NCBI GenBank assembly: GCA_963832025.1
Contig: CAWHSF010000003.1
Coordinates: 366,121-430,120, forward strand
DNA from: Candidatus Nomurabacteria bacterium
GTDB taxonomy: Bacteria > Patescibacteriota > Minisyncoccia > Phycocordibacterales > UBA9973
Length of the DNA stretch: 64,000 nt
Direction of reading: 5' to 3'
Below the pieces are notes generated by a model. That model was not told the DNA's origin. It did not search any database and saw nothing but the letters and a program-made list of their open reading frames with translations. The position numbers and the translations under genes are program-made. Positions 1 to 64,000 of this stretch are shown here, in pieces (the stretch's first letter is position 1; each line of letters opens with the position of its first letter).

Positions 1-500
1 ATAGAAATTTAGCGGAAGATTATTCTTCTGAAAGGTCTTTGCAGTTCCGGGATAAAAAATTTCCACATTTATTGATGTATGGGAAGTTGGACCTTACGGA
101 AAGATTACAGAATGGTGATGTTGTCATTACTGATTTTAAAACCGGTAGCAGTAAAACAAAAAATACGATAGAAAAGCTGGATGAAGAGGGTAGACTTTCC
201 TCGCATTTGCGTCAACTCGCAATGTATTCTTATCTTGTTTTTGGAGCAGAAAAGGGAAAAGAAGTTTTATCTTCCCGACTTTTGTATTTAGAAGCTTCAA
301 AAGATGATAAAAACTATCTTTACTCTACCCATATTTCTGAAGAGCAAATTGACTTACTCATCAAAGACATCGCAGATTACAATCAATTATTAAAATCTGG
401 AAATTGGGTAAATAGACCTTGCAATTACAATTCCTATGGTAAAAATACGATTTGTGAATATTGTAAAATGGCCGAAATTTATAAAGAAAAAGAGTCATAG
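1..500 (+). CDS. C-terminal fragment of a PD-(D/E)XK RecB/AddB/Cas4-type nuclease domain protein. The ORF is open to the left window edge.
   Basis: The frame is open from nt 3. Motifs present: GKLDL...VVITDFKTG (D...DxK), QLAMYSYL (QxxxY) and a terminal Cys cluster CNYNSYGKNTICEYC, as in Fe-S RecB-family nucleases. Confidence 0.6.
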   Translation, partial: RNLAEDYSSERSLQFRDKKFPHLLMYGKLDLTERLQNGDVVITDFKTGSSKTKNTIEKLDEEGRLSSHLRQLAMYSYLVFGAEKGKEVLSSRLLYLEASKDDKNYLYSTHISEEQIDLLIKDIADYNQLLKSGNWVNRPCNYNSYGKNTICEYCKMAEIYKEKES

Positions 501-557
501 TAAAATTCCATATTTTTGCTATAATTCATTAATTATTATTAACCTAACTTAATTTAT

Positions 558-818
558 ATGCCTATAGTAAATATAGCGGGTAAAGAAGTAACAATCCCAG
601 AAGGCAGTGACTCGGCGGAGCATGCGGTGAAGTTTTTAACCGAGCATCCTGACGATGCCAAAGCTTTTCTTGAAGCGGCGCATCACAACCATATTACGGG
701 CGTTACTCATTTTGAAACAAATCGTCCGCCCGGATATCTGGGCAGTACGAACTTCACTCTAATTCACACTGGCGATGGGAAATATGAATTAAGAAAAAAA
801 GAACATCACCTTCTCTAA
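558..818 (+). CDS. Hypothetical 86-aa His-rich protein
   Basis: Clean ORF between two genes on the same strand. Its stop overlaps the pheS start (ATGA). No recognisable motif. Confidence 0.4.
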   Translation: MPIVNIAGKEVTIPEGSDSAEHAVKFLTEHPDDAKAFLEAAHHNHITGVTHFETNRPPGYLGSTNFTLIHTGDGKYELRKKEHHLL

Positions 819-1630
819 TGACTGAAGAAAATAAAAAAAATATATCAGCAGTGGCGGGAACAATACATCCGCTTTCTTTATTAGCAGAAGAAGCTTTGCA
901 AGTGTTTTCTGATATGGGTTTTGAAATTGCGACTGGTCCGGAATTGGAAAGTGAATGGTACAACTTTGATGTCTTAAATGTGCCAAAAGACCATCCAGCG
1001 CGTGATATGCAAGACACCTTTTGGATTAAAGATTCTCCGCAGGAGCAAGAGAATTCTGAAGGCGGAAGGTTCCGCCCGAAGGGTGGAGTAATGCCGAAGA
1101 ATTTTCTTACTCCTGCAGGAGAAAATAGATTCGTCCTTCGTACTCACACCACAAGTGTCACTGCGCGGGCGATTGAGCAGGCGGGCAAAGAAGGCAGAAT
1201 GCCTTGTGCTTTTATTTCCATTGGAAAAGTCTTCCGAAATGAAGCCACGGATGCCACGCACGAAATGCAATTTTATCAGATAGATGGCGCGATGGTGGGA
1301 GTTGATATTTCTGTGGCGGACATGAAAGGTGTACTGACTCAATTTTATAAAAAAATGTTAGGCGAAGATGTGGTCATTGAATTTAGACCTAGTTTTTTTC
1401 CATTTACTGAGCCGTCGCTCGAAGTCTTTGCAAAATTTAAAGGTAAATGGCTTGAGATGGGTGGCTCAGGAATGTTGCATCCGAATGTTTTACGCAATAT
1501 TGGATTGGATCCTAAAAAAGTACAGGGATTCGCTTTTGGTCACGGGCTAGACCGCATTGCGATGATTAAATGGGGCATATCCGACGTGCGCTTCTTTTAT
1601 CAGGGAGATTTGAGACTTAATCAGTTTTAA
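818..1630 (+). CDS. pheS: Phenylalanine--tRNA ligase alpha subunit, short form lacking the N-terminal coiled coil, with an in-frame repeat insertion
   Basis: Class II motifs HPARDMQDTFWI, LRTHTTSV, GKVFRNEATDATHEMQFYQIDG and FPFTEPSLEV...GSGMLHPNVL. Extra segment QEQENSEGGRFRPKGGVMPKNF between DTFWI and LRTHT. Confidence 0.95.
   Translation: MTEENKKNISAVAGTIHPLSLLAEEALQVFSDMGFEIATGPELESEWYNFDVLNVPKDHPARDMQDTFWIKDSPQEQENSEGGRFRPKGGVMPKNFLTPAGENRFVLRTHTTSVTARAIEQAGKEGRMPCAFISIGKVFRNEATDATHEMQFYQIDGAMVGVDISVADMKGVLTQFYKKMLGEDVVIEFRPSFFPFTEPSLEVFAKFKGKWLEMGGSGMLHPNVLRNIGLDPKKVQGFAFGHGLDRIAMIKWGISDVRFFYQGDLRLNQF
1034..1122. repeat. ~89-bp hairpin element inside pheS (family A)
   Basis: Imperfect terminal inverted repeats tctccgcaggagcaagagaattc / gaagaattttcttactcctgcaggaga. 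The core is ~90 percent identical to the reverse complement of 3118-3171. Confidence 0.85.
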
Positions 1631-1633
1631 TTT

Positions 1634-3470
1634 ATGAATATTTCCTACAATTGGCTTAAATGGTACATTCCGGAAGCACCCGAGGCGGAAAAGCTGGTGG
1701 ATATTTTTAATTATCATCTCTGCGAAGTCGAGAGCTTAGAAAAGAAACCTGATGGAGATATTATTTTTGACTTGAAAATTTTACCAAACCGCGCGCATGA
1801 CTTGCTTTCTCATCAGGGCGTCGCTCGCGAGCTTGCTTCACTTTTAGATATAAAATTTGTTGACCCTACGCCAAAATATAAAATACCCGAATCAAAACCG
1901 ACCAGTTTAAAAATAGAAATAGAAAGTGATAAATGCCGTCGGTATATGGGACGGATTATTCGCAATGTAAAAGTCGGTCCGTCTCCGGAGTGGGTGGTGC
2001 AACATTTGGCTTCAATCGGGCAGAGAAGCATCAACAACATGGTGGATGCAGCAAATATTGTCATGTTTGATTGTGGTCAACCAACACATGTTTTTGACTT
2101 AGATAAAGTGAGTGAGAAATTAGTGGCTCGTATGGCGAAAGAAGGTGAAAAAATTACGACCTTAGACAATAAAGATTGTAGTCTGGAAGACTCTAATTTA
2201 GTCATTGCTGACGCTAAAAATGTTTTGGCCATCGCCGGAGTAAAAGGTGGAAAAATTGCCGAAGTAAACAATGACACAAAAAACATTATATTGGAGGTGG
2301 CAAATTTCGACCCAACTTCTGTCAGAAAAACTGCGCAAGCTTTAAACATTGTCACTGATGCGAAAAAACGTTTCGAAAATGACCTATCTCCAGAGTTGGG
2401 TTCTTACGCCATGCTTGAATTGTCCGCGCTAATTTTAGAAATGTGTGGAGAGGCTACTTTTGAAGATGTTGTGGATGCCCACCCGACCGAGTCATTCGGG
2501 CAGGTTTATCCACAAAAACAAGAAATAAAAAAGCTTTCTTTTTCAGCCGATAAAATATCAAAAATTTTAGGCGTTGATATTCCTATAGATAAAATAAAAG
2601 ATATTTTAGAGAGATATAATTTAGAATACGTAGAAGATAAAGGAGTTTTTGAAATTACGGTTCCACCGATGCGGCTAGATTTGGTCATTGAAGAAGACAT
2701 GGCGGAAGAAATCGGGAGGATTTTAGGATACGACAAAGTAGAAGGGAAGGTTCCGAAAATAAATTTTAAACCAAAAGTAAATGAGGCGTATGCAAAAATT
2801 GTTTTTGCCAGACATAAACTATTGAGCGATGGATATTCGGAAGTGATGAATACGAGTTTTAGCAATAAAGGGGAAGTGTCTGTTTTGGCATCTGCTTCCG
2901 ATAAAAATTTTCTAAGAGCAAATTTAACTGATGGGTTAAAAGAAAGTATCAAACTAAATCAAGCGAATGCTCCGCTGTTGGGGACGGAGCAAGTTAAAAT
3001 TTTTGAAATTGGAACGGTGTTTAAAAAAAGTGGGGAAGAGATGCATGTGGCTTATGGAGACAAGAAAGAGGTAAAAGAAATAACACTAGATGAATTTTGC
3101 TCTGGAATGCTGGAGCAGAATTCATTGGCATTACTCCACCCTGCGGGCGGAACCTTCCGCCAGCAGAATTCTGCTCCAGCATTCCAGATGTGGTCACTGT
3201 TTCCATTTATTGCGCGCGATATTGCGGTATGGGTTCCGGAAAATATAAAAAGTCGGAGATGTTGCTTTAGTCATCAAAAATAACATGGGAGATAAAGTTA
3301 TTCGAGGACCGGAACTTTTTGATGAGTTTAAAAAAGACGGAAAAATTTCTTATGCGTTTAGATTGGTATTTCAATCTTATGACAGAACTTTGACCGACCA
3401 AGAAGTGAACAATATTATGACAAAAATCACTGACCAGATAAAAGCAAAAAATGGCTGGCAGGTGAGATAG
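1634..3470 (+). CDS. pheT: Phenylalanine--tRNA ligase beta subunit, with no N-terminal tRNA-binding domain. Annotated as two ORFs because of a frame break.
   Basis: N-terminus NISYNWLKWYIP, PNRAHDLLSHQGVAREL, B3/4 and B5-like sequence, C-terminus ISYAFRLVFQSYDRTLTDQEV. ORFs 1634..3283 and 3285..3470 join across the A5 run at 3247-3251, giving ENIK-VGDVALVIKNNMGDKV. Confidence 0.9.
3102..3187. repeat. 86-bp hairpin element inside pheT (family A, opposite orientation)
   Basis: Perfect 22-bp terminal inverted repeats CTGGAATGCTGGAGCAGAATTC (3102-3123) and GAATTCTGCTCCAGCATTCCAG (3166-3187). Confidence 0.9.
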
Positions 3471-3562
3471 ATTTTTTGTCAGTTATCCCCAATATTTTGC
3501 TGAGTTTTCCTTTTCGGGAAAGGCTTATTTTGGTATAATATATAAAACAAACATAGAAAAAT

Positions 3563-4882
3563 ATGAAGCAAAAAAATAATTTTAAGATTTTCGTAAAAAA
3601 ATCACTAGTTTCTATTTTTTTTGTTCTCTTTTTTATTTTTACTTCCCATGTTTTTGCGACAACCGACCTCACAGCATTATCGCAACCCAATATTGCTAAT
3701 ACTCTAAAAACACAAAGCGAAGAAACATTACTAAATGCATTAAATAATGCGGATGTAATTTCTAAACTCACTGTTCCCACAACAACAACTATTCCTAAAA
3801 ATAATATTGTTCACCCCCTTTTTCAATTTAAGAACACCAATTTTTCTTTACTAGGGGGCAGTATTATTTCTATTTATAATAATTTTGTCCTACAGCCAAC
3901 TTCGGATGTGGAAACAGCAACACTTTTAATGATAGGGGATGGTCTAATCAGTATGGGCAATGTTACCGATTCTATTTACAGTAATTATGTTTCGTTCCCC
4001 AAATTGGCTTTTTCAACTCCAAAAATTAGTTTACTAAAAATAAATCCACCAAACGAAAACATGTTAGCAGCTGTGGTTGGCGCTGATGTAAATTATTATG
4101 TCACTGATTACAACGATTTTATCCTAAGACCTGTTTCTGGCTTGGAGACATCTATCTTACTTAAAATAGGGGAAGGATTAATCAATACCGGACACGCAAC
4201 GAGTTTTGTTTATAATAATGTTAAAAGCATAGATTCTAATTTTTACAACAACTATACTTCCGAACTCGCTGATATTTTATTTGCTCCCAAGATGGTGACA
4301 AAGACAACAGCTACTCCTACACCCGCAGTTGCTTCTGCTCAGAATACAAACACTTTAAATACCGCACCTACTGAGGCAGTTCAAACAGCTGGTATCATTA
4401 AAAATTGTGGAACAAGTATTGCTCCAAAATTTGGCAGTCCGGCTACTTATGAAAATAATTCCACACTGACTTGCTTGGCGCAAGCGGCGCTCACTTGTCA
4501 AAACGCGGAAGGTACTTTGACGAATAATTTTTTCCCGACTATCTTTGAAATCAGTAATACACAAAATTCCTGCGACTTTAAATTGTCTTATTCTACGGAC
4601 AGCACCCTTTCCGATATTACCGGCAAAAAACTAGCCGGAGAGTCTGTGTCATGTCCAGTTAGCATCGTGAAGGAGATAGACAACACTAACCCCACTTCTG
4701 TAAAATTTATTGAAGCCGATACTACAGACTTAAGTAAATATGGCAGTGATATATATTTTTATGGAACACTCGGTTTATTTGTAGAAAACGCCCTGGATCA
4801 AAATAAAATCCAATCTCTTGGTTGTAGCGGAGATTATATAAATACGATTATTTCCAGCTACAAAGTTGCTAAAATTCAATGA
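3563..4882 (+). CDS. Secreted protein with an internal duplication and a Cys-containing C-terminal domain
   Basis: Signal-peptide-like N-terminus (KKSLVSIFFVLFFIFTSHVFA). Duplicated ~90-aa module (ILQPTSDVETATLLMIGDGLISMGNVTDS versus ILRPVSGLETSILLKIGEGLINTGHATS). Eight Cys in the last 170 aa. Sits directly upstream of the giant surface gene. Confidence 0.6.
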   Translation: MKQKNNFKIFVKKSLVSIFFVLFFIFTSHVFATTDLTALSQPNIANTLKTQSEETLLNALNNADVISKLTVPTTTTIPKNNIVHPLFQFKNTNFSLLGGSIISIYNNFVLQPTSDVETATLLMIGDGLISMGNVTDSIYSNYVSFPKLAFSTPKISLLKINPPNENMLAAVVGADVNYYVTDYNDFILRPVSGLETSILLKIGEGLINTGHATSFVYNNVKSIDSNFYNNYTSELADILFAPKMVTKTTATPTPAVASAQNTNTLNTAPTEAVQTAGIIKNCGTSIAPKFGSPATYENNSTLTCLAQAALTCQNAEGTLTNNFFPTIFEISNTQNSCDFKLSYSTDSTLSDITGKKLAGESVSCPVSIVKEIDNTNPTSVKFIEADTTDLSKYGSDIYFYGTLGLFVENALDQNKIQSLGCSGDYINTIISSYKVAKIQ

Positions 4883-4929
4883 AAATTGGTTGAGTCTAAG
4901 TAGGTAATTTTTTACCCTTATTTTATATA

Positions 4930-4957
4930 GCCGAGATTAGCCGAGATTAGCCGAGAT
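4930..4957. repeat. Tandem decamer gccgagatta x2.8
   Basis: gccgagatta gccgagatta gccgagat, in the intergenic region upstream of the giant gene. Confidence 0.8.
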
Positions 4958-5017
4958 GCTTTTAGTTTTCCACATATTTTATACTTTTCGCATTATTAAA
5001 AAGGTATAATTAAACTA

Positions 5018-8000
5018 ATGAATTCTCGCTTATATCTTGGCGATGATAACAAGAAATACATCTCAACTAAAGAGGCTAGTTCTTTGACGGGTTACTCCAG
5101 AGATTATATAGGCCAACTTGTCCGAAGTAATAAGATAGATTCCCAAAAAATTGGCCGTACATGGTATGTCTCGGAGGAAGCAATTTTGAACTATAAAATA
5201 TTCTCAAATCAATTAGGGTTGGTTCCAGATGTGGCGCCAGAAAAGATCCAAAGTGAAAATTTTATTCAAAATCCGGTCGTGATTCCAGTTCCGAGTGTAA
5301 AACTTCCTGCTCCTTCCGTGTCGGGCGAAAAATTAAAAAAGAACCTAAAAAGAAAAAAAATACTTTTATCAACTTTTAGTTTTCTCCTGATAGCCGGGAT
5401 AGTCTCTGCGAGTGGTATCAATTTTAAAGAAGTCTTTAAAAATACTTTCTCCACGCCCAAAAGTTTTTTATCTGCTAGTTCAATCCAATCATTCCCCAAC
5501 AACAAAACACCGACCATAAACATTTCTGACTTGGCGACTTCATATGAAAATTATCTTACTCCACAAGTAGCAACCTCAAGTAAACCTTCTGCTCCTTCGG
5601 TTGAAAAAATTATTGAAATTGAAAAAAGTCCGGTTACGCAAACTGCTGTTCTTTCCATTTTGCAGAACTTGCTCAGCGAACCGGCAATCCAAAATGAACT
5701 TCGTGGTCCGACTGGACCAACCGGCCCAGCCGGAACTTCGGGAAGCTATGCCACCTACACCAGTTATGTGGCTCCGAATCCGGCAATCAATTATGTCGGC
5801 GCCACTTTTTCTTCCGCTTCCAATTTATCTTCCAACCTCTTGAACACCGGCACAGCCAACATAAATAATTTAGCTGTCTCCGCCGGCGCGATAATCGGAA
5901 GTTTGAATGTGACAGGAGATTCTTCTTTTGGCGGACAAGTTGTCGCCTCAACTGTTGTTGATTCCGGTTTAGTAAACCAAACTTGCATCGGCACCGATGC
6001 ATCAGGCGCATTTGAAGCCGGCACTTGTGGCAGTGGTAGTGGCAGTCAGTGGACAACTAGCGGGTCAGATATTTATTACAACACCGGCAACGTCGGCATC
6101 GGCACAACTTCACCGGCAGCAACGCTCGATGTCACCGGCACAGGTAATTTTTCCGGCGCACTGACCGCGGGAACAATTAACGGCATCACTTTCTCCGGTT
6201 CTTCCACGCCGACGCTCAGTGTCTCCGGAACGGCTTCCGTCTCTGGCGCCAACACCGGAGACAATGCAACCAACACACAATATGCAAATGACTATCGAGC
6301 AGCAAATTTTGTCGCCGGCACAGATTACCAAGCCCCCGTCACTCTCACTACCACCGGCAGTAGCGGAGCTTCCACTTTTTCTAGTAACACTTTAAATATT
6401 CCAAACTACACTCTCGCAGGTCTCGGAGGAATTTCTAATATCTCCGGTCAAGATTTAAGCACAGCCAACAATGCAACATCAAAATTTATAACTTTAGGTT
6501 CGCTTTCTGCCGGAACCGGAATTTCTTACGATAATACGACTGGGATAATTACAAATTCTGCTCCAGACCAAACCGTTGCTTTTTCCGGTGGAACAAATGT
6601 AACGATTGGTGGAACTTATCCAAACTTTACAATTACCGACAACTCCATAACTACGGGAGGAGCCAGAAGCGCAATTTCACTGACAACCACCGGAAGTTCC
6701 GGAGCCTCTACTTATAATTCGGGAACGGGTGTTTTAAATATTCCTCAATATCAAGCAGGATTGAGTTTAATTAAGGGAACTTATGTTGATGGGGATGTTT
6801 GTACTTATGCTTCTACCGGCACTCTTTTAAATTGTAATACCGCGGCATATCAAATAGCTTCTTCCGCTCTTTCTTCCATCGCCGGTCTTGCTTGGTCTTC
6901 CGGAACACCTTTCGTTAAAATGACAGCCTCCGGAACCTTTGCGCTAGATACAAATACATATGCGACCGGAAGTGGAACAGCCAGTGGCACCAACACCGGC
7001 GACCAAACACTTACCATCGGGGGCACAACTTCTCCAACTATCGCCTTATCGGGAAGCAATACAGCAACATTCTCCGCAGGAACAGGAATTACTTTAGGGC
7101 AATCGGCTGGAACGATAACAATTACAAATTCTGCACCTTTCACTGGGGGACTTCTTGCTACCGGTGCAACTACCGGTGCAACAAGCCAAGCTCAAGCGTT
7201 TACCAATGGCATAATCTCTCCGACCATTCTGGGCGGTTCAGGAACAACGCAAACACTTAACTTCCAAACTACTTCAGGGGTGGGTGCAACGGGAGCCGAT
7301 ATGCATTTCAATGTCGGCAACAACGGAGCGACGAATGCCATGACGATTTTGAATAGCGGCAACGTCGGCATCGGGACGACGAGTCCGGCACAGAAGTTAA
7401 CTGTCACTGGTGGAAATATACAAATGACTGATGCTGGGGCGAAATTGTATTTAACAGATGGCTCACATTATGTTTCTTACGACGGCACAAATACGCAAAT
7501 ATTTTCTAGTGTTGGTGGCGTCAATTTAGCAGTTAATACGGCATCTCCTATTTCATTTATAACTAATTCAGCGTACCAAATGAGGTTAAGTGCTACTGGA
7601 GGATTGTCACTTGGTTCAACCTATTATTCTACGGACGCTGGGGCAGGGAATATGATAATACAAGGCAAGGTCGGCATCGGGACGACGACGCCTGCTTATG
7701 GTTTAGATGTAGCAAAAGGGACTGGGGCAACGGCACAATTTTTTGACCAAACCGCGACCACGGGTAGCACGCTTGTTACTATTCAAGCAGGTGCGGCACA
7801 AAACGCTGGAGCTTATACAAATGTTTTGAATTTTGCTGGCAATAATGGAACGACCAGAGGGTATATAGCTGTAGACGGATTGAACGGAGTATCAAAACTA
7901 AATATTACTGATGTTGTCGCTTCAAATGGTAATTGGGAGTTAAAAGATTCGGGCTCGTTAAATATGTATGCTGGCAATTCAATCTACTTGCAAAATGCTC

Positions 8001-11000
8001 ACTCCAACTCTAATATACAATTGTATAACACTGGGGCAACGGGGGTATCGAGTCTAGCAATAATGAACGGCAACGTCGGCATCGGGACCACGGGGCCGAG
8101 TGATTTGTTGCAACTTGGCACTGGAAATTTAAGTTGGTCATCTGATGGTGGCGGTGATATTGGGGCGAGTGGAGGAAATAGACCAGGGAATATTTATGCT
8201 AAGATTCAAGTCAGGGCTGGTGCTGGTTATCTAAATGGTAATACGGTTGGAGGGAGTAGCAATTTTGCTTTGTCTGGTGGTGGTAGTGCTACTTTGACAA
8301 TTGGCGGAACAAGCAACACCATTGTTTTCAAAACTACCGCCTCTAATTCAGAGGTAATGAGGATAGAACCAATAAACGGCAACGTCGGCATCGGGACGAC
8401 GACACCGACGGCTTACTTAAACATCAAAGCAGGAACAGCCACAGCTAACACCGAACCTCTACAACTTACCGCTGGAGTATTAAACACCTCCGCCGTCTCC
8501 GGAGCATTAGAAACAGATGCAAGTAACAATTTATATTACACACCGGGTACAGGAACGAGAGGAATTATTCCTTTGGGCACAGCGGCAAATACTTTGCTCT
8601 TTACTACTACTGGTGCGACGAATGTGACTTTACCAACAAGTGGAACGCTGGCAACACTTGGTTCTCCAACTTTCACTGGCACTGTCACCACACCGGCTTT
8701 AACCATTTCCGGTATCACCGGCAGTACCCAATGCTTACAAGTCAACAGCAGTGGTGTGGTCAGTGGCACATCTGCAGCTTGTGGCGGAGGTGGTGGTTCA
8801 ACTGCTTGGAGCAGTATCACCAACCCAAGCGGAAATCTTTCTTTGGCAATGGCTGGTGACACCAGTACTTTCACTTACGGAGCGACAACCGGTTCAGCAA
8901 ACTTGTTCAACTTAACCGACACCTCTTCCAATACCGGCACTGGAGTTTTGTTGAATGTCTCAACTGCCAGTGGTTCTACTTTAAATCCTTTCTCCGTGAC
9001 TACCGCCGGTGCAACAAATCCGAGCTTGTATGTCGGTTCTAATGGTAACGTTTCAATTGGAACCTCAATTACAAATACTGCAGTTCTGCAAGTACAAGCA
9101 CCGGTTCCGGAGAGTAGTCTTTTTGCTTTTGCGAACCATGATTTTTCTCTGGGTAGCGTAGGAACTGCCATGACGATTGATACCGGAGCTACCTCCGGAG
9201 ATACCTATGTGGATATGCAAGCTTACAACGCTGGTGGAGTTAATGGCGGTCCTTTAGTTTTTAATGCTGCTGGTGGTAATGTCGGGATTGATACAAACGA
9301 CCCAACTACCGCTCTCACCGTTAATGGGAGTATGTCCAATCTCCTTAATCCCAGTTCAGCTTTTTTAAATGTTGTAGGTTCGACATCAATTACTTCTGCT
9401 TCCGTGGTCTACGTCTCCGGTAACTATGCCTATGTGGCAGATTATACCGGTAATGAACTTGATATTGTTGACATTACCAATCCGAATGCTCCCTATGTGG
9501 CTGGCACATTAAGCGGAATTAATCATATCTCTTCCATCTACGTTTCCGGTCGTTATGCCTATGTGACGGACAAAAGTATTGGTGACATGACTATCATTGA
9601 TGTTTCCAATCCGATTTCACCGACTGTGGTCGGTACATTAACCGGACTTAATACTCCTACCTCCATCTACGTTTCTGGTCGTTATGCCTATGTAGCGGAT
9701 AGCGGTAGTGGTGATATGTATGTGATTGATGTTTCCACTCCGAGATTACCGATTGTGGTTGCCACCTTAACCGGGCTGAGTAGTCCTTCCTCCATCTATG
9801 TTTCCGGTCATTATGCCTATGTAGCAGATAGTGGTAGTGGTCACATGTCTATCATCGATATTTCCGATCCGGTTTCACCGAATGTGATAGGTACAGCAAC
9901 CGGACTTGGTAGTCCCTCCTCTGTCTATGTCTCCGGTCGTTATGCCTATGTGACGGATACGGGTAGTGGTAACTTGTATTCCATTGACCTTTCCAACCAA
10001 GCTTCTCCGAGTGTGGTTGGTACGCTACCAGGATTTATTACTCCAACTGATGTCTATGTTTCTGGTAATTTTGCATATGTAACAGACAGTGACGGTGAAC
10101 TCGACGTCGTTGATATTTCCGACCCGACTACTCCGATTTATGATACATATGCAGGACTTACTGCTCCCGACTCGGTCTATGTCTCCGGTCAGTATGCCTA
10201 TGTCGCGGATAGTGGTGGCGGCGATATGGCTGTCATTGACCTAACCGGAACACAAACAACTTCCTTGACCGCCGGGAGTGCGAACATCGGCAACTTGCAG
10301 ATTGCTAATGATTCTTTGGTTGGTGGTCAACTGCAAGTAAATGGTGCCCTGACAGCCAACGGTGGAAACTTTAACAGTGGAGTTGCAGTAAATGGAAATA
10401 TTTCCAATACCATTTCATCTTCTTCTCCTCCGACTGTCGTTGCTACTGCCACCGGGCTGACTAATATCTTAACTGACTATGTCTCCGGTAACTATGCGTA
10501 TGTAGGAACTGGTACCGGTGGTACTGGTCATATGTATATCGTTGATATTTCCAATCCGACTGCTCCGAGTGTTGTCGGTACATTATCAGGGGTTGGTAAG
10601 ATTAATTCTATCTATGTTTCCGGTCAGTATGCCTATGTGTTAGATGATAGTAATGGCTACATGGATGTCGTTGATATTTCCAATCCGCATGCCCCAAGTG
10701 TTGTCGGTACAGTGGTAGGGTTTACTGGTCCTGTATCTATCTATGTTTCCGGTCATTATGCCTATGTGACAGATGCCAATTCTCTGACTTTGTCTGTCAT
10801 CGATGTTTCCAACCCGACTGCTCCGAATCTCATCGGAAGTCCATTGTCGCTGACTGCTCCTCTCTTCATCTATGTTTCCGGTCATTATGCCTATGTGACG
10901 GAAAGTGGTGGGAGCATGGATATCATTGATGTTTCCAATCCGTATTCTCTGAGTATTGTCGGTACAGCCACAGGACTTGGTTCTCTTGATGGCAATGTCT

Positions 11001-12514
11001 ATGTCTCCGGTCGTTATGCGTATGTAACAAATACTGCTAGTAGTGGTGATATGTATGTCGTTGATGTTTCCAATCCAGTTTCTCCAAGTACTGTCGGTAC
11101 ATTAGGACTTTCTTGGCCTCTTGGTATCAATGTCTCCGGTCATTATGCCTATGTGACGAGTTATGCTGGTGGTGGCATGTATGTCCTTGATGTTTCCAAT
11201 CCGACTGCTCCAAGTGCTGTTGCTCTTACACTCGGACTGACTACTCCTTCTTTTATCAGGGTTTCCGGTCGTTATGCCTATGTGGTGGAATCTACTGCTA
11301 GTTCCATGGCTGTCATTGACCTCACTGGTACCCAAACAACTTCTCTCACCTCCGGTAGTGCTAACATCGGTAACTTGCAAATTGCTAATGATGCTTTGAT
11401 TGGTGGTCAACTGCAGGTGAATGGTGGTTTGACGGCAAGTGGTGGAAACTTTTCGGGGGATGTGGCGACTGAGGGATCCTTAAACATTGCTGGATATGTA
11501 GGTATCGGGACGACGATGCCGGACAATCCTCTTACTGTTAACGGCGCAGCGGACAATACTACCGGTGTATGGTCTGTATTTTCTGATGAACGCTTGAAAA
11601 ATATTGACGGCAACTTTAATGATGGCTTGTCCACCCTGATGCAGTTTAATCCGGTTACGTTTACCTATAATGGACAAAATGGAATTTCGGACACTACTAC
11701 ACAGCAAATTGGTATCGTTGCTCAAGACGTGCAACAATTTGCTCCATATATGATAAATACAGTGGAAGGGACATTGAACGGACAGCCTACGAGTCTACTT
11801 CAATTCAACCCGCAAGCATTGCCATATATCACCATCAATGCAGTTAAGGAATTGAATCTAGATTTAGATGCGATTTCGGGATTGACGGTGCCGACTCCGA
11901 CTCCGGAATCTACCAGTTTTGCAACTGCGTTCTTTAAAAATATTGAAACTAAACTTATTGCTTGGTTTGCTGATGCTGGGAATGGAATAGGAGATTTGTT
12001 CGCTGGAACAATTCACGCTACAAATGAACTATGTATCAACACCACTTGCGTGACTCAAGCACAACTGCAAGCACTTTTGGCAAATTTAAATTCAAACGGA
12101 AACGCAGGAAACAATACGTCTGCCAATGCAGGCGAAAATAATTCAAATGTTCAAAATCCGCCTTCCAGTATTCCCGTAATCACTTTGATTGGTGATGCCA
12201 CCATTAATTTAAATGTCGGAGATACTTACACTGAACAAGGAGCAACTGCCACCGAAAATGATAATGCAGTCGCGGTTGTTATCAGCGGGACGGTAGACAC
12301 AACCACTGCCGGCACTTACACTGTTGATTATGATGCGACGGATTCTGCCGGGAACAAAGCGGTTGAAGTTACGAGAACAGTGATTGTTGCAAATGCGCCA
12401 GTTTCAACTTTTTCGTCGGACTCAGGATCTACGGCTACGCCTGCGACAACACCAGATTCAACAACAGCTAATTCCACAACCACTCCAGATTCTAGCACTT
12501 CAACTTCAAACTAA
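5018..12514 (+). CDS. Giant (2498 aa) membrane-anchored surface protein. Domain order: N-terminal excisionase-type HTH, one TM helix, short collagen-like GPT run, tail-fibre-like GNVGIGTTSP repeats, two 7-repeat LVIVD blocks, S74-type intramolecular chaperone domain, Ig-like domain, Thr/Ser-rich tail.
   Basis: Single uninterrupted ORF. HTH: YISTKEASSLTGYSRDYIGQLVRSNKIDSQKIGRTWYV. TM: LLSTFSFLLIAGIVSASGI. Collagen-like: GPTGPTGPAGTSG. Seven G(N/K)VGIG(T/D)T motifs. Fourteen YVSGxYAYVxD...(V/I)(V/I)D(V/I)SNP repeats. S74 domain: SDERLKNI...GIVAQDVQQFAPYMI. Ig-like: ITLIGDATINLNVGDTYTEQGATA...AGTYTVDYDATDSAGN. Confidence 0.85.
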   Translation: MNSRLYLGDDNKKYISTKEASSLTGYSRDYIGQLVRSNKIDSQKIGRTWYVSEEAILNYKIFSNQLGLVPDVAPEKIQSENFIQNPVVIPVPSVKLPAPSVSGEKLKKNLKRKKILLSTFSFLLIAGIVSASGINFKEVFKNTFSTPKSFLSASSIQSFPNNKTPTINISDLATSYENYLTPQVATSSKPSAPSVEKIIEIEKSPVTQTAVLSILQNLLSEPAIQNELRGPTGPTGPAGTSGSYATYTSYVAPNPAINYVGATFSSASNLSSNLLNTGTANINNLAVSAGAIIGSLNVTGDSSFGGQVVASTVVDSGLVNQTCIGTDASGAFEAGTCGSGSGSQWTTSGSDIYYNTGNVGIGTTSPAATLDVTGTGNFSGALTAGTINGITFSGSSTPTLSVSGTASVSGANTGDNATNTQYANDYRAANFVAGTDYQAPVTLTTTGSSGASTFSSNTLNIPNYTLAGLGGISNISGQDLSTANNATSKFITLGSLSAGTGISYDNTTGIITNSAPDQTVAFSGGTNVTIGGTYPNFTITDNSITTGGARSAISLTTTGSSGASTYNSGTGVLNIPQYQAGLSLIKGTYVDGDVCTYASTGTLLNCNTAAYQIASSALSSIAGLAWSSGTPFVKMTASGTFALDTNTYATGSGTASGTNTGDQTLTIGGTTSPTIALSGSNTATFSAGTGITLGQSAGTITITNSAPFTGGLLATGATTGATSQAQAFTNGIISPTILGGSGTTQTLNFQTTSGVGATGADMHFNVGNNGATNAMTILNSGNVGIGTTSPAQKLTVTGGNIQMTDAGAKLYLTDGSHYVSYDGTNTQIFSSVGGVNLAVNTASPISFITNSAYQMRLSATGGLSLGSTYYSTDAGAGNMIIQGKVGIGTTTPAYGLDVAKGTGATAQFFDQTATTGSTLVTIQAGAAQNAGAYTNVLNFAGNNGTTRGYIAVDGLNGVSKLNITDVVASNGNWELKDSGSLNMYAGNSIYLQNAHSNSNIQLYNTGATGVSSLAIMNGNVGIGTTGPSDLLQLGTGNLSWSSDGGGDIGASGGNRPGNIYAKIQVRAGAGYLNGNTVGGSSNFALSGGGSATLTIGGTSNTIVFKTTASNSEVMRIEPINGNVGIGTTTPTAYLNIKAGTATANTEPLQLTAGVLNTSAVSGALETDASNNLYYTPGTGTRGIIPLGTAANTLLFTTTGATNVTLPTSGTLATLGSPTFTGTVTTPALTISGITGSTQCLQVNSSGVVSGTSAACGGGGGSTAWSSITNPSGNLSLAMAGDTSTFTYGATTGSANLFNLTDTSSNTGTGVLLNVSTASGSTLNPFSVTTAGATNPSLYVGSNGNVSIGTSITNTAVLQVQAPVPESSLFAFANHDFSLGSVGTAMTIDTGATSGDTYVDMQAYNAGGVNGGPLVFNAAGGNVGIDTNDPTTALTVNGSMSNLLNPSSAFLNVVGSTSITSASVVYVSGNYAYVADYTGNELDIVDITNPNAPYVAGTLSGINHISSIYVSGRYAYVTDKSIGDMTIIDVSNPISPTVVGTLTGLNTPTSIYVSGRYAYVADSGSGDMYVIDVSTPRLPIVVATLTGLSSPSSIYVSGHYAYVADSGSGHMSIIDISDPVSPNVIGTATGLGSPSSVYVSGRYAYVTDTGSGNLYSIDLSNQASPSVVGTLPGFITPTDVYVSGNFAYVTDSDGELDVVDISDPTTPIYDTYAGLTAPDSVYVSGQYAYVADSGGGDMAVIDLTGTQTTSLTAGSANIGNLQIANDSLVGGQLQVNGALTANGGNFNSGVAVNGNISNTISSSSPPTVVATATGLTNILTDYVSGNYAYVGTGTGGTGHMYIVDISNPTAPSVVGTLSGVGKINSIYVSGQYAYVLDDSNGYMDVVDISNPHAPSVVGTVVGFTGPVSIYVSGHYAYVTDANSLTLSVIDVSNPTAPNLIGSPLSLTAPLFIYVSGHYAYVTESGGSMDIIDVSNPYSLSIVGTATGLGSLDGNVYVSGRYAYVTNTASSGDMYVVDVSNPVSPSTVGTLGLSWPLGINVSGHYAYVTSYAGGGMYVLDVSNPTAPSAVALTLGLTTPSFIRVSGRYAYVVESTASSMAVIDLTGTQTTSLTSGSANIGNLQIANDALIGGQLQVNGGLTASGGNFSGDVATEGSLNIAGYVGIGTTMPDNPLTVNGAADNTTGVWSVFSDERLKNIDGNFNDGLSTLMQFNPVTFTYNGQNGISDTTTQQIGIVAQDVQQFAPYMINTVEGTLNGQPTSLLQFNPQALPYITINAVKELNLDLDAISGLTVPTPTPESTSFATAFFKNIETKLIAWFADAGNGIGDLFAGTIHATNELCINTTCVTQAQLQALLANLNSNGNAGNNTSANAGENNSNVQNPPSSIPVITLIGDATINLNVGDTYTEQGATATENDNAVAVVISGTVDTTTAGTYTVDYDATDSAGNKAVEVTRTVIVANAPVSTFSSDSGSTATPATTPDSTTANSTTTPDSSTSTSN

Positions 12515-12515
12515 A

Positions 12516-12563
12516 CCTCACCCCTCTCCAAAAATAATTTTTTGGAGAGGGGAAAGGGGTGAG
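12516..12563 (+). terminator. GC-rich hairpin after the giant gene (family B-like sequence)
   Basis: cccctctccaaaaa-taat-tttttggagagggg, with an alternative outer pairing ctcacccc/ggggtgag. Confidence 0.5.
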
Positions 12564-12593
12564 ATAATTTCGCTTTGAAAATTAGAAAAAAAA

Positions 12594-12640
12594 TGCTATA
12601 ATAACCTTACTTGTCCCGTACTAAAATTTTGATTACGGGG
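12594..12640 (+). promoter_or_regulatory. Extended -10 promoter (TGCTATAAT) and leader hairpin upstream of gyrB
   Basis: tgctataat at 12594-12602. Hairpin gtcccgta...tacggggc at 12613-12640. Confidence 0.5.
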
Positions 12641-12681
12641 CTTGATTGATAGAGTTTATTAATTAAATTTTTAGTACTGGG

Positions 12682-14778
12682 ATGGCAAAAGAGAAAGAAG
12701 ACAAAAAAGGTGGCGACAAAAGCCACCATTATGATGCCTCCGACATCTCGGTTTTGGAGGGTCTGGAGCCGGTTCGACGCCGTCCGGGCATGTATATCGG
12801 TACGACGGGGCCGGAAGGCTTACATCATTTGATTTGGGAAATTTTTGACAACTCTCGTGATGAAGCGATGGGTGGTTTTTGTGACGATATTGAAATTGTG
12901 CTTTTGCCAAACAACCGCATACGCGTCGCCGACAACGGCCGAGGCATGCCGGTAGACATTCATAAAAAAACCAAAGTCTCCGCGTTGGAGACAGTCATGA
13001 CGACACTGCACGCCGGAGGAAAATTCGGCGGTGACCATAGTGGCTACAAAGTTTCCGGAGGTTTGCACGGTGTCGGCGCTTCGGTAGTGAATGCGCTTTC
13101 TATTTTTTGCGAAGCGAGAGTTTGTCGAGACGGTGGTGAATACCGACAAGAATATTCGGAGGGCAAAAGAAAATCCGCGGTTAAAAAAATAGCGTCTTCA
13201 AAATTGCATGGCACGATTATCACTTTTGAACCGGATAAAAAAATTTTTGGTGATATTAAATTTGATTGGAATACCATTGTCGCTCATATTCGCCAACAAG
13301 CTTATTTGGTGAAAAAACTGAAAATTTTAATTATTGATGCGCGTGAATGGGACAATAATAAAGGTATGAATGAATCCGACGTTTTTTATTTTCGGGACTT
13401 GAGGCTGGAACTTCCGTCGGTCTCTTTTTATTTTGAAGGCGGATTGGTTTCTCTCGTAAAATATTTGAACAAATTTCAAAAGCCCGTCCAAAGCAATATT
13501 TTTTATGTTGAAAAAGAATTGGATGGTGTCGGTGTGGAGATAGCTCTGCAATATGTAGATGATATTTCCGAACGCATCATTCCTTTTGCAAACAATATCA
13601 ATACTCCCGAAGGTGGCACCCATGTGACTGGTTTTAAAACAGCACTCACTAGAACTTTGAATACTTACTGCAAGAAAAATGAAATGATGAAAGAGTCCGA
13701 AGGCGGATTTACCGGCGAAGACGTCTTGGAAGGTTTGACGGCGGTCATTTCTGTAAAATTGCGCGAGATACAATTTGAAGGTCAGACTAAAGCAAAACTC
13801 GGTAGTATGGAGGCGCAAGGCGCGGTGGCGACAGTTTTCGGCGAAGCCTTCGCAAATTTCTTGGAAGAAAATCCGGACGAAGCAAAAATAATCATCAACA
13901 AATCCATTCTTGCCTTAAAAGCCCGCAAAGCCGCCAAAGCCGCCAAAGATTCCATCCTCCGCAAGGGTGCTTTGGAAGGGATGACTCTTCCGGGGAAACT
14001 CGCAGACTGCCAGAGCAAGAATGCATCCGAATCCGAACTATTCATCGTGGAGGGAGATTCCGCAGGTGGTAGTGCCAAACAAGGACGCGACCGTCGCACT
14101 CAAGCTATTTTGCCACTTGCGTGGAAAAATTTTGAATGTTGAACGCGCGCGCATTGACAAAATGCTCGCTTCCAAAGAAGTGAAATCGCTTGTCATTGCC
14201 ATGGGTACATCCATAGGAGATACCTTTGATATAGACAAAATGCGTTACCATAAAATAATCATCGCGACCGATGCCGACGTGGACGGTTCCCACATCAGCA
14301 CATTGCTTTTGACTCTTTTCTATCGATATTTTCGCCAAGTGATTGACGCGGGATATATTTACATCGCGCAGCCTCCACTATATAAAATAAAAAAAGGCAA
14401 AGAAATTTTTTATGCTTACACTGATGAAGAAAAAGTAAAAATTATCGGCAAAAATGCGGATGTGAGTGACATTGAGGAGGTGGAAGATGAAGAACCCCTA
14501 CCCGACCTCCCCCTTGTTAAGGGGGAGGAGAAGAGGAGGAGGGTCTAGAGAAAAAATCCACTAAAATTCACATTCAGCGATATAAAGGTCTCGGAGAAAT
14601 GAATCCAGAAGAACTTTGGGAGACGACCATGGATCCTGCACATCGCGTGCTCAAGCAAGTGATGATTAATGACGCCGAAGAAGCCAACAAAATTTTTGAT
14701 ATTCTCATGGGCTCCGAAGTTCCTCCGCGTAAATCTTTCATTCAATCCAATGCGAAACTAGCGGAGATTGATATCTAA
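12682..14778 (+). CDS. gyrB: DNA gyrase subunit B. The reading requires two frame changes.
   Basis: Motifs [70 protein letters not shown] and [19 protein letters not shown]. The frame changes near 14117 (extra base between CTT and CGT) and returns in the G5 run at 14521-14525, inside a palindromic insert. Confidence 0.9.
14506..14528. repeat. Family B palindrome inside gyrB
   Basis: cctccccctt-gtt-aagggggagg. The 10-bp stems are identical to the smc copy. Confidence 0.85.
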
Positions 14779-15459
14779 ATTATGCTTTATTCGCGATTTC
14801 TTTTAGAGACACATTTATTGCCGATGAGTTTTTTTATAGCATTTATGAAAATGATTTTTGAACAAGCACCGAAGAGGTATATTTCATTATTTTTTGCCAT
14901 TTGCTAAGTCAGTTTCTCACGGTTAATAATCTTATATTTAAAAACCGGATTGCATTAATCTAGTTGTTTTCGCTTGGAGATAATTTAACCCCATATTATT
15001 TTTTAATAATATTCCAATTGTTCTTGTTTTAAGAAATGTTTTTCCATGATCAGGCCTTGTATCTTAAATATTTGAATATTAAGATTTCGAAATCATCGAT
15101 AGAAAATATTCAGAATGTGCTGAGGTTTTTTCTTTTATATATTCTGAAAAATGTCATTTGACTTACGTTTACTGGCGAATTACTTCCTAGCCAGGTTTCC
15201 AATACTGCATTCTCCTACTGATATTGGCCAAGACTTTATCCATAGCTCTATCACATTGTTTCGTTTGACCAAGTGCTTCTGCCATATTCAATTAGTTAGA
15301 ATTGTCCAATTAGAATTATATAGTTTACTTAGTTATTTTCTCACACATAGACAAAAATATAGTCTTCTTTGCGCTGAGATTTGAGTTCTAATATTTTCCA
15401 CATCTATTTGTTCTCTGTGGTTGGGTATTTGCGGAGTTGGGTTAAATCGTTCTGGCATA

Positions 15460-17247
15460 TTATTTTTTGTTTTTAATTTCTTCCAAAAGTTTTTCTACAA
15501 GTTCCTCTTTTGAAATTTGTCCGAGTTGGCCAGCATCGCGAGATTCAAGGGTGACTTTGTCTGCTTCGATTTCCTTGTCGCCGACGACAATCCAATAGGG
15601 GAGCTTGTTGTTTTTTGCATCGCGAACTTTGGTGCCCAAATTTAAATCGGCATCATCAAATTCTGCGCGAATATTGTTTTCTTTTAATAACTCAAAAACC
15701 TTCTTTGCATATTCGTTATGATTTTCTCGCACAGGAATTACTTTCACTTGCACCGGAGAAAGCCAGAGAGGGAATGCTCCAGCATAGTTTTCAAGTAATA
15801 TCATGAGCATTCTTTCTGAAGAGCCAAGTATCGCTCTGTGAATCATGACCGGATGTTTTCTCTCTCCATTTTTATCGGTGTACTCTAAATCAAATCTTTC
15901 TGGTTGGACATAATCTATTTGTACGGTAGAAAGTTGCCACTCACGACCTATCGCGTCGGTTGCAATCAAGTCCATTTTTGGAGCATAAAAAGAAGCTTCG
16001 CCGGGTCCATCGAAATATTCTATCTTGTTTCTTTTCATTATTTTTTCTGCCCACTTTTCTGCCTTATCCCATGTTTCTGGGTTTCCCAAATATTTTTCTG
16101 GATGCGCAAGGTCTCTAGTTGAAAGACGATATTTATATTTGAAACCAAAAGTTTGCATGACCTCTTTTGTCATTTGTAGTGCCATGTCGACTTCTTCATC
16201 AATTTGTTCTTCGGTGCAGAATATATGACAATCATCTTGAGAAAAAGAGCGAACTCTTGCTAATCCATTTAATTGTCCCGGTTGCTCATCTCTATAGAGC
16301 ATCGCAAAATCTGTCATGCGTATCGGTAAGTCGCGATAACTTCTTTTTTGGCTTGCATAAATTTGAGTGTGTTGTGGACAATTCATTGGTTTTAAGTAAA
16401 ATTCTTCATCGGAATAATTTGAAACGACTCTGAACATATCATCTTTATATTTATCATAATGCCCAGATGTTTTAAATAGGGAAGCCTTTGCTATTTGGGG
16501 TGTCCATACTTGCATATATCCAGCTTTGGACTGAAGTGATTCAATGTAATCATTTAATAATCTTCTAATAAGAGCTCCACGAGGAGTGTATAAAGGTAAT
16601 CCACTACCGACGTATTCGGAAAATGTGAATAAATCTAATTCCTTACCAAGTTTTCGATGATCTCGTTTTTTAGCTTCTTCTTGTTGTAAAACATATGCGT
16701 CAAGTTCTGCTTTTGTTTCAAATGCGAGTCCATAAATACGAGTCAGCATTTTATTTTTCTCGTCTCCGCGCCAATAAGCTCCGGCTACGCGGTCGAGTTT
16801 GAAAGACCCTGGGTCTATTTCTGTGGCTGGATGTTCCAAGTGGCCGCCCCGGCACAAATCGGTAAATCCACCACAAGTGTAAGTAGTGATTTTTTCCCTG
16901 TCCGCCAAAGCCTTGGCGTCGGCGGATCCGCGTTTCTCTATTTCATTTATAATCTCCATCTTATACTCGTTTTTTCCGAAGAACTTTTCTGCCTCTTCTC
17001 TTGATATTTCTTTATGTTCCCACTCTGTCCACTTTGGCAGAATTTTACGCATTCTCTCTTCAATTTTCTTCAAATCTGTATCGCTAACTTTTTCTTCACC
17101 GAAATCAATGTCATAGTAAAATCCATTATCTATCGCCGGTCCCAAAGTAAGCTTTATTTTATCGAATTTGTAAATTTCCCCGACGGCGGCAGCCAAAAGG
17201 TGGGCCAGTGTATGTCTTTGCCTATTCAATTTATCAGTTTCGTTCAT
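15460..17247 (-). CDS. thrS: Threonine--tRNA ligase without the N-terminal TGS domain
   Basis: Motifs RHTLAHLLAAAV, DLCRGGHL, KPMNCPQHTQIY, FSQDDCHIFC and HRAILGSSERM, plus the anticodon-binding C-terminus. Confidence 0.95.
   Translation of the reverse strand: MNETDKLNRQRHTLAHLLAAAVGEIYKFDKIKLTLGPAIDNGFYYDIDFGEEKVSDTDLKKIEERMRKILPKWTEWEHKEISREEAEKFFGKNEYKMEIINEIEKRGSADAKALADREKITTYTCGGFTDLCRGGHLEHPATEIDPGSFKLDRVAGAYWRGDEKNKMLTRIYGLAFETKAELDAYVLQQEEAKKRDHRKLGKELDLFTFSEYVGSGLPLYTPRGALIRRLLNDYIESLQSKAGYMQVWTPQIAKASLFKTSGHYDKYKDDMFRVVSNYSDEEFYLKPMNCPQHTQIYASQKRSYRDLPIRMTDFAMLYRDEQPGQLNGLARVRSFSQDDCHIFCTEEQIDEEVDMALQMTKEVMQTFGFKYKYRLSTRDLAHPEKYLGNPETWDKAEKWAEKIMKRNKIEYFDGPGEASFYAPKMDLIATDAIGREWQLSTVQIDYVQPERFDLEYTDKNGERKHPVMIHRAILGSSERMLMILLENYAGAFPLWLSPVQVKVIPVRENHNEYAKKVFELLKENNIRAEFDDADLNLGTKVRDAKNNKLPYWIVVGDKEIEADKVTLESRDAGQLGQISKEELVEKLLEEIKNKK
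16901..16926. repeat. Family D palindrome inside thrS
   Basis: tccgccaaagccttggcgtcggcgga, translated (minus strand) as SADAKALAD. Compare the dnaG copy at 37946-37971. Confidence 0.65.
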
Positions 17248-17310
17248 ATTTCTTTATAGTATCACATTTTATTTTGCATTTCATCTTTAATATGCTAGGA
17301 TGTATCCATT

Positions 17311-17535
17311 ATGGTAGTACGAATGAGACATACAAAATCGCATACGAAAAACAGGCGCTCACACCACGCCTTGGAGAGCACTAGTTTTACTAAGTGCGAA
17401 AATTGCCAAGCTTTAAAAAGACGACATACCGTTTGTTCTGTTTGTGGTTTTTACCGCGGAAAAAAGGTTGTGGACATGATAAAGAAAGTAGAAAAGAAAC
17501 AAAAGAAAGCTAAAGCAAAAGTAGCACAGAGTTAG
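17311..17535 (+). CDS. rpmF: 50S ribosomal protein L32
   Basis: RHTKSHTKNRRSHHAL followed by a CxxC...CxxC zinc ribbon (CENCQALKRRHTVCSVCGFY). Confidence 0.85.
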   Translation: MVVRMRHTKSHTKNRRSHHALESTSFTKCENCQALKRRHTVCSVCGFYRGKKVVDMIKKVEKKQKKAKAKVAQS

Positions 17536-17609
17536 TTATGGCATTCCGAACTAGAGCAAAGCTCAGTACGGGATTGCTCATAAATTATATTCGCTACGCT
17601 CATTAATTT

Positions 17610-18521
17610 ATGGCAAATAGGCACCTTTCTAGATCAATAGTTCTTCAGACACTTTTTGAGTTGGATTTTTCCGGTGACAAAAAGCCCGACACTGACGAGG
17701 CATTAAAAAGAAATTTAAAAGAATTTGCTCCTGGGCACGAAGATGATGCTTTTGTTTTTTCTCTTTTAGGTCAAGTTATAAAAAAACAAGTGGTGATTGA
17801 TGAAATCATAGAAAAAGCGGCGCCAGATTGGCCGATTAATAAAATATCTGTGATTGATAGAAATATTTTACGCATTGGGTTGACTGAGCTTCTCTTTGGT
17901 GACCGCAAAGAAGTGCCCCCCAAAGTAGCGATAAACGAAGCGATAGAATTGGCGAAAACTTTCGGTGGCGAAAATTCCGGCAAGTTCGTAAATGGTGTGC
18001 TTGGCGCGGTTTATAAAGAAATCGGCGAACCGGGGAAAGAACAAATAAGTAAAAAAAAGAAAATGGAAGAGCCTGTCGATATAAAGCAACTGCCGGTGGA
18101 AACTCTGGGTGGCGCTTTGGTATATGGGAGAAAAGATGATAAACCGGATGGTGAAATTTTATTTGCCTTGGTCCATGATGTTTTTGGTTATTGGACTTTG
18201 TCCAAGGGCAAAGTGGAAGCAGGAGAAGACGTGAAGGCCGGTACGGTAAAAATTATCAAAAAAGAAATCGGCTTGGATGTCACGATTGAAGAAAGACTCG
18301 GAAACAATGAATACGTCGCCACTCATCCGCAAACCGGAAAAAGTCTTAAAAAAGTGGTTTACTTTTTAGCCCAGAGTGATTACAAAGAACTTGAATTGGA
18401 AAAATCCGGTGGGTTGGATGGCGCTCGCTGGTTTTCACTTTCCGCCATTCACGAATTGCGTATTTACAATGATATTATTCCGCTGATTAGCAAAGCAGTA
18501 GATATTATCACTAAAAAATAA
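17610..18521 (+). CDS. nusB: NusB antitermination factor fused to a C-terminal Nudix-fold domain with a degenerate Nudix box
   Basis: NusB part: RSIVLQTLFELDF...IDRNILRIGLTELLF...PPKVAINEAIELAKTFGGENSGKFVNGVLG. Nudix-like part: GKVEAGEDVKAGTVKIIKKEIGL. The Gx5Ex7 spacing is kept, but REUxEE reads KIIKKE. Confidence 0.8.
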   Translation: MANRHLSRSIVLQTLFELDFSGDKKPDTDEALKRNLKEFAPGHEDDAFVFSLLGQVIKKQVVIDEIIEKAAPDWPINKISVIDRNILRIGLTELLFGDRKEVPPKVAINEAIELAKTFGGENSGKFVNGVLGAVYKEIGEPGKEQISKKKKMEEPVDIKQLPVETLGGALVYGRKDDKPDGEILFALVHDVFGYWTLSKGKVEAGEDVKAGTVKIIKKEIGLDVTIEERLGNNEYVATHPQTGKSLKKVVYFLAQSDYKELELEKSGGLDGARWFSLSAIHELRIYNDIIPLISKAVDIITKK

Positions 18522-18527
18522 ATATTT

Positions 18528-19223
18528 ATGATACAATTTTCCGATTTTGAAAAAAAAATAAAAGTAGTTTTTAAAAATAAAAATTTATTAAAACAAGCCT
18601 TTACGCACCGTTCTTTTATTAATGAAAATCCGGCTACATCTTTGTCACACAATGAACGCCTGGAATTTTTAGGCGATGCAGTTTTGGAACTTATCGTCAC
18701 TGATTTTCTTTACAAAAAATATCCACAATATGCGGAAGGAGAATTGACCGCTCTTCGTTCGGCGCTCGTGAACGCGATTATTATTTCTGAAATTGCTTCG
18801 CAAATCGGAATGAATGATTATCTGCTTTTGTCTAAAGGTGAGGCTAAGGATTTTGGGAAGGCCAGAATGTATATTTTGGCGAATACTTACGAAGCATTGG
18901 TTGGAGCTATGTATATAGACGCTGGCTATGAAGTCACGAATAAATTTATCACCAAAACTCTTTTGCCGAAGACTGAAGAAATTGTGAACAAAAAACTTTG
19001 GCGCGATGCGAAATCTCTAGTGCAAGAAAAAGCGCAGGAATTTGTTTCCGTTACTCCGGCTTATAAAGTGTTACTGCAATCAGGGCCCGACCACGATAAG
19101 CATTTTACGGTCGGTATTTTCTTTGGGGGAGATTTGGTTGCTGAAGGCAAAGGCAAATCAAAACAAGAAGCTGAACAATCAGCCGCTCTATGCGCATTAA
19201 AAAACAAAAACTGGTTAGATTAA
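18528..19223 (+). CDS. rnc: Ribonuclease III
   Basis: Signature NERLEFLGDAVLELIV, plus ANTYEALVGAMYID and a C-terminal dsRBD (GPDHDKHFTV...GKGKSKQEAEQSAA). Confidence 0.9.
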   Translation: MIQFSDFEKKIKVVFKNKNLLKQAFTHRSFINENPATSLSHNERLEFLGDAVLELIVTDFLYKKYPQYAEGELTALRSALVNAIIISEIASQIGMNDYLLLSKGEAKDFGKARMYILANTYEALVGAMYIDAGYEVTNKFITKTLLPKTEEIVNKKLWRDAKSLVQEKAQEFVSVTPAYKVLLQSGPDHDKHFTVGIFFGGDLVAEGKGKSKQEAEQSAALCALKNKNWLD

Positions 19224-19245
19224 AATATGGTACTATAGATGAGTT

Positions 19246-21417
19246 ATGCGTCTCAAGACCCTTCAATTAAATGGTTTTAAATCATTTGCCCAAAAGACAG
19301 TTTTAGAATTCGAAAGCCCTATTGTTTCCATCGTCGGGCCCAATGGATCCGGAAAATCCAATATTGTGGAAGCTTTTCGTTTTGTCTTAGGTGAACAATC
19401 CATGAAATCCATGCGCGGAAAGGGTGGTTCAGACCTTGTGTTTAAGGGTTCAAAAAAACTGTCAGCCGGTTCTAAAGCTTCTGTCTCTATTTATTTTAAT
19501 AACACCGATAAGGTGTTTAAATTATCCAACGACGGAGGAGATGAAATAAATCTAAATTACGACACCATTTCTATTTCTCGCGAAGTTTACTCCGACGGAC
19601 TTAACAAATATATTTTAAATGGTTCGGAGGTTAGACTGAAAGATATTCACAATTTGCTTGCCTCGGTGAACATCGGTTCTTCCGGACACCATATCATCTC
19701 TCAAGGCGAGGCAGACAGAATTTTAAATGCAAACACGAAAGACAGGCGTGAGATGGTTGAGGATGCGCTTGGATTGAAAATCTATCAATATAAAATTAAA
19801 GAATCAGAAAGAAAACTGGAAAAGACAAATGAGAACATGAAAGAAGTTGTTCTTCAGCGTCGAGAAAATGTTCCGCATTTGAATTTTTTGAAAAAACAGG
19901 TAGAGAAATTTGAAAAGACGAAAGAAATGCAATCGGAGCTAGCAGTTCTCTATAAAGAATATTTAAAAAAGGAAAGTGTTTACTTAGAACAAGAAAAAGA
20001 AGCGCTCGGAGCAGAGAGAAAAAAAATTTCAACTGAGTTAAAGAGCGTGGATGAGAAAATTTCTATTATTGAGGACAATGACCCCCTCCGTCATTCTGAC
20101 ACCTCCCCCTTATTAAGGGGGAGGATTGGTGGGAGTTCTTCTTTAGAAGAACTCAGACTGCTCGAGCAGAAAATAAATTCTTTACGAGCAAGTAGAGGAG
20201 AACTTGAACGTAAACTCGGACGCATTGAAGGAATCTTGGAATCTAGAGCAAATAAAGTTCAAATTTCTGGTAGGTGTCCGCTTTGTGGTAGTGAAATTAA
20301 AGAAAATGCCGAGCAGATAGAAAAAAAACATAATGAAGAAAAAGAACTTGAAGAATTAAAAGTCTCACAAGCAAATGCGTTATCGGAAATAAAAAAGATT
20401 GAAGCGGAAGAAAAAGAGGGAATCAGTTCGGCGGAAAAATTGAAACAGGACATAAACAAGGAGATGGAAGCTTTGCGTGATTTGGAACGCGAGAAATTTG
20501 CTTTCAAAGTGCGTCACCAGGAGCTAACGTCTGCCTTAGAACTCGTAGTTATTAAGGAAGGGAATTTACATAGTCGCACAGAGGCTTTTGAACAAGAAAT
20601 AAAAGAAGGCGCAGTCTTGATCGGACAAGAAATTTATTCTTATAAAACTTATGAAGTCACAGAAGATGTTTTGGGTCATATTCAAGAAGAGCAGAGAAAA
20701 AAAATTGAACGTATCAAGATAAAATTGGAAGATACCGGTTTGGGGAATGGAGCCGAGCTTATGAAAGAATTTCAAGAAGTCTCCGAACGAGATCAGTTTT
20801 TGGCAAAAGAGATGGAAGATTTGGAGAAAAGCATCGAATCATTGAAAAAATTGATTGCAGACTTGAAAGAAAAAATTGACATAGAATTTAAAGAAGGCGT
20901 GAAAAAAATAAATGTGGAGTTCCAGGAATTTTTCTCGCTGATGTTTGGCGGAGGGCACGGTTCTCTTTCTATTATTGAAATTAAAAAGAGAAAAGTGAAT
21001 GAAGTGGATGAGGATGGGGAGGAGATAACTGAGATGGAAGATGAAGAAGACGAAATGCCGGAAAAAGGAATAGAAATAAATGTTTCTTTGCCGCATAAAA
21101 AAGTGAAAGAACTGAATGCTTTTTCGGGCGGAGAACGCTCGCTCACATCTATCGCGCTTCTGTTCGCCATGTCGCAAGTGAATCCGCCACCGTTTCTGGT
21201 GCTGGATGAGACAGATGCCGCGCTCGATGAATCAAATTCCCGTAAATACGGCGATATGCTTGAAAAACTTTCCGAACATTCTCAGCTTGTCGTTGTTACC
21301 CACAATCGCGAGACGATGTCTCGCGCCGGGATACTTTACGGCATCACTATCGGTTCCGACGAAGCTTCCAAACTTCTTTCTGTAAAATTCGAAGAAGCCA
21401 CGCAGATTGCAAAATAG
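19246..21417 (+). CDS. smc: SMC-family ATPase, short (723 aa) and hingeless, with a central CPLC motif
   Basis: N-terminal head: GFKSFAQKTVLEFESPIVSIVGPNGSGKSNIVEAFRFVLGEQS. C-terminal head: FSGGERSLTSIALLFAM...FLVLDETDAALD...VVTHNRETM. About 375 aa of Lys/Glu-rich coiled-coil-like sequence with GRCPLCGSE at aa 342-350 and no hinge-like Gly-rich domain. Confidence 0.8.
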   Translation: MRLKTLQLNGFKSFAQKTVLEFESPIVSIVGPNGSGKSNIVEAFRFVLGEQSMKSMRGKGGSDLVFKGSKKLSAGSKASVSIYFNNTDKVFKLSNDGGDEINLNYDTISISREVYSDGLNKYILNGSEVRLKDIHNLLASVNIGSSGHHIISQGEADRILNANTKDRREMVEDALGLKIYQYKIKESERKLEKTNENMKEVVLQRRENVPHLNFLKKQVEKFEKTKEMQSELAVLYKEYLKKESVYLEQEKEALGAERKKISTELKSVDEKISIIEDNDPLRHSDTSPLLRGRIGGSSSLEELRLLEQKINSLRASRGELERKLGRIEGILESRANKVQISGRCPLCGSEIKENAEQIEKKHNEEKELEELKVSQANALSEIKKIEAEEKEGISSAEKLKQDINKEMEALRDLEREKFAFKVRHQELTSALELVVIKEGNLHSRTEAFEQEIKEGAVLIGQEIYSYKTYEVTEDVLGHIQEEQRKKIERIKIKLEDTGLGNGAELMKEFQEVSERDQFLAKEMEDLEKSIESLKKLIADLKEKIDIEFKEGVKKINVEFQEFFSLMFGGGHGSLSIIEIKKRKVNEVDEDGEEITEMEDEEDEMPEKGIEINVSLPHKKVKELNAFSGGERSLTSIALLFAMSQVNPPPFLVLDETDAALDESNSRKYGDMLEKLSEHSQLVVVTHNRETMSRAGILYGITIGSDEASKLLSVKFEEATQIAK
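20102..20124. repeat. Family B palindrome inside smc
   Basis: cctccccctt-att-aagggggagg, with GC-rich flanks. Translated as [11 protein letters not shown]. Confidence 0.85.
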
Positions 21418-21423
21418 TTTTTC

Positions 21424-22059
21424 ATGAATAAAGAAATAAAAAATTTAATAGATTTTCATAAAAAAGCAGAGAAACTTAAAATTACAACTCGCCATTCTTG
21501 GCTCAGTAATCCGAAAAGACAAGAAAGCGTGGCAGAACATTCTTGGATGCTATGTCTCTTGGCGATTATCCTTTCGGATAAATTGACTAAAAAAATAGAT
21601 TTACTCAAAGTCTTGAAGATGCTTACGATTCACGACCTAGCGGAATCGGTTACTGGTGATATACCGTCTTGGGAGATATCTACTCGTCAAAAAAATAAAT
21701 ATAAATACGAAAAAAAAGCTTTTAAAAAAATCGTAGCTGACTTGCCAAAAAATAAAGCAAAAGAGATAATTTCTCTCTGGGAGGAGTTTGAAGAAAATAA
21801 AACAAAGGAGGCAAAATTTGCTAATTCTCTAGACAAAATTGAAGTTGTTATGCAACATAACATTGCAGATATTTCTACTTGGGACCACGGCGATTACGAT
21901 GCAAGCCCTTATTATAAGGATGAATATTTTGATTTTGATCCGTTCATGCGAGCTTTGAGAGATGTGGTGAGTATTCAGGGAATGCAAAAAGTAATTAAAG
22001 CCAAAACGGAAAATAGATTGGATAAAAAACACTTAGAAAGATATAAAAGGAAAACTTAA
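21424..22059 (+). CDS. HD-domain phosphohydrolase (YfbR-like 5-prime-nucleotidase family)
   Basis: Motifs ESVAEHSWMLCLLA and IHDLAESVTGDIP (H...HD...D metal ligands). Confidence 0.7.
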   Translation: MNKEIKNLIDFHKKAEKLKITTRHSWLSNPKRQESVAEHSWMLCLLAIILSDKLTKKIDLLKVLKMLTIHDLAESVTGDIPSWEISTRQKNKYKYEKKAFKKIVADLPKNKAKEIISLWEEFEENKTKEAKFANSLDKIEVVMQHNIADISTWDHGDYDASPYYKDEYFDFDPFMRALRDVVSIQGMQKVIKAKTENRLDKKHLERYKRKT

Positions 22060-24002
22060 TTTTTCGTCATTTGAAAAACCACTTTTTGTTCTTTGCCAGG
22101 AATTAATTTTTCCAATTGAAAGGCGGAGTTTAGTTGAGTCGTATCTTTTTGCACAGTCATTGATCCGTCTTTATATAATTTCATTTGCAGAATCATACCT
22201 TGCATGGTGTTTGCGCTGAAGGATTGGTCAAAAACCAGGTTGCCGAGCGAGTAAGCGATGTATCCATTTTTGTAGACTTCTGTGTCTTGCACTACGTGCG
22301 GATGAGAACCGATGACTATTTTTGCTCCGTCATCAATGGCTTCATGCGCAAGCTCTTCTTGTCTCGCATTATGCTCCGTTTGATATTCATCACCAAAATG
22401 AAATGAAACGACAAGGTCATCCACTTGTTTTGAAGCATTTTTTATTATCTCGTCAAAATTAGGATCGCTAGCAAGCAAAATTCCCGGTGTGCCTTGTCCT
22501 GAGCCAGCCGAAGGATTATCTCCCACAGCCATATCATTTGGTCCGACATCCGAGAAAGCCAGAAAGCCGATCTTCATTCCATATTTATTTATAATTGTGG
22601 GCGTTTCAGCTGCTGCTTGATTCAACCCTCCTCCGATATAAGCAATTTCATTTTCGGTTAAACGCGACAAGGTGTCTGTGAAAGCGGGAATTCCCCAGTC
22701 TCCGATATGATTATTGGCGACGGATAAAATATTAAAACCAGCGCCTGCCAGGGCTGGCGCCACCGCTGGATCCATTCTAAAAGAATATAAATTATGTTTA
22801 TCAACTCCTTGGTCTGAGATGGTTCCTTCTAAGTTTGCAAAAGAAATATCTGAATTTTTAAACACATTCAAATTTTCAAAAATTGCCGAGTAGTCGTCAT
22901 TGAAATTTTTTAAGACAGAGTTTTTCACTCCGCGGTCAAGCATGATGTCGCCCCCAAAAGCCATGGTCACAAAATCCGGTTCGGTAATATCCGGAGAGCC
23001 GACTTTTTCTTGCACCCAATTTGTGTTTGCGTCCGCCAGTCCGCCGTAATATATATTTTTGTTTAAATATTTTAAAATAGTTTCCACGTCTTTTTTTCGG
23101 TCGGTGCTTTGCAGTAAGGTGATAGCGATGGGTCGATAACCAGTTTGTCCTAAAGGTAAATCAAAAATAGCCACGACGGTTTGTAGGGCTGCGTCGGTGT
23201 AGCCTTCTTTTCCTCCAGCATAGCCTTCTTGGCCCACAAACTGGCTGATGTTTGACCAGCTTTGTTTTTTGTCCGAGTAACTTCGAAGAGTTGTGATGTG
23301 AAATAAATTCGGATAATTTTGGATGATATATCCGGTAAGTTTAAATAAATCGGAAGTGGTCGACTGGTTGTTTTCCGAAAGGCCACTCGGGTCTTCAAAA
23401 GAAGTAGAATCCATTTTTAGATTCTCGGCTTCTTCGTTCATTTTTGCGATAAAATTTTGTTTCCCAAAATATTCTGCCAAGACTTCGGCGGCGCTGTTGC
23501 TGGACTCCAAAAGCAGGGGATAAATCAGATTTGAAATTGTCAGTTTTTGTCCAGACTTGAGTTCGCCATTTTTCCCTTCGTTTTTGCCTTCAATGGTCAG
23601 AGCTGTTTTGGTTACTTGCGCAGTGTCGGTCGGACTCATTATTTCGGTAGTGACCAGCGCAGTCATCAGTTTTGAAACGGAAGCCATCGGATATTTTGTG
23701 TCTTGGTTTTTTGACAAGATGACTTCTCCGGTATTTAAATCTCCGACCAAAAAAGCTTTAGCCGAAACCTTTGGTTGCCCGCTCGTGTCCTTATTTACAT
23801 AAAAATATTGAGTGCTTGCGACATCCGGAGTTGTTACCGGAGTGGGCTCGACTGTTGTCGCAACATTCGCCTGTGCAGACAAGTTTTCTTTTTGTCCTGT
23901 AATTCCTATGTGTGGAATATTTGTAAAAAATAACGATGCTACGAAAACACCAAGAATAACAGGAGGAATTGTCCAAAATATTGCTTTTATTTTCTTTGAC
24001 AT
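22056..24002 (-). CDS. Fusion of an S11 D-alanyl-D-alanine carboxypeptidase domain and a CapA/PGA-type metallophosphoesterase domain, with an N-terminal TM anchor
   Basis: N-terminal TM helix. SxxK (ASVSKLMTA) and SxN (ESSNSAAE) motifs. Then CapA-like MAFGGDIMLDRGV, FANLEGTIS, SVANNHIGDWG, VSFHFGDEY and GSHPHVVQ. Confidence 0.75.
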   Translation of the reverse strand: MSKKIKAIFWTIPPVILGVFVASLFFTNIPHIGITGQKENLSAQANVATTVEPTPVTTPDVASTQYFYVNKDTSGQPKVSAKAFLVGDLNTGEVILSKNQDTKYPMASVSKLMTALVTTEIMSPTDTAQVTKTALTIEGKNEGKNGELKSGQKLTISNLIYPLLLESSNSAAEVLAEYFGKQNFIAKMNEEAENLKMDSTSFEDPSGLSENNQSTTSDLFKLTGYIIQNYPNLFHITTLRSYSDKKQSWSNISQFVGQEGYAGGKEGYTDAALQTVVAIFDLPLGQTGYRPIAITLLQSTDRKKDVETILKYLNKNIYYGGLADANTNWVQEKVGSPDITEPDFVTMAFGGDIMLDRGVKNSVLKNFNDDYSAIFENLNVFKNSDISFANLEGTISDQGVDKHNLYSFRMDPAVAPALAGAGFNILSVANNHIGDWGIPAFTDTLSRLTENEIAYIGGGLNQAAAETPTIINKYGMKIGFLAFSDVGPNDMAVGDNPSAGSGQGTPGILLASDPNFDEIIKNASKQVDDLVVSFHFGDEYQTEHNARQEELAHEAIDDGAKIVIGSHPHVVQDTEVYKNGYIAYSLGNLVFDQSFSANTMQGMILQMKLYKDGSMTVQKDTTQLNSAFQLEKLIPGKEQKVVFQMTKN

Positions 24003-24003
24003 C

Positions 24004-25998
24004 TTATACTAAAATATAATCTATTGTTTTTCTTTCTAAATCAACTGCCTTCACTTTTATTTTTATTTTATCTCCCAAGCGATAGTGTTTTTTCTTTTTC
24101 TGCCCGATTAGTTCCAATTTTTTTTCATTGAAAACATAAAAATCGTCTTGCAGATCTCGCATTCGCACCAACCCTTCGCATTTTGTGTCTATTTCTTCCA
24201 CATACATGCCCCACTCTGTCATTCCGCTAATTACTCCTTCAAAAATTTTTCCTAAACGCTTACTCATGTATTCCACTTGTTTATATTTTATGGAAGCGCG
24301 TTCCGCATCCGAAGCGCGTTTTTCTTGCTCGGAAGCTATTCTACTCATCTTTTCAAATTCAATTAACTTTCCGACACTATTTTTTTTCTTAGCTAAATGA
24401 TCGGCCAACAACCTATGAATCATAATGTCCGGATATCGGCGAATCGGAGAAGTGAAATGCGTGTAGTGTTTAAATGCGAGTCCGTAATGTCCGATATTTT
24501 TCGTGGAATAAATGGCTTTGGCCATAGACCTTATCACTGCACGTTGCACAGTGTCTCTGACTGTCTCATTTGCACTTTTTCCTTCCAAACTTTCCAAGAG
24601 TTTATTTATTTCATGCGTTGGGATAATTCCATTTTGCAAAGAAATTTTATATCCCAAACTTTTCAGGAAAAATGCCAAGTCAGCCATTTTTTCTTTAGAG
24701 GGCAAGTCATGTACTCTATATATTGAGACGTTGTCATTTTCCGCCTCTCCGGCGGATCGCCGATGAGGCGATTTGGGAGACAAAACTTCGGCTACTTTTT
24801 TATTCGCCAAAAGCATGAATTCTTCAATTAGTTTATTTGAATCGCCGCGTTCTTTTTTAATTACTTTTATCGGCACACCTTTTTCATCTAAGACAAATTT
24901 TACTTCTTCTTGGTCGAGCGATATCGCGCCGGAGGCAAACCTTTGCTTGGTTAATTTTTTTGCCAAATTATTTAAAATGGAAAGTTCTTTATGGAGAGGA
25001 GAGCCTACTTTATGAATGGAAATTTCTGCTTCTTCGTAAGTAAATCTTTTTTGTGAATGAATTATCGTGCGTCCAAACCATTCGCTTTGCACTTGCGCAT
25101 TCTTATCAATTACAAAAACCGCGCTCATCGTCAGCCGGTCTTTATGGGGAACCAAACTACATAAATCATTGGAAAGAATTTCCGGCAACATCGGTATCGT
25201 TCTGTCCACCAAATAAACCGAAGTTCCTCTTTCACGTGCTTCTATATCTAGCGCACTGCCCACTTTGACATAATGTGACACATCGGCAATATGAACTCCG
25301 ATTTCATAGACCTCACCCCCTAGCCCCCTCTCCTTGTCAAGGAGAGGGGGAAGAATTTTGAAAGAAATTGCATCATCAAAATCTTTCGCGTCCGAGGGGT
25401 CAATCGTGAAAGTCAAAATTTTTCTAAAATCACGGCGTCCCGCATAATCACTTTCTTTGATTCCGGCTTGTTTTATTTTTCTCGCTTCTTCTTCCACTTT
25501 ATGCGGTAGCTCCGAATCAAAACCTTTTTCCATGGCGATGGAATGCATTTCCGTGTTATTATCGCCGGGACGTCCTAAAATTTTTACCACTTTTCCGAGC
25601 GGAGCCTTTTTGGCGTCCAACCACGAAATTATTTCCACAAATACTTTTTGCCCAAGCTTGGCACCATTTAATGATTCTTTTGGAATTAAAATATCGGTAT
25701 AAATTTTCGTATCATCGGGTCGCAAAAAAGTCATTCCATTTTCTGTCTCTAAAACTCCGGAAAAACCGATTTTTGCGCGAGAAATTATTTTTGTGACTTC
25801 ACCATTTGTGCGATTTTTATTTTTTGGATGAAGAATTATCTCCACCGTGTCTCCATGCAGGGCAGTATTTAAATGCCTCCCATCAATTTCTATATCTTCT
25901 CCATTTTTAGCGATTTTGTCGTCCAAAAGCTTTACGTAGCCTGTGCCCTTTGAGGAGATGGAAATGGTGCCGTGTAACTTATTTGTAAATCCTTTCAT
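24004..25998 (-). CDS. rnr: Ribonuclease R. The ATG at 25998 is preferred over the upstream TTG at 26034.
   Basis: Cold-shock-like N-terminus, RNB motifs (TIDPSDAKDFDDAIS, VHIADVSHYV, RGTSVYLVDRTIPMLP, HFTSPIRRYPD) and a C-terminal S1 domain (FEGVISGMTEWGMYVE). Confidence 0.9.
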   Translation of the reverse strand: MKGFTNKLHGTISISSKGTGYVKLLDDKIAKNGEDIEIDGRHLNTALHGDTVEIILHPKNKNRTNGEVTKIISRAKIGFSGVLETENGMTFLRPDDTKIYTDILIPKESLNGAKLGQKVFVEIISWLDAKKAPLGKVVKILGRPGDNNTEMHSIAMEKGFDSELPHKVEEEARKIKQAGIKESDYAGRRDFRKILTFTIDPSDAKDFDDAISFKILPPLLDKERGLGGEVYEIGVHIADVSHYVKVGSALDIEARERGTSVYLVDRTIPMLPEILSNDLCSLVPHKDRLTMSAVFVIDKNAQVQSEWFGRTIIHSQKRFTYEEAEISIHKVGSPLHKELSILNNLAKKLTKQRFASGAISLDQEEVKFVLDEKGVPIKVIKKERGDSNKLIEEFMLLANKKVAEVLSPKSPHRRSAGEAENDNVSIYRVHDLPSKEKMADLAFFLKSLGYKISLQNGIIPTHEINKLLESLEGKSANETVRDTVQRAVIRSMAKAIYSTKNIGHYGLAFKHYTHFTSPIRRYPDIMIHRLLADHLAKKKNSVGKLIEFEKMSRIASEQEKRASDAERASIKYKQVEYMSKRLGKIFEGVISGMTEWGMYVEEIDTKCEGLVRMRDLQDDFYVFNEKKLELIGQKKKKHYRLGDKIKIKVKAVDLERKTIDYILV
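25324..25350. repeat. Family B-like palindrome inside rnr
   Basis: ccccctctcctt-gtc-aaggagaggggg (12-bp stems). Translated on the minus strand as PPLLDKERGLGG, between the DDAIS and VHIADVSHY motifs. Confidence 0.8.
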
Positions 25999-26041
25999 AT
26001 TTATAAGCATACTATATAAGGCTAAATTACCCAAACTGAGC

Positions 26042-26070
26042 TTGACATTTTAGGCTGGATATGCTATACT
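26042..26070 (+). promoter_or_regulatory. Consensus sigma70-type promoter for the GC-rich gene
   Basis: TTGACA (26042-26047), a 17-nt spacer, then TATACT (26065-26070). RBS gaggaggt at ~26102-26109. Confidence 0.7.
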
Positions 26071-26115
26071 TATCGAGAATAAATTTCTGCGCCCAGAGGG
26101 CGAGGAGGTAGCACC

Positions 26116-27075
26116 TTGAAACGGTATTTCACACTGGTAGTACTCGCCCTGGCAATGGCTTTGGCGACTGGCGTGCCAGCAATGGCACAAGCAGTGGTGG
26201 ATCACTTCAAAACCCCCGGGGAATGCTTGACGGCGAGGGTGCCTTACACGCCGTCTATTACGAGGCCAAAGCCACTGGTTGATGGGGAATCATTGATCCC
26301 CAACAGAAACGGCGGTTGCGCTGACATGACTCTTCCTGATCGTCTCGGCGGTCGTGGTTGGGTCTTCGTAACAGGCGACATTATCGACGGCAAAAAGGGT
26401 ATGCGCTACCAACCATGCGGGAATACAGTGTTTGCGTTCATTCCTGTGGAGCCGACACCGACACCGACGCCCAGTACTCAACAGGCCGACAACGACGAGG
26501 ACAATGCTCCGCCTCAACGGCAACCACAGATTATTTTGGTGCAGTCACCTCCTGTTAATGTGACTGCGATAAGCGGTGGTAGCGGCGGGAATTATACTCC
26601 TGCTGCGTACGACGGCCAAGAAGGGAATTACTCCTGCAATCCGGCAGGGCTCCTTGCAAGTTGCGACAGCTATGGTAGTTGTCGCACTATGTATCCCGTT
26701 CAGCAATGTGGTTCGGGACAAGGTGGCTACGGCTACAACGATGGCAACGGCTACGGCGGGGGCGGTGTGATGATCAACGGGGTGTTGGTCATCGGCGGCA
26801 ACGGCTATGGTGGCGGTTATGGCGGTGGCTACGGCGGTCGTGGCGGCTATGGCGGTCGTGGCGGTGGCTACGGCGGAGGTCGTGGTTATCGTGGCGGCGG
26901 CGGTTATCGTGGCGGCGGCGGTTATCGTGGCGGCAATGGCGGCGGCAACCCACGTCCGAAGGGGGGGCCAGTACGGCCAGTTGGTGGCGGCGGCGGTGGA
27001 AGGTCAGGCGGCGGATCGCTTCCGCCCTCTAACGGAAGCCGCTCCTTCAGTCGCGGAGGAGGTGGACGCCGGTAA
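26116..27075 (+). CDS. Secreted Cys-containing protein with a Gly/Tyr/Arg-rich (GGYGGRGG / GYRGGG) C-terminal tail. Encoded on a GC-rich compositional island. TTG start.
   Basis: RBS gaggaggt lies 6 nt before the TTG. Signal peptide: MKRYFTLVVLALAMALATGVPAMAQA. The reading frame is kept over 960 nt of sequence far more GC-rich than its neighbours. Consensus promoter directly upstream. Confidence 0.7.
   Translation: MKRYFTLVVLALAMALATGVPAMAQAVVDHFKTPGECLTARVPYTPSITRPKPLVDGESLIPNRNGGCADMTLPDRLGGRGWVFVTGDIIDGKKGMRYQPCGNTVFAFIPVEPTPTPTPSTQQADNDEDNAPPQRQPQIILVQSPPVNVTAISGGSGGNYTPAAYDGQEGNYSCNPAGLLASCDSYGSCRTMYPVQQCGSGQGGYGYNDGNGYGGGGVMINGVLVIGGNGYGGGYGGGYGGRGGYGGRGGGYGGGRGYRGGGGYRGGGGYRGGNGGGNPRPKGGPVRPVGGGGGGRSGGGSLPPSNGSRSFSRGGGGRR
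26884..26937 (+). repeat. Perfect 18-bp tandem repeat (GGTTATCGTGGCGGCGGC) x3, encoding GYRGGG
   Basis: Read directly at 26884-26901 and 26902-26919. The third unit ends in aat. Confidence 0.85.
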
Positions 27076-27152
27076 AAACTAAAAAGAGAATCAGAACTTC
27101 TTTGAAAAATCTGATGGAGAGTCGGCAAGCCAATAAATTGCCGAAAAAATTG

Positions 27153-27201
27153 ACAGCGTGTTCTGAGATCTACGGATCTAGAACGCGCTGTTTTGCTTTT
27201 T
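27153..27201 (+). terminator. Hairpin plus T-rich tract after the GC-rich gene
   Basis: acagcgtgttctgagatc-tacg-gatctagaacgcgctgt, followed by tttgcttttt. Confidence 0.6.
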
Positions 27202-27249
27202 GTATAATTTCTCCTTGTCCGACAACGGGGAATTTTGTTGTCGGACAAG
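27201..27249 (+). promoter_or_regulatory. Extended -10 promoter (TGTATAAT) and 5-prime-terminal 13-bp stem-loop of the rpsP leader
   Basis: tgtataat at 27201-27208. Perfect hairpin cttgtccgacaac-ggggaatttt-gttgtcggacaag at 27214-27249. Confidence 0.55.
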
Positions 27250-27306
27250 AAACGCTAAAATTTTTCAAGGTATTGTATTTTTAAAAAATTATGTTAGACT
27301 TGGTGA

Positions 27307-27615
27307 ATGTTAAAAATAAGACTTCAGAGAATAGGTAGAAAAAATGACCCGTCGTTTCGGGCAGTTTTGACCGATTCAAAAAACAGCACCAAGAGCGGAA
27401 AGTTTTTGGAAATTTTAGGAACTTACAATCCCAAAGCCGGAGAGAAAAATTTAAATAATGACCGAATAAAATATTGGATGTCTCAAGGCGCAAAATGTTC
27501 GGATACGATGCATAACTTTTTAGTACACGATAAAGTGATTGTCGGCAAAAAAGTAAATGTTTTACCAAAGAAAAAACCTACACAAAAAAGAAAAGAGTTG
27601 AAAGCGAAAAAATAA
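27307..27615 (+). CDS. rpsP: 30S ribosomal protein S16
   Basis: MLKIRLQRIGRKNDPSFRAV...LGTYNP...RIKYWMSQGA. Confidence 0.95.
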   Translation: MLKIRLQRIGRKNDPSFRAVLTDSKNSTKSGKFLEILGTYNPKAGEKNLNNDRIKYWMSQGAKCSDTMHNFLVHDKVIVGKKVNVLPKKKPTQKRKELKAKK

Positions 27616-27719
27616 ACTTGCCCTGCCATGGTAGGGTGAAGTATAATTACCGACAAGCAGCCTGTCTGGTCGTAACACTGCAAGAAAGTTTTAAATTAAA
27701 AATATAAATTCTGAAAAAT

Positions 27720-28064
27720 ATGGAAGAACATGACAAGATATTTCTGGAGTATGTGGTCAAAGCTCTCGTTGACAATCCGAACGATGTAAAAATCGAACGC
27801 ACTGTCGACGAAATGGGCGTGCTTATAACTTTGACGGTCAATCCTGCCGACATGGGCAAGATTATCGGTCGAATGGGCAACACCGCCAAAGCTATCCGCA
27901 CATTGCTTCGCATCATCGGCATGAAAAACAATGCCCGCGTTAATCTGAAAATTAACGAACCGGCAGGAAGCATGAAACCTGAAGGACACAGTTCGGCAGG
28001 ACACATGAATGCCCCGACCTTGAAGACGGTTGATCAAGCAATGGAAGACTTGAAAGGAATATAA
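27720..28064 (+). CDS. KH-domain RNA-binding protein (YlqC-like), in the position usually found beside rpsP
   Basis: Motifs LEYVVKALVDNPNDVKI and the KH GxxG loop GKIIGRMGNTAKAIRTLL. Confidence 0.8.
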   Translation: MEEHDKIFLEYVVKALVDNPNDVKIERTVDEMGVLITLTVNPADMGKIIGRMGNTAKAIRTLLRIIGMKNNARVNLKINEPAGSMKPEGHSSAGHMNAPTLKTVDQAMEDLKGI

Positions 28065-28072
28065 ATGAAATT

Positions 28073-28108
28073 AAAAAAGACCGGGGCTTTTTAGCCCCGG
28101 TCTTTTTT
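28073..28108 (+). terminator. Intrinsic terminator after the KH-domain gene
   Basis: aaaaaagaccggggc-tttttag-ccccggtctttttt. Confidence 0.85.
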
Positions 28109-28157
28109 GTTGATGTAAAGAATGAAATGTGATAATAATATAGATGGAGACTAAAAA

Positions 28158-28322
28158 ATGAAACCTTCCACTCTGTGCATGAAAATTGCGCTTGGACTAG
28201 TTCTCACCCTGGGAGGTATTGAGACACTGCTTGTAGTTTCGGGTGTCGCTGTGTTTCTTGGGGTGGTGGTGCTCGCTTGGCGCTCGGGGAGCGAAGATAT
28301 CAAAAACGGAGGAGCTGTATAG
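28158..28322 (+). CDS. Possible 54-aa small membrane protein (below the ORF-track size cutoff)
   Basis: The ATG follows ggagactaaaaa. The product is MKPSTLCMKIALGLVLTLGGIETLLVVSGVAVFLGVVVLAWRSGSEDIKNGGAV, with two hydrophobic helices. A hairpin at 28340-28373 follows. Confidence 0.35.
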   Translation: MKPSTLCMKIALGLVLTLGGIETLLVVSGVAVFLGVVVLAWRSGSEDIKNGGAV

Positions 28323-28412
28323 TTTTCCTCACAAAACACGGCCAACGCTTCCTTGCAAAGAAGCGTTGGCCACCTCTATTTTATGGGGATTTTTTGTGCT
28401 ATAAATACCAAC

Positions 28413-29167
28413 ATGCGCTTTCACGTCATTACAATTTTTCCAGAAATTTTCGACTCATATTTAAATGAGTCTATAATTGGGCGGGCGATTAGAGATAAAA
28501 AAATTTCTGTAAAATTTTACAATCCACGAGATTTTATTAAAGCACCTAAAAATAATTACCGGCCGGTAGATGACAAGCCGTACGGTGGCGGTCCGGGTAT
28601 GGTGATGCGGGCCGAGCCGATACTGAAAGCAGTAGAATCTGTATTAAAAAAAATAAAAAATAAAAAAGTTTTAATTATCAATTTTATTCCCAGTGCGGAA
28701 AAATTTACGACCGCTGCCGCGAAAAAATTTCCAAAAAATATACGGAAATTATTTTAATCTGCGGAAGATACGAAGGGATTGATGCCAGAATCGATAAAAT
28801 TTTAAAAACAAAAAAATTTTCAATCGGCGACTATGTTCTGACGGGCGGGGAATTGCCGGCCTTGGTTTTAATTGATTCTGTCTCTCGCCAAGTTCCCGGA
28901 GTTTTGGGCAAATATGAATCTTTGGAAGAAGAAAGAATTTCTAGTAGCGAGGTTTACACTCGTCCAGAAATCTTGAGATATAAACCTTCTAAGGCTATAA
29001 AAAATTTATATAAAAGTTACAAAGCATGTCCCGTAGGAAGTACTCTTTCCTTCGGGGTTCCAAAAATTCTACTTTCAGGGAATCACAAACAGATAGAAGA
29101 ATGGAAGAAATCCCAGGCCTTAGAAAAGTTTATATATATATCATGCTATGCAAAGAGAAATTTTTAA
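28413..29167 (+). CDS. trmD: tRNA (guanine37-N1)-methyltransferase, with a frame break in an A6 run
   Basis: Motifs MRFHVITIFPEIF, VDDKPYGGGPGMVM, ICGRYEGIDARI, SIGDYVLTGGELPALVLIDSV and LLSGNHKQIEEW. The two pieces join at the A6 run 28733-28738. Confidence 0.85.
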
Positions 29168-30273
29168 CGCCGAAGAATCAAAATCCCCCAAAAAATCGCG
29201 CAGGAAAGTTAAGTATGATTGCTGTGCTCTTGGCATGGGTGCAGCTGGTGTCACTTTTCCATCTACGCGTGATGCCTTCGAGGAAACATTTGAATCCAAA
29301 GAAAACTTAAAAGAAGAAATAAAGAAAAAAATTAAACTCTATAGAATATTAAAGATAATATTCCGGTAATTGGAACTTTTTTAAATTCACAAACTTTAAA
29401 AAATTTAACCAAAGCAGTTAATGAATCCATGGATGCTCGGTACGACGAAGCATCCATGGCAAAGATCAAGAACTTTAGATTATTTAATCCAAGAAATTTT
29501 AAAATATCCAGATTTCTTTATTAAGGGAAATTTACACATACCACTATAAATATTGTAGATAGCTTAGTTTAGGAAGATAATGATACAGCTGAAGGTGTTA
29601 CACTAATAAAAACTCCGGTTTAAAAATTTTATAGATGTTAGAAATATCCAAGGGGTTATTAGATAAGGGTAAAAAATTTGGTTGGTCTGAAAAGGAGCCA
29701 TTTAAAGAGACTCTCCACCACGAACTTTTCCATGGGATTTTTAATGTTGTTGACGAATCATCAGGGCATCAATTTTCTGATGCATGGGTTTCTCTTAGCG
29801 GTGAAGCTGATTTCCATACTAATCCAAAAGAAGATAAACCTGGCTTTATTAGTGAATATGAACAATTAGATTCAAATGAAGATTTCTCGGAAACAGCATC
29901 TGCGATGATGAATAATGCAGAAAACATTTTTGATAAAATTGAAAAAGATGCGGAGCTTAAGAAAAAGGTAGAATTTTTAAAAAATTTAATGTTTCAAAGA
30001 TCTTTTGGCTTATGCAATGAAGAGTATTGGAATTCATTAAGGAAAGGCAATCCACCATCAGATTTTTTTACTAAAAGAAAAGCCTATTTATTATCTTTAA
30101 ATCTAGAACAATTCAAAAAAGAACTTGAATTAAACAACTGGGAAGAATCTGATTATTTTACTTTTGGGCAAGAAGGATTACTTGAAAAAGAATTTCCAGG
30201 AACTAATTTTGAAGATATGAAGGAAGGAATGTTTCAGTTGTTTAGGAAAAACTTGACAGAAGCTGAAATCTGA
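29148..30273 (+). pseudogene. Decayed gene for an HExxH (zinc-metallopeptidase-like) protein. Only the last 212 codons form an intact ORF.
   Basis: ORF 29635..30273 contains HHELFHG. Upstream, from 29148 to 29634, protein-like reading hops between all three frames and crosses several stops. Confidence 0.4.
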
Positions 30274-30455
30274 GTATACTATCTTTGATTCATTGATTGA
30301 GTATCGGATGCAATCTTATGTGCTTATTATAAGGTTTAACTTAATCATTTCTAAATAAATCAAAAAAGATTCAAGAGAAGCTAGAGAAAAGCATTTTTCG
30401 TCTGTTTTTCCCTGTAGTCTCTTTTTGTTTTTTGTTTATTTGGGCTAAATAAAAT

Positions 30456-33400
30456 ATGGCAAAAGAAACAATTGAGACAAAGCGTCCGAAGAAGTATTTT
30501 AGTAGATATAAAAAGCCTCTTGCTCCGTTTCCAAACTTGATTGAGGCACAAGTAAAAAGTTTTAAGTGGTTGGTAGAAACCGGTATCGGGGAAGTCTTTA
30601 AAGAATTTTCTCCAATCATTGATTACTCGGGAAAAAAATTCCAATTGGAGTTTACTTCTTTTTCTTTGAGTGAATCTAAAACCGATGAAAATAATTCCAA
30701 AGTAAACAAGCTCTCTTATCAGGGCTTGTTGAAGGCGCGTGTAAAATTGACGAACAAAATTTTAGGGACGGTGAAAGAACAGGAAATTTTTATGTCGGAC
30801 TTGCCGCTCATGACTTCGCACGGCACATTTATCATCAACGGAGTGGAGAGGGTGATTGTTCCTCAACTCGCCCGCAGTTTCGGTGTTTTCTTTACCGAAT
30901 CGGAAAGTAAGGGCAATAAATATTTCGGCGCAAAAATAATTCCGGCCCGCGGAGTATGGATTGAAATAGAATCCGAATCGGATGGCGGAATTTATATCCG
31001 AATAGACAAAAAGAGAAAATTTCCGGCAACGGCACTTTTGCGCGCTCTCGGTTACGAGACCAACGAACAAATCCTAAAAGCTTTTTCCAAAGATGCAAAA
31101 GCAGAAGAAACCATCAAGGCGACATTTCCAAAAGAAGGAATCAAAAGCTTGAATGATGCATATATTGAAATTTATAAACGCTTGCGTGACGGTGACATGG
31201 CGACTGCCGATAATGCGAAGGAATTCATTCATTCGTTGTTTACGGCGGAGCGCTACGATCTCTCTCCGGTCGGCAGATTCAGATTTAATCAGCGTTTCGG
31301 AAAAGATATGGGTGAAGCGGAAATGGCTCGCCGAACTATTTCTAAAGAGGATTTAGTTACGGTAATTTCTCATATTATAACTTTAAACAATACGGCAGGA
31401 GCAAAAGCGGACGATATTGACCACTTGGGTCAAAGACGCGTTCGTTTTGTCGGAGAAATACTTCAACAAAAAGTTCGCACCGGTATGATGCAAATCAAAA
31501 GAAATATTCAAGACCGAATGTCCATTATTGATGTCGATACCGCCATGCCAATCGCCATCATCAACCAACGACCACTCCAAGCTCGCATCAAAGAATTTTT
31601 CACCACCAACCAACTTTCGCAATTTATGAATCAGGAAAATGTTTTGGCGGAGACCGAACACATTCGTCTGCTTTCGGCTCTCGGGCCGGGAGGACTCACT
31701 CGTGAACGAGCTGGGCTGGAAGTTCGCGACGTGCATCCTTCGCACTATGGTAGAGTATGTCCGATTCACACCCCAGAAGGTCCGAACATCGGACTCATCT
31801 TGCACCTTTCTACTTATGCAAAAATAAACGATTTTGGAATTATTGAAACTCCTTATGTCAAAGTAAAAAATGGAAAAATTACCAGCGAGATAGTTTACTT
31901 AAATGCGCTAGAAGAAGAAAAATACAATATTGCGCATGCCGGAATTCCTTACGATGAAAATGGAAACATTACCGAAGACAAAGTAGAAGCCAGAATTAAA
32001 ACCGAACCGGGTAGAGTTCCTAAAGGAGAGGTTGATTATATCGATGTTGCTCCAAACCAAGCTTTTTCTATTGCCACTTCAATGGTTCCTTTTTTGGAGC
32101 ACAACAACGCAAACCGAGCACTCATGGGCAGTAACATGCAGAAACAAGCAGTGCCTTGTATTCTTCCGGAAATGCCGCTCGTTGCAACCGGAATTGAAGA
32201 ATCAGCTTCGAGGGACGGAGGTAGATTGGTGATTGCGGAAGAAGATGGCGTGGTTTCTTATTTAGATGCTAAAAAAATAATTGTTAAGGGAAAAAACGAT
32301 AAAACTTATGAGCTCGTTAATTTTCTTCGAAATAACAACTTTGCGGTTTTTCATCAACGTCCGCTCGTCAATGTCGGCGATAAGATAAAGAAAGGAGATG
32401 TGTTGGCTGATACATCCAGTACTGTAAATGGACAAATTTCTCTAGGGCAAAATATTTTTGTCGCCTTCTTGTCTTGGTCCGGAAACACTTACGAAGATGC
32501 GATTATTATTTCTGAACGTCTTGTGAAAAAGAGCAAATTTACTTCTGTTTATGTTGAAGAATTTACTTGTGTGGTGCGTGATACCAAGCTTGGACCGGAA
32601 ATCACCACTCGCGATATTCCAAATGTCGGGGAACTTAAATTAAAAGATTTGGATGAAGACGGCGTGGTGCGTATCGGAGCCGAAGTCAGGGAAAATGATA
32701 TTTTAGTCGGTAAGATTACACCTAAAGGTGAAACAGAACTTACGCCGGAAGAAAGACTGCTTCGTTCCATCTTTGCCGAAAAAGCGCGCGATGTGAAAGA
32801 TACGAGTTTGCGCATGGAACACGGCAAACGCGGACGCATTATCGGAGTAAAAATTTTCTCTCGCGACTTGGGACATACACTGGAAGCTGGAATTATCAAG
32901 AAAATTGTGATTGAAGTCGCGCAAATCAGAAACATTTCCGTTGGTGACAAACTTTCCGGCCGACATGGGAACAAAGGAGTCATCTCCATGATTCTTCCGG
33001 AAGAAGACATGCCTTATACTGCAGACGGAACGCCAATTGATATTATTCTTTCTCCGCTCGGAGTACCTTCCAGAATGAACTTGGGACAAATCCTAGAATT
33101 GCATTTGGGTATGGCGGCAAACAGTTTGGGTTATCAGGCGATTGTTCCTCCATTTTTGGGAGCGAAACACGAAGAAATCAGAGAAGAGTTGAAAAAAGCC
33201 GGACTGCCGGAAAATGGTAAATTAAAACTTTTTGACGGACGAACCGGAGAGCCTTTCCAGCAAGATGTGGCGGTGGGTTATATGTATATGCTCAAACTGC
33301 ATCACATGGTGGAAGACAAAATTCACATGCGTTCAATCGGTCCTTACTCGCTTATCACTCAGCAACCTCTCGGCGGAAAAGCTCAAGGTGGCGGACAGAG

Positions 33401-33635
33401 ATTCGGAGAAATGGAAGTCTGGGCACTGGAAGGATACGGCGCAGCTTATACTTTGCGAGAAATGTTAACAATTAAATCCGACGACATACTCGGTCGATCT
33501 GCCACCTTTGATTCCATTATCAAGAATGAAATCATTCGAGCACCAAACGCCCCCGCATCTTTTAACGTCTTGTTAAATTATTTGCGAGGACTTGCGCTTG
33601 ATGTCGATTTGAAAAAATCTGGAGACAAAGAATAA
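30456..33635 (+). CDS. rpoB: DNA-directed RNA polymerase subunit beta
   Basis: Motifs GTFIINGVERVIV, RALMGSNMQKQAVP, GRHGNKGVIS and GGQRFGEMEVWALEGYGAAY. Confidence 0.97.
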   Translation: MAKETIETKRPKKYFSRYKKPLAPFPNLIEAQVKSFKWLVETGIGEVFKEFSPIIDYSGKKFQLEFTSFSLSESKTDENNSKVNKLSYQGLLKARVKLTNKILGTVKEQEIFMSDLPLMTSHGTFIINGVERVIVPQLARSFGVFFTESESKGNKYFGAKIIPARGVWIEIESESDGGIYIRIDKKRKFPATALLRALGYETNEQILKAFSKDAKAEETIKATFPKEGIKSLNDAYIEIYKRLRDGDMATADNAKEFIHSLFTAERYDLSPVGRFRFNQRFGKDMGEAEMARRTISKEDLVTVISHIITLNNTAGAKADDIDHLGQRRVRFVGEILQQKVRTGMMQIKRNIQDRMSIIDVDTAMPIAIINQRPLQARIKEFFTTNQLSQFMNQENVLAETEHIRLLSALGPGGLTRERAGLEVRDVHPSHYGRVCPIHTPEGPNIGLILHLSTYAKINDFGIIETPYVKVKNGKITSEIVYLNALEEEKYNIAHAGIPYDENGNITEDKVEARIKTEPGRVPKGEVDYIDVAPNQAFSIATSMVPFLEHNNANRALMGSNMQKQAVPCILPEMPLVATGIEESASRDGGRLVIAEEDGVVSYLDAKKIIVKGKNDKTYELVNFLRNNNFAVFHQRPLVNVGDKIKKGDVLADTSSTVNGQISLGQNIFVAFLSWSGNTYEDAIIISERLVKKSKFTSVYVEEFTCVVRDTKLGPEITTRDIPNVGELKLKDLDEDGVVRIGAEVRENDILVGKITPKGETELTPEERLLRSIFAEKARDVKDTSLRMEHGKRGRIIGVKIFSRDLGHTLEAGIIKKIVIEVAQIRNISVGDKLSGRHGNKGVISMILPEEDMPYTADGTPIDIILSPLGVPSRMNLGQILELHLGMAANSLGYQAIVPPFLGAKHEEIREELKKAGLPENGKLKLFDGRTGEPFQQDVAVGYMYMLKLHHMVEDKIHMRSIGPYSLITQQPLGGKAQGGGQRFGEMEVWALEGYGAAYTLREMLTIKSDDILGRSATFDSIIKNEIIRAPNAPASFNVLLNYLRGLALDVDLKKSGDKE

Positions 33636-33653
33636 TATAAAATAAAAAAATAT

Positions 33654-36600
33654 ATGAAAACTTTAAACACAACTGAATTTGATCGCATCGCTCTCAGGCT
33701 CGCGTCTCCGGAGCAAATAAAAGAATGGTCCTATGGTGAAGTCACCAAGCCAGAAACCATAAATTATCGCACCGGCAGATCTGAGCGTGGAGGTCTTTTT
33801 GATGAAAAGATTTTTGGTCCGGAAAAAGATTATGAATGTTATTGCGGAAAATATCGCCGAATTCGTTACAAAGATATTATCTGTGAAAAATGTGGAGTGG
33901 AAGTGACTCGTTCCATCGTTCGTCGTGAACGCATGGGACATATTGAGCTTTCTACACCCGTCTCCCATATTTGGTTTTTGCGCGGAGTGCCTTCTCGTAT
34001 GAGTATTTTGCTTAATATTTCCGTTTCCGATTTGGAAAAAGTTATTTATTTCGCCGGATATATCATCACCAAAGTCTTTGAAGAAGAAAAAGAAACTATC
34101 CTCTCTGGACTGGACAAGGAATACAAGAGTAAATTAAAAAATTCAGCTGATGATGACACTCGTGAAAAATTGAAAAATTTGCTTTCCATTACTAAAAAAG
34201 AAATCGGCGAAATATATGAAGGAAAAGTTTTGAATGAAATTTCTTTTCATCATTATTCTTTAAAATATGGAACTTGTTTTGAGGCCAATATCGGAGCAGA
34301 AGCGATTTATTCTATTTTCAAAAACCTTGATTTGAATAAATTAAAACACCTTACCGAAAAAATGTTGGAAAAGGCAAGCATGGCCGAAAAAGAAAAGTTG
34401 CAAAAAAGACTTTCTCTTATTCGCGCGATGACTTATGCCGGAATTCGTCCTGAATGGATGTTCTTGACCGTTATCCCAGTGATTCCGCCGGTGCTTCGTC
34501 CGATGGTAGCGCTCGATGGTGGACGTCATGCGACTTCAGATTTGAACGACCTTTATCGTCGGGTGATAAACCGAAACAATCGTCTCAAAAAGTTGAAAGA
34601 AATAAATGCTCCGGATGTTATTTTAAGAAATGAAAAAAGAATCATTCAGGAAGCAGTGGATGCGCTGATTGATAACTCTATTGCCAAACAAAATGATTCT
34701 GCCGCGATGAGTCAGTCTCAAAAACGTCCGCTTAAATCACTTTCTGATAACTTAAAATCAAAACAAGGTTTGTTTAGACAAAATTTACTCGGTAAACGTG
34801 TGGATTATTCCGGACGTTCTGTTATCGTTGTCGGTCCGGAATTGAAGCTCAATCAATGTGGTTTGCCAAAACACATGGCACTTGAACTTTTCCGACCTTT
34901 CGTCATTTCTAAAATTTTACAAGCCGAACTGGCATTCAATATTCGTGGAGCCAACAAACTCATTGAAGAACGCACGAGTGAGGTTTGGGCAATGTTGGAA
35001 GAAGTGATTGAAGGAAAATATGTTCTCTTAAACCGTGCGCCGACTTTGCACCGTTTGGGCATTCAAGCTTTCAACCCTATCTTGATAGAAGGAAATGCTA
35101 TCCAAGTGCATCCACTCGTATGTCAGGCTTTCAACGCAGACTTTGACGGAGACCAGATGGCCGTTTACGTTCCTCTTCTTGAAGAAGCTCAGTCCGAAGC
35201 AAAAGAATTGATGGCGGCAAATAAAAATCTGCTCAAGCCACAAAATGGTGAGCCAATCGTAAACCCTAGAATGGATATGGTGCTCGGCGCTTATTGGATG
35301 ACTAAGGGAGTGGATGGAGAGCCTGGGGAAGGGAAATATTTTTCTAGTCCAAACACGGCTATCACTGCTTCCGATTACGGAGTCGTTTCTTTGCGGGCAA
35401 AAATAAAAGTTTTGGCTACCGATTCACATAAATACAGAAAATTCGAAGGAGGAATTTTTGAAACTTCTGTTGGTAAACTTTTATTCAACAGTATCTTGCC
35501 GGATGATTTTGCTTATATCGGAGATGAGATGACCTCAGACCGATTAATTGCTTTATTGGATGAAATTATCGTGCATAGTGGAGTGGATTATACTCCGGTT
35601 GTATTGGATAAAATTAAATCATTTGGTTTCAAATATTCAACTACTTCCGGTACAACTTGGGGTATTGATAACGTTTCTTTGTCGGGAGAAAAACCAAAAA
35701 TTATTGCAGACAGTAGAAAAGTAGAAGAACAAATTATTTCACAATGGAGTGAAGGTCTCTTGTCCGAAGAGGAAAAGTATCAAAAAATTATTGAACTTTG
35801 GACAACCACCAAGAAAGATTTAGAAAAAGTCTTACCAAACACTCTCGACAAAAATGGTTCAGCTTTTGATTTGTTCACTTCCAAAGCTCGAGGAAATATG
35901 AGCACTTTGTCACAAATGATTGGAATGATTGGCCTTATTCAAAACAACCAAGGTAAAATTTTGGAATTTCCAATTATCCCTTCTTATTACGAAGGACTTT
36001 CTCCGATTGAATATTTCGTCATTACACACGGTGCGCGTAAAGGTGCATCAGATACCGCTCTAAACACTGCAAAAGCAGGCTATTTGACACGTAGATTGGT
36101 AGATGTGGCGCAAGATGTGGTCATAACCGAAGAAGACTGTGGCACAAAAGAAGGAAAAATAGTCGCACGCGAAAATATTTCCGGAATTGAAATTCCGCTT
36201 TCTAAAAATATACGCGGACGTGTTTTGGCCGGTGATTTGAAAGACAAGGATGGTAAAGTTCTTTACAAGAAAGGATTTTTAGTTACCAAGGAAGAAGCTT
36301 ACAATATTGAAGGAGCCGGCTTTACGGAAGTGTTTGTTCGCTCTCCACTTACTTGTAAAACAGTTCATGGTCTTTGTGTGCAGTGTTATGGATTAGACTT
36401 GGGTAGAAATCGTTTAGTTGAACAAGGTGAAGCTGTGGGCATCATTGCCGCTCAAGCTATCGGTGAGCCAGGTACTCAGTTGACACTTCGTACATTTCAC
36501 GCTGGTGGTGTGGCAGGCACAGATATCACTACAGGTTTGCCTCGCGTTGAAGAAATTTTTGAAAGACGCATTCCAAAAAATCCGGCAATTATTTCCGAGA

Positions 36601-37265
36601 CCGACGGAGAGGTCATTTCTATTACCGCCAAAGACAGTAAAGAAAAAATAATTAAAGTTTTATCAGATAGCCTTGAAGACGGAAAGAAAAATGAAATGGA
36701 ATATCTCGTGGCTTTCCGCCGAACACCGATCGTCAAAGCAGGGGACCAAGTTAAGAAAGGTCAGCTTTTGACAGACGGTTCCGCAGATATCGCCGAAATG
36801 TTCCGTTTGGGCTCCAAAGAATTGGTTGAAGAATATATCATCAATGAAATCAACAAAGTTTACGAATTGCAAAGCGCTTCAATTTCCAGAAAACACACCG
36901 AAATAATTATTCGTCAGATGTTTTCTCGTCGCAAAATCAAAGAAGCGGGAGAAACTAATTTCTCTACTGGAGATATTGTGGAAAATACCGCTTTCATTGA
37001 AGAAAATATGCGAGTTGCTAAAATAGATGGCAAAGAAGCTAAAGCAGAAATCGTGGTTCTCGGTATCACCGAAGTATCTCTTCGCACCAAATCTTGGCTC
37101 TCTGCTGCATCATTCCAAAACACAAATCGTGTATTGATTGAAAATGCTATCAAAGGTGGAGTAGATAGTCTACGAGGTCTCAAAGAAAATGTTATCATCG
37201 GCCGGCTGATTCCAGTTGGAACTGGATTCAAAAATAAGTTTACCCCGGTTGCTGAAGAGGAATAA
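33654..37265 (+). CDS. rpoC: DNA-directed RNA polymerase subunit beta-prime
   Basis: Zinc motif CYCGKY...CEKCGVEV, catalytic NADFDGDQMAV, plus NRAPTLHRLGIQAF and GLPRVEEIFE. Confidence 0.97.
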   Translation: MKTLNTTEFDRIALRLASPEQIKEWSYGEVTKPETINYRTGRSERGGLFDEKIFGPEKDYECYCGKYRRIRYKDIICEKCGVEVTRSIVRRERMGHIELSTPVSHIWFLRGVPSRMSILLNISVSDLEKVIYFAGYIITKVFEEEKETILSGLDKEYKSKLKNSADDDTREKLKNLLSITKKEIGEIYEGKVLNEISFHHYSLKYGTCFEANIGAEAIYSIFKNLDLNKLKHLTEKMLEKASMAEKEKLQKRLSLIRAMTYAGIRPEWMFLTVIPVIPPVLRPMVALDGGRHATSDLNDLYRRVINRNNRLKKLKEINAPDVILRNEKRIIQEAVDALIDNSIAKQNDSAAMSQSQKRPLKSLSDNLKSKQGLFRQNLLGKRVDYSGRSVIVVGPELKLNQCGLPKHMALELFRPFVISKILQAELAFNIRGANKLIEERTSEVWAMLEEVIEGKYVLLNRAPTLHRLGIQAFNPILIEGNAIQVHPLVCQAFNADFDGDQMAVYVPLLEEAQSEAKELMAANKNLLKPQNGEPIVNPRMDMVLGAYWMTKGVDGEPGEGKYFSSPNTAITASDYGVVSLRAKIKVLATDSHKYRKFEGGIFETSVGKLLFNSILPDDFAYIGDEMTSDRLIALLDEIIVHSGVDYTPVVLDKIKSFGFKYSTTSGTTWGIDNVSLSGEKPKIIADSRKVEEQIISQWSEGLLSEEEKYQKIIELWTTTKKDLEKVLPNTLDKNGSAFDLFTSKARGNMSTLSQMIGMIGLIQNNQGKILEFPIIPSYYEGLSPIEYFVITHGARKGASDTALNTAKAGYLTRRLVDVAQDVVITEEDCGTKEGKIVARENISGIEIPLSKNIRGRVLAGDLKDKDGKVLYKKGFLVTKEEAYNIEGAGFTEVFVRSPLTCKTVHGLCVQCYGLDLGRNRLVEQGEAVGIIAAQAIGEPGTQLTLRTFHAGGVAGTDITTGLPRVEEIFERRIPKNPAIISETDGEVISITAKDSKEKIIKVLSDSLEDGKKNEMEYLVAFRRTPIVKAGDQVKKGQLLTDGSADIAEMFRLGSKELVEEYIINEINKVYELQSASISRKHTEIIIRQMFSRRKIKEAGETNFSTGDIVENTAFIEENMRVAKIDGKEAKAEIVVLGITEVSLRTKSWLSAASFQNTNRVLIENAIKGGVDSLRGLKENVIIGRLIPVGTGFKNKFTPVAEEE

Positions 37266-37273
37266 AATAATTT

Positions 37274-39016
37274 ATGAACTCTCCCGTTCAAAAAATTAAG
37301 GAGAGACTGACAATTGAAGAATTAGTCTCTTCTTATATAAAGCTCGACAGAGCGGGCGCAAATCTAAAAGCTCGATGTCCTTTTCATAATGAAAAAACAC
37401 CTTCCTTTTTTATTTCGCCTGACCGGGGAACTTATTATTGTTTTGGTTGCGGAGCGTCCGGAGACATATTTACTTTTGTCGAAGAGTTTGAAGGGCTTGA
37501 TTTTAAAGGAGCCTTAAAAATGTTGGCGGATAGAGCCGGAGTACAACTAGAACATTTTAACCCAAAAGACAAGGAGAATAAGAGTGAAAAAGAAAAGCTT
37601 TATGAGGTAATGGAAGAAGCGACTTTATTTTTTGAAAAAAATTTAAATGTAAACAAAGAAGCTTTGGAATATATTAAATCTCGTGGGGTAAATGAGAAAA
37701 GCATTGCTGATTTTAGAGTCGGATACATCGCACCAGACTGGCGATTGCTTTATACTCATTTGAAAAACAAAGGTTTTTCTGATGGAGAAATAGAAAAAGC
37801 TGGACTCGCTAAAAGAGTGGATAAAGGCCTGCCTGCCGGCAGGCAGGGAATGTATGACAGATTTCGCGGAAGAATCATGTTTCCAATTGCAGACTCTAGT
37901 GGGCGCATAATTGCTTTTTCAGGCCGGCTTCTTGAAGCCGGCCTGTCCGCCGAAGCTTTAGCGAAGGCGGGCGCTAAGTATCTTAATAGTCCGGAAACAC
38001 CAATTTTCAGTAAAAATGCCGTACTTTATGGCATAGACAAAGCCAAAGATTCCATTCGCAAAAACAATTTTTCTATTTTAGTGGAAGGACAAATGGATTT
38101 GATTATGTCCCACCAAGCAGGCTATAAAAACACCGTTGCGACATCCGGCACCGCTTTGTCGGATTCAACCGTATCTAAAGAACGGGTTGTTTCTAATTTG
38201 GGATTGATTCGCAGACTGTCTCCAAATATTGTTCTGGCTTTTGACGCCGATAAAGCAGGAGCCAATGCGACAATCAGGGCAGGCAACATAGCTTTGTCTT
38301 TAGGTATGGATGTAAAGGTTGCAAAGATGGGGGATGGAGTTGACCCAGCGGATTTAATATCGAAAGAAGGAGTAGACGCATGGAAGCAAGTCGTTCGTGA
38401 AGCTAAACATATTATAGAATTTCTCCTAAATAAAGTTTTAAATACTTCTCGGAATGATACTCGCAAAACAGGCAGGGAAATAAAAGAAAAAATATTGCCG
38501 TTTGTAAACGCCCTGGAGAGTTCAATCGAGAAAACATATTTCATAAAAAAAATCAGTGATTTGTCAGGAATTCCGGAACCTGCGCTCCAAGACGATTTGC
38601 GAAAAATTGAACAGGAATTAAAATACGAAAAAGAAGAAATAAAAGAAGCAGATAATGCTCAAAATAAATTATACAGAAAAGATTATATAGAACGTAAACT
38701 TTTAGGCATTGCTTTTTGGAAAAAAGATTCTGAGATTTTGGAAAAATTGGCTCCCATTGTAAAAAAATATGAAAATATAAAAGAAGATTTAATTTTTGAA
38801 GCGGAAGTTTTTTACGCAAATGATGAAAATTTGGAAAAAAGCGTTAATGAAATGTTTATAAACTTGGAAGAAGAAGATATTAATGCAGAATTGAATAAAA
38901 AAATGACAGAGTTGAAGCAAAATACAGAGGAGGAAAAAGGGAAGTCGATTCTGAAAGAGATAAATGAATTAAATAAAAAGAAAGAAGAAATTAAAAACGG
39001 TCGCTTTAAAAAATAA
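37274..39016 (+). CDS. dnaG: DNA primase, with three short palindromic in-frame insertions and a Lys/Glu-rich tail
   Basis: Zinc finger [30 protein letters not shown], plus [25 protein letters not shown] and TOPRIM motifs EGQMDLI and [10 protein letters not shown]. Confidence 0.9.
37828..37847. repeat. Family C 20-bp perfect palindrome inside dnaG
   Basis: CCTGCCTGCCGGCAGGCAGG, translated as LPAGRQG. Identical to 60124-60143. Confidence 0.9.
37922..37971. repeat. Two adjacent GC-rich hairpins inside dnaG
   Basis: ggccggctt-cttg-aagccggcc, then tccgccgaagctttagcgaaggcggg (family D). Translated as [17 protein letters not shown], just before the conserved KYLNSPET. Confidence 0.7.
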
Positions 39017-39020
39017 AAAT

Positions 39021-40244
39021 ATGAAGACAAAAAATAAAAAAAATAAAAAAGTCAGTAAGAAAAAAGTAATTAAAAAAATTAAAGCAAAAAAGATTGCTAA
39101 GAAAAAAACCGTCAAAAAACACAAAAAAATTACTAAAAAAATCGTTAAAAAAGCTAAAAAAATGACTTCTGCTCAAAAAAAGGCAGATAATTTAGACCAT
39201 TTAGCTAATATGATTATAGAAAAAGGCAGAAAGCGTGGTTTTATAACTTATGATGAGATTTTAAAAACTTTTCCAGACATAGAAAACAATATTTTATTCT
39301 TAGATGAGCTTTATGAAAAATTTTCAGTAGCAGGTATTGATGTGCTGGAGGGTGGAAACCTGCTCAATTTAGATTTGGATATCAACGATAAAGACTTAAA
39401 CAAAGGGTCTATGCATGACTCTATCCAGATGTATTTGAAAGAAATCGGACAATATCCGCTCATTCGTGCTGGTGACGAAAAAGATTTAGCGAAACGCATT
39501 GAGCATGGAGACGAGGAAGCAAAAAATTTATTGGCGCGTGCAAACCTGCGTCTGGTGGTTTCTATCGCCAAAAAATACGTCGGCAGATCTGCCAACCTTA
39601 CACTTCTTGATTTGATTCAAGAGGGAAATCTAGGCTTATTTAAAGCGGTAGAAAAATTTGATTGGACAAAGGGATATAAGTTTTCTACTTATGCCACTTG
39701 GTGGATTCGCCAATCTATCACCCGTGCTTTAGCCGACCAATCCAGAACCATCCGTATTCCGGTGCACATGGTTGAAACAATTTCCAAATATAAACAAACC
39801 CATCGTCGACTTTCTCAAGATTTAGGCCGAGAACCGCTGGCGGAAGAGATAGCTACCGAGATGGGAATTCCAGTTGACAAGGTTCATGTAATTGAAAATA
39901 TTTCTCAAGAGACGGTGTCGCTCGAACAACCAGTCGGAGATGATGATGATAAATCAACTTTGGAAAATTTTATTCCAGATGATAAAATCTTGCGTCCAGA
40001 CCAAGAATCTTCTCGTCGCATTCTTTCCGATCAGATTCGCGAAGTTTTAGATGAGCTCAATCCGAAAGAAAGAAAAATTTTAGAAATGCGTTATGGATTA
40101 CTAGATGGTATTCAGCACACTTTGGAAAGAGTAGGGGAAGAATTCGGAGTGACTCGTGAACGTATCCGTCAGATTGAAGCCAAAGTACACGAAAAACTCC
40201 GCCAGCACGAAAAGATTTCTAGATTGAAAAATTATTTTGATTAA
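39021..40244 (+). CDS. rpoD: Primary sigma-70 factor with a ~50-aa poly-Lys N-terminal extension
   Basis: Motifs [61 protein letters not shown] and [20 protein letters not shown]. Confidence 0.92.
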
Positions 40245-40245
40245 A

Positions 40246-41043
40246 CTAGTCCTTCAACGCAGCGTCAATTTTTGCGGTTACAGAGGCAAGTGGCAAGTAG
40301 CCATCAATTGTATCTACAACTTTTCCATTTACCAAAATAAACCCTTTTGGCGTGCCGGTGACTCCGGCATTTGTGCCTTCATCTTTGGAATCGGCAACTG
40401 CCTGTGCGTATTTGTTGCTGGTTAAACACTGGTTAAATGTGGTGGTATTTAGTCCGAGCGTACTAGCAAAAGATTCTAGATTAGTTACAGAAAATGCTCC
40501 CTCGTTTTCTCCGCTTTGGTGAGCAAAGAGATAATCGTGATATTGCCAGAATTGTCCTTGGTCTCCGGCGCATCTGGCTGCCATGGCTGCATTTAGAGAT
40601 TCATCTTTGGCTACGACGTAAGGTTGAACAAAACTGCCCAGGAAAGGAAAGTCCCTGAACACAAGTTCTACTTGCCCATTTTTTACATAAGTGTTTCGGA
40701 TGCTTGTCTCAGATTCTGCGACAAATTTTCCACACCAAGGACATTGAAAATCTTCATACATCACAAGAGTCACTTTTGCATTTGGATTTCCAAGTGTTCT
40801 GTCGCTTGGTCCCACTGGAGCCAATGTGGTAGTGGTGACAGGGATTCCGGTATTGGTACCTGTGCCACCGGTGCTAGTAGGCTTACTACCTCTTAGTAAA
40901 ACTGCGCCGGCTATAATGACAGCTGCAATAATAATAGCACTGACGATTGGTCCTTGATTGCTTTTTGAGCCTTTGTTTTCAATGTTAATTTCCTTTATTT
41001 GAACAGTCTCATTGACTGCTGGTTCTACTTTTTTTTCTTCCAT
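40246..41043 (-). CDS. Membrane-anchored DsbA-family thiol:disulfide oxidoreductase
   Basis: N-terminal TM helix (IVSAIIIAAVIIAGAVLL). Thioredoxin-fold active site FQCPWCGKF. DsbA-like C-terminus GVTGTPKGFILVNGK. Confidence 0.8.
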   Translation of the reverse strand: MEEKKVEPAVNETVQIKEINIENKGSKSNQGPIVSAIIIAAVIIAGAVLLRGSKPTSTGGTGTNTGIPVTTTTLAPVGPSDRTLGNPNAKVTLVMYEDFQCPWCGKFVAESETSIRNTYVKNGQVELVFRDFPFLGSFVQPYVVAKDESLNAAMAARCAGDQGQFWQYHDYLFAHQSGENEGAFSVTNLESFASTLGLNTTTFNQCLTSNKYAQAVADSKDEGTNAGVTGTPKGFILVNGKVVDTIDGYLPLASVTAKIDAALKD

Positions 41044-41175
41044 TTGATTTTTATGATTACTTGTTAATAAGCCATTGTAGCATATTTTGTAATTATGGTA
41101 TAATAGGGATGTTTACAAATTAGGTTATTTTATTAATTAACTTATCTCAAACATTTGTTTGGGACAAAAAATAAT

Positions 41176-41466
41176 ATGTGTAACGGAAAATGCGGAGGTT
41201 GCGCTGTAAAAAAGACTGCAAAAGTCTTGTTGATTATTGGAGGTTTGAATTGGGGTTTGGTAGGTTTGCAAATGTTGTTCGCTCAAGGTAGTGATTGGAA
41301 CGTTGTGCACCTCCTTCTCGGTTCTTGGCCAGTAGTTGAAGGTATCGTTTATCTCTTAGTTGGTATTGCAGCTCTCGTGAAGATTTTTGGTTGCCGATGT
41401 AAGAAATGTAAAGCTGCTTGTGCAGCCTGTGCCGCAGATGAAAAGATGGAACAAAAACCCATGTAA
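41176..41466 (+). CDS. DUF378-like small membrane protein with Cys-rich termini
   Basis: GGLNWGLVGL core and two TM helices. Flanked by MCNGKCGGC and GCRCKKCKAACAACA. A hairpin terminator follows. Confidence 0.65.
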   Translation: MCNGKCGGCAVKKTAKVLLIIGGLNWGLVGLQMLFAQGSDWNVVHLLLGSWPVVEGIVYLLVGIAALVKIFGCRCKKCKAACAACAADEKMEQKPM

Positions 41467-41484
41467 ATTTGTTGTTTTTTCTGT

Positions 41485-41525
41485 AAAAAATTCCTCACCA
41501 ATTGTTAAATTGGTGAGGAATTTTT
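41485..41525 (+). terminator. Intrinsic terminator after the DUF378 gene
   Basis: aaaaaattcctcaccaatt-gtta-aattggtgaggaattttt. Confidence 0.85.
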
Positions 41526-41569
41526 AATTTACTTTTCATCTTTTAAATGTTATATTTAGTACAAGAAAA

Positions 41570-42814
41570 ATGAATTTAATTGCCACCACAATATTGTATA
41601 TATTCCTCTTTTTATCTGTCTATGTGCAGGTGTTTTTTTTCATTACTTTCCTGGAAAACAGAAAAAAAATAATTATCAGAAAAGGAGATACTAAACTTTC
41701 TCATTATCCAAAAGTGACGGTTACTGTGCCTTGCTGGAATGAAGAAAAAACTGTTTACAAGACGGTTCGTTCTCTGCTTGATCTGAATTATCCCAAAGAT
41801 AAATTGCAAATTTTTCTCATAGATGATGGGTCCACTGATAAGACCTTCGATGTCATCAGTAGGTTTGAAAAATATTCCAACGTTAAGGTTTTTAAAAAAG
41901 AAAATGGAGGTAAATACACAGCTTTAAATTTTGGCTTAGCGAATTCTGATACTGAATTTTTTGGTTGCTTAGACGCCGATTCTTTTGCCGATAGAGAATC
42001 TCTGGTTCGCATTATGAGTTACTTTGAAAAAGATTCCACCGTCATGGCAGTGGCACCTTCAGTGGTTGTTTATAACAATAATAATTTTCTACAAAGCGCC
42101 CAGCGAGCCGAGTATTATATGGGTGTTTATTTTAAGAAGATGCTAGATTTTCTGGGTGCGATTGATGTAACTCCGGGACCACTGACAATTTTCCGCCGAA
42201 AAGTTTTTAATGATTTAGGAGTTTATACCCATGGTCACAGTACGGAAGATATGGAAATTGCTTATCGTATGCAAAAAAATCATTACAAAATAGAACATTG
42301 CAATGACGCATTCGTTTACACCAATACTCCCGAAACAATCAAAAAGCTTTACCGTCAAAGGGTGCGTTGGATTTTTGGTTTTATGAACAATACTTTGGAC
42401 TACAAGGGCGTTTTTTTCAAAGAAGAGTATGGAAATTTCTCTCTCTTTACTCTACCGACACGTGTGTTTGCGGTGGTGGCTGTCGGCTACCTATCCTCGC
42501 GCGTTCTTTATAATATTGGTAATTTTATTTATTCAAAATTTTTAGTAATAAAAACTCTTGGTTTAAACTTGCGCGCAGGTGGTATAGTTTTTGATCCGTT
42601 TTTTATTAATATTCAAGCCTTTTTAGTTTTCACAATTATTACTTATCTTTTAATATTTTTCTCAATGCTTTTCGGCCGAAGGATGGCGGAAGGGAAGTGG
42701 GCCTTATCTCCAGGTATGATTTATTATTTTGCCGTTTTCGGTATTATTTCTCCATTTTGGCTATTGAAAGCGGCATATAACACTATATTAAAAAGAAAGC
42801 CTTCTTGGAGATGA
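41570..42814 (+). CDS. Processive family-2 beta-glycosyltransferase (PgaC/IcaA/NodC/cellulose-synthase-like polysaccharide synthase)
   Basis: N-terminal TM helix. Motifs DDGSTD, LDADSF, TEDMEIAYR (TED) and RQRVRWIFG (QxxRW). Several C-terminal TM helices. Confidence 0.85.
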   Translation: MNLIATTILYIFLFLSVYVQVFFFITFLENRKKIIIRKGDTKLSHYPKVTVTVPCWNEEKTVYKTVRSLLDLNYPKDKLQIFLIDDGSTDKTFDVISRFEKYSNVKVFKKENGGKYTALNFGLANSDTEFFGCLDADSFADRESLVRIMSYFEKDSTVMAVAPSVVVYNNNNFLQSAQRAEYYMGVYFKKMLDFLGAIDVTPGPLTIFRRKVFNDLGVYTHGHSTEDMEIAYRMQKNHYKIEHCNDAFVYTNTPETIKKLYRQRVRWIFGFMNNTLDYKGVFFKEEYGNFSLFTLPTRVFAVVAVGYLSSRVLYNIGNFIYSKFLVIKTLGLNLRAGGIVFDPFFINIQAFLVFTIITYLLIFFSMLFGRRMAEGKWALSPGMIYYFAVFGIISPFWLLKAAYNTILKRKPSWR

Positions 42815-42889
42815 GAGTTACTTGTCCCGTTAAAAAATCAGCGAGACATGCATAAAGATATAAAATTATTAGCTTAAATTTTTAATGGG

Positions 42890-43597
42890 ATGAACTCAAA
42901 CCAGATTGATTGGAAAAAATATGTAATTGTCTTGCTGATTACCGCTGGTCTTTTTGTGACCGCTATATATTTAAGTAATTATTTTGGTAATCAAAAAATC
43001 AAACAGCTTCAAACAATTCAGGATCAAATTTCCATTGATGTTCTTTCTTCGGAAACTCAATTTTCATTACTTTCCGAACTTTCCTGTAAAAATATTTCCG
43101 ACTCTGTTTTCTCCGATGAGTTGTCGGAGCTTGGTAGCAAGCTAGAGTGGAGTCAAGACAACCTTGGCAATACGGCTGAAGTGTCTTATCTGCAAAAATA
43201 TTACTCACTCCTCGAAATTAAAGATTATCTTTTAAATAAACAAATTGCCACACGCTGTGGAGTAAAATCTGCATTTATTCTTTATTTTTATACCACGGCG
43301 GCAAATTGCAGTGTGTGTGAGCAAGAAAGTTTGGTGCTTTCACAATTGCGTGCGGAATATCCAGAACTTCGAGTATATTCTTTTGATTACAGTATTGATC
43401 TTTCTGCGGTCACTTCCATGTTGCAAATTTATAAAATAAAAGACACAGAGCTTCCGGCTTTGGTCATAGATGACAATGTCTTAACCGGTTTTCATGGTGT
43501 AGATGAATTAAATACCATCATCAAGAATTCTTTTAAACTGGAAAGTCCTACTACGGCTACCCCAGTCACTACTTCGACAACTTCTCTAGTAAAATAA
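42890..43597 (+). CDS. Membrane-anchored protein with a CxxC motif, possibly thioredoxin-like
   Basis: N-terminal TM helix (VIVLLITAGLFVTAIYL). CSVCEQES sits after a beta-strand-like YFYTTAAN, as in Trx-fold active sites. Thr-rich tail. Confidence 0.45.
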   Translation: MNSNQIDWKKYVIVLLITAGLFVTAIYLSNYFGNQKIKQLQTIQDQISIDVLSSETQFSLLSELSCKNISDSVFSDELSELGSKLEWSQDNLGNTAEVSYLQKYYSLLEIKDYLLNKQIATRCGVKSAFILYFYTTAANCSVCEQESLVLSQLRAEYPELRVYSFDYSIDLSAVTSMLQIYKIKDTELPALVIDDNVLTGFHGVDELNTIIKNSFKLESPTTATPVTTSTTSLVK

Positions 43598-43697
43598 TAG
43601 GCAAGTCCGTTTTGGGGAAGATAGAAAAGATAAGGAAATAGAAACTTGCTTTTTTCTTAATAAAGTGGTATAATGTAAGCGTTAGGGTAAAGATCAT

Positions 43698-44600
43698 ATG
43701 ATCCCAGAATTTCCACAATTTAAACCTTTAGAGCTTTCGGACAAGAAAGATATAGAGAAAATAACCCAAAAATATCCGCCTTACTCGGATTTTAATTTTG
43801 TTTCGATGTGGATCTGGAATGTTTTTGGGGACATGAAAATTTCCCTTTTGAACCAAAACTTAGTTGTTGTTTTTAACGACTATCTATCTAGTAAGCCTTT
43901 TATTTCATTTATTGGAAAAAATAAAATTTCTGAAACAACTAGTGAATTAATTAGGTTCTCTCAAAAATTTTATAAAAGTTCTTCTTTAAAATTAATTTTT
44001 GAAGAAGCGGCAAAGGAATTAACAAAATCAGGATTTACAGTAACTTCCGACAGAGATTCTCACGATTATGTTTATTCTATTTCTCATCTAGCAAGCATGG
44101 ATTCCTGGACACAAAGTACAATAAGTAAAGGAATTAGAAGATTTATAAAAAAATATCCTGACTATGTCATTAAACAAGATTCGATTCAAGAAAAGTCGAA
44201 AGATGAATATTTGAAGATGTTTGGAAGGTGGTCGGATAATAAAAATATAACGAATCACTTCGAGTTGAATGAATATAAAGCATTTGAAAGATTATTTCAA
44301 ATTAAAGATAAAAATATACAACTAATTTCACTATATGTGAAGGATGTTTTGGTTGGATTTACTGTTTACGAAATACTGCCCGATAATTATGCTATATCTC
44401 ATTTTGCAAAAGCTGACTCAGAATATCATTCTTCAGTTTATGATATATTGAATTGGGAAGAGGCAAAAATATTAAAAAAAATTGGTATAAAATATTATAA
44501 TTGGGAGCAGGATTTGGGGATACTAGGATTGCGAAATTCGAAATTAAAATATAAGCCTAGTTTTTTATTGAAACAATTTATTATTAGTAATCCTATTTAA
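43698..44600 (+). CDS. DUF2156-like protein (the family of the MprF C-terminal lysyl/alanyl-phosphatidylglycerol synthase domain)
   Basis: Size (~300 aa) and N-terminal pattern (YPPYSDFNFVSMWIWN) recalled from DUF2156 proteins. Not verified by search. Confidence 0.45.
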   Translation: MIPEFPQFKPLELSDKKDIEKITQKYPPYSDFNFVSMWIWNVFGDMKISLLNQNLVVVFNDYLSSKPFISFIGKNKISETTSELIRFSQKFYKSSSLKLIFEEAAKELTKSGFTVTSDRDSHDYVYSISHLASMDSWTQSTISKGIRRFIKKYPDYVIKQDSIQEKSKDEYLKMFGRWSDNKNITNHFELNEYKAFERLFQIKDKNIQLISLYVKDVLVGFTVYEILPDNYAISHFAKADSEYHSSVYDILNWEEAKILKKIGIKYYNWEQDLGILGLRNSKLKYKPSFLLKQFIISNPI

Positions 44601-44641
44601 TAAATTTCTCTTTATAATAAATTGAGTATATACTTAACAAT

Positions 44642-45559
44642 ATGGCATGGTTTTTTATTGCGCTGATTGGTCCGTTTTTGTACGCAACGACGAACTATAT
44701 AGATAAGATTCTCTTGAGTAAATATTTCAAAGAGGGTGGCGTTGGCACCATTCTTATTTTTTCATCGTTTCTTTCAGCAATCGCATTACCTTTTTTATTT
44801 TTGGCAGACAGAACAGTTCTTGATGTCGGTTTCCTCCAAATAATTGCCTTATGTATCGTAGGTATTCTAAACACAATGGTATTACTGTGCTATCTTCTAG
44901 CCATAAAAGAGGAAGAAGCATCTGTCGCCGTGGTGTTTTATCAGCTTATACCCGTTTTTGGATGTATATTGGGCTACTTTGTCCTTGGTGAGATTTTAAC
45001 GGAACTCCAGTTTATTGCGATAACAATTATTATACTAGGTACGACCATTATCTCTTTTGAAATTGATTCCGAAAATAAATTTAAACTTCGTCGTAACACA
45101 ATAATTTACATGGTTTCAGCTGCATTTTTTTGGGCGTTAGGGTCAGTCATTTTTAAATCAGTTGCCCTAGAAGAGAATCTCTGGCGATCACTTTTTTGGG
45201 AACACCTAATGCTTATGTTGATAGGTATTGGGATTTTTACATTCATGCGTCCTCTTCGCAATAATTTTTTACATGCACTGCGAAGCAATTCAAAAAAAGT
45301 TTTATCCCTAAATGTCTTAAACGAATTTCTCTTTATTTCTGGAAATATCGCTGTCGCTTTTGCTTATATGCTTGCTCCACTCGGGCTCGTTCTTCTCACA
45401 GAATCATTCCAACCAATCTTTGTATTAGCTATCGGCATATTCCTAACCATTTTTTTTCCGAGAATATCAACCGAAAAAATACAAGCAAAACATCTTTGGC
45501 CAAAAATTATTGCTATTTGCATCACTGGCATCGGTACATATATGCTTTTCATTAAATAA
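44642..45559 (+). CDS. EamA/DMT-family transporter (10 TM helices)
   Basis: Two-fold repeat of 5-TM units, about 300 aa, with typical EamA hydrophobic periodicity. Confidence 0.7.
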   Translation: MAWFFIALIGPFLYATTNYIDKILLSKYFKEGGVGTILIFSSFLSAIALPFLFLADRTVLDVGFLQIIALCIVGILNTMVLLCYLLAIKEEEASVAVVFYQLIPVFGCILGYFVLGEILTELQFIAITIIILGTTIISFEIDSENKFKLRRNTIIYMVSAAFFWALGSVIFKSVALEENLWRSLFWEHLMLMLIGIGIFTFMRPLRNNFLHALRSNSKKVLSLNVLNEFLFISGNIAVAFAYMLAPLGLVLLTESFQPIFVLAIGIFLTIFFPRISTEKIQAKHLWPKIIAICITGIGTYMLFIK

Positions 45560-45624
45560 GTGCATCAAAGAAAAAAATGCATCTTCTATTTTACATAGAC
45601 AATTAAAAAACATATAATATAAAA

Positions 45625-45984
45625 ATGGGAAAAATACTAAAAATATTGCTTTGGTTATTGCTCATCGCAGGAATCCTGTATTCCATTATTGCTACATATA
45701 CACGCATTATTGAAAAAGGAGACTATGTTATTAGATACAACATTCCTTGTGATCCTTCCACAGAAACATGTTTTAGTGAACAAAATTGTGATGACTCAGG
45801 TAATAATTGTGCAACTACCTATTACGCTTCAATGCAACGGATGGAGTCAAATTTAGCACGCGTCTGTGGTTCTGATATATCAAATTGTGCACTTTCAGAA
45901 AAATGTATGGTAGGCGAAACCGATTGTTTTATAAAATTTTGTAATCCGAATAAAGAGACCTGTGCAAATACCCCCAGCCAATAA
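45625..45984 (+). CDS. Membrane-anchored Cys-rich extracytoplasmic protein
   Basis: N-terminal TM helix (ILLWLLLIAGILYSIIA) followed by 10 Cys in 90 aa. Confidence 0.45.
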   Translation: MGKILKILLWLLLIAGILYSIIATYTRIIEKGDYVIRYNIPCDPSTETCFSEQNCDDSGNNCATTYYASMQRMESNLARVCGSDISNCALSEKCMVGETDCFIKFCNPNKETCANTPSQ

Positions 45985-46014
45985 TGAATAATATTCTTAT
46001 AATTAATAATTGAT

Positions 46015-47046
46015 ATGAATAAAGAAGGGGATATTAGGGCGGTTTACATAGGGCTTCATCCAGATACGCTTATTTACATTGATAAAGCGCCACTCACTGT
46101 CAAAGCGGTGTCTTTTCTTGATTTTCTAGCTACACCAACACTTAATCCAGTGGATGTATTGTTTACTCTTACGTATATCCTTACTGCTCAAAGATACCCC
46201 AAAATAATAGTATGCGCTATTTTTTTTCTATGGACATGTATCAAAATCTTGTCTTCAGATTTACAAATTCGTTACAGTGCATACCTCGCACATATTATCA
46301 AAAATAACATATCAATTATAAATGCGACAAACATAGATATACTCGAAAAAACGATTCACACAGAGGAAATAGATATTATAGTTGTAAATAGTTGGAGTCT
46401 CTTGCCTCAAAAAATTATTGAAATGCCACGATTCGGAGCTATTAATATACATCCGTCCAAATTGCCACAATATATTGGTGCATTGCCGACACTCTGGGCA
46501 CTCAAAAATAAAGATTCTTCTTCTGCTGTTTCGCTTATGAAACTTTTGCCCGGTGTTGACGATGGCCCATTGCTTTCCCAGAGAGAATTTCCTATAACAA
46601 AAAATGACAATGCCATAGACATAGAACATAAAATAGACGAGATTCTTAAAAAATATTTATGGAATGATTTAATTGAATATATACAAAAAATAAAAATTCC
46701 AGTACAACAATCAGGTGTTTCCAGCACAACCGACAAATATATGGCTTACAGACAAATAAAATTGGAACATGAAACAGCCGAAGATATAGTAAATAAGATT
46801 TTACTTTATCCTTATATTGAACCTAAATTATATGCATACACTTACATACTAGGCCGCCCTATTAATTTTAAAAATGCCAAATTAGAAAAAATTACAGCAG
46901 CACACCCTTTAGGAAAATTTACTCTTAAGGGTTGCTTTCTTTTCATCAAGACTGTATCAGAATCGATAAGAGTGCGCCTCTTTAAAGATATATCTATTTC
47001 AGATAGTTTTTTTATACTCAGAAATATTAGAAGAATTAATAATTAA
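46015..47046 (+). CDS. Formyltransferase-family protein (Fmt/ArnA N-domain-like) with an atypical hydrophobic N-terminal ~100 aa
   Basis: IIVVNSWSLLPQKIIEMPRFGAINIHPSKLPQYIGALPTLWALKN...LLPGVDDGPLL matches the HPSLLPxYRG...D core of formyltransferases. R is replaced by I. Confidence 0.55.
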   Translation: MNKEGDIRAVYIGLHPDTLIYIDKAPLTVKAVSFLDFLATPTLNPVDVLFTLTYILTAQRYPKIIVCAIFFLWTCIKILSSDLQIRYSAYLAHIIKNNISIINATNIDILEKTIHTEEIDIIVVNSWSLLPQKIIEMPRFGAINIHPSKLPQYIGALPTLWALKNKDSSSAVSLMKLLPGVDDGPLLSQREFPITKNDNAIDIEHKIDEILKKYLWNDLIEYIQKIKIPVQQSGVSSTTDKYMAYRQIKLEHETAEDIVNKILLYPYIEPKLYAYTYILGRPINFKNAKLEKITAAHPLGKFTLKGCFLFIKTVSESIRVRLFKDISISDSFFILRNIRRINN

Positions 47047-47065
47047 TATGTGTTAATATGACATT

Positions 47066-48741
47066 ATGATCTGTCCATCGTTTCCACAACCTATATATCT
47101 TATTTTCTCAACGCTTGTACCACCGTTGTTATACTACTCTTATTTGCCAGCACTTTTAATTTCATTTCCCTTTGGTATTTTTATTTTTTTTAAAAATCCA
47201 GCTCTGCTTTTAAATAAATTAATATTTGCAATAACAACGTTTTTCGCAATGTGGGCATTTTTTGTTCTTATCCTTTGGACAAATATTAATAGCGACACTA
47301 TCGTATTCTTTTGGTCATTTTTGGGAATTATATCCTCACTTATAGCAGTAAGTACCGTATATTTTGTTTCAGTTTTTTTGAGAAAAGGTAATGATGTAAA
47401 ACTTATAGAAAAAATAATATATTTACTTGTACTCATTCCGGCTATTGTTCTGACACCAACGGCAATAAATCTATCTGGATTTGATTTAAATATTTGCGGT
47501 AGCGCTGGGTATGTAGGTTTTGCATTCGTTTCTTATTATCGTCTTCTCGGATTATTCTCAGTTCTGTGGATTATTGGCCTATTGATTTATTACTATAAAA
47601 AATCAGACCCAATTTTTAGAAAGGAAATAATTTTAATGGGTGTTGGAGTAGTTGCTTTCCTTTCTTTGTTCTCCGGTATTGGATATTACGTCGACTATAT
47701 AACTGCAGCTGGCATAACAGATTCCTATTCCATCGAGTTATATGGTATGTTCGGTATGGTTATATTTATAATTTTTATCGGGATTTTAATCGTCAAGTTT
47801 AAAGCTTTCAATATAAAACTGATTGCTACTCAAGCACTGGTTTGGGCATTAGTGGCTCTGATTGGTTCGGAACTTTTCTTTGCACAGAACAATTTAAATA
47901 GAATACTCATCGCAATTACTTTGGTAGTATCCGCATGGCTTGGACTTGCTATTGTTAGAAGCGTCAAGAAAGAAATTGCGCAGAGGGAGGAATTGGCAAA
48001 ATTAAATATAGATTTGCAAGGTCTGTTGAAACAAAGGGAAAGTTTGATGCATCTTATCAATCACAAAGTTAAAGGATCTTTCACTCGCACCAAGCTTTTG
48101 TTTGATGGTATGTTGACCGGAACATTCGGTGAAATTTCTCCGGAAATAAAGAAAAGAGCTCAGCAAGGCTTGGATTTTGATAATGGGGGATTAGAAACGG
48201 TAGACATAATGCTCAATGTTGCCAGTATGCAAAATGGTCTTATAAAATACGAAATGAAACCGGTTGATTTAAAGGAGATAGTTGAGAAAGTAATTACTGA
48301 AAAGAAAATATCTGTCACAAACAAAGGATTGACAATGGAATCAGACATCAAGCAGGGTAAGTACAATGTCATGGGTGATGCCATTTGGCTCAAAGAAGCA
48401 ATCAATAATTTGGTTGAAAATTCAATCAGATATACGAAAGAAGGAAAATTACAGTTGGGTTGGAAAACAAGCCTGCAGGGGCGCAAGGTGGGGATAATAA
48501 AATTTTATTCTCAGTAAAAGATACAGGGGTAGGTATCACCGACGAAGACAAGAAGAATTTGTTTACTGAAGGCGGACGCGGACAGGACTCCATTAAAGTC
48601 AATGTGGACAGCACTGGGTATGGTCTTTATACCGTGAAAATGGTCGTAGAAGCTCACAAAGGCCGTGTCTGGGGTGAATCCGAAGGTACCGGCAAAGGCT
48701 CTCAATTCTACATCGAATTGCCGGTGGCTCTAGATAAATAA
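47066..48741 (+). CDS. Sensor histidine kinase with a ~9-TM N-terminal domain. One frame break. No adjacent response regulator.
   Basis: H-box SLMHLINHKVKGSF, N-box AINNLVENSIRYT, G-boxes VKDTGVGI and GYGLYTV. ORFs 47066..48517 and 48460..48741 join at the A4 run 48445-48448. Confidence 0.8.
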
Positions 48742-48745
48742 TTTC

Positions 48746-48821
48746 TGGAGCCGCCTCTCGGATTCGAACCGAGGACCTTCACTTTACAAAAGTGTTGCTC
48801 TACCAGCTGAGCTAAGGCGGC
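48746..48821 (-). tRNA. tRNA-Thr (anticodon UGU), CCA encoded
   Basis: The reverse complement gccgccttagctcagctggtagagcaacacttttgtaaagtgaaggtcctcggttcgaatccgagaggcggctcca folds as a cloverleaf. Anticodon loop is ttTGTaa. Confidence 0.9.
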
Positions 48822-48826
48822 ATTCA

Positions 48827-49222
48827 CTATAAATTTTCTTCCTCTTTTATCTGGTGTTTTATTTTCTTAACTTTATGTTTATACTCCGAAATCATTTTTA
48901 AAAATTTGTTTGTTTCTGCTTTTCCTTCACTTTTTTTTGACCTCTTGTTGATGCTATCTTTTACTTTTATTTTTATCAATCCATATTGTTTTTTTACAAA
49001 ATTTACAAAATGGATATAAAATCTAATAGTCGCTACAAGGCCTAGGTAACTGTATTTTTTGATATTTTTTACAGTTGAATGTCGCCATTCTTCATATGAA
49101 TCTTTCATAATATTTTCATTATGGTGAACTAAGACTCCTTCTTGGAGTGCCATCAGCTTTCTACCTATCATGAAAATGATTCCAACAAGTGACCCAAAAA
49201 ATAAAATTAAAAGAAAATACAT
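48827..49222 (-). CDS. Hypothetical membrane protein (131 aa)
   Basis: N-terminal TM helix and Lys-rich C-terminus. Tightly packed between tsf and tRNA-Thr. Confidence 0.45.
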   Translation of the reverse strand: MYFLLILFFGSLVGIIFMIGRKLMALQEGVLVHHNENIMKDSYEEWRHSTVKNIKKYSYLGLVATIRFYIHFVNFVKKQYGLIKIKVKDSINKRSKKSEGKAETNKFLKMISEYKHKVKKIKHQIKEEENL

Positions 49223-49226
49223 ATTT

Positions 49227-50003
49227 TTATATTGAATAACGCTTCATTTCTTTGATTTTTGCCTTCGCTTTTTGGAGAAGTGTTCCTACTGTTTCACTCC
49301 CTTCGCTTTTTATGAATACCTGGTCCAATAAAGTTTTCTCTTTGAAATATGTGGTCATTTTTCCGTCCAACATTTTTTTCTTTATATCCTCAGGCTTGTT
49401 CACATTGGAGATTTCCTTTTCAAAAACTTCCTTCATGGTTTTTTTCACGTCTTCCGTAATTTCATCTTCAGAAATATATTCTGGTTTCATTGCAGCCACG
49501 TGCATGGCGACGTCTTTTGCAAGTTCGGCGTTGCCACCTTCCAAGCTTACGATAATACCAATTTTATTATTATGTAAATAACTACCCAAAACATCTCCCG
49601 TTACTTCATATGCATCTCCGAGTTGAATATTTTCTCCAGTTTTTTGGATGACTCCATCAATCATGTCTTTCGCATCTTTTTTCATTTTTTCTACTCCTTC
49701 TTTCAGAGCTTTGTCCGTCAGTTTGTCCAACAGAGTAGTGAAGTCTTCGTTTTTCGCCACGAAATCGGTCTCGCAGTGAAGAGAAACCAAAACAGCTTTC
49801 CCCTCGGCTGTTTTTATGGATACTCGTCCGTCTTTAACTTCACGACTCATTTTTTTGAGCGCAATATCTGAGCTAGTTTTTTTCAAAATTGCGAGAGCTT
49901 TTTTCATGTCGCCTTCGGCTTCTTCCAAAGCGCGCTTACACTGCATTACCGAGATGCCCGTGGCATCACGAAGTTCTTTCACTTGTTCTGTGGTTATTTG
50001 CAT
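49227..50003 (-). CDS. tsf: Elongation factor Ts
   Basis: UBA-like N-terminus ITTEQVKELRDATGISVMQCKRALEEAEGDMKKAL. Sits downstream of rpsB. Confidence 0.93.
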   Translation of the reverse strand: MQITTEQVKELRDATGISVMQCKRALEEAEGDMKKALAILKKTSSDIALKKMSREVKDGRVSIKTAEGKAVLVSLHCETDFVAKNEDFTTLLDKLTDKALKEGVEKMKKDAKDMIDGVIQKTGENIQLGDAYEVTGDVLGSYLHNNKIGIIVSLEGGNAELAKDVAMHVAAMKPEYISEDEITEDVKKTMKEVFEKEISNVNKPEDIKKKMLDGKMTTYFKEKTLLDQVFIKSEGSETVGTLLQKAKAKIKEMKRYSI

Positions 50004-50020
50004 AGGTTTATTATATTAAT

Positions 50021-50776
50021 TTATTCTTGCCCCGTACCGAGCTTGCTCTGGTGCGGGGTTTTTTCAGGAACGGACATAATTCCTGCTTTATAAGCACCGC
50101 CGATAGCTAACGCAAAAAACTTTATTGAAGGTATTCCTGAATCATTGGCGACAATTGGGTAATCGATTCCTTTAATGTTTGAATCGGAATTTACCAAGGC
50201 AATTACCGGAATGCCGGATTTTCTCCCTTCTGTGACTGCGATACTTTCACTCCTAGCATCTACCACAAACAGTGCATCTGGAGATTTTTTCAAACCGATC
50301 AATCCGGAGTAGTATCTAGAAAGTTTCTCCATTTTTTTAGACATAACTACTCTTTCTTTTTTGGTGTATTTATCAAGACCACCTCCTGCACTATCTTTAT
50401 GATAGTTTTCTAACTCAATGATTCTTTTTTTAATTTCTGAAAAGTTAGAAAGGGTTCCACCAATCCATCTTTCTACTACATAAGGCATATTCAATGATTC
50501 TGCAACTTCTTTTACGGCAACTTTTGCTTCAGGTTTGGTGCCGACAAAAAGTACAGTTTTTCCCTTGGCTCCTAAATTTTTTAGAAACTCGGTAGCCAAA
50601 TCTAGCATTAAGCTTGTTTTTTCAAGGTCAATTATGTCTTCTTTGTTTTTGGTGGCGTAGATATACTTAGAAACAGAAGGGTGTCTTCTGGTTTTACTAT
50701 AGCCGTAATGCGCACCGGCCTTGAACATTTTCTCAATAATTGTATCTGTCTCTTTCTCAAATTCTCTTTTTTGCAT
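50021..50776 (-). CDS. rpsB: 30S ribosomal protein S2 (the internal ATG at 50776 is preferred)
   Basis: Motifs MFKAGAHYGYSKTRRHPS, FVGTKPEAK, ERWIGGTLSNF and FVVDARSESIAVTEGRKSGIPVIALVNSD. Confidence 0.93.
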   Translation of the reverse strand: MQKREFEKETDTIIEKMFKAGAHYGYSKTRRHPSVSKYIYATKNKEDIIDLEKTSLMLDLATEFLKNLGAKGKTVLFVGTKPEAKVAVKEVAESLNMPYVVERWIGGTLSNFSEIKKRIIELENYHKDSAGGGLDKYTKKERVVMSKKMEKLSRYYSGLIGLKKSPDALFVVDARSESIAVTEGRKSGIPVIALVNSDSNIKGIDYPIVANDSGIPSIKFFALAIGGAYKAGIMSVPEKTPHQSKLGTGQE

Positions 50777-50860
50777 AAAAACAATATAGCAGAAAAGTGT
50801 ATGTTTTGCAAACTTTTTACCCTTTGACCAAAAGCTTTTTTTCGAGTAAGATGTCCCTAT

Positions 50861-52108
50861 ATGAGACAATCTAAACTTTTTACAAAAACCAGAAAAGAAA
50901 GCCCGGCGGACGAAGTTTCCAAGAATGCGGAATTTTTAATCCGTGGAGGCTTTGTGCACAAAGAGATGGCGGGGGTGTATAGTTATTTGCCGTTGGGTTT
51001 GCGAGTATTGCGAAAAATCGAGAATATCATCAGGGAAGAAATGAACAAGGTTGGTGGACAAGAAGTCTTGATGTCCACGATGCAACCGAAAGATAATTGG
51101 GAGAAAACCGGTAGATGGACCGCGATGGATGATTTGTATAAAGTCGGAGATTCTTCCGGCAGAGAAGTTGCACTCGGTCCCACTCACGAGGAAATTGTAG
51201 TTCCTATTTTGAAAAACTATGTCACATCCTATAAAGATTTTCCGGTGGCTGTTTACCAGATTCAAAATAAATTTCGTATGGAACTTCGCGCAAAATCCGG
51301 AATGTTGCGAGGCCGCGAATTTATCATGAAAGATATGTATTCCTTTCATACCTCCCAGGAAGATTTTGAACAATTTTACGAAAAAATGAAAGATGTTTAT
51401 AAAACAGTTTTTAATCGAGTCGGTATTGGGCATCTGACCTATCTTACTTTTGCTTCCGGTGGAACTTTCTCAAAATATTCTCACGAATTTCAGACAATTA
51501 CAGGAGCTGGTGAAGATACTATCTATATAGATGAAGGAAGTGGGCAAGCAATTAATCAAGAAATTTCCGGCGATGATGAAGTTTTAACCGCTCTGAATTT
51601 AAGCGCAGAAAAACTAGTTGAACATAAGTCCATCGAAGTCGGAAACATTTTTGATTTAAAGACTAAATATTCAAAACCATTCGATTTATCTTTCACCGAC
51701 GAAAAAGGCGAAAAACATATTGTTTTGATGGGTTGTTATGGAATTGGACTCGGTAGGCTTATGGGTACGGTGGTAGAAGCTCTTTCCGATGACAAAGGGA
51801 TTATTTGGCCGGAAGCTGTGGCACCTTTCATGGTACATTTTCTGGCTCTCGGAGGGGACGAAGCAGTTTCCAAAGAAGCGGAGAAAGTTTATGAAAGCTT
51901 GGAAAAGGCCGGTGTGGAAGTTTTATTTGATGACCGTAAAGATATTTCTGCGGGGGAAAAATTTTCCGATGCGGATTTACTCGGTATTCCTTATCGTGCC
52001 GTTGTCTCCGCTCGCAGTTTAAAAGAGAATGGAATTGAATTAAAAAAACGTTCAGAAGAAAAAGGGAAAATCGTAACTCTAGAAGAATTATTGAAAGTTT
52101 TAAAAATA
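50861..52108 (+). CDS. proS: Proline--tRNA ligase, short form without the INS editing domain. There is no stop codon before mreB in this assembly.
   Basis: Motifs MRQSKLFTKTRKESP...AEFLIRGGF, YQIQNKFRMELRAKSGMLRGREFIMKDMYSF and GCYGIGLGRLMG, plus the anticodon-binding C-terminus. Confidence 0.9.
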
Positions 52109-53156
52109 ATGTTTGAAAAAATTTACAAATTAATCAGTAACGACATCGGCATAGACCTCGGGACTTCAAATACCTTGGTGTATTTGAAAGGGCAGGGTAT
52201 CGTCATAAACGAACCTTCGGTGGTGGCGGTGAATATAAAGACCAATCAAATTTTGGCTGTTGGTACGCAAGCGAAAGAAATGCTTGGACGCACTCCAGGA
52301 CACATCAAGGCGATTCGTCCGCTCGTGGATGGTGTCATTTCTGATTTTGAAGTGACCGAAGAAATGCTTTCTTATCTCATAAACAAAGCGGATAAAATGT
52401 CCAAAAAATTAGCTCGACCGAGAGTGCTCGTCGGTGTGCCTTCCGGCACTACCAACGTAGAGACTCGCGCGGTGTATGATGCGGCACGCAGCGCCGGTGC
52501 GCGAGAAGTTTTTTTAGTTGAAGAACCAATGGCGGCAGCTATCGGCATACGACTTCCCATCAAAGACCCAGTCGGTTCGATGATTATAGATATTGGTGGC
52601 GGTACGACGGACATTGCAGTCATTTCTTTGGGTGGAATTGTAAAATCTAAAAATTTAAAAATAGCTGGCGATAGATTGAACAATGACATCATCAGTTATA
52701 TGCGTGATGAATTTAAAATATTAATTGGCGAGAGAACGGCTGAAATGGTAAAAATCGCTATCGGTTCTGTCATCTCAAGGCGAATATATGGAAACAGAAA
52801 TTCATGGGCGGGACCTCTTGACTGGCTTACCGAGAGAAGTGGTGGTGACTGATTCTGATATTCGTGAAGCACTTGCTGTCTCAATCAAAGGTCTAGTTGA
52901 AGGCGTAAAAGACATGTTGGAAACAACCCCACCGGAAATTTTATCGGACATAATGCACCGAGGTATTACTCTCTCTGGTGGTGGAGCTTTGCTTCCGGGG
53001 CTTGATCAAATGTTGCAAAAAGTTCTTAAAATTCCGGTTTATGTAGTGGAAGACCCACTTTCGGCTGTGGCTCGTGGCACCGGAGTTATTTTAGACGATA
53101 TTGCTCTTTATAAAGAAGTTTTGATTGGTAATCAAGATGAGTTACCTCCTAGATAA
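52109..53156 (+). CDS. mreB: Rod-shape protein MreB, with one frame break near 52770
   Basis: Motifs IGIDLGTSNTLVY, NEPSVVA, RPLVDGVISDF, IDIGGGTTDIAVISLGG, then (other frame) GRDLLTGLPRE and TLSGGGALLPGLD. Confidence 0.88.
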
Positions 53157-53975
53157 AAAAATACAAAGAAAAAAATTTTTTAAAATTGCACTCGGTGTGG
53201 TTGTTTTAATTATTTTATTTTTTTTTCGAACGGGTGTTTGGAACGGATTTTCGGATGTCAGTGAAATAATTTTTCATCCAGTTTTAGTTTTAGGAAAAGG
53301 AATTGAAGAAAAGTTCAAAGATATCGGTTCATATTTTGTTTCCAAAAGTTATCTTTATAATCAAAATCAAAAATTACAAGCAGAGGTTTCTTTTGATGAT
53401 GCACGAATGGCAAACTATAATTCTTTGGTTGCGGATGATGCCAGCTTGAAAGAAATTTTAAGCAGAAAGACCCGAAAGTAAATATGACTTTGGCCGCTAT
53501 TTTATCTAAGCCAAACCAAAGTCCTTATGATACCTTATTGATTGATGCGGGAACTAGCCAAGGTGTCGTAACAGGAAATACGGTTTTTGCTTTAGGCGAT
53601 GTGCCAATTGGTCGTATTTCAGATGTTTATCTAAATTCTGCCAAAGTAGTTTTATTTTCTAATCCGGGAGAAACAACACAAGCAATGATTTCATATCAAA
53701 ATCTCACGCCATCAGCAACTAATTCAACTGCCTCTTCTCCCAACAGTAATGTCTTTGTAAATTTAGTCGGAAGAGGTGGTGGAAATTTTGAAATTGTCAT
53801 ACCAAAAGGTGTGGTTTTGGAAGAGGGAGAGCAAGCGGTATTGCCGGGTATCAATGATTATGTTTTGGGTATTGTGCAAAAAGTAATTTCCGACCCGCGC
53901 AATGCTTTTACCAAAGTATTATTAACTAGTCCGATAAATATTGAGGAGCAAAAATTTGTGGAAATAGAGCAATAG
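53137..53975 (+). CDS. mreC: Rod-shape protein MreC, with one frame break near 53466-53475
   Basis: N-terminal TM helix, a coiled segment (NQNQKLQAEV), then SPYDTLLIDAGTSQGVVTGNTVFALGDVPIGRISDV, typical of the MreC beta-barrel core. Position is directly after mreB. Confidence 0.75.
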
Positions 53976-54010
53976 ACATCGGACATCTTCTAAAGCAGGT
54001 GTCCGATGTC
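53975..54010 (+). repeat. 36-nt hairpin upstream of tgt (copy 1)
   Basis: gacatcggaca-tcttctaaagcagg-tgtccgatgtc: 11-bp stem and 14-nt loop. Confidence 0.8.
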
Positions 54011-54032
54011 TCATAACGCAGAGAAATCCATT

Positions 54033-55344
54033 ATGGAATTTAAAATTGAGAAAAAATTAAAAGGAAGTCTTGGGCGTGCGGGGGTTTTAAAAACAGCACA
54101 TGGAGAAATACACACTCCGGCTTTTGTGGCTGTGGGCACGAAAGCAACAATCAAATCTTTGAATCCGGAACAAGTTCGTGAGGCTGGCGTGGAAGTGGTA
54201 CTTGGCAATACTTATCATTTATATTTACAACCGGGGGATGAAATCGTGCGTGATGCGGGGGGAATAGGGAAGTTTATGAATTGGAAGGGTCCGACCATGA
54301 CCGATTCCGGCGGTTTCCAAGTTTTTTCTTTGGGCGTGGCTTATGGAAAAGATATTTCGAAAATTACCAAAGCCGTGACTGACCCATCGCTTTTAATTCC
54401 GGAACGTTTTGACGATAGTGATGCTCCGCGTTTGGCAAAAATTGGGCAAGACGGAGTTTCTTTTAAATCACATCTAGATGGCTCGGTTCATTACATTACT
54501 CCCGAAAAATCAATTCAAATACAGCACAATCTTGGTGCAGATATAATTTTTGCATTTGATGAATGCACAAGCCCGACAGAAGATTTGAAATATCAAGAAG
54601 AAGCGCTGGAACGCACCCATCGCTGGGCGGAGAGAAGTTTAAGAGAGCATTCTAGGCTTGTCGCCTCGGCTGATACTTTTGCTCAGTCGCTCGGTCCCTC
54701 GCCAAGCTCAGCCACTCCTTTGCAAAAGCATGCATCCTCGGCTCCAGAAAAACTTGAAAGAAGTTTCGCACCAGCTCTTTTTGGCATCGTGCAAGGAGGC
54801 AGAGATGAGCGACTCCGAAAAGAAAGCGCGAAAGCAATCAGCGCTATGGACTTTTGATGGTTTCGGTATTGGTGGAAGTTTTGCCAAAGAAGATATGTCT
54901 ACCGCCGTGCGTTGGGTGAATGAAATTTTGCCGGAAGAAAAACCTAGGCATTTGCTCGGTATCGGCGAACCGGAAGATTTATTTATGGGAGTAGAAAATG
55001 GTGTAGATTTATTTGATTGTGTTTTGCCGACACGGCTCGGTAGAAATGGGACGATTTACACCCAGAATGGAAAAATAATAATAATGAACACAAAATTCAG
55101 AAATGATTTTTCTCCAATTGAAAAAGATTGCGAATGTTACACTTGTAAAAATTATACCAAGGCTTATGTTGCGCATCTCTTTCATGGCAAGGAAATGTTG
55201 GCAGGAACACTAGCATCTATTCACAATTTGCATTTTATAGTCAATTTAGTGAAAAATATTCGGCAATCAATTTTAAATGATAATTTTTTTGAATTTAAAG
55301 AAGATTTTCTTAAAGGGTACTCTGAGACGTTGGACATCTGCTAA
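54033..55344 (+). CDS. tgt: Queuine tRNA-ribosyltransferase, with a GC-rich internal insertion and a frame break in a T4 run
   Basis: Motifs HTPAFVAVGTKATIK, LGNTYHLYLQPG, TDSGGFQVFSL, FDECTSP, LFGIVQGG, GFGIGG, PRHLLGIGEPEDL and zinc site CECYTCKNYTKAY...H. Pieces join at the T4 run 54852-54855. Confidence 0.88.
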
Positions 55345-55361
55345 AGCAGGTGTCCAACGTC
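55326..55361 (+). repeat. 36-nt hairpin at the tgt stop codon (copy 2)
   Basis: gacgttggaca-tctgctaaagcagg-tgtccaacgtc. The loop matches copy 1 apart from one base, and the stem differences are compensatory. Confidence 0.8.
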
Positions 55362-55390
55362 TGGAACCTTTACACTTTTAGGACACTTGC

Positions 55391-55437
55391 TATACCCCCA
55401 CACTTATTTTTTGACTTTAAATAAGTGTGGGGGTATA
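55391..55437 (+). terminator. 19-bp perfect stem hairpin after tgt
   Basis: tatacccccacacttattt-tttgacttt-aaataagtgtgggggtata. Confidence 0.6.
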
Positions 55438-55468
55438 CTAATTTTAATTTAATGCGAGTGAAAAAAAA

Positions 55469-56866
55469 GTGAAAAAAACAAAAAAATCAAGAAGACCGCA
55501 GAAAAATTGGAAAAAGTTTTGGAAACTCGGGACAGAAGAATTCAATACTCAATTTTTAGATGTAAGTAAGGATGGGGAATTGTTGGCGAACGAGGGACAT
55601 CATGTTTACAATCTGCATGATATAGCTCATAAGTATGGCACGCCGCTACAGGTGATTTTCCCTTTCGTATTGGAAGACCGACTCAAAGATTTGATCGGTT
55701 ATTTTCAGGCCTATATGAAAATTTATAACTACAAGGGCAAATTCTTTTATCATTATCCGATGAAAGTAAATCAAAACAAAGAATTTGTTCTGCCGATTTT
55801 ATCCGAAGGAGCTAATCTGGAAGTGACTTCTGCTAACGAACTCTGGATTGTAAAAAAACTTTGGGAAGGGGAAAGATTCAACAGTAAAATTCGCGTGTTG
55901 TGTAATGGTCCAAAGACCGATCAATATCTGGATTTGATAGAAGAATTGCGTGGAAAACAAATGAACATCGTGCCGATTATTGAAGGTCCGGAAGAAGTGG
56001 AAAGACTTTCCAAATATAAAGGCGACATTGGTATTCGTGTGGATTTGTCTATCAAGGCGGATACGCACTGGGACAAGAAATTTGACCGCTTCGGCTTGTC
56101 GGAAAAAGATGCGCTCGATTTATCCAGAATCAAAAATCTTAAAATAATGCATTATCACATGGGTTCGCAAATCAAAACACAGAAAAGTATTTTGGAAGCA
56201 GTCAAACATGGATTTTCTGTTTATACGCAATTGCAAAAAATACATCCTTCTCTAGACACATTGGATATCGGAGGAGGTTTTGGCATTTCTCATGAGAAGA
56301 AAAAATTTTATACGGCCAAATCTGTTTCCAGTAAAATCGTAAAATTACTAAAAAATCTCTCAGATAAGGCAGGAGTTAGACATCCAAACTTAATCGTGGA
56401 GTGGGGATGGTACATCGTAGACCCGGCTCAAATTACAATCTATAAAGTGATTTCCAAGAAACTTATTCCAAAAGCCAATGCTAAAGCTTGGTATGTCATT
56501 GATGGAAGTTTTGTGAACGATTTGAAAGACACTTGGACCATTCACCAGAGGTGGCATACTATTCCGGTAAATAACATGCAAGAACCACTCCGGACTACCT
56601 GGCTTGCGGGTAGCACCTGTGATTCGGACGACAAATACACCGCCGGAGGCAATTACATTCTTTTGCCAAAACTTCACGAAGGCCAAGACCAATTTGTGGC
56701 ATTACTTGATACGGGAGCATATCAAGACGGCTTGGCTTCCCACCATTGTTTGCTTTCTGCTCCCATGAAAATTGTGGTGCAAGATGGCGATGTGAAGGTT
56801 GTTCGCAAAAGAGAAAACGCAGAATCTATCGGAAAACTTTTTGGTTGGAACGGTGACCATAAATAA
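55469..56866 (+). CDS. PLP-dependent group IV decarboxylase, SpeA (arginine decarboxylase)-like, short form. GTG start.
   Basis: PLP-lysine motif YPMKVNQN (SpeA-type), plus DIGGGFGI and a C-terminal beta-barrel with CDSDD. Confidence 0.65.
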   Translation: MKKTKKSRRPQKNWKKFWKLGTEEFNTQFLDVSKDGELLANEGHHVYNLHDIAHKYGTPLQVIFPFVLEDRLKDLIGYFQAYMKIYNYKGKFFYHYPMKVNQNKEFVLPILSEGANLEVTSANELWIVKKLWEGERFNSKIRVLCNGPKTDQYLDLIEELRGKQMNIVPIIEGPEEVERLSKYKGDIGIRVDLSIKADTHWDKKFDRFGLSEKDALDLSRIKNLKIMHYHMGSQIKTQKSILEAVKHGFSVYTQLQKIHPSLDTLDIGGGFGISHEKKKFYTAKSVSSKIVKLLKNLSDKAGVRHPNLIVEWGWYIVDPAQITIYKVISKKLIPKANAKAWYVIDGSFVNDLKDTWTIHQRWHTIPVNNMQEPLRTTWLAGSTCDSDDKYTAGGNYILLPKLHEGQDQFVALLDTGAYQDGLASHHCLLSAPMKIVVQDGDVKVVRKRENAESIGKLFGWNGDHK

Positions 56867-56868
56867 AG

Positions 56869-57366
56869 ATGAATAAAAAAAATATCTTTGCTTTTGTTGT
56901 AGTTATTATTTTTTTTCTAGTGGGGTTTCTTTGGGTGCAACGTTTAAATAAGCAACCTGTCGTAACTCAAATTCCCATAGCCCAAATTCCCGAGAATATT
57001 ACATCTGTAGAAATCGGTGGACAAAAAGTAAAAGTTGACTTGGCCCTAACCGAAGCGGAGCAAGAACAAGGACTTTCCGGAAGGCCAAGTCTTTTACCGA
57101 ATACGGGGATGCTTTTTGTTTTTCCGTCACCCCTCAAACCCCTGTTTTGGATGAAAGACATGAACTTTCCTATTGATATGATTTGGATTACGGAAGATAT
57201 GAAAGTGGATTATATAGAAAATGATGCGACTCCAGAATCATATCCTGCAACTTTTGGTCCTGGAGTAAACGATGGGAATGCGGAATATGTGTTGGAAGTT
57301 CCGAATGGGTTTGCCGCGCAAAATAATCTAAAAGTAGGGGACAGCATACAATTTATTTATCAATAA
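56869..57366 (+). CDS. DUF192-family secreted protein
   Basis: N-terminal TM/signal sequence. Motifs GLSGRPSLLPNTGMLFVF...FWMKDMNFPIDMIWI and YVLEVPNG. Confidence 0.7.
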   Translation: MNKKNIFAFVVVIIFFLVGFLWVQRLNKQPVVTQIPIAQIPENITSVEIGGQKVKVDLALTEAEQEQGLSGRPSLLPNTGMLFVFPSPLKPLFWMKDMNFPIDMIWITEDMKVDYIENDATPESYPATFGPGVNDGNAEYVLEVPNGFAAQNNLKVGDSIQFIYQ

Positions 57367-57370
57367 AGAG

Positions 57371-57398
57371 AAAACTCCGCCTTTTGAGGCGGAGTTTT
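57371..57398. terminator. Bidirectional terminator between the DUF192 gene and rnpB
   Basis: aaaactccgcc-ttttga-ggcggagtttt, with A and T runs on both sides. Confidence 0.8.
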
Positions 57399-57406
57399 CA
57401 TTTTTG

Positions 57407-57768
57407 TTGCAGGTATCTATAAGCCGAATTTCGTAGTCTGACCGAAGTCGGACGATAGTAATTTATCTAGGCCTCAAATTACTCTGAGGCTCAAGCGATT
57501 CTCCCCCACACCTTTCGGAGCGATGCGCAGTTGCGCGTTGTATTTCACAACCTCGTTCTGAAAGGTGTGGGGGCACGATCTTGCACACACGTAAGTATTT
57601 TGCCGTTTCACTCCCGCCGATGGCGGGATTCGTCACTGTTCGCAACTCTATCCTTACGGATGATGGGTATTACCCACTACGCTTGCCTAGACGCAAGGTC
57701 AGGGCTGTGTGTTCGGACTTTCCTCCCGCCTTATAAAAGACGAGTAACTATCCAATACCTGCACCCTT
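57407..57768 (-). ncRNA. rnpB: RNase P RNA (bacterial type)
   Basis: The reverse complement contains CR-I ggcGGGAGGAAAGTCCGAACacacag (57710-57735) and CR-V-like cagactACGAAATTCGGCTTATag (57417-57440). The ends pair as P1 (gcaggtat / atacctgc). ORF-track ORFs here are spurious. Confidence 0.85.
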
Positions 57769-58065
57769 ACTCTATACCACTTGCATTTTTATTTCAAGTA
57801 TGATATACTAGGGACGTGAGTGTAAGGAGGTGATTCTTACATTTATCGTAAACAATATATGTGCCGCAAAACCCCGCCGCAAGGCGGGGTTTTGTTTTCC
57901 CGGTAGTAGATTTTGGTGAAGTCTTTCAGACGCGCTTTGCGCATCACCAAAATTCACTACCCGGGTTTTGGTTCTTCACTAGCTTTTCATATTAATATAT
58001 TATATATTAATACTAAATTAGTATATTTTTATATTAATTTATTATTAATTTAATTTAAAAAGTAT

Positions 58066-59502
58066 ATGGATAAAAATAAGCCACTAAAGAACTTTTTAGA
58101 AATACCTTACGACGAGCTGGAAGTAATGAATTTGCGTGCAAAAGAACAAGCAGAAAAGTTGAGTGCAGTGGAAGTAGAGAAGCAACATTGTTTATATTTA
58201 CAAAAAGAAAAGAGAATAAAGGCTATCACTGTTTGTTTTACCGACATTGAGGGTCGTTTTCATATGCTGGATTATGATAAGAAATTTTTGCTTGATTCGG
58301 TTAACAATTTAACTTTTGATGGTTCTTCAATTCGTGGTTTTAGCCAGCAACATGAATCGGACTTGCGTTTAAATGTCGATTGGAAAAGTATTCGTTTTCT
58401 TCCATCCGATGTCTTTGGTCCCGGAAAAGTGATTGTTTTTGCGGATGTTTTAGACCGCGATCGTATGCCTTACATCTCGGATTTTCGTGGCCAATTAAAA
58501 CTTTACACAGAGCAATTAAAGAAACAGAATGGCATTATTGCAAATGCTTCGGCCGAAGTGGAAGGGTTTTTGGTTGATGGAATAAATGCAGAACACCAAT
58601 ATAAAGACAAAGGTTCCTTTAATTTTATTTCCACTGGTGGTTATTATCATTCATTACCTTTAGACCGCTTGCGTCAGTTTATTGATAGGACAGCAGAGGC
58701 GCAGCGCGCTTTGGGATTCAAAAATGAAAAAGACCATCCGGAAGTCGCGCCATCACAATTTGAAATGAACTTTTCCTATTCCGATGTATTGCGTGCAGCT
58801 GATAATATCCAACTCTACAAACTTGTTTGTCGCCAAGTTGCAAATAATCTCGGTATGACTGCGACTTTCTTACCGAAACCATTTGTGGGGATAAACGGCT
58901 CTGGAATGCACACCAATGTTTCTTTGGCCAAAGCGGGTAAAAACATTTTTTATGAAAAAAAAGGAAAAGACGGTTTATCAAAAATAGCCTGGGATTTTAT
59001 TTCCCGTATCTTGAATCATGCTTCAGAAATTTGTTTAGTTTTTAATTCCAGTGTAAATTCTTATCGTCGACTTGACCCGCATTTCGAAGCACCAAACCAA
59101 ATTAAAGTTTCTGCGATTGATCGAGGTTCCATGATTCGTATTCCCGTGGGCAATGAACGCTCCACTCGTATTGAAGTTCGTTCAGTCGCGCCGGATGCCA
59201 ATCCATATCTGGTTTTGTTGACTATATTAAAAACCGGACTGGAAGGAACCCTGCTTATCAAAGATAAAGACAAGAGAGATCGGGTGCGTGTTTTGCCGGA
59301 TAATATTTATGACGCAATTAAATTATTTAAGGCCAGTGATTTTGTCGGGAAGATTCTTCACCCGGTAAATCAAGAAAAATACACGGAATACAAACAAAGT
59401 GCAGCCGACCGCAGCCCCAAAGCTTTGGGTACGATTATAAAATCTTCCGAAATTATTTATCACCACGAAGTGACCAACCAGGTCCTTTGGCATAGATTTT
59501 AA
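58066..59502 (+). CDS. glnA: Glutamine synthetase
   Basis: Motifs FTDIEGRFHMLDY, HPEVAPSQFEMNF, KPFVGINGSGMHTNVSL, NSYRRL and RIEVRSVAPDANPYL. Confidence 0.92.
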   Translation: MDKNKPLKNFLEIPYDELEVMNLRAKEQAEKLSAVEVEKQHCLYLQKEKRIKAITVCFTDIEGRFHMLDYDKKFLLDSVNNLTFDGSSIRGFSQQHESDLRLNVDWKSIRFLPSDVFGPGKVIVFADVLDRDRMPYISDFRGQLKLYTEQLKKQNGIIANASAEVEGFLVDGINAEHQYKDKGSFNFISTGGYYHSLPLDRLRQFIDRTAEAQRALGFKNEKDHPEVAPSQFEMNFSYSDVLRAADNIQLYKLVCRQVANNLGMTATFLPKPFVGINGSGMHTNVSLAKAGKNIFYEKKGKDGLSKIAWDFISRILNHASEICLVFNSSVNSYRRLDPHFEAPNQIKVSAIDRGSMIRIPVGNERSTRIEVRSVAPDANPYLVLLTILKTGLEGTLLIKDKDKRDRVRVLPDNIYDAIKLFKASDFVGKILHPVNQEKYTEYKQSAADRSPKALGTIIKSSEIIYHHEVTNQVLWHRF

Positions 59503-59529
59503 ATTTTTTCGATATAAATGATTTCAGTG

Positions 59530-59600
59530 TGGACCTAGCGAGAATCGAACTCGCGCTTCGTCAATGCGAATGACGCGTAATACCACTTTACTATAGGCCC
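59530..59600 (-). tRNA. tRNA-Ala (anticodon CGC)
   Basis: The reverse complement gggcctatagtaaagtggtattacgcgtcattCGCattgacg... has the G3:U70 pair, A73, a perfect 5-bp anticodon stem and a TTCGATT T-loop. Confidence 0.75.
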
Positions 59601-59615
59601 GTGTATGCGGGTATG

Positions 59616-59687
59616 TGCGTCTTGTTGGAATCGGACCAACGGCCTTTCCGATGTGAACGGAACGCTCTACCCCTGAGCTAAAGACGC
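59616..59687 (-). tRNA. tRNA-Val (anticodon CAC)
   Basis: The reverse complement gcgtctttagctcaggggtagagcgttccgttCACatcggaa... folds as a cloverleaf with acceptor gcgtctt/aagacgc. Confidence 0.85.
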
Positions 59688-59702
59688 AAGCAGAATTCCC
59701 AG

Positions 59703-59773
59703 TGGACCTACGGAGAGTCGGACTCCGACCTCGTCCATGCCATGGACGCGTTCTACCGCTGAACTATAGGCCC
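59703..59773 (-). tRNA. tRNA-Ala (anticodon GGC)
   Basis: The reverse complement gggcctatagttcagcggtagaacgcgtccatGGCatggacg... has the G3:U70 pair and A73. Confidence 0.85.
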
Positions 59774-59858
59774 GTCTGTAGAATAATAGCCGAAATATAT
59801 AAAAATACAACGGCAATTTACATTTTAATCAAAATAATATAAAATGCCTTTGTTGTCT

Positions 59859-59931
59859 GGGCCTTTAGCTCATCTGGTAGAGCGCCTCATTTGCAATGAG
59901 GAGGTAAGGAGTTCGAGTCTCCTAAGGTCCA
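59859..59931 (+). tRNA. tRNA-Ala (anticodon UGC)
   Basis: gggcctttagctcatctggtagagcgcctcattTGCaatgagg...aggagttcgagtctcctaaggtcca, with the G3:U70 pair and A73. Confidence 0.9.
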
Positions 59932-60103
59932 CAATGATCCGCGAGAACAGCTGGGAGCTGCTTGAGCGAATCATCATTGTGTGACATGAGAGACGAGAAA
60001 GGCGGAGGCCGACGGGCCGAGCCGGGGTAGCGAAATTTTTCAGTAGAAAAATATTTGTGACCGAGTCTCCTAATGTCCACAGTTGTTCTTTGGAAAATTA
60101 AAT

Positions 60104-60157
60104 TCGGGAGTAGCTCAGCGGTACCTGCCTGCCGGCAGGCAGGGGGCGGTCGCCTGT
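60104..60157 (+). pseudogene. Orphan 5-prime half of tRNA-Asn (acceptor to anticodon positions 34-35) carrying a 20-bp palindrome in the D arm
   Basis: tcgggagtagctcagcggta[cctgcctgccggcaggcagg]gggcggtcgcctgt matches the intact tRNA-Asn 5-prime half at 60415-60448, apart from the insert and one substitution. Confidence 0.75.
60124..60143. repeat. Family C 20-bp perfect palindrome inside the tRNA-Asn 5-prime fragment
   Basis: CCTGCCTGCCGGCAGGCAGG, inserted relative to the intact tRNA-Asn D arm. Confidence 0.9.
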
Positions 60158-60171
60158 GATATGATTTAGAA

Positions 60172-60435
60172 ATGGAGGAAAATTTCGTTTACGCCATAAA
60201 AAGCATAAAGGATGGCAGAATTTATGTTGGAATGAGTCGTAACCCGTAAAAGAGATTGTTGGAACACAACAGCGGAAAAGTTTTTTCTACGAAAGGTTTT
60301 CGTCCTTGGATTCTGATATTTTTTGAAAATACTGGCGCAAGTAGAATTTATGCCAGAATTAGGGAAAAATATTGGAAATCAGGGTGTGGTAAGGAAAAAT
60401 TGAAAAAAGAATATTCGGGAGTAGCTCAGCGGTAG
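60172..60435 (+). pseudogene. Small GIY-YIG (COG2827/YhbQ-like) nuclease gene with an in-frame TAA at 60247-60249. Its 3-prime end runs into tRNA-Asn.
   Basis: Translation: MEENFVYAIKSIKDGRIYVGMSRNP*KRLLEHNSGK...GFRPWILIFFE...ARIREKYWKSG. This is the GIY...YVG...R...EHN pattern of the GIY-YIG fold. Confidence 0.7.
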
Positions 60436-60486
60436 AGCGGTCGCCTGTTAAGCGATTGGTCGTAGGTTCGATCCCTACCTCCCGAG
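60415..60486 (+). tRNA. tRNA-Asn (anticodon GUU)
   Basis: tcgggagtagctcagcggtagagcggtcgcctGTTaagcgattggtcgtaggttcgatccctacctcccgag folds as a canonical cloverleaf. Confidence 0.9.
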
Positions 60487-60676
60487 CATTACGTGGACTT
60501 TCAGCGTAGAGTTCTTCTATTTGTCCTCGTATTTTTACCTATTTTGAGAGGTTCTAACCGTTTATTTTCAATCACTACATCTTTTAAGGGAATTAGCGTT
60601 TTTTCCATATCAATCACTACGATTTTGTCTTTTAACGACGAGGTGCGAACCTAATTGGATGAATACCTCTTTTTTC

Positions 60677-62037
60677 TCAAAGGTTCGCCTTTTTCAAACT
60701 TGGCTCTTGCATCTCTGGCAAAGTCAGCAAACCTCGTCTGCTTTTTTCATAAAGCAGGTCAACATCCTTGCCCGTCTTGTTAAAGATATTTTCCCAGCGT
60801 TGTTTTTCTGCTGTTAGTGGTTCTTTACGCATTTTAAATTCCTCCTCGGTTAATTCTTGATTGGCTCGCATATCAATCAAGCCCGACAATTTTTTCAAGC
60901 ATTCTTTATATGCCTTATTTTGCGTATCAAGGATGGATTCGGTTGTTTGAGCTTGTTTGGCGTTTTCTTTTCTAAACCACTTCAAAGCAAAATCGTGCAA
61001 ATCTGGCGGGAATGGTTAGTGAATCAATTTCTGTTTTAATTTGTTTTTCCAATTCTTTTTGCTCAATACATTTCTGGGTGCAGTTTGGATTTATGCGTTT
61101 CGTGCAATGGTAATAAATATATCTGTGTATGTTGCCGTTCTTGTTGCCTTTTGATTTTTTCTTCTGCTGTAATGCTTGCTCCGCACTCTCCGCACTCCAT
61201 AAGCCCCGTAAAGGCGAAAATATGCGTCTTGGGGCGAGGTTTGCCTTTCTGCCGAGATATTACTTGTATCTTGTCGTATTCTTCTGCAGTCATTAAAGGT
61301 TTATATGTCCCTTTATACCAAATACCACTTCCTTTCGGATATTCGAAAATCCCGTAATAAGCGGTATTAGTGAAAATATAGTAAATCGTATTTCTGCTCA
61401 TCTTTTTGCCATTGGGCATTTTAAAGCCCCATTCTTCGTTGGCTATATTTCTCTGATTTTTAACGGAGTATAAAGACCCGTAAGCATCATATCAACCATT
61501 TTACGAACCAAATCAAATCTTTCTGGGTCTGGGTAAATTTGCTTTTTACCTCGTTCGTCATATTTATTATTTTTATATCCAGTCGGGGCGGGTGCAGGAT
61601 ACATTCCTTTTTCAGCTTTTGTTTTTAATCCTCGTTTTACATCTTCGCCCTTGTTATCATTTTCCAGTTTCGCTTGATTACAAAACAGAGCAAGCATAAA
61701 TTTATCGTTGGGGATATTGCGCTATAAATTTGGCTTGGAGTTCTGACTTCAACCAGTTTCCCTAAATCCATTAAATACACAATCTTGCCTGTATCTATTG
61801 GATTTCGTGAAATTCTGCTTGGCGCTCCAAACCAAAAGCCCATTGGCATAGCCATTGTCAATTTTTTCAACCAGTTCGGCAAATTTAGGTCTGTTGAGTT
61901 TTTTTGCCGAGTGTGATTCTTCAATAATTTCAATACTATTCATGCTTTTCTCGTTTCGCAACAACTTAAAGTTCTTTTCTTGCGATTCAATAGATCAAAA
62001 CTTGCCTATCTTCTTGTTCGGAAGTATTTACGACAGT
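60677..62037 (-). pseudogene. Large serine recombinase split over at least five frame-shifted pieces
   Basis: Pieces read, in order: TVVNTSEQEDRQ...SIESQEKEL; SAKKLNRPKFAELVEKIDNGYANGLLVW; RISRNPIDTGKIVYLMD; recombinase domain GYKNNKY...RFDLVRKMVDMML...YYIFTNTAYYGIFEY; Zn ribbon GLMECGECGASITAEE; coiled-coil tail. Confidence 0.75.
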
Positions 62038-62059
62038 AAATAATATATTTGGTTGGCTG

Positions 62060-62251
62060 TTAATTTTGTTTTCCATTGGTTTTTGCTTTATTCAAAAAAC
62101 TATCAAACTCTTTTTTATCAATTCTAAATTCCTTACCTATCTTATAGGATTTTAATTTTCCACACCAATATAGCGATAAATAGTCATTATATTTACCCTT
62201 AATTTTTCTGCTAATTCTTTGGCTGTGTAAAAATCTTGTTTCTTTTTTCAT
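62060..62251 (-). CDS. Excisionase-type HTH (HTH_17-like) DNA-binding protein
   Basis: C-terminus LKSYKIGKEFRIDKKEFDSFL. The best HTH reading of the middle part (FYTAKELAEKLRVNIMTIYRYIGVEN) lies in a neighbouring frame, which implies two compensating indels near A runs. Confidence 0.6.
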   Translation of the reverse strand: MKKETRFLHSQRISRKIKGKYNDYLSLYWCGKLKSYKIGKEFRIDKKEFDSFLNKAKTNGKQN

Positions 62252-62258
62252 AATTTTT

Positions 62259-62420
62259 TTATTCTTTATTTAAGCTCTTTCTTATTTCTTGTAAAATCAA
62301 CATTGTCTCTGTATCTTCTGGAATATCTATCTCGCCACATTTTGGACATCTAGTTTCACAGCAGGGACAATAATTAAAATTACACTTCTTACAATCTACT
62401 GGTTTTATTTCTATGGGCAT
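62259..62420 (-). CDS. 53-aa zinc-ribbon protein (below the ORF-track cutoff)
   Basis: Translation: MPIEIKPVDCKKCNFNYCPCCETRCPKCGEIDIPEDTETMLILQEIRKSLNKE. Tightly packed between the rep and HTH genes. Confidence 0.4.
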   Translation of the reverse strand: MPIEIKPVDCKKCNFNYCPCCETRCPKCGEIDIPEDTETMLILQEIRKSLNKE

Positions 62421-62437
62421 AAGTCTATTATACTTTA

Positions 62438-63673
62438 CTATTCTTTACATAGCAAAGAATCAAAGTGTATAACTTTTTCCAAAGAAGTTAAGCTAATAAA
62501 CTCAAATCTATCAAGCTGTTGGGTTATGTAAGAAATACCTTGAGGCACTGGAATATCCTTTACTAATTCGGTGGCAATATCCAACTTCTCAAGCAATCTG
62601 TTGTCTTTATTTGCCCATATCTTATTTAGTTCATTTTTTACAGTTTTTGCTCCGTGCTCTTTTATAACTTGGACTAGACCATAAATCCATAGAGCTTTAT
62701 TTTGGCTATGGGCACTAGGATTTTCCAGTTTAGCGTTTCTTAAAATGTGTAGCAGTAAATCCAAAGAGCTTGTATAGCTTAAAAGGGCTAACTGATTTTC
62801 TGGGCGTTGCAATATATTTTTCCATCCTCTCGCTAATACAGTTTTCCAAAGTCCATCTGTGAAAAGGTCTGCAACTGTGATTTTATCTTGATATGTTTTT
62901 CCCAACAATGCGTGAAGTTCGCTTTTTATTGTTTGATGCTTATTCAAGCGGTATTCATATCTAAAAACTTCAAGATTTTCAAAAGCTGGAGAAGATAGTA
63001 ATTCTTTTTCGTAAGTAGTTCTTGTTTTATCCGCTCTTTTACTCTTCGGTTGTCTAGCATCGTCTGCCTTATCGTAAAAACACCATTCACGAGAACCACA
63101 AAATAAATGCACTACCTTGCCAGCATTTTTATTTCTTTGTCTGCGAACATCTTCGGTTGTGTCGTATGCCTTTCCCATATCCGTGCGAGAAAGGTCAGAA
63201 AGTATGCTTCGTATGGCAATTTCTCTGGGTAAGATTATATTTTTACAGAAATGAACCACTGAAACAGGGGCTTGCTTTATTGCTTCTACTGAAATTAGGA
63301 TGCCAGCTTCCGCCAACCTTTGTGTTGTTAAAACTAATATTCTATCTTTATCCAAAACCTTAATTTCTTCAAAATTATTTCCCAAAAGGAGTTTTGGTAT
63401 TGAATGGATTGTGATAACTATTTCATATATGACTCTGCCTATTGTGGCATCCGCTTTTTCATACACTTCAACACTGGGATAGTATGTGTCCTCGTCATCT
63501 TTTACTGGATGGAGGATAAATTTACGCAAATATTCATTACCTCTCAATCCTTTACTTCTAATTCTTTCTTTTTGAGAAAGGTCTGAAAAATTTCTAACAG
63601 AAAATTCTGTATTGAAATTTGCTCTCTCTGTTATTCTGAAATTTTCTTTAATGCGAAATGATATTGTGTCCAT
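62438..63673 (-). CDS. Replication initiation protein (Rep_trans / phage CRI-like, rolling-circle type)
   Basis: VVHLFCGSREWCFYDKADD and EVFRYEYRLNKHQT resemble the G-S-R...YDK and R-x-E-x-R/L blocks recalled for Rep_trans/G2P initiators. N-terminus DTISFRI. Confidence 0.55.
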   Translation of the reverse strand: MDTISFRIKENFRITERANFNTEFSVRNFSDLSQKERIRSKGLRGNEYLRKFILHPVKDDEDTYYPSVEVYEKADATIGRVIYEIVITIHSIPKLLLGNNFEEIKVLDKDRILVLTTQRLAEAGILISVEAIKQAPVSVVHFCKNIILPREIAIRSILSDLSRTDMGKAYDTTEDVRRQRNKNAGKVVHLFCGSREWCFYDKADDARQPKSKRADKTRTTYEKELLSSPAFENLEVFRYEYRLNKHQTIKSELHALLGKTYQDKITVADLFTDGLWKTVLARGWKNILQRPENQLALLSYTSSLDLLLHILRNAKLENPSAHSQNKALWIYGLVQVIKEHGAKTVKNELNKIWANKDNRLLEKLDIATELVKDIPVPQGISYITQQLDRFEFISLTSLEKVIHFDSLLCKE

Positions 63674-63724
63674 AATGATTTAAAAATGTTGGCTATAAAT
63701 TTCTTGGAATCCTATTTATATTCT

Positions 63725-63886
63725 TTAATGATAATTTTCATCAAAACCTGAAGTATTGAAATAAACAGCACTATAAAGAGCCACGAGATTATTTGCTCGG
63801 CGAGTTGCTTCTTCGTCCGAAAGTTCAACACCATAATTTTTGGCGTAAAGTTTCTTGTATTCTTCTATGGCTTCTTTTGGCAACAT
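63725..63886 (-). CDS. 53-aa hypothetical protein of the element
   Basis: Translation: MLPKEAIEEYKKLYAKNYGVELSDEEATRRANNLVALYSAVYFNTSGFDENYH. Same strand as the element genes. Confidence 0.3.
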   Translation of the reverse strand: MLPKEAIEEYKKLYAKNYGVELSDEEATRRANNLVALYSAVYFNTSGFDENYH

Positions 63887-64000
63887 AGCTAACCCCGAAG
63901 GGTTAACTATAAAATAACAAAAGAGTCGCTACGCTTAACATACGCCTTTGCTATTTTCTCCAATAAAAATAAGCCCATAATCTAGGCAATTATAAAAACT

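Follow-up and report, generated by a model that had tools for sequence, protein, structure and literature searches.

In-gene GC-rich hairpin repeats in housekeeping genes of Candidatus Nomurabacteria

Several conserved genes in a 64,000-nt stretch of a Candidatus Nomurabacteria genome (GCA_963832025.1 CAWHSF010000003.1:366121-430120; this whole stretch is hereafter the window) are interrupted by short GC-rich hairpins. These raise the question of whether selfish palindromic DNA, as known from Rickettsia, lives inside the reading frames of an unrelated group, or whether the segments are protein loops of a more ordinary kind. An initial annotation, made from the sequence alone, proposed the former and called the genome CPR-like; it is indeed Candidatus Nomurabacteria/Paceibacterota (CPR), with a GC content of 38%. 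We consider it probable that several families of dispersed, selfish hairpin repeats have spread through Nomurabacteria-type CPR and settled where housekeeping proteins tolerate them, in surface loops and in the linkers between domains. The segments are insertions relative to orthologues, and each family turns up again in unrelated genes and in numerous genomes. From one close relative to another a given site may be empty, occupied, taken by a different family or occupied in the opposite orientation, and such changes are seen repeatedly.

Hairpin inserts and a tRNA-Asn cassette in the window

A scan for perfect stems of at least 9 bp with a stem GC of at least 0.6 detected 8 hairpins in the window and none in twenty Markov shuffles. 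Six of the 8 coincide with sites of the initial annotation, all ten of whose listed sequences are present. The remaining two, at 28340 and 57867, resemble ordinary terminator or leader hairpins. In a comparison with about 80 relatives, the segments in pheS, pheT, thrS, smc, rnr, dnaG (two sites) and tgt are extra and lineage-specific, and derive from dispersed families. An unbiased comparison with the closest relative gave six window-specific insertions of at least 4 aa, five of them GC-rich hairpins, and five relative-specific ones, none of which is such a hairpin. Two copies that had been missed are a small hairpin in pheT (2477-2503, + strand; AHPTESFGQ, GC 0.70) and one in trmD (29024-29056, + strand; ACPVGSTLSFG, GC 0.55), both missing from the closest relative.

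In pheS, a 90-nt family A element (1034-1123, + strand) forms a 30-codon insertion between DTFWIKD and NRFVLRTH, with the core GGAAGGTTCCGCCCGAAGGGTGGAG on the + strand read as ...ENSEGGRFRPKGGVMPKNF...; the protein is 30 aa longer than its orthologues, and most relatives have 3-4 residues at the site. AlphaFold gives a pLDDT below 50 for residues 75-107 and above 80 for the catalytic core of PheS, so that the insert is predicted to be a disordered loop, in keeping with the suggested surface-loop location. The family A element in pheT (3101-3188, core on the - strand) lies in the linker preceding the FDX-ACB domain, has perfect arms of 23 bp and the peptide ...EQNSLALLHPAGGTFRQQNS..., and takes the place of an unstructured, AT-rich 15-aa linker of relatives. 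These two elements are 91% complementary over 54 nt (pheS 1050-1103, pheT 3119-3172), with fold energies of -53 kcal/mol in pheS and -58 to -62 kcal/mol in pheT (z = -8 to -10).

The thrS insert is a family D hairpin (16897-16926, - strand), a clean 30-nt, 10-codon insertion (SADAKALADR) that adds 10 aa relative to orthologues, most relatives having no residues there. Family B occurs in the acidic linker of gyrB (14489-14528, + strand), as a C-rich leader and the hairpin CCTCCCCCTTGTTAAGGGGGAGG, and in inverse orientation in smc (20086-20141, + strand; about +13 aa); gyrB 14489-14528 and smc 20102-20141 are 83% complementary over 40 nt. A family B2 element in rnr (25309-25350, - strand) consists of the hairpin CCCCCTCTCCTTGTCAAGGAGAGGGGG and a G-rich tail, is read as PPLLDKERGLGGE, and adds 10 aa relative to the solved Bacillus subtilis RNase R (8cdu). 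In dnaG, the family C palindrome CCTGCCTGCCGGCAGGCAGG (37826-37847, + strand) makes a 21-nt, 7-codon insertion, GLPAGRQ. At the second dnaG site (37920-37971, + strand; +8 aa relative to orthologues, against +7 at the first) two hairpins, 37920-37945 and then family D at 37946-37971, adjoin just before KYLNSPET, and native IFVDDGKS gives way to 15 other residues. The claim that the inserts add residues holds for pheS, thrS, smc, rnr and dnaG 37826-37847, and needs qualifying for dnaG 37920-37945, which replaces native residues (GRIFVDDGKS becoming GRLLEAGLS...) and is not a pure insertion. An origin of stem arms as inverted duplicates of native host sequence was rejected for pheS, pheT and thrS, where empty sites hold neither arm; it is possible only for dnaG 37920-37945, whose left arm encodes the conserved GRLL. 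The copy in tgt, originally listed as probable, is a family I/E element (54652-54775, + strand; ...ASADTFAQSLG...QKHASSA...) that shares 74-79% identity with elements found in pheT of other genomes, with a degenerate hairpin whose fold is no longer significant (z = 0.37).

The copy ascribed to a tRNA-Asn fragment is present as a 20-mer (60124-60143) identical to the family C palindrome of dnaG, and so recurrence of cores in unrelated genes, also seen in the pheS/pheT and gyrB/smc pairs, was correctly recognised. It is not a solo insertion, and belongs to a GIY-YIG cassette (60102-60487, + strand). This comprises a duplicated 5' part of tRNA-Asn (60102-60155, + strand), in which the 20-mer breaks the D-loop between GGTA and GRGC, a degenerate GIY-YIG ORF (about 60173-60432, + strand) and an intact tRNA-Asn (60415-60487, + strand). 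With its internal stop removed, the ORF matches the GIY-YIG domain (Pfam PF01541) with E = 1.2e-9, and intact homologues reach 2e-15; ORFs of this type are only about 80-90 aa long and represent the catalytic domain alone. The cassette is conserved across phyla, with the 20-mer at the same D-loop position beside a GIY-YIG ORF in the window, L114 and L124-L126, and a variant in L118-L123. Its conserved position in a conserved cassette and the frames kept led us to reject a sequencing adapter as its source, and to our knowledge no known adapter matches it. The 20-mer also occurs in 35 viral-contig stretches, including high-GC viral contigs; direct repeats of 7-14 nt flank 28% of the viral-contig copies versus 3% of controls, and the insertion in the tRNA copy has no target duplication.

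Other GIY-YIG ORFs are bracketed by inverted repeats of 12-14 nt (L175, L207/L165, L222), and ORF-less elements of 48-117 nt bear the same repeats, one of them in frame in LigA (L145/L208) and one in the window. The latter is a 64-nt miniature element (42826-42889, + strand) with terminal inverted repeats of 12-13 nt (CCCGTTAAAAAAT...ATTTTTAATGGG) like those flanking GIY-YIG ORFs in related contigs. It lies directly 5' of an ATGAAC start codon, where the closest relative has a gap of 6 nt. A direct GIY-YIG link exists only for the 20-mer cassette and this inverted-repeat family; no ORF-carrying version was found for families A, B, D or E/I. A link of family A to GIY-YIG leader hairpins through a shared GGAGTAA after the hairpin (L131) was judged too weak. 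A scan of 20 window ORFs showed no HUH/Y1 transposase or integrase.

Such repeats are not peculiar to the window; they are clade-wide, and related bacteria from groundwater carry them widely. Other genes and other genomes also contain families B, D and E/I, and a scan of 1.36 Mb gave 70 GC-rich hairpins, of which 56% fall well within long ORFs. Rfam searches at gathering and permissive thresholds gave nothing at the elements beyond chance microRNA-like matches.

Family A and a proposed mechanism

Family A, the 90-nt family of pheS and pheT, is represented by 102 unique copies of its core in loci and metagenomes. These were ascertained by an intact core, which inflates its apparent conservation. 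The core is surrounded by an outer stem of 18-23 bp that varies in sequence: positions of the variable stem are 92% paired, versus 50% in shuffled and slid controls, with 4-6 pair types per column and an arm identity between copies of only 38%. Mispairs are biased towards G·T (124, versus 42 A·C; p = 1e-10), and the bias is the same in both gene orientations, so that transcription-linked deamination was rejected as its cause. The two strands differ by 8 kcal/mol in mean MFE (-41.4 versus -33.2 kcal/mol). This strand-specific G·T excess points to a folded single strand other than the host mRNA. Stems that are hypervariable yet paired could lie outside the mobile unit.

With orthologues lacking the segments and further copies of the cores found in quantity, the original proposal of dispersed, RPE-like selfish DNA tolerated in frame in a CPR genome is supported, and we can infer in outline how the repeats may be mobilised. 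New copies would land widely, with purifying selection retaining only copies that sit in tolerant loops and leave the frame intact. The unit relevant to the element may be the folded single strand of one particular DNA strand, because the asymmetric core is conserved, the stem drifts but stays complementary, and G·T is tolerated where A·C is not. Mobilisation or copying via a single-stranded DNA hairpin would fit this pattern, and the arms might stay matched through selection or through repair templated within the hairpin. As candidate mobiliser acting in trans we propose the small free-standing GIY-YIG nucleases that these genomes encode, since they are joined to one palindrome and have miniature, ORF-less derivatives. 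For transfer between species at identical sites, homologous recombination through highly conserved flanks would be simplest. The loci compared yielded no transposition event, near-identical-flank empty/filled pair or target-site duplication for the in-gene families.

A more specific version, which is doubtful but deserves statement, is that these repeats form a new class of mobile element. Strand-specific single-stranded DNA hairpins would be moved in trans by minimal (80-90 aa) GIY-YIG nucleases. Full elements would have the nuclease gene in their loop or stand next to a tRNA gene, miniatures would have become translatable in fixed frames and thereby fit to reside within essential genes, and stems would be rebuilt or homogenised by hairpin-templated synthesis. 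Such synthesis would account for stems that are hypervariable yet perfectly paired.

Frame use, site turnover and other explanations

Nearly all family A copies (97 of 102) lie inside ORFs and are open in the host frame, and 93 of these 97 use frame a0 or s0. Stop codons do not explain this bias, since over 80% of copies lack stops in the antisense frames a1 and a2, yet only 3 of 77 use either of them. Frame use is far stricter than stop avoidance needs, and a model of random insertion followed by filtering fails on its own unless the other peptides are harmful. As the consensus of family A has no stop in either of the two frames that its copies use, the families appear to be adapted to life within genes.

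The same strictness could suggest that the host benefits, the hairpins or peptides being kept as mRNA structures that tune translation or RNase III decay, as recombination or uptake signals, or as a shared peptide motif. The highly conserved core, the compensatory maintenance of the stems, the concentration of hosts in information-processing genes and the RNase III encoded in the window would suit this explanation. However, the two orientations of family A at the same sites yield unrelated peptides (ALLHPxGGTFR and GRFRPKGGVM), in 76% of copies the strand that folds better is the one antisense to the mRNA, the PheS insert is predicted to be disordered, and many unrelated families behave alike. 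Moreover, close relatives lack an insert, or have another family, at the same site. Among proteins at least 79% identical, the pheS site is empty in P0004 and P0005, holds family A in + orientation in the window and P0002 and in - orientation in P0001/L081, and holds other hairpin families in P0003, P0006, P0007, P0015 and P0016. Permissive loops in general are empty in some relatives and filled in others by different families in either orientation. A host function is thus unlikely, and the many unrelated families also make an uptake-sequence model seem unlikely.

Selfish, mobile repeats remain the preferred reading when the spread of the elements is considered. It is improbable that no transposition is involved and that elements of rare origin were passed on by homologous recombination, in the manner of uptake sequences or as hitch-hiking alleles. 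CPR bacteria are believed to rely on DNA uptake, distantly related genomes carry inserts at the same sites, and flanks such as DMQDTFWIKD and VLRTHTTSV are almost invariant, all of which would favour recombination. It does not explain one family in many unrelated genes without flank similarity (PheS, PheT, LigA, MnmA, DusB, TGT and UvrC for family A), five family A copies within 21 kb in L081, or the identical 20-mer at two unrelated places in the window and in high-GC viral contigs. The family A core itself had no match in viral contigs.

The gyrB copy bears on whether the inserts reach the protein. It is an exception to the annotated reading of the inserts as translated without a stop: the frame changes at the hairpin and runs into a stop at 14546-14548. 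Deleting exactly the 23-nt hairpin restores the frame, as would be expected of an intron-like sequence excised by RNase and religated, or of a skipped sequence such as the bypass elements of mitochondria ('byps') and T4 gene 60; perfect stems of at least 20 bp would also be RNase III substrates. The gyrB frame is equally well restored by removing one extra base, though, and the window assembly contains at least six other 1-nt frameshifts, its single-base frameshifts including those in pheT, gyrB (14119), trmD and tgt. In pheT loci with a continuous reading frame, gap lengths are all divisible by 3 and free of stops; the exceptions are four two-ORF splits at the linker, the frame-broken L075 and the window's own 1-nt shift. 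Removed sequences would need neither this property nor the open host frame of family A copies, and Rfam offers no match at the elements. Splicing or bypass is accordingly very improbable, and frame conservation suggests that the inserts, the gyrB copy apart, are read as part of the protein.

Ordinary loops evolved in place, or assembly artefacts, are hardly credible: the host sites are variable linkers in which indels are common and the assembly does contain errors, but near-identical DNA cores of 20-54 nt stand in unrelated genes, the inserts have a GC content of 0.55-0.81 in a 38% GC genome, and hundreds of copies occur in independent assemblies from four data sources (NCBI, JGI, ENA and Logan), so the elements are not an artefact.

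Comparison with known systems

Selfish hairpin repeats of this kind share features with several known elements. Free-standing GIY-YIG homing endonuclease genes, such as I-TevI-like and phage seg genes, resemble the cassette as small ORFs beside or in a conserved gene (here tRNA), with a target duplication that keeps the gene intact, and with occurrence in phage-like contigs and across phyla. The cassette differs in its ORF of about 80-90 aa and the constant GC-rich palindrome in the displaced tRNA copy, and the presence of terminal inverted repeats and of miniature derivatives suggests behaviour closer to that of a transposon than to homing. IS200/IS605 ends, REP/BIME with RAYT and integron attC sites act as folded single strands; family A likewise has a strand-specific hairpin that tolerates G·T and extra-helical bases and conserves structure over sequence, and the 20-mer entered a tRNA copy without target duplication. 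REPs, in contrast, are extragenic by definition, whereas more than half of the Nomurabacteria-type hairpins scanned are well inside ORFs. The GC clusters of fungal and yeast mitochondria are short, GC-rich, mobile palindromic sequences in an AT-rich genome, with nested or clustered copies and occasional in-frame location (var1). They are organellar and mostly intergenic, and we know of no evidence that they are used in a fixed frame across many essential genes.

MITEs (Correia/NEMIS, ERIC, RUP, BOX; PMC10969869, PMC3184786) are similarly non-autonomous, hairpin-forming and of high copy number, with occasional in-frame fusions, and the 42826-42889 element and its relatives share with them conserved terminal repeats and a longer, ORF-carrying partner. 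Conserved terminal inverted repeats are found only in this type, and GIY-YIG ORF partners only for the 20-mer cassette and the inverted-repeat family. Families A and E/I have variable ends and a conserved centre, the opposite of the MITE arrangement; no partner of transposase type was found, and most Nomurabacteria copies are intragenic and, judging by their reading frames, translated.

The closest likeness in function is to RPE-1 to RPE-10 of Rickettsia, which PMC10969869 summarises, from Ogata et al. (2000, 2002), as dispersed hairpin repeat families of about 100-150 nt, often in frame in housekeeping genes. A 2024 review of MITEs still regards RPEs as an exceptional case. As the initial annotation supposed, our full-text literature search found no description of in-frame hairpin repeats in CPR. 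Both systems comprise several dispersed hairpin families, in frame in unrelated housekeeping genes at fold-tolerant positions, each with a conserved fixed-frame peptide (the gyrB copy excepted) and with no transposase of its own; both hosts have small genomes and depend on other cells. The Nomurabacteria elements differ in host phylum (CPR, not Alphaproteobacteria) and in being shorter (palindromes of 20-30 nt and composites of 80-120 nt), GC-rich in an AT-rich genome and found in both orientations at the same site. They combine a conserved asymmetric core with a hypervariable stem, show heavy site reuse and nesting across genomes, and in some families are physically linked to GIY-YIG genes. 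They are RPE-like by functional class, and common descent with the Rickettsia RPEs is unlikely, given the Nomurabacteria host. The elements are abundant, with many families and hundreds of copies across groundwater metagenomes. They make CPR housekeeping proteins longer and more diverse, so that alignments, phylogenies and predicted structures can be led astray, and the hairpins they form may give rise to errors in sequencing and assembly. Handles on their movement are provided by the covariation of stems around a conserved core, by the strand-specific G·T signature and by the association with minimal GIY-YIG nucleases. For 25 years protein-coding palindromes have been a Rickettsia curiosity; their presence in another, unrelated group of bacteria with reduced genomes and dependence on a host makes them a general phenomenon that is open to comparison.

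Hairpin insertions in conserved genes

Hairpin repeats from many families are scattered through the window and its relatives as in-frame insertions when compared with orthologues, and they turn over clade-wide at permissive loops. The window has a base composition of 38% GC and includes pheS, pheT, gyrB, thrS, the RNase III gene, smc, rnr, rpoB, rpoC, dnaG, rpoD, tgt, the RNase P RNA gene and tRNA genes. An ORF without a Pfam match (26116-27075) contains a Gly/Tyr/Arg-rich simple repeat (GGYGGRGG..., 26779-26942) with a local GC of 0.49, and a GC-rich stretch without an Rfam match (59933-60060, ...GAGACGAGAAAGGCGGAGGCCGACGGGCCGAGCCGGGGTAGCG...) directly follows tRNA-Ala(TGC). Matches to PheS are confined to MAGs labelled Candidatus Nomurabacteria, Paceibacterota or Patescibacteria and reach at most 77% among species representatives, in agreement with the initial annotation of the genome as CPR-like.

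The ten GC-rich hairpin sequences listed in this annotation, nine of which it had read as in-frame inserts resembling Rickettsia palindromic elements (RPEs), were all found where it had placed them. A scan for perfect hairpins with a stem of at least 9 bp and a stem GC of at least 0.6 returned eight in the window vs none in twenty Markov shuffles, and the pheS and pheT elements have fold energies of -53 to -62 kcal/mol (z = -8 to -10). The cores do recur in unrelated genes, as had been claimed: a repeat finder matched pheS 1050-1103 to pheT 3119-3172 (family A, 91% complementary over 54 nt) and gyrB 14489-14528 to smc 20102-20141 (family B, 83% complementary over 40 nt), and the 20-mer palindrome CCTGCCTGCCGGCAGGCAGG (family C) has identical copies in dnaG and at 60124.

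The pheS, pheT, gyrB, thrS and smc genes were aligned with those of up to 80 relatives, via synteny. Between DTFWIKD and VLRTH, the window PheS has 33 residues, compared with 3-4 in most relatives; ThrS has a clean addition of 10 aa, the site being occupied by an unrelated insert in one of the relatives (L039), and Smc has 13 additional aa that none of the aligned relatives shares. DnaG exceeds the basal sequence by 7 aa at its first site and has 24 residues at its second, where relatives have AFSGRIFVDDGKSAKYL, and RNase R has an additional 10 aa between DDA... and GVHIADVSHY when compared with Bacillus subtilis RNase R (8cdu). In 'basal' genomes the PheT linker is AT-rich and unstructured, with a length of 15 aa (MFE -2 to -4), compared with a GC-richer hairpin in the window, and linker hairpins in other genomes have MFE values of -25 to -53. 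The alignments at pheS, pheT, thrS, smc, dnaG and rnr thus bear out the proposal that the inserts are extra and lineage-specific. The tgt insert shares 74-79% DNA identity with elements within pheT of two relatives (L003 and L034). A separate 38-nt hairpin (AGACATCGGACATCT...AGGTGTCCGATGTCT) occurs twice, at 53974-54011 and 55325-55362, overlapping the tgt start and stop, and its two copies differ by two compensatory double changes.

The closest genome compared was GCA_031291825.1 (loci L081 and L082), with protein identity of about 81-85%. Across about 25 genes, with sites not preselected and insertions of at least 4 aa considered, five of the six window-specific insertions are GC-rich hairpins (GC 0.55-0.81), compared with none of the five relative-specific ones. 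Two of these five hairpins, at pheT 2477-2503 and trmD 29024-29056, had been overlooked previously. About 9 kb in the pheT-gyrB interval (3563-12514) is missing from this relative, in which pheT adjoins gyrB. This stretch encodes a 2498-aa protein, in which 129-nt (43-aa) repeats form a long array (9339-11452), and also contains an ORF without a Pfam match.

Turnover at the pheS site is fast among proteins at least 79% identical to the window PheS. The site is empty in P0004 and P0005, holds family A in the window orientation in P0002 and in the flipped orientation, with a homologous outer stem, in P0001/L081, and is occupied by at least four other families in P0003, P0006/P0027, P0007/P0015/P0029 and P0016/P0044. 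The pheT linker, the gyrB acidic linker and both dnaG loops show similar turnover. Elements are also nested, with one family within another in L078 and family I containing family A in a metagenomic tgt allele. There are five family A copies in the 20.8 kb of L081, and element density therefore differs several-fold between close relatives; the LigA gene of this locus (~4120-4231) holds two copies, 60 nt apart and in opposite orientation.

Reading frame and fold of the elements

At every frame-continuous locus, the gap at the pheT site has a length divisible by three and no stop, whichever insert is present; the exceptions are four genomes with split pheT genes, the frame-broken L075 and the window itself (a 1-nt shift ~60 nt downstream). 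In the four split genomes (L012, L036, L038 and L055), pheT occurs naturally as two ORFs divided exactly at the hairpin-insertion linker, and this split confirms that the elements insert at a domain boundary. This frame conservation suggests that the inserts are translated rather than removed. In the AlphaFold model of PheS, the catalytic core has pLDDT values of 80-97 and the insert (residues 75-107) values below 50, and the insert is accordingly predicted to be a floppy surface loop.

At least six frame disruptions are present in essential genes of this assembly. They include frameshifts in pheT (~3246) and tgt (~54835), disruptions in gyrB at 14119 and at the hairpin (14506-14548), a split trmD (~28740-28860, with ORFs at 28353-28757 and 28853-29167), and an apparent class II aaRS-MreB fusion followed by two short ORFs (50861-53481). 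Base-level reading of two of these, pheT and gyrB 14119, identified one extra non-homopolymer base in each. The disruptions suggest an error-prone, perhaps long-read, assembly and not pseudogenes. The in-frame, stop-free reading originally claimed for the inserts holds at the pheT site and fails for the gyrB copy, which is out of frame in this assembly; given the other single-base frameshifts, the phase of this hairpin is probably also an error, and not evidence for bypassing.

For family A, the 90-nt pheS/pheT element, a degenerate 25-nt core pattern detected 108 stretches in metagenome contigs, which together with the relatives' loci gave 102 unique copies, all ascertained through an intact core; copies of this core beyond the window are numerous. 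Almost all (97/102) lie inside ORFs of at least 100 aa, and the hosts, as judged from flanks, include LigA (zinc finger and adenylation domain), PheS, PheT, MnmA, DusB, TGT, UvrC and a LeuRS-like synthetase. The antisense frame a0 is used in 74 copies (peptide ...NSxALLHPxGGTFRxQNS...) and the sense frame s0 in 19 (...GRFRPKGGVM...), with four in the remaining frames. Stops do not explain this bias, since the conserved part is stop-free in the other antisense frames, a1 and a2, in >80% of copies. Irrespective of the frame in use, a0 is open in 96% of all copies and s0 in 88%, and the whole family therefore appears to be built for translation in these frames, with a consensus probably adapted to two fixed frames.

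The 25-nt core contains an 8-bp helix, one position of which covaries (C-G, G-C and T-A), and the element also has a 3-bp helix, P2, and an 18-23 bp outer stem, P1. Within P1 the inner part is conserved (AGAATTCT). Over its outer 12 positions, copies share only 38% identity, yet 92% are paired, compared with 50% when the partners are shuffled or slid, and each column contains 4-6 pair types. On the core-sense strand, G·T exceeds A·C by 124 to 42 (p = 1e-10), a ratio that is the same in both gene orientations, and the fold of this strand is more stable than that of its complement by 8 kcal/mol. Because 76% of copies place this better-folding strand antisense to the host gene, the selected fold would not be that of the host mRNA, and the base-pairing pattern instead points to one DNA strand or an element-specific transcript.

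GIY-YIG cassettes and miniature elements

The 20-mer that the initial annotation had placed in a tRNA-Asn fragment is present at 60124-60143, as part of a GIY-YIG cassette and not as a solo insertion. The 5'-most 37 nt of the tRNA-Asn gene at 60415 are duplicated at 60102-60155; the D-loop of this duplicate is split between GGTA and G(A/G)GC by a clean insertion of the 20-mer, and a degenerate GIY-YIG ORF lies between the two tRNA copies. This arrangement of a hairpin-interrupted 5' tRNA copy, an 80-90 aa GIY-YIG ORF and an intact tRNA (60102-60487 in the window) recurs in viral contig L114 and metagenome contigs L124-L126, where the 20-mer is identical in sequence and placement (in L125 there are two cassettes in tandem), and also with a variant palindrome ahead of tRNA-His in Daviesbacteria (L118-L123), and with hairpins like those of family D (thrS/dnaG) ahead of tRNA-Ser in two Nomurabacteria relatives (L025 and L034). 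The cassettes range over CPR, Omnitrophica-labelled and viral contigs, and no description of them was found in the literature searched. By itself, the 20-mer was detected in 35 stretches from viral contigs, most of which have 54-68% GC, and direct repeats of 7-14 nt flank 28% of the viral-contig copies, compared with 3% of controls. The same 20-nt palindrome also occupies the position of the variable loop in tRNA-Met genes carried by phage, in viral contigs L107 (2284) and L084 (8616), and the L107 gene, insert included, is still called by ARAGORN.

More GIY-YIG ORFs were detected by a profile search of all the DNA analysed, and three of these (L175, L207 and L222) are bracketed by 12-14 nt inverted repeats, CCCGTTAAAGAT...ATCTTTAACGGG, followed by ATGRA. 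Elements that have these ends but lack an ORF, 48-117 nt long, are found in L011 between pheS and pheT, in L145/L208 in frame within LigA, and in the window as a 64-nt miniature inverted-repeat element (42826-42889) directly 5' of the ATGAAC start of the ORF at 42890-43597, at a gap that measures 6 nt in the closest relative. The window element and the three ORF-bearing ones all abut ATGRA on the right. From their shared ends, the GIY-YIG ORFs and the ORF-less elements appear to represent a classic autonomous/miniature relationship, and the LigA miniature indicates that GIY-YIG-associated hairpin elements can sit in frame in essential genes. No ORF-carrying partner for families A, B, D and E/I (the last found in tgt) was found in the DNA analysed, and for these families the GIY-YIG link is therefore put forward as a hypothesis.

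Comparison with Rickettsia palindromic elements

The elements are most probably selfish DNA, with selection on the host protein acting as a filter. Their functional state would be a strand-specific, single-stranded folded form, with the complementarity of the arms kept through templated repair or selection. Homologous recombination may spread the elements laterally at identical sites, and we propose that minimal GIY-YIG nucleases could be responsible for mobilisation.

A full-text literature search found no description of hairpin elements of this kind in CPR bacteria, matching the earlier impression that none was known for such genomes. RPEs are the outstanding case according to a 2024 review, in which the same phenomenon in other prokaryotes is merely speculated. 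The likeness to RPEs is one of function, both being in-frame hairpin repeats; however, the CPR elements differ in host, probably in sequence, and in several properties, including a conserved core with covarying stems, the use of both orientations, the presence of simple 20-30 nt palindromes beside composites, and the association with GIY-YIG ORFs.

Follow-up and report, generated by a model that had tools for sequence, protein, structure and literature searches.

In-frame hairpin repeats in pheS, pheT and other genes of Nomurabacteria and Paceibacterota: a putatively translated, dispersed family

The window analyzed here, a 64-kb stretch of DNA from a Nomurabacteria bacterium, carries the genes for the two subunits of phenylalanine-tRNA ligase, and each gene contains a hairpin element (Table 1). 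The identity of pheS is supported by homologues of 72–85% identity that bear the name PheS and contain PF01409, and PheS chains in the PDB match the product at E = 2e-61. The pheT open reading frame (1634-3283) ends early because of a 1-nt frame change near 3255-3262, identified by alignment with the PheT proteins of L001 and L004 and by three-frame translation; the C-terminal FDX-ACB part runs on in another frame to a stop at 3468-3470.

Table 1 Features of the pheS-pheT locus, with positions counted from the first letter of the window.
Feature	Position	Strand	Remarks
pheS, phenylalanine-tRNA ligase alpha subunit, 270 aa	818..1630	+	Open reading frame; host of copy 1
Copy 1 (pheS), entire hairpin	1033..1123	+	Delimited by the fold; core forward relative to the gene
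Copy 1, inserted DNA relative to empty-site relatives	about 1034-1120		87 nt, 29 codons; encodes SPQEQENSEGGRFRPKGGVMPKNFLTPAG; predicted tryptic peptides FRPK and GGVMPK
Copy 1, left outer stem arm	1033..1049	+	Copy-specific; near the weak family consensus GCAGGAG
Copy 1, conserved 56-nt core	1050..1105	+	Family alignment, pair counts and profile match (E = 2e-20); layout AGAATTCT (1050-1057), middle helix, inner hairpin TTCCGCCC-GAA-GGGTGGAG, AGAATTTT (1098-1105)
Copy 1, right outer stem arm	1106..1123	+	Complementary to 1033-1049
pheT, beta subunit	1634..3470	+	Host of copy 2
Copy 2 (pheT), entire hairpin, 88 nt	3101..3188	-	Core reverse relative to the gene; encodes SGMLEQNSLALLHPAGGTFRQQNSAPAFQ, in the linker ahead of the C-terminal anticodon-binding domain; predicted tryptic peptide of the insert NSLALLHPAGGTFR
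Copy 2, outer stem arm	3101..3116	-	Pairs with 3173-3188
Copy 2, conserved 56-nt core	3117..3172	-	Reverse complement of the copy-1 core, 91% identical
Copy 2, second outer stem arm	3173..3188	-	Enters the codon of a conserved native Phe in 'F(K/Q)MWSLFPF'

A preliminary description of this DNA held that pheS and pheT carry the same hairpin element in opposite orientations, alike at about 48 of 53 positions. The predicted folds and the measured similarity, 49 of 54 positions (91%) between 1050-1103 and the reverse complement of 3119-3172, bear this out. These two arms form the longest inverted repeat of the window, and the 16-mer GGCGGAAGGTTCCGCC occurs at only these two positions (0.00 expected from shuffles). 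When the window was scanned with a profile built from 77 family members, only the two copies were recovered, at E = 2e-20 and 1e-18, the next match having E = 0.4. The perfect terminal inverted repeat of the pheT copy, previously given as 22 bp, extends over 23 bp (3101-3123 / 3166-3188), and the imperfect terminal stem of the pheS copy, given as ~25 bp, comprises about 24 bp (1033-1057 / 1098-1123) and is interrupted by a single bulge and a single internal mismatch. The predicted folding energies are -53.4 kcal/mol for the pheS copy and -57.8 kcal/mol for the pheT copy; 0 of 200 shuffles fold as well, and the z-scores lie at about -8 to -10 (-8.4 and -8.8, respectively). Translation confirmed that neither copy interrupts the host frame and that the encoded peptides are those quoted before. 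Searches against Rfam, over the whole window at gathering thresholds and over 900-3400 at permissive thresholds, returned no family matches, none at the elements, the best sub-threshold match being mir-284 with 26.4 bits against the 60 required.

The view that the element was inserted, instead of being ancestral to the proteins, held up: in most homologues of PheS the site is empty (IKDKKEHVLRTH), and solved structures lack the segment. PheS residues 73-103 find no counterpart in these structures and correspond to a gap between residues 108 and 109 of 2rhq_A. In L073, the empty PheS site reads AAA GAT / AAA AAA GAA CAC / GTA. The AlphaFold2 model of PheS has pLDDT <50 at residues 66-108, and the insert is modelled with low confidence. 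The site in PheT is a hypervariable inter-domain linker among PheT homologues, and orthologous copies are present at the identical position in L001, L004 and L009. Empty sites were also found in LigA (L010 and L023) and in the FAD-linked oxidase (L007, L014 and L036), and tandem and adjacent copies in LigA of L004 and in L013.

The family was enumerated by an exact-pattern genome scan on the core, the strict pattern giving 1-12 copies per genome. The census comprises 78 genuine copies at 68 loci in about 27 Nomurabacteria/Paceibacterota genomes, occupying about 20 sites, with at least 12 copies in MAG_BO118, the closest relative. Three scan matches outside the Patescibacteria (L024, L065 and L072) form no hairpin and were discarded as chance. 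The core pattern had no match in viral contigs, which gives no sign of a phage vector. The hosts identified through Pfam are MnmA, the FAD-linked oxidase, the CCA-adding enzyme, a SAM methyltransferase, HolB, LeuRS, UvrA, Dus, PurH and Tgt, to which LigA, PheS and PheT are added. With this dispersal over many unrelated genes, the idea that its joint presence in the two subunit genes of one enzyme is special finds no support. Copies are intragenic in 73 of 78 cases (94%) and intergenic in five, and the elements lie at permissive positions in housekeeping proteins, either in surface loops or in linkers between domains.

The host frame stays open through every one of the 73 intragenic copies, and each orientation uses a single reading frame throughout. 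In the forward orientation, one frame is mostly open and the other two are open in only 23–45% of cores. In the reverse orientation, all three frames are open in 84–96% of copies, yet only one is used, and stop codons were accordingly rejected as the cause of the single reverse frame. Across the 12 sites that hold reverse copies only, the chance of single-frame use is about (1/3)^12. The conserved frame and its openness suggest that the elements are transcribed and translated as 22–30 extra residues, like Rickettsia palindromic elements (RPEs). Forward copies would give ...NSxGGRFRPKGGVMxKN(S/F)... and reverse copies ...KN(S/F)xxLL(H/Q)PS(G/A)GTF(R/P)xQNS....

The modal hairpin of the family measures 78 nt and the median 82 nt. 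Its 56-nt core is bounded by the self-palindromic octamer AGAATTYT, and between these ends lie a middle helix and an apical hairpin of 8 bp. The identity of the apical GAA triloop with the tRNA-Phe anticodon was dismissed as a coincidence, as the middle loop base varies and the element lies in many other genes. Beyond the core there is an additional stem of 8-20 bp, differing in sequence among copies and always complementary. Over 77 copies, 90.9% of cells are paired, compared to 67.9% in shuffles; both sides change in 26 of 35 pairs, and the covariation score is 0.617 vs 0.185 in shuffles, with 0 of 500 reaching the observed value, and 0.10–0.18 when the partners are slid. Stem columns have an entropy of 1.7–1.9 bits without codon periodicity, compared to 0–1 bit in the core, also at positions not fixed by the search pattern; core conservation is nonetheless in part an effect of ascertainment, the copies having been collected with the core pattern. 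Only the inner octamer AGAATTYT is conserved among copies, the outermost stems differing in every one, and several different cores share AGAATTYT ends at one PheS loop. The stems carry a weak family consensus (GCAGGAGAAG), and neither arm in PheS resembles the empty-site sequence; on these grounds, an origin of the stems by copying from the target, through snap-back synthesis or inverted target duplication, was rejected for PheS. Some stems reach a few bases into conserved native codons, such as the PheT Phe codon and the 'YFD' of the FAD oxidase. Within 565 kb, 8 degenerate copies were counted beside 79 intact ones. Even decay would be expected of a purely selfish element of long residence; the conserved core and the scarcity of decayed copies speak against this and hint that the core is under selection or that some other turnover process operates.

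Presence and absence of the element, together with the similarity of copies at the same site, show a past spread to about 20 sites followed by vertical inheritance at each of them. Cores at the same site are more alike (0.71) than cores at different sites (0.65–0.66), and same-site pairs in opposite orientations are equally alike (0.727, resampling p about 0.001), for example HolB of L030 and L038 (0.91) and PheS of L001 and L009 (0.89). Both orientations occur, at identical codon positions, in 6 of the 14 sites represented by several genomes. Such closely related cores, turned opposite ways at the same codons, suggest that the core has now and then been flipped in place about its palindromic ends. 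The AAT/TCT frame survives a flip, and no other frame is open in both orientations; this would account for its use by every intragenic copy. The single-frame rule could instead stem from a target preference or from selection on the peptide. Gene conversion of cores within genomes was rejected, as copies at different sites are about as alike within a genome (0.658) as between genomes (0.646). The outer stems have meanwhile changed almost to saturation with complementarity kept throughout, which could reflect selection for pairing or arm-to-arm correction through template switching. Mobility of the element is deduced from its distribution: the loci examined held no mobilizing enzyme or cognate transposase and no recent insertion, the fetched loci no pair of copies flanking an open reading frame, and the 77 hairpins no direct repeat of at least 4 nt at the base (0/77), where the true ends are uncertain as the stems may have grown or shrunk.

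Departures from perfect pairing are distributed unequally between the two strands. In the outer stem of reverse copies, G.T wobbles and A.C mismatches, read on the strand antisense to the mRNA, stand at 37:12; the corresponding ratio is 35:1 in the AGAATTYT stem and 40:0 at the inner pair 41-51. We infer that, whichever way the host gene runs, the hairpin is maintained on one particular DNA strand. The molecule that matters when folded would then be single-stranded DNA or a transcript antisense to the gene instead of the mRNA, and this strand bias irrespective of gene direction argues against a role of the hairpin in the mRNA.

Taken together, these observations are best explained by a new family of RPE-like, in-frame, putatively translated selfish hairpin repeats in Nomurabacteria/Paceibacterota (Patescibacteria), a reading to which we assign a probability of roughly 70%. 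The pheS and pheT copies would be two old, tolerated sites, and their inverted arrangement in this genome would be incidental. A full-text literature search for such elements in the candidate phyla radiation (CPR), Patescibacteria or Parcubacteria retrieved nothing relevant, with incomplete coverage, and an earlier description is possible.

A more elaborate reading, to which we give a low probability, is that of an invertible in-frame cassette or previously undescribed hairpin element, in which the core would be selected on one DNA strand whatever the direction of the host gene, any stem that pairs would be accepted, and flips between two coding orientations would take place about the AGAATTCT ends. 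In this reading, the core would act as single-stranded DNA or antisense RNA, and different cores would be exchangeable between the same ends. If true, it implies a hitherto undescribed site- or structure-specific enzyme, or a host function, acting within essential CPR genes.

Rather doubtful is a domesticated, host-functional hairpin, strand-specific, whose core, folded on one DNA strand or as antisense RNA, would serve for binding or processing and be maintained by purifying selection. Its users, in the equally doubtful second part of this proposal, would be the host or a resident system, for instance of replication, repair or recombination, and the coding read-through would be a tolerated side effect. 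Such a function fits the much stronger conservation of the core, relative to the stems, at resident sites with vertical inheritance, the few decayed copies, pairing on one strand whatever the gene direction, the varied cores with common AGAATTYT ends at one PheS loop and the lack of homogenization of cores inside genomes. However, at a given site most close relatives have no element, the copy number is low (1-12 per genome with the strict pattern), the sites are permissive loops, as expected for tolerated junk, the core conservation is in part an artefact of the core-pattern search, and no partner protein was identified.

Far less probable is an element acting at the level of the mRNA, in which the hairpins, or a duplex between pheS and pheT, regulate pheST expression, mRNA stability or translational pausing, or in which the copies mediate inversion of the junction. 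Both RNA hairpins are very stable, and several sites lie at domain boundaries, where translational pausing could aid folding. The pairing of the two copies in the mRNA, raised in the preliminary description, is thermodynamically allowed: the minimum free energy structure of the whole pheST transcript pairs them over 50 bp, at -122 kcal/mol vs -111 kcal/mol for two separate hairpins. This long-range duplex would, however, have to compete with local hairpins that form 2 kb earlier. The relatives do not support the pairing as a function, since the two copies, inverted relative to each other in L001 as in the window, have the direct arrangement in L004 and L009; nor is it supported that the inverted arrangement serves a function. 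Also against an mRNA role, about 20 unrelated genes carry the element, flips at orthologous sites turn the RNA sequence into its complement, no Rfam family matches, and the mRNA bears the strand with A.C mismatches in 84% of copies, synonymous changes that would repair them not having been fixed. Inversion at the junction would flip a 2-kb segment and break both essential genes.

The least probable account, an untranslated intervening sequence removed by ribosome bypass (as in T4 gene 60 or the 'byps' of Magnusiomyces mitochondria) or by RNA excision, so that the proteins contain no extra residues, can draw on the stable hairpin in coding sequence that is the hallmark of these mobile hairpin-forming inserts and on the disorder of the insert in the AlphaFold2 model, but bypass elements go unread and need neither frame nor freedom from stops, whereas here each of the 73 intragenic copies keeps the phase and stays open, the forward ones despite two other frames that are mostly closed.

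Under the preferred reading, that of a translated selfish repeat, the tiny and gene-dense genomes of the candidate phyla radiation carry selfish or semi-selfish DNA within essential genes, a situation previously best known from Rickettsia. The inserts would lengthen and disorder loops of aminoacyl-tRNA synthetases, repair enzymes and tRNA-modification enzymes, and can be a source of error for alignments and phylogenomic markers as well as for structure prediction and for gene calling in metagenome-assembled genomes. The family is also a natural experiment in which a nucleic-acid hairpin and a reading frame are maintained together. It raises the questions of what moves the elements, what conserves the core and whether both orientations exist within populations.

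Several classes of known repeats share features with this family. MITEs such as Correia/NEMIS, ERIC and RUP are likewise small, multi-copy and non-autonomous in appearance, with inverted-repeat ends and hairpins, and occasionally form in-frame fusions. MITE copies share their terminal inverted repeats, are flanked by target-site duplications, have a cognate IS and are mostly intergenic, whereas the copies described here have only the inner AGAATTYT in common, no duplication was detected at the hairpin base and no cognate transposase found in the loci examined, and nearly all are intragenic. In REP/BIME elements with RAYT transposases and in IS200/IS605-derived palindrome-associated elements, an imperfect hairpin is likewise recognized or kept on one particular DNA strand, and target-site duplications are absent, as none was seen at the hairpin bases here. 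REPs are 20-40 nt long, extragenic and present in hundreds of copies, with a GTAG or CGTC tag (PMC3733652). The present elements are 94% intragenic and low in copy number, and their consensus contains neither tag. In Nematomorpha mitochondria, coding palindromes form near-perfect inverted repeats in functional protein genes (Mikhailov et al. 2019, PMC6649704). In both cases the sequence retains its hairpin alongside its coding function, but there both arms encode conserved protein and no dispersed family exists, while here a non-conserved insertion with a shared core has been added.

The comparison with RPEs concerns elements of the same kind. Families RPE-1 to RPE-10 were reportedly described by Ogata et al. 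in 2000 and by Claverie and Ogata in 2003, and related protein-coding palindromic repeats occur in Wolbachia. To our knowledge, neither the use of one frame per orientation nor flips at orthologous sites have been reported for RPEs, and we know of no report in them of copy-specific covarying stems around a conserved core or of a strand-specific wobble bias. Many genes contain RPEs inserted in frame, and in all Rickettsia PheT has an RPE-7-like insert of 63-84 bp (PMC10969869; PMC1779305). The present elements differ in length, about 80 nt compared to 100-150 bp, and in being 94% intragenic, compared to roughly half of RPEs. Like RPEs, they are short dispersed palindromes in a small, reduced genome that lie in frame in unrelated housekeeping genes, with a predicted peptide at permissive sites. 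Long hairpins, several copies per genome in unrelated genes, and in-frame insertions absent from other orthologues were all found here. The likeness is drawn at the level of kind rather than of sequence family, and it places elements of this kind in a different host phylum, the Patescibacteria.

In the window pheS and pheT lie head to tail and each carries one copy of the element. The two copies form the longest inverted repeat of the 64-kb window (54 nt, 91% complementary), and a 16-mer within them, GGCGGAAGGTTCCGCC, is confined to the two repeat arms in the window, against a chance expectation of 0.00. The predicted RNA hairpins have energies of -53.4 kcal/mol (z = -8.4) for the pheS copy and -57.8 kcal/mol (z = -8.8) for the pheT copy, and the host frame is open through both. 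The pheS stem is ~24 bp and imperfect; around the pheT copy the inverted repeat is perfect over 23 bp, where the preliminary description had given 22 bp. Because repeat, stems, folds and open frames have now been measured, that description of two similar, inverted, open hairpins is right in all essentials. An Rfam search gave no family match at either hairpin, and a family-profile search of the window returned these two copies and none further.

The source organism belongs to the Patescibacteria (candidate phyla radiation), near records titled Candidatus Nomurabacteria or Paceibacterota, and its top PheS match is 85% identical. The search for empty sites proposed in the preliminary description found them in PheS: most of the best 120 homologues lack the insert, the majority being 235-241 aa long and reading FWIKD-KKEH-VLRTHT at the insertion point. 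At exactly the same loop, 29 of these 120 have at least 10 additional residues, which fall into several distinct families. The empty-site DNA of a close relative (L073) reads AAA GAT/AAA AAA GAA CAC/GTA, and on this basis we set the window pheS insert at 87 nt (29 codons). PheS residues 73-103 are without counterpart in solved structures, the flanking residues of 2rhq_A being 108 and 109, and an AlphaFold2 model has pLDDT <50 over residues 66-108. The pheT copy occupies the linker preceding the C-terminal FDX-ACB domain, and the length and sequence of this linker are hypervariable across relatives; three relatives (L001, L004 and L009) have the same element at the same site of PheT and in the same orientation. 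Judged from these comparisons, the element segments are insertions and not ancestral parts of the two proteins. In the PheS loop of three other homologues (P0015, P0029 and P0085) we observed peptides of the form GTPPxKGGE..NPP..EEGAGGG, similar to those encoded by a second, unrelated hairpin repeat of the window. After pheT, the window encodes a protein of 439 aa that looks secreted and a repeat protein of 2498 aa that looks like a surface protein; in L004 the gene immediately after pheT is a full gyrB.

An exact-pattern scan with GGAAGGTTCCNNCCGNAGGNTGGAG of one genome per species, with ~0.3 chance matches expected, yielded 68 loci; three matches in other phyla were removed because they were without the hairpin. 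Including the window and loci fetched earlier, the census comprises 78 distinct copies in ~27 genomes, 12 of them in the closest relative, MAG_BO118. Host-ORF clustering and a Pfam scan placed them at ~20 sites, in PheS, PheT, LeuRS, the CCA-adding enzyme, Dus, Tgt, a SAM methyltransferase, UvrA, HolB and PurH, two in MnmA, three in LigA and two in an FAD-linked oxidase, with UvrC, TypA and an IscS-like protein named as hosts by inspection only. In LigA and the FAD-linked oxidase the element is present in some genomes and absent in others. Tandem or adjacent copies occur, and in both of these genes two family members adjoin in opposite orientations, which shows that hot spots have either been hit more than once or undergone duplication. 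Since pheS and pheT are merely two recurrent, old sites of a dispersed family found in unrelated genes, their pairing in one operon, on which the preliminary description had dwelt, is not special.

Coordinates of the element copies and of other features in the window and in loci of relatives
Feature	Locus	Position	Details
pheS	window	818-1630	
pheT	window	from 1634	
Inverted-repeat arms	window	1050-1103, 3119-3172	
Insert in pheS	window	~1034-1120	
Flanking repeat, pheT copy	window	3101-3123, 3166-3188	
Insert in pheT	window	2477-2503	27 nt (9 codons, AHPTESFGQ), missing from L001 and L004 PheT; holds short inverted repeat CCCGA...TCGGG
pheT frame change	window	3240-3470	One base, near 3255-3262, at A-run and CGGAGAT; ORF ends at 3283, conserved FDX-ACB C-terminus (KVGDVALVIKNNMGDKVIRGPELFDEF...WQVR) runs on in other frame to 3470; could be assembly error, pseudogene or programmed frameshift
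Giant ORF (2498 aa)	window	5018-12514	~14 tandem 129-nt (43-aa) repeats at 9339-11320 (...VYVSGRYAYVTD...); recurring GNVGIGTTSP motifs
GyrB/Toprim-like ORF	window	14021-14548	Sole such ORF; 175 aa, C-terminal part only
Second hairpin repeat	window	14489-14540, 20095-20141	CCTCCCCCTTNTTAAGGGGGAGG, 10-bp stem; z = -3.0 and -4.3; one copy in frame near end of GyrB-like ORF, other inside SMC (19246-21417)
Low-complexity coding repeat	window	26779-26942	Gly/Tyr/Arg-rich, GGYGGRGG...
RNase P RNA and tRNA genes	window	57404-57763, 48749-48821, 59530-60486	RNase P RNA class A, 114.5 bits; six tRNA genes, four within 59530-59931
Adjoining members, LigA	L004	4090-4262	
Adjoining members, FAD oxidase	L013	5390-5544	
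PheT called as two ORFs	L074	5100-5300	Break exactly at element's linker site elsewhere: ...NLNEFGK* then MNSENKKFKMWSLFPF...; GAATTC remnant
Other PheS-loop hairpin inserts	L074	3175-3297	
	L075	1666-1791	
	L077	1678-1812	
	L076	1678-1821	Small hairpin unit in tandem duplicate, DPKCGCDTTN

Gap-free alignment of 77 full-length copies over 87 columns revealed a conserved 56-nt core with AGAATTYT at both ends, a 4-bp middle helix, an 8-bp apical hairpin (TTCCRNCC-GNA-GGNTGGAG) and, outside the octamers, an outer stem with a weak consensus (GCAGGAGAAG) whose sequence differs in each copy and is complementary in register. Hairpin length has a mode of 78 nt and a median of 82 nt. In these 77 copies 90.9% of the cells on this structure are paired, compared to 67.9% after shuffling; 26 of 35 pairs have changed on both sides, and the covariation score was 0.617 versus 0.185 when shuffled (0/500 as high) and 0.10-0.18 with partners slid. 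Stem columns have an entropy of 1.7-1.9 bits and no codon periodicity, and core columns outside the search pattern 0-1 bit. Measured at the hairpin base only, no target-site duplication was seen, and the analysis brought no mobilizing enzyme to light. Degenerate copies number 8 versus 79 intact ones (565 kb). Plain decay of old junk would not be expected to leave a conserved core next to saturated stems, or so few degenerate copies; the use of a core pattern for the search accounts for part of this, but not for the invariance of the AATT and TAA positions, which the pattern did not cover.

The distribution of copies, 73 of 78 intragenic and five intergenic, just beyond stop codons, approximates coding density, indicating no avoidance of genes. 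All intragenic copies are open and in phase, the forward core (pheS orientation, 11-12 copies) reading ...NSxGGRFRPKGGVMxKN(S/F)... and the reverse core (pheT orientation, 61-62 copies) ...KN(S/F)xxLL(H/Q)PS(G/A)GTF(R/P)xQNS.... The forward core is open in 91% of cases in its main frame versus 23% and 45% in the others; the reverse core is open in 96, 87 and 84% across the three frames and uses a single one, which at its 12 reverse-only sites would occur by chance at ~(1/3)^12. Both used frames read AAT/TCT at the palindromic ends, and are therefore the pair swapped by inversion of the core in place. This constancy of frame and openness argues for probable translation of the element within host proteins, and against translational bypassing or RNA excision of the insert.

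The strand that folds was examined in the 61 reverse copies, in which the mRNA is the complement of the core-forward strand. G.T wobbles are in large excess over A.C mismatches on the forward strand: the ratio is 37:12 for the outer stem, 35:1 for the AGAATTYT stem and 40:0 for inner pair 41-51, where the change giving a Watson-Crick pair in mRNA is synonymous, yet unfixed. Pairing is therefore maintained on a single DNA strand irrespective of gene direction. This speaks against an mRNA role for most copies and suggests that the folded species that counts is single-stranded DNA or an antisense transcript. Pairing of the pheS and pheT copies in their mRNA, put forward in the preliminary description, is thermodynamically possible: the minimum free energy fold of the pheST transcript has 50 pairs between them, and their cofold reaches -122 kcal/mol versus -111 kcal/mol as separate hairpins. 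However, the pheS hairpin is able to form 2 kb ahead of its partner's synthesis, ribosomes pass through both hairpins, and the arrangement is not conserved, being inverted in the window and L001 and direct in L004 and L009. The alternative proposal, inversion of the intervening segment, would disrupt two essential genes. The element itself is real; neither functional role for the pheS-pheT pair is supported.

Core identity at the same site across genomes is 0.71, compared to 0.66 between different sites of the same genome and 0.65 between different sites of different genomes. The greater likeness of same-site cores indicates vertical inheritance, and the latter two values speak against homogenization within a genome. 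Orthologous PheT copies have diverged in their stems by compensating changes. Both core orientations occur at identical codon positions at 6 of 14 multi-genome sites; in MnmA, GHYA + 6 residues + N(F/S) is found in 7/7 genomes. In PheS, the copy of the closest relative, L004, is opposite in orientation to that of the window, and that of the more distant L001 is the same. Identity of same-site pairs is 0.727 in opposite and 0.699 in the same orientation, and the cores of opposite-orientation same-site pairs resemble each other more than those of different-site pairs do (resampling p ~0.001), the top pairs being 0.89-0.91 identical, PheS of L001 (forward) and L009 (reverse) among them. Occupation of the same codons in both orientations, together with this similarity, is taken as evidence for in-place flipping of the core on an evolutionary time scale.

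In L074, L075 and L077 this PheS loop holds other core families, which have AGAATTYT ends in common; of the four other PheS-loop hairpin inserts tabulated, three combine different cores with AGAATTYT-like ends and copy-specific stems. Because different cores share these ends, the octamer may serve as the functional terminus of a broader superfamily. Our search of the full-text literature, incomplete in coverage, found no account of such elements in candidate-phyla-radiation bacteria, and the features by which MITEs, REP/RAYT elements or bypass elements are defined are either contradicted by the element here or not established for it. It behaves like the Rickettsia palindromic elements (RPEs), in a different host phylum (PMC10969869), and is best filed as a probable new family of that kind, a placement made by kind and not by RPE sequence. 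A close parallel to the pheT copy is the RPE-7-like insert of 63-84 bp found in PheT of all Rickettsia species (PMC1779305).

What the first reader, a model, noticed from the sequence alone, without database searches (positions are those of the whole stretch)
5018..12514. A 2498-aa protein couples a cytoplasmic excisionase-type HTH, via one TM helix, to a phage-tail-fibre-like extracellular array
Predicted topology and domain order:
- N-terminal 60 aa: HTH_17/excisionase-like DNA-binding motif
- One TM helix (aa ~118-135)
- A GPTGPTGPAGTSG collagen-like run
- Seven GNVGIGTTSP tail-fibre-type repeats
- Two seven-repeat LVIVD blocks
- An S74 self-cleaving chaperone domain
- An Ig-like domain and a Thr/Ser-rich tail

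The extracellular part looks like an adhesin or host-contact fibre, as expected for an episymbiont. A DNA-binding domain tethered to it suggests a ToxR/CadC-style one-component link between surface contact and transcription.

The -10 box (tataat, 5005-5010) lies only ~7 nt from the ATG and there is no SD. The mRNA may therefore be leaderless.
Basis: partly seen in the sequence, partly recalled or inferred. Interest (0 to 1): 0.75.

Follow-up and report, generated by a model that had tools for sequence, protein, structure and literature searches.

The report
Membrane-anchored giant fibre with cytoplasmic HTH
A 2498-residue surface fibre of an ultra-small (Patescibacteria) bacterium carries a DNA-binding-type domain on the cytoplasmic side of its single membrane anchor, and this design, with a conserved promoter of repeated CCGAGAT motifs, recurs across the phylum and may link the cell surface to gene control.

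Summary
ORF 5018-12514 is intact. Its domain order is a MerR/excisionase-type winged HTH (aa 11-60), one N-in TM helix (115-135), a collagen-like run, 8 GxVGIGT stalk motifs, two 7-blade LVIVD propellers, an S74/ICA self-cleaving chaperone (S2189/K2194), an Ig-like domain and an S/T-rich tail.

It is not an assembly artefact or a prophage gene. The same HTH-TM-giant ectodomain design heads at least 38 ORFs in Patescibacteria species genomes, and the HTH is their most conserved part (64-83% identity against 25-45% elsewhere).

New here:
- These genes share a promoter: 2-4 CCGAGAT heptamers (10-bp tandem or palindromic), a TT(A/T)TCCACA box, 31 nt, TATAAT, 7 nt, ATG. This strongly supports the leaderless idea.
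- A small soluble MerR-type gene lies divergently upstream in about 30 loci but not in this window.
- Small 2xHTH-TM genes often precede the fibre genes.

My best reading is a trimeric contact fibre whose flexibly tethered HTHs bind the heptamers and feed back on their own promoter. This is inferred, not shown. The main rival is that the soluble MerR-type protein binds the heptamers and the HTH is a protein-interaction module. ToxR/CadC is an analogy only, because the DNA-binding domain is of a different family.

The parts
4928..4957 (+). Three tandem 10-bp repeats (TAGCCGAGAT)x3. The core heptamer CCGAGAT sits at 4931, 4941 and 4951. This is a candidate operator, centred about -60 to -90 from the inferred transcription start.
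   Evidence: TRF: period 10, 3.0 copies, 100% match. The same heptamer lies at the same relative position in homologous loci, as 2-4 direct repeats (L001-L008) or as the palindrome ATCTCGG-N4-CCGAGA(A/T). It is 15.8-fold enriched upstream of HTH genes, binomial p 1e-59. 26 of 42 heptamer clusters lie within 450 nt upstream of an HTH gene.
4965..4980 (+). Conserved box GTTTTCCACATATTTT. Its core TTTTCCACA (4966-4974) fits the DnaA-box consensus TTWTNCACA. In relatives the box start lies a fixed 39-41 nt upstream of the TATAAT (30-32 nt between them).
   Evidence: Identical 16-mer in L001, L002, L003 and L005. Invariant columns in the 9-locus alignment. Box-to-TATAAT spacing is 30-32 nt in 39 cases. 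It is not specific to HTH genes: the same architecture precedes unrelated leaderless genes in metagenomes.
5005..5010 (+). -10 hexamer TATAAT, 7 nt upstream of the start codon. No -35 match and no Shine-Dalgarno at functional spacing.
   Evidence: Sequence. TATAAT and the 7-nt gap to ATG are invariant in alignment A4 and recur in about 40 loci. The sigma-70 scan finds no -35/-10 pair.
5018..12514 (+). Gene for the 2498-aa HTH-TM-fibre protein, probably on a leaderless mRNA starting at or next to A5018.
   Evidence: The N-terminus MxSxL(F/Y)..NKKYIS is shared by homologs. An independent assembly, L188, matches window 3133-6226 apart from differences near its contig ends and one A in a homopolymer.
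5048..5197 (+). Cytoplasmic winged helix-turn-helix (aa 11-60), MerR/excisionase (HTH_17) type.
   Evidence: Pfam HTH_17 and TIGR01764. PHROG excisionase, E 8e-5. AF2 pLDDT above 90 with b-a-a-b-b-a topology. Foldseek low-rmsd matches to Pukovnik Xis (1.2 A over 46 columns), RacA-DNA, TraN, BldC and RdfS. It is the most conserved segment, 64-83% identical between homologs.
5198..5359 (+). Disordered, Lys-rich cytoplasmic linker (aa 61-114). It ends in an A8 homopolymer (5353-5360) immediately before the TM-coding part.
   Evidence: AF2 pLDDT below 50 for most of aa 73-106. 8 K/R against 1 D/E in aa 95-114. An A7 variant in an independent assembly truncates the product to 123 aa.
5360..5422 (+). 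Single transmembrane helix (aa 115-135), acting as an N-in signal anchor.
   Evidence: This is the only 19-residue window with Kyte-Doolittle hydropathy above 1.6. AF2 predicts a helix at 112-131. K/R count is 7 before and 2 after. A signal-peptidase-like small-x-small motif is not conserved in the family.
5705..5743 (+). Collagen-like GXY run GPTGPTGPAGTSG (aa 230-242).
   Evidence: Conserved as LRGPxGPxGPxG in subfamily alignment A2.
6086..9295 (+). Gly/Ser/Thr-rich stalk with seven of the eight GxVGIGT motifs (aa 357, 781, 883, 1018, 1121, 1343, 1420). The eighth is at aa 2159, just before the S74 domain.
   Evidence: DNA repeat families D9 and D10, 61-79% identity. No Pfam or PHROG family covers it.
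9365..10312 (+). First block of seven LVIVD repeats (a 7-bladed beta-propeller) followed by a stalk segment.
   Evidence: Pfam LVIVD E 8e-93 and Beta_propel. YVSGxYAYV at aa 1465-1721. 129-nt DNA units at 63-86% identity.
10430..11392 (+). Second block of seven LVIVD repeats followed by a repeat of the stalk segment (D8: 147 nt, 84% identical to 10226-10372).
11582..11746 (+). [quoted passage not shown] Predicted self-cleavage before S2189, with K2194 as the general base.
   Evidence: Pfam 37.9 bits against a cutoff of 22. SDERLK motif; S40, D41 and K45 are nearly invariant in the 29-sequence alignment. AF2 block-mean pLDDT is 85-96 over fragment residues 41-130. Foldseek match to the MyRF ICA crystal structure 7dc3: E 1.9e-4, prob 1.0, TM 0.60-0.62.
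12179..12388 (+). Bacterial surface Ig-like domain (aa 2388-2457), located on the fragment that S74 cleavage would release.
   Evidence: Pfam E 1.5e-18. Foldseek matches to BT2262 (E 1e-6) and Big_3 2kpn.
12389..12511 (+). Thr/Ser-rich C-terminal tail (aa 2458-2498).
   Evidence: Composition. AF2 pLDDT below 50.

Best explanation
The gene encodes a type-II (N-in) single-pass membrane protein of a Patescibacteria (CPR) bacterium.

Structure (shown by profile and fold evidence):
- A MerR/excisionase-type winged HTH stays in the cytoplasm, on a disordered tether of about 50 residues.
- One TM helix anchors the protein.
- About 2,360 residues lie outside the cell. They form a fibre with a collagen-like run, GxVGIGT stalk segments and two 7-bladed LVIVD propellers.
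- A C-terminal S74/ICA chaperone with an intact Ser-Lys dyad follows.

Inferred from the known behaviour of S74/ICA domains: the fibre is a homotrimer. It cuts itself before S2189 and sheds the last 310 residues, which comprise the chaperone, the Ig-like domain and the S/T tail.

Family context (shown): it belongs to a large, apparently undescribed Patescibacteria-wide family. In this family the same highly conserved HTH-TM module heads giant, fast-evolving surface proteins. These genes are transcribed from a conserved leaderless promoter that carries 2-4 CCGAGAT heptamers on one face of the DNA helix.

Most likely mechanism (inferred):
- The fibre is a host- or substrate-contact adhesin.
- Its three flexibly tethered HTH modules bind the heptamers of its own promoter, and possibly those of a few other promoters.
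- The amount or assembly state of anchored fibre would thereby feed back on transcription at the membrane.
For: Architecture and topology.

The gene is real:
- Internal DNA repeats are only 60-86% identical.
- An independent assembly matches across the 5' end, apart from differences near its contig ends and one base in a homopolymer.
- Complete homologs with the same order exist: L004 2929 aa, L007 2130, L008 2526, L010 1720; also P0010, P0011 and P0088.

Family size and range:
- 4447 clusters at 50% identity match the N-terminal 160 aa.
- 58 GTDB species loci are almost all Patescibacteria, and 38 of them are HTH+TM ORFs of 630 aa or more.

Constraint: the HTH is 64-83% identical between homologs, against 25-45% for every other segment.

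Cis element:
- Heptamer repeats sit at a fixed position in the window and in relatives.
- They are 15.8-fold enriched upstream of HTH genes, p 1e-59.
- 21 clusters lie 80-107 nt before the HTH coding start.
- In an unbiased promoter-pattern scan, heptamers occurred upstream of 2 of 4 HTH genes and 0 of 116 other hits.

Why the tethered HTH is a plausible binder:
- The same heptamer occurs as 10-bp direct repeats in some lineages and as an 11-bp-spaced palindrome in others, next to similar small MerR genes. This argues for an orientation-insensitive binder, meaning independent and flexibly tethered monomers (inference).
- The window keeps three heptamers although no small MerR gene is present in 64 kb.
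- Two homologs with altered recognition helices (L040 DYIGRLCR, L023 TEHIGELCR) have altered or missing heptamers.

Gene-neighbourhood link between the HTH-TM module and S74 fibres:
- 2xHTH-TM genes lie directly upstream of HTH-giant genes.
- In L060/L062 a 2xHTH-TM gene lies three genes upstream of an S74 fibre that has only a plain signal peptide.
Against: - No experiment or direct computation shows that this HTH binds DNA at all. Its recognition helix carries an invariant Asp-Tyr (SRDYIGQL), unusual for HTH_17.
- MerR-like folds can also bind proteins; CbpM was among the best fold matches.
- A small soluble MerR-type gene is divergently transcribed from about 30 homologous fibre genes, and its own promoter carries a heptamer. 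That is the textbook arrangement for the real regulator.
- Small 2xHTH-TM genes carry the same HTH but mostly lack heptamers upstream.
- The covariation evidence is n=2.
- The enrichment statistics use related loci, which are not independent.
- Trimerisation and cleavage are inferred from family behaviour only.
- How a signal could cross one TM helix from a 2,300-residue fibre is unexplained.
Confidence: 0.45

Rival explanations
1. The protein and fibre are as described, but the HTH module is not a transcription factor. It is a conserved cytoplasmic protein-interaction or localisation domain, comparable to the HTH of RodZ binding MreB or to MerR-like CbpM binding CbpA. It would dock the fibre anchor to a conserved partner, for example the 2xHTH-TM proteins, a secretion or assembly platform, or a cell pole. 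The CCGAGAT heptamers would then be the operator of the small soluble MerR-type regulator.
For: - The recognition helix is almost invariant across thousands of proteins and many paralogs. That fits one conserved partner better than diverse operators.
- CbpM is a top fold match.
- A divergent small MerR gene sits in about 30 loci with a heptamer in its own promoter.
- 2xHTH-TM genes are adjacent to fibre genes.
- 2xHTH-TM genes mostly lack heptamers.
Against: - The fold, the basic residues (K12, K13, R36, K39, R47) and the closest solved relatives (Xis, RacA, TraN, BldC, RdfS) are all DNA binders.
- The heptamers persist in the window and in about 10 other loci that have no nearby MerR gene.
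- A rigid MerR dimer does not easily explain both direct and inverted heptamer arrangements.
Confidence: 0.3
2. The HTH binds DNA but acts structurally, not as a regulator. Like RacA in Bacillus, it would tether the nucleoid or its own locus to the membrane under the fibre. An example would be to favour co-transcriptional and co-translational insertion of a 7.5-kb leaderless message.
For: - RacA-DNA is among the best fold matches.
- The mRNA is leaderless, with the HTH as the first domain to emerge from the ribosome.
- Heptamers lie on one helical face next to the promoter.
- Some homologs also have a palindrome inside the linker-coding region, at about +215 to +290.
Against: Heptamer clusters are few and promoter-proximal, not spread along the DNA; the window has one clear cluster in 64 kb. 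No evidence exists for a polar or division partner.
Confidence: 0.12
3. A contact-triggered proteolytic switch. Host contact or force on the fibre leads to intramembrane or juxtamembrane cleavage, which frees the HTH as a soluble regulator (RIP-type logic).
For: - The topology is that of RIP substrates.
- A naturally occurring A7 variant of the A8 tract would yield exactly such a soluble 123-aa HTH protein. A free form is therefore at least genetically accessible.
Against: - The only protease-like element, S74, lies about 2,050 residues beyond the TM on the outside, so its cleavage cannot free the HTH. This is unlike MYRF (PMC3742443).
- No site-2 protease or rhomboid gene lies beside the gene.
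- The A7 variant may be a sequencing error.
Confidence: 0.08
4. Artefact, or something ordinary: a mis-joined repeat assembly, a false fusion of an excisionase gene to an adhesin gene, or a prophage tail-fibre gene.
For: The window contains at least one probable indel error, a gyrB frameshift. Giant repetitive genes often break assemblies; 34 of the 38 homologous ORFs of 630 aa or more run off the fetched sequence.
Against: - The same fusion, in frame, occurs in dozens of species, including four complete genes.
- An independent contig matches across the HTH-TM junction except for the A-tract length.
- Internal repeats are divergent.
- The neighbours are housekeeping genes: pheS, pheT, gyrB, thrS, nusB, rnc, smc.
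- There are no relatives in viral contigs and no PHROG fibre hit.
Confidence: 0.03

Closest known systems
ToxR / CadC / TcpP membrane-bound one-component regulators (own knowledge)
   Same: An N-terminal cytoplasmic DNA-binding domain, one TM helix and an extracytoplasmic C-terminal part. Direct repeats in target promoters are typical for ToxR and CadC.
   Different: The DNA-binding domain here is HTH_17/MerR-type, not OmpR/PhoB winged helix. The external part is a roughly 2,360-residue fibre, not a small sensor domain. It is probably trimeric. DNA binding is untested.
MYRF, the eukaryotic membrane-bound transcription factor with a phage-derived ICA/S74 domain (PMC3742443, PMC3742440, PMC8326128)
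   Same: A type-II membrane protein that combines a DNA-binding domain, a TM helix and an ICA/S74 trimerisation and self-cleavage domain. The best solved fold match of this S74 region is the MyRF ICA domain, 7dc3.
   Different: MYRF has the order DBD-ICA-TM, so cleavage frees the DBD trimer. Here the order is HTH-TM-fibre-ICA, so cleavage happens outside the cell and cannot free the HTH. The DBD families also differ (Ndt80-like against HTH_17).
Phage endosialidase tailspikes and T5-type L-shaped tail fibres with a C-terminal intramolecular chaperone (own knowledge; PDB 3gw6)
   Same: A beta-propeller head, then a stalk, then an S74 chaperone with a Ser-Lys dyad. Collagen-like and Gly-rich stalk motifs. 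Trimer-dependent autocleavage is expected.
   Different: This is a chromosomal gene in a housekeeping context with no virion-attachment domain. It is anchored in the cell membrane by an N-terminal TM helix with a cytoplasmic HTH. There are no PHROG fibre hits and no viral relatives of the N-terminal module.
RodZ (own knowledge)
   Same: A cytoplasmic HTH, one TM helix and an external domain. It shows that a membrane-tethered HTH can serve protein binding (MreB) and not DNA binding.
   Different: The RodZ HTH is XRE-type and its external domain is small. No Pfam hit to RodZ-type domains was found here.
Small MerR/excisionase-like DNA binders without effector domains: Xis (Pukovnik), BldC, RdfS, RacA N-domain, and TraN/AM32 with two tandem HTHs (PDB hits)
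   Same: The same b-a-a-b-b-a winged-helix fold. Xis and BldC bind direct repeats head-to-tail, and RacA tethers DNA to a membrane-associated site. TraN/AM32 has two tandem modules, as do the 2xHTH relatives here; it is the best PDB sequence hit, E 0.002.
   Different: Those proteins are soluble. This module is covalently tethered to a TM helix and a giant ectodomain, and it has its own signature (KKYIS.KEAS.LTGYS.DYIGQL.R..KI......R.WYV).
Trimeric autotransporter adhesins (the NCBI name given to one partial homolog, P0163)
   Same: Long, probably trimeric, repetitive surface fibres. One homolog shows a weak YadA_head repeat hit.
   Different: No YadA-type C-terminal beta-barrel anchor was found. 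The anchoring is N-terminal in the cytoplasmic membrane, and Patescibacteria lack a classical outer membrane (own knowledge).

Membership tests
HTH_17 / excisionase-MerR winged helix (PF12728, TIGR01764) | Profile match at or above the curated threshold | tested here: met
   Borderline. The full protein scores 24.7 bits against a cutoff of 27 and TIGR01764 scores 27.3 against 28.8. The N-terminal 288 aa alone score 28.3. Homologs pass clearly: P0045 40.0, P0003 39.6, P0006 35.9. 6 of 10 subfamily members match.
HTH_17 / excisionase-MerR winged helix (PF12728, TIGR01764) | b-a-a-b-b-a winged-helix fold | tested here: met
   AF2 pLDDT 90-94 for aa 11-60 with the expected elements. Foldseek matches to Xis 4j2n (rmsd 1.2), RacA 5i44, TraN 4p0z, BldC 6ama and RdfS 8dgl with probability 0.95-1.0. 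E-values are only 0.03-0.2 because the domain is short.
HTH_17 / excisionase-MerR winged helix (PF12728, TIGR01764) | Sequence-specific DNA binding | not testable with these tools
   Only indirect evidence: conserved heptamer repeats in the family's promoters.
ToxR/CadC-type membrane-bound transcription activators | Cytoplasmic N-terminal DBD, single TM helix, extracytoplasmic C-terminal domain | tested here: met
   One TM helix at aa 115-135, positive-inside (7 K/R before, 2 after), no N-terminal signal peptide, K/R-rich N-domain.
ToxR/CadC-type membrane-bound transcription activators | DBD of the OmpR/PhoB winged-helix family (Trans_reg_C) | tested here: not met
   No Trans_reg_C hit; the domain is HTH_17.
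ToxR/CadC-type membrane-bound transcription activators | Binds repeats in target promoters and regulates transcription | tested here: inconclusive
   Repeats exist and are conserved, but the binding protein is unknown. A soluble MerR-type neighbour is an alternative.
[quoted passage not shown] | Profile match above the curated threshold | tested here: met
   37.9 bits against 22, aa 2189-2243.
[quoted passage not shown] | Catalytic Ser and Lys (S-x4-K) at the start of the domain | tested here: met
   S2189-D-E-R-L-K2194. The corresponding S, D and K are at least 90% conserved in 29 aligned relatives.
[quoted passage not shown] | ICA fold | tested here: met
   AF2 block-mean pLDDT is 85-96 over fragment residues 41-130. 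Foldseek match to the MyRF ICA structure 7dc3: E 1.9e-4, TM 0.60-0.62. The match to endosialidase chaperone 3gw6 is weak, E 0.098.
[quoted passage not shown] | Trimerisation-dependent autocleavage | not testable with these tools
   Needs expression of aa ~2100-2498, wild type against S2189A and K2194A.
MYRF-type auto-processed membrane-bound transcription factors | ICA domain between the DBD and the TM helix, so that self-cleavage releases the DBD | tested here: not met
   The order is HTH (11-60), TM (115-135), then ICA (2189-).
LVIVD beta-propeller repeat proteins (PF08309) | Tandem LVIVD repeats in propeller-sized sets | tested here: met
   E 8e-93. 14 units of 43 aa arranged 7+7.
Phage or prophage tail fibre | Located in a phage or prophage, with relatives in viral genomes | tested here: not met
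   Neighbours are pheS, pheT, gyrB, thrS, nusB, rnc and smc. No N-terminal-module relatives in IMG/VR. PHROGs gives only an excisionase hit and an unknown-function hit.
Trimeric autotransporter adhesin | C-terminal YadA-type membrane anchor | tested here: not met
   No YadA_anchor hit in Pfam. The C-terminus is S74, Ig-like domain and S/T tail.

The most novel reading that the evidence does not exclude
Patescibacteria have a phylum-wide, undescribed surface-to-DNA coupling system. Giant trimeric contact fibres are covalently joined, through one TM helix and a flexible tether, to wHTH modules. These modules bind CCGAGAT heptamers in the fibres' own leaderless promoters. They would act together with 2xHTH-TM partners and a small soluble MerR-type protein. 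Fibre assembly, host contact or an A-tract ON/OFF frameshift (A8 gives the full fibre; A7 gives a soluble 123-aa HTH) would then reprogram transcription directly at the membrane of a cell so small that the nucleoid touches it.
Probability: 0.25. Interest if true: 0.9.

Novelty: new variant of a known kind. Interest (0 to 1): 0.75.

Why it matters
Patescibacteria make up a large share of bacterial diversity and live attached to other cells. How they sense and hold their hosts is largely unknown.

This finding contributes several things:
- It defines a protein architecture shared by thousands of 'hypothetical' or 'tail fiber domain-containing' proteins.
- It shows that the cytoplasmic HTH is the most constrained part of these fast-evolving fibres.
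- It supplies a concrete, testable cis element (CCGAGAT repeats) and a leaderless promoter layout.

If the HTH does bind that element, it would be the first prokaryotic case of a giant surface adhesin that is itself a DNA-binding regulator. It would resemble MYRF in its parts but with the opposite topology.

If the HTH does not bind, the conserved module still marks an unknown anchoring or assembly pathway for the main surface fibres of these organisms.

Tried and rejected
1. The word-indexed homolog search with the N-terminus found only 4-14 hits. The exhaustive search was needed.
2. PDB sequence searches were uninformative. The whole protein and the N-terminal profile gave no meaningful hit, and the C-terminal fragment gave mostly WD-repeat and designed-repeat (Ika) matches that I regard as spurious. 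Fold search was used instead.
3. PHROGs did not support a 'tail fibre' family assignment.
4. The sigma-70 scan found no promoter because there is no -35 element. Comparative alignment showed the real layout.
5. I first suspected the TT(A/T)TCCACA box was the operator of the HTH, because every such promoter in the homolog loci drove an HTH gene. A pattern scan of metagenomes rejected this: only 4 of 120 hits were HTH genes, and about 35 others started unrelated long ORFs exactly at the ATG. The box is a general promoter-proximal element, identical to the DnaA-box consensus. Its binder is unknown.
6. Signal-peptidase cleavage after the TM helix (VSA|SG in the window) was rejected as a family feature. 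Positions -1 and -3 are often L, V or F in homologs.
7. Covariation between the HTH recognition helix and heptamer variants (CTCGG, CTTGG, CTCGT) is inconclusive, with only two suggestive cases.
8. The upstream 439-aa secreted ORF is not part of a conserved system; it has no homolog in any other locus.
9. No known Rfam family lies in the upstream region.
10. A second truncated homolog (P0162) sits in an error-ridden long-read contig and says nothing about phase variation. Homopolymers before the TM helix occur in 10 of 34 homologs, which Lys codons alone could explain.


Full report
OBSERVATION

The ORF at 5018-12514 (+) is real and encodes 2498 aa.

Pfam on the full protein:
- LVIVD: E 8e-93, 13 stretches.
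- Bact_surface_Ig-like (the former DUF5011): aa 2388-2457, E 1.5e-18.
- Peptidase_S74: aa 2189-2243, 37.9 bits against a gathering score of 22.
- HTH_17: aa 14-59, 24.7 bits, just below the cutoff of 27.

Further support for the HTH:
- NCBIfam TIGR01764 'excise' scores 27.3 against 28.8.
- PHROGs gives an excisionase family at E 8e-5.
- Scanned alone, the N-terminal 288 aa reach 28.3 bits for HTH_17.

Motif counts:
- One collagen-like run, GPTGPTGPAGTSG, at aa 230.
- Eight GxVGIGT motifs, at aa 357, 781, 883, 1018, 1121, 1343, 1420 and 2159. Two are degenerate.
- Thirteen strict YVSGxYAYV units. The DNA repeat family shows 14 units of 129 nt arranged 7+7.
- SDERLK at aa 2189.
- A Thr/Ser-rich end.

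TOPOLOGY AND FOLDS

There is a single strongly hydrophobic segment, aa 115-135. It is preceded by KKNLKRKK. There are 8 K/R against 1 D/E in aa 95-114, and 7 K/R in the 15 residues before the helix against 2 after it. There is no N-terminal signal peptide.

AlphaFold2 with a 17-sequence alignment gives:
- pLDDT 90-94 for aa 11-60, with the order strand-helix-helix-strand-strand-helix.
- A disordered linker.
- A helix at aa 112-131.

Foldseek against the PDB returns MerR/excisionase-type winged helices as the low-rmsd matches:
- Mycobacteriophage Pukovnik Xis (rmsd 1.2 A over 46 columns).
- RacA bound to DNA.
- TraN of Enterococcus (28% identity).
- BldC, RdfS and CbpM.

The E-values are weak (0.03-0.2) because the domain is short. 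The best PDB sequence hit is AM32/TraN, a protein with two tandem HTHs (E 0.002).

So the HTH is supported and predicted to be cytoplasmic.

For the C-terminus, an AF2 model gives block-mean pLDDT of 85-96 over fragment residues 41-130 and above 90 for most of the Ig-like part. It matches the crystal structure of the MyRF ICA domain (7dc3, E 1.9e-4, TM 0.60-0.62). The Ig-like part matches BT2262 and Big_3 domains. The catalytic Ser and Lys are conserved in 29 relatives.

NOT AN ARTEFACT, NOT A PROPHAGE

- Repeats inside the gene are only 60-86% identical at the DNA level.
- An independent assembly, L188 (Logan ERR11523672, 3094 bp), matches window 3133-6226 except for differences near its contig ends and one A in the A8 tract at 5353-5360.
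- The neighbours are housekeeping genes: pheS, pheT, gyrB, thrS, nusB-NUDIX, rnc and smc.
- No relative of the N-terminal module exists in 2.9 million viral contigs.

THE FAMILY

An exhaustive search with the N-terminal 160 aa finds 4447 clusters at 50% identity with E <= 1e-3, and 706 with E <= 1e-10.

Among the fetched top hits, the module is almost always followed by one TM segment. Of the 158 fetched sequences that match the module profile, 146 carry it twice. These are proteins of about 320 aa with 2 HTHs, a conserved helix, a linker, a TM helix and a short tail.

A minority are giants of 1224-4464 aa. Several of these end in S74 with or without an Ig-like domain. One is named 'tail fiber domain-containing protein [Patescibacteria group bacterium]' by NCBI.

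A scan of one genome per GTDB species gave 58 loci. Almost all are Patescibacteria: Nomurabacteria, Zambryskibacteria, Kaiserbacteria, Lloydbacteria, Paceibacterota, Minisyncoccia and MAGs labelled Saccharibacteria. Of these loci:
- 38 are HTH+TM ORFs of at least 630 aa.
- 34 of the 38 run off the end of the fetched sequence.
- Four are complete (2929, 2130, 2526 and 1720 aa), each with SDxRxK near the C-terminus.

Between homologs the HTH is 64-83% identical. Every other segment, including S74, is 25-45% identical, with one exception at 64%. The LVIVD propellers are specific to the window protein; Pfam did not report them in the other giants tested.

NEIGHBOURHOODS

- The 2xHTH-TM genes often lie directly upstream of HTH-TM giant genes.
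- In L064 a 318-aa 2xHTH-TM gene precedes a 1659-aa protein with HTH, TM, S74 and Ig-like domain.
- In L060/L062 a 313-aa 2xHTH-TM gene precedes, by two secreted-protein genes, a 3567-aa S74 fibre that has only a plain signal peptide. The module and the fibre are therefore linked both by fusion and by adjacency.
- A small soluble MerR-type gene of about 80 aa (M..QYITIKQAS.ILGVS.LTLRNWDK.GK; Pfam MerR, HTH_17) is divergently transcribed from the giant gene in about 30 loci. GatB usually lies beyond it.
- The window has neither the MerR-type gene nor a 2xHTH gene within 64 kb.

THE PROMOTER (NEW)

Upstream of the window gene the elements are, in order:
- Three exact 10-bp repeats (TAGCCGAGAT)x3 at 4928-4957.
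- The box GTTTTCCACATATTTT at 4965-4980.
- 24 nt of spacer.
- TATAAT at 5005-5010.
- 7 nt of spacer.
- ATG at 5018.

Nine homologous loci align over this whole region. The CCGAGA cores, most of the box, the TATAAT, the 7-nt gap and the ATG are invariant.

About 30 further loci show the same plan. In these the heptamers form a palindrome, ATCTCGG-N4-CCGAGA(A/T), sometimes doubled. Variant half-sites occur: CTTGG/CCAAG and CTCGT/ACGAG.

Statistics:
- CCGAGA[TA] is 15.8-fold enriched in the 230 nt upstream of HTH coding starts. That is 78 of 335 occurrences in 1.9% of 862 kb, binomial p 1e-59.
- Of 42 clusters of two or more heptamers, 26 lie within 450 nt upstream of an HTH gene, and 21 lie 80-107 nt before the HTH coding start.
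- The loci are related, so these numbers overstate independence. However, the flanking sequence is otherwise divergent.
- In the window the exact unit occurs only here, and single heptamers elsewhere are at chance level.

The box core is TTATCCACA in most loci, which is the DnaA-box consensus. It sits 30-32 nt before the TATAAT in 39 cases.

A pattern scan of metagenomes showed that this box-31-TATAAT-7-ATG layout also precedes unrelated genes, including signal-peptide proteins, a prepilin-like protein and AAA ATPases. Only 4 of 120 hits were HTH genes. The box is therefore a general feature of leaderless promoters in these bacteria. Heptamers occurred upstream of 2 of the 4 HTH hits and 0 of the 116 others.

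No Rfam family matches the region.

HOW IT MOST LIKELY WORKS

Shown by profile and fold evidence:
- An N-in membrane anchor with a cytoplasmic wHTH on a disordered tether.
- A very long Gly/Ser/Thr-rich ectodomain with two propellers.
- A terminal S74/ICA domain with an intact catalytic dyad.

Inferred from what S74/ICA domains do in endosialidases and MYRF (PMC3742443; own knowledge):
- The fibre is a homotrimer.
- The chaperone cuts before S2189 and releases the last 310 residues, including the Ig-like domain.
- The propeller-stalk-chaperone order resembles endosialidase tailspikes (own knowledge).

Inferred about the HTH: it is under the strongest constraint in the protein, and its genes carry a dedicated repeated DNA motif. 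I consider the most likely mechanism to be that the three tethered HTHs bind the heptamers. The heptamers lie on one face of the helix (10-bp direct or 11-bp inverted spacing). Binding would feed back on the gene's own transcription.

Arguments for the tethered HTH as the binder:
- The same heptamer works in both direct and inverted orientation next to similar MerR-type genes. This suggests independent, flexibly linked binding units and not a rigid dimer.
- The motif persists where no MerR-type gene is nearby, as in the window.

Arguments against:
- The divergent MerR-type gene is the classical candidate, and its own promoter carries a heptamer.
- The 2xHTH genes mostly lack heptamers.
- The recognition helix has an invariant Asp-Tyr.
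- MerR-like folds can bind proteins, as CbpM does.
- Nothing here measures binding.

I put about 0.45 on the autoregulatory DNA-binding reading, 0.3 on a protein-interaction role, and the rest on a structural DNA tether, proteolytic release or artefact.

COMPARISON WITH KNOWN SYSTEMS

- ToxR and CadC share the topology but not the DBD family. The membership test fails on that defining feature, so this is 'works like', not 'is a'.
- MYRF shares the parts (DBD, ICA, TM helix, type-II orientation) but has the ICA between the DBD and the TM helix. Here the ICA is extracellular and cannot release the HTH.
- Phage tailspikes share the distal design but not the context or the anchor.
- Trimeric autotransporters are excluded by the lack of a YadA anchor.
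- Seven literature searches found no paper that describes this architecture, the module family or the promoter (and in-paper term searches).

NOVELTY AND LIMITS

This is a new variant of known kinds (membrane-tethered HTH proteins; S74-matured fibres) and a new, very large family.

Limits:
- The taxonomy of the window itself is inferred from its nearest homologs.
- DNA binding, trimerisation, cleavage, the transcription start and any sensing function are all untested.
- The enrichment statistics are not phylogenetically corrected.

Noticed in passing
window 5353-5360 (A8 tract, codons 112-115); L188 (Logan ERR11523672) whole contig: An independent assembly matches window 3133-6226 except for differences near its contig ends and one A fewer in this tract. 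A7 shifts the frame and ends the product at 123 aa: HTH plus linker, with no TM helix and no fibre. This is either a homopolymer error or a phase-variable ON/OFF switch that would turn the tethered HTH into a soluble one. A7-A8 tracts just before the TM helix occur in 10 of 34 homologs.
   Followed up: partly
window 12682-14548 (gyrB), near 14119: gyrB is split into two overlapping ORFs: 486 aa with HATPase_c and DNA_gyraseB, and 175 aa with Toprim. An extra G in ...ILPL(G)RGKILNVE... causes a +1 frameshift. This is probably an assembly or sequencing indel in an essential gene.
   Followed up: partly
metagenome loci L068-L187; window 45625 (+) and 50003 (-): TTATCCACA (the DnaA-box consensus), 30-32 nt, TATAAT, 7 nt, ATG looks like a general leaderless promoter layout in these bacteria. 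About 35 of 120 pattern hits start long unrelated ORFs exactly at the ATG, including secreted proteins, a prepilin-like protein and AAA ATPases. In the window, tsf (50003, -) and a 119-aa membrane protein (45625) also have TATAAT 6-8 nt before the ATG. TTATCCACA is about 10-fold over-represented in the homolog loci, 91 copies against about 9 expected.
   Followed up: partly
L001 9361-9609 (-); L010 9388-9636 (-); about 30 loci in all: A conserved 80-aa soluble MerR/HTH_17 protein (M..QYITIKQAS.ILGVS.LTLRNWDK.GK) is divergently transcribed from the giant fibre gene. Its own promoter carries a heptamer and a TTATCCACA box, and GatB lies beyond it. It is absent from the 64-kb window.
   Followed up: partly
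P0013-P0152; L042, L045, L048-L055, L060, L064: A very large family of proteins of about 320 aa: two tandem HTH modules, a conserved helix (HK.EKDALLAAVQ.ESVG), a linker, one TM helix and a short tail ending LE..L.PEL.Y.R. They are often encoded directly upstream of HTH-TM giant or S74 fibre genes, downstream of SecA-GatB. Function unknown.
   Followed up: partly
L010 10255-10292; L012 10222-10265; L015 10213-10256; L017 7670-7713: In some homologs the same palindrome (A/T)TCTCGG-N4-NCGAGAT, plus a second half-site 43 nt further on, lies inside the coding region for the disordered linker, about +215 to +290 from the ATG. It could be a second, downstream operator. It is not present in the window gene.
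   Followed up: partly
window 3563-4882 (+): A 439-aa ORF just upstream has a signal peptide, an internal duplication and a Cys-containing C-terminal part. It has no Pfam hit and no homolog in any other fetched locus, but it is also present in L188.
   Followed up: partly
window 17610-18521 (+): A NusB domain is fused to a NUDIX hydrolase domain in one 303-aa ORF.
   Followed up: no
window 6001-12000 against flanks: The fibre gene has G+C of 0.45-0.47, against 0.36-0.39 in neighbouring genes. This is probably an effect of its Gly/Ala/Ser/Thr-rich composition, but acquisition from elsewhere was not excluded.
   Followed up: no
window 59529-60487: A cluster of five tRNA genes: Ala-CGC, Val-CAC and Ala-GGC on the minus strand, then Ala-TGC and Asn-GTT on the plus strand.
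   Followed up: no
L001 10001-20508; L189: The closest long homolog (HTH x2, about 3500 codons, ending in S74 and an Ig-like domain) is broken into five ORFs. Its contig also has fragmented transketolase genes, so these are error-prone long-read assemblies. Many short 'HTH-only' database proteins are likely such fragments.
   Followed up: partly
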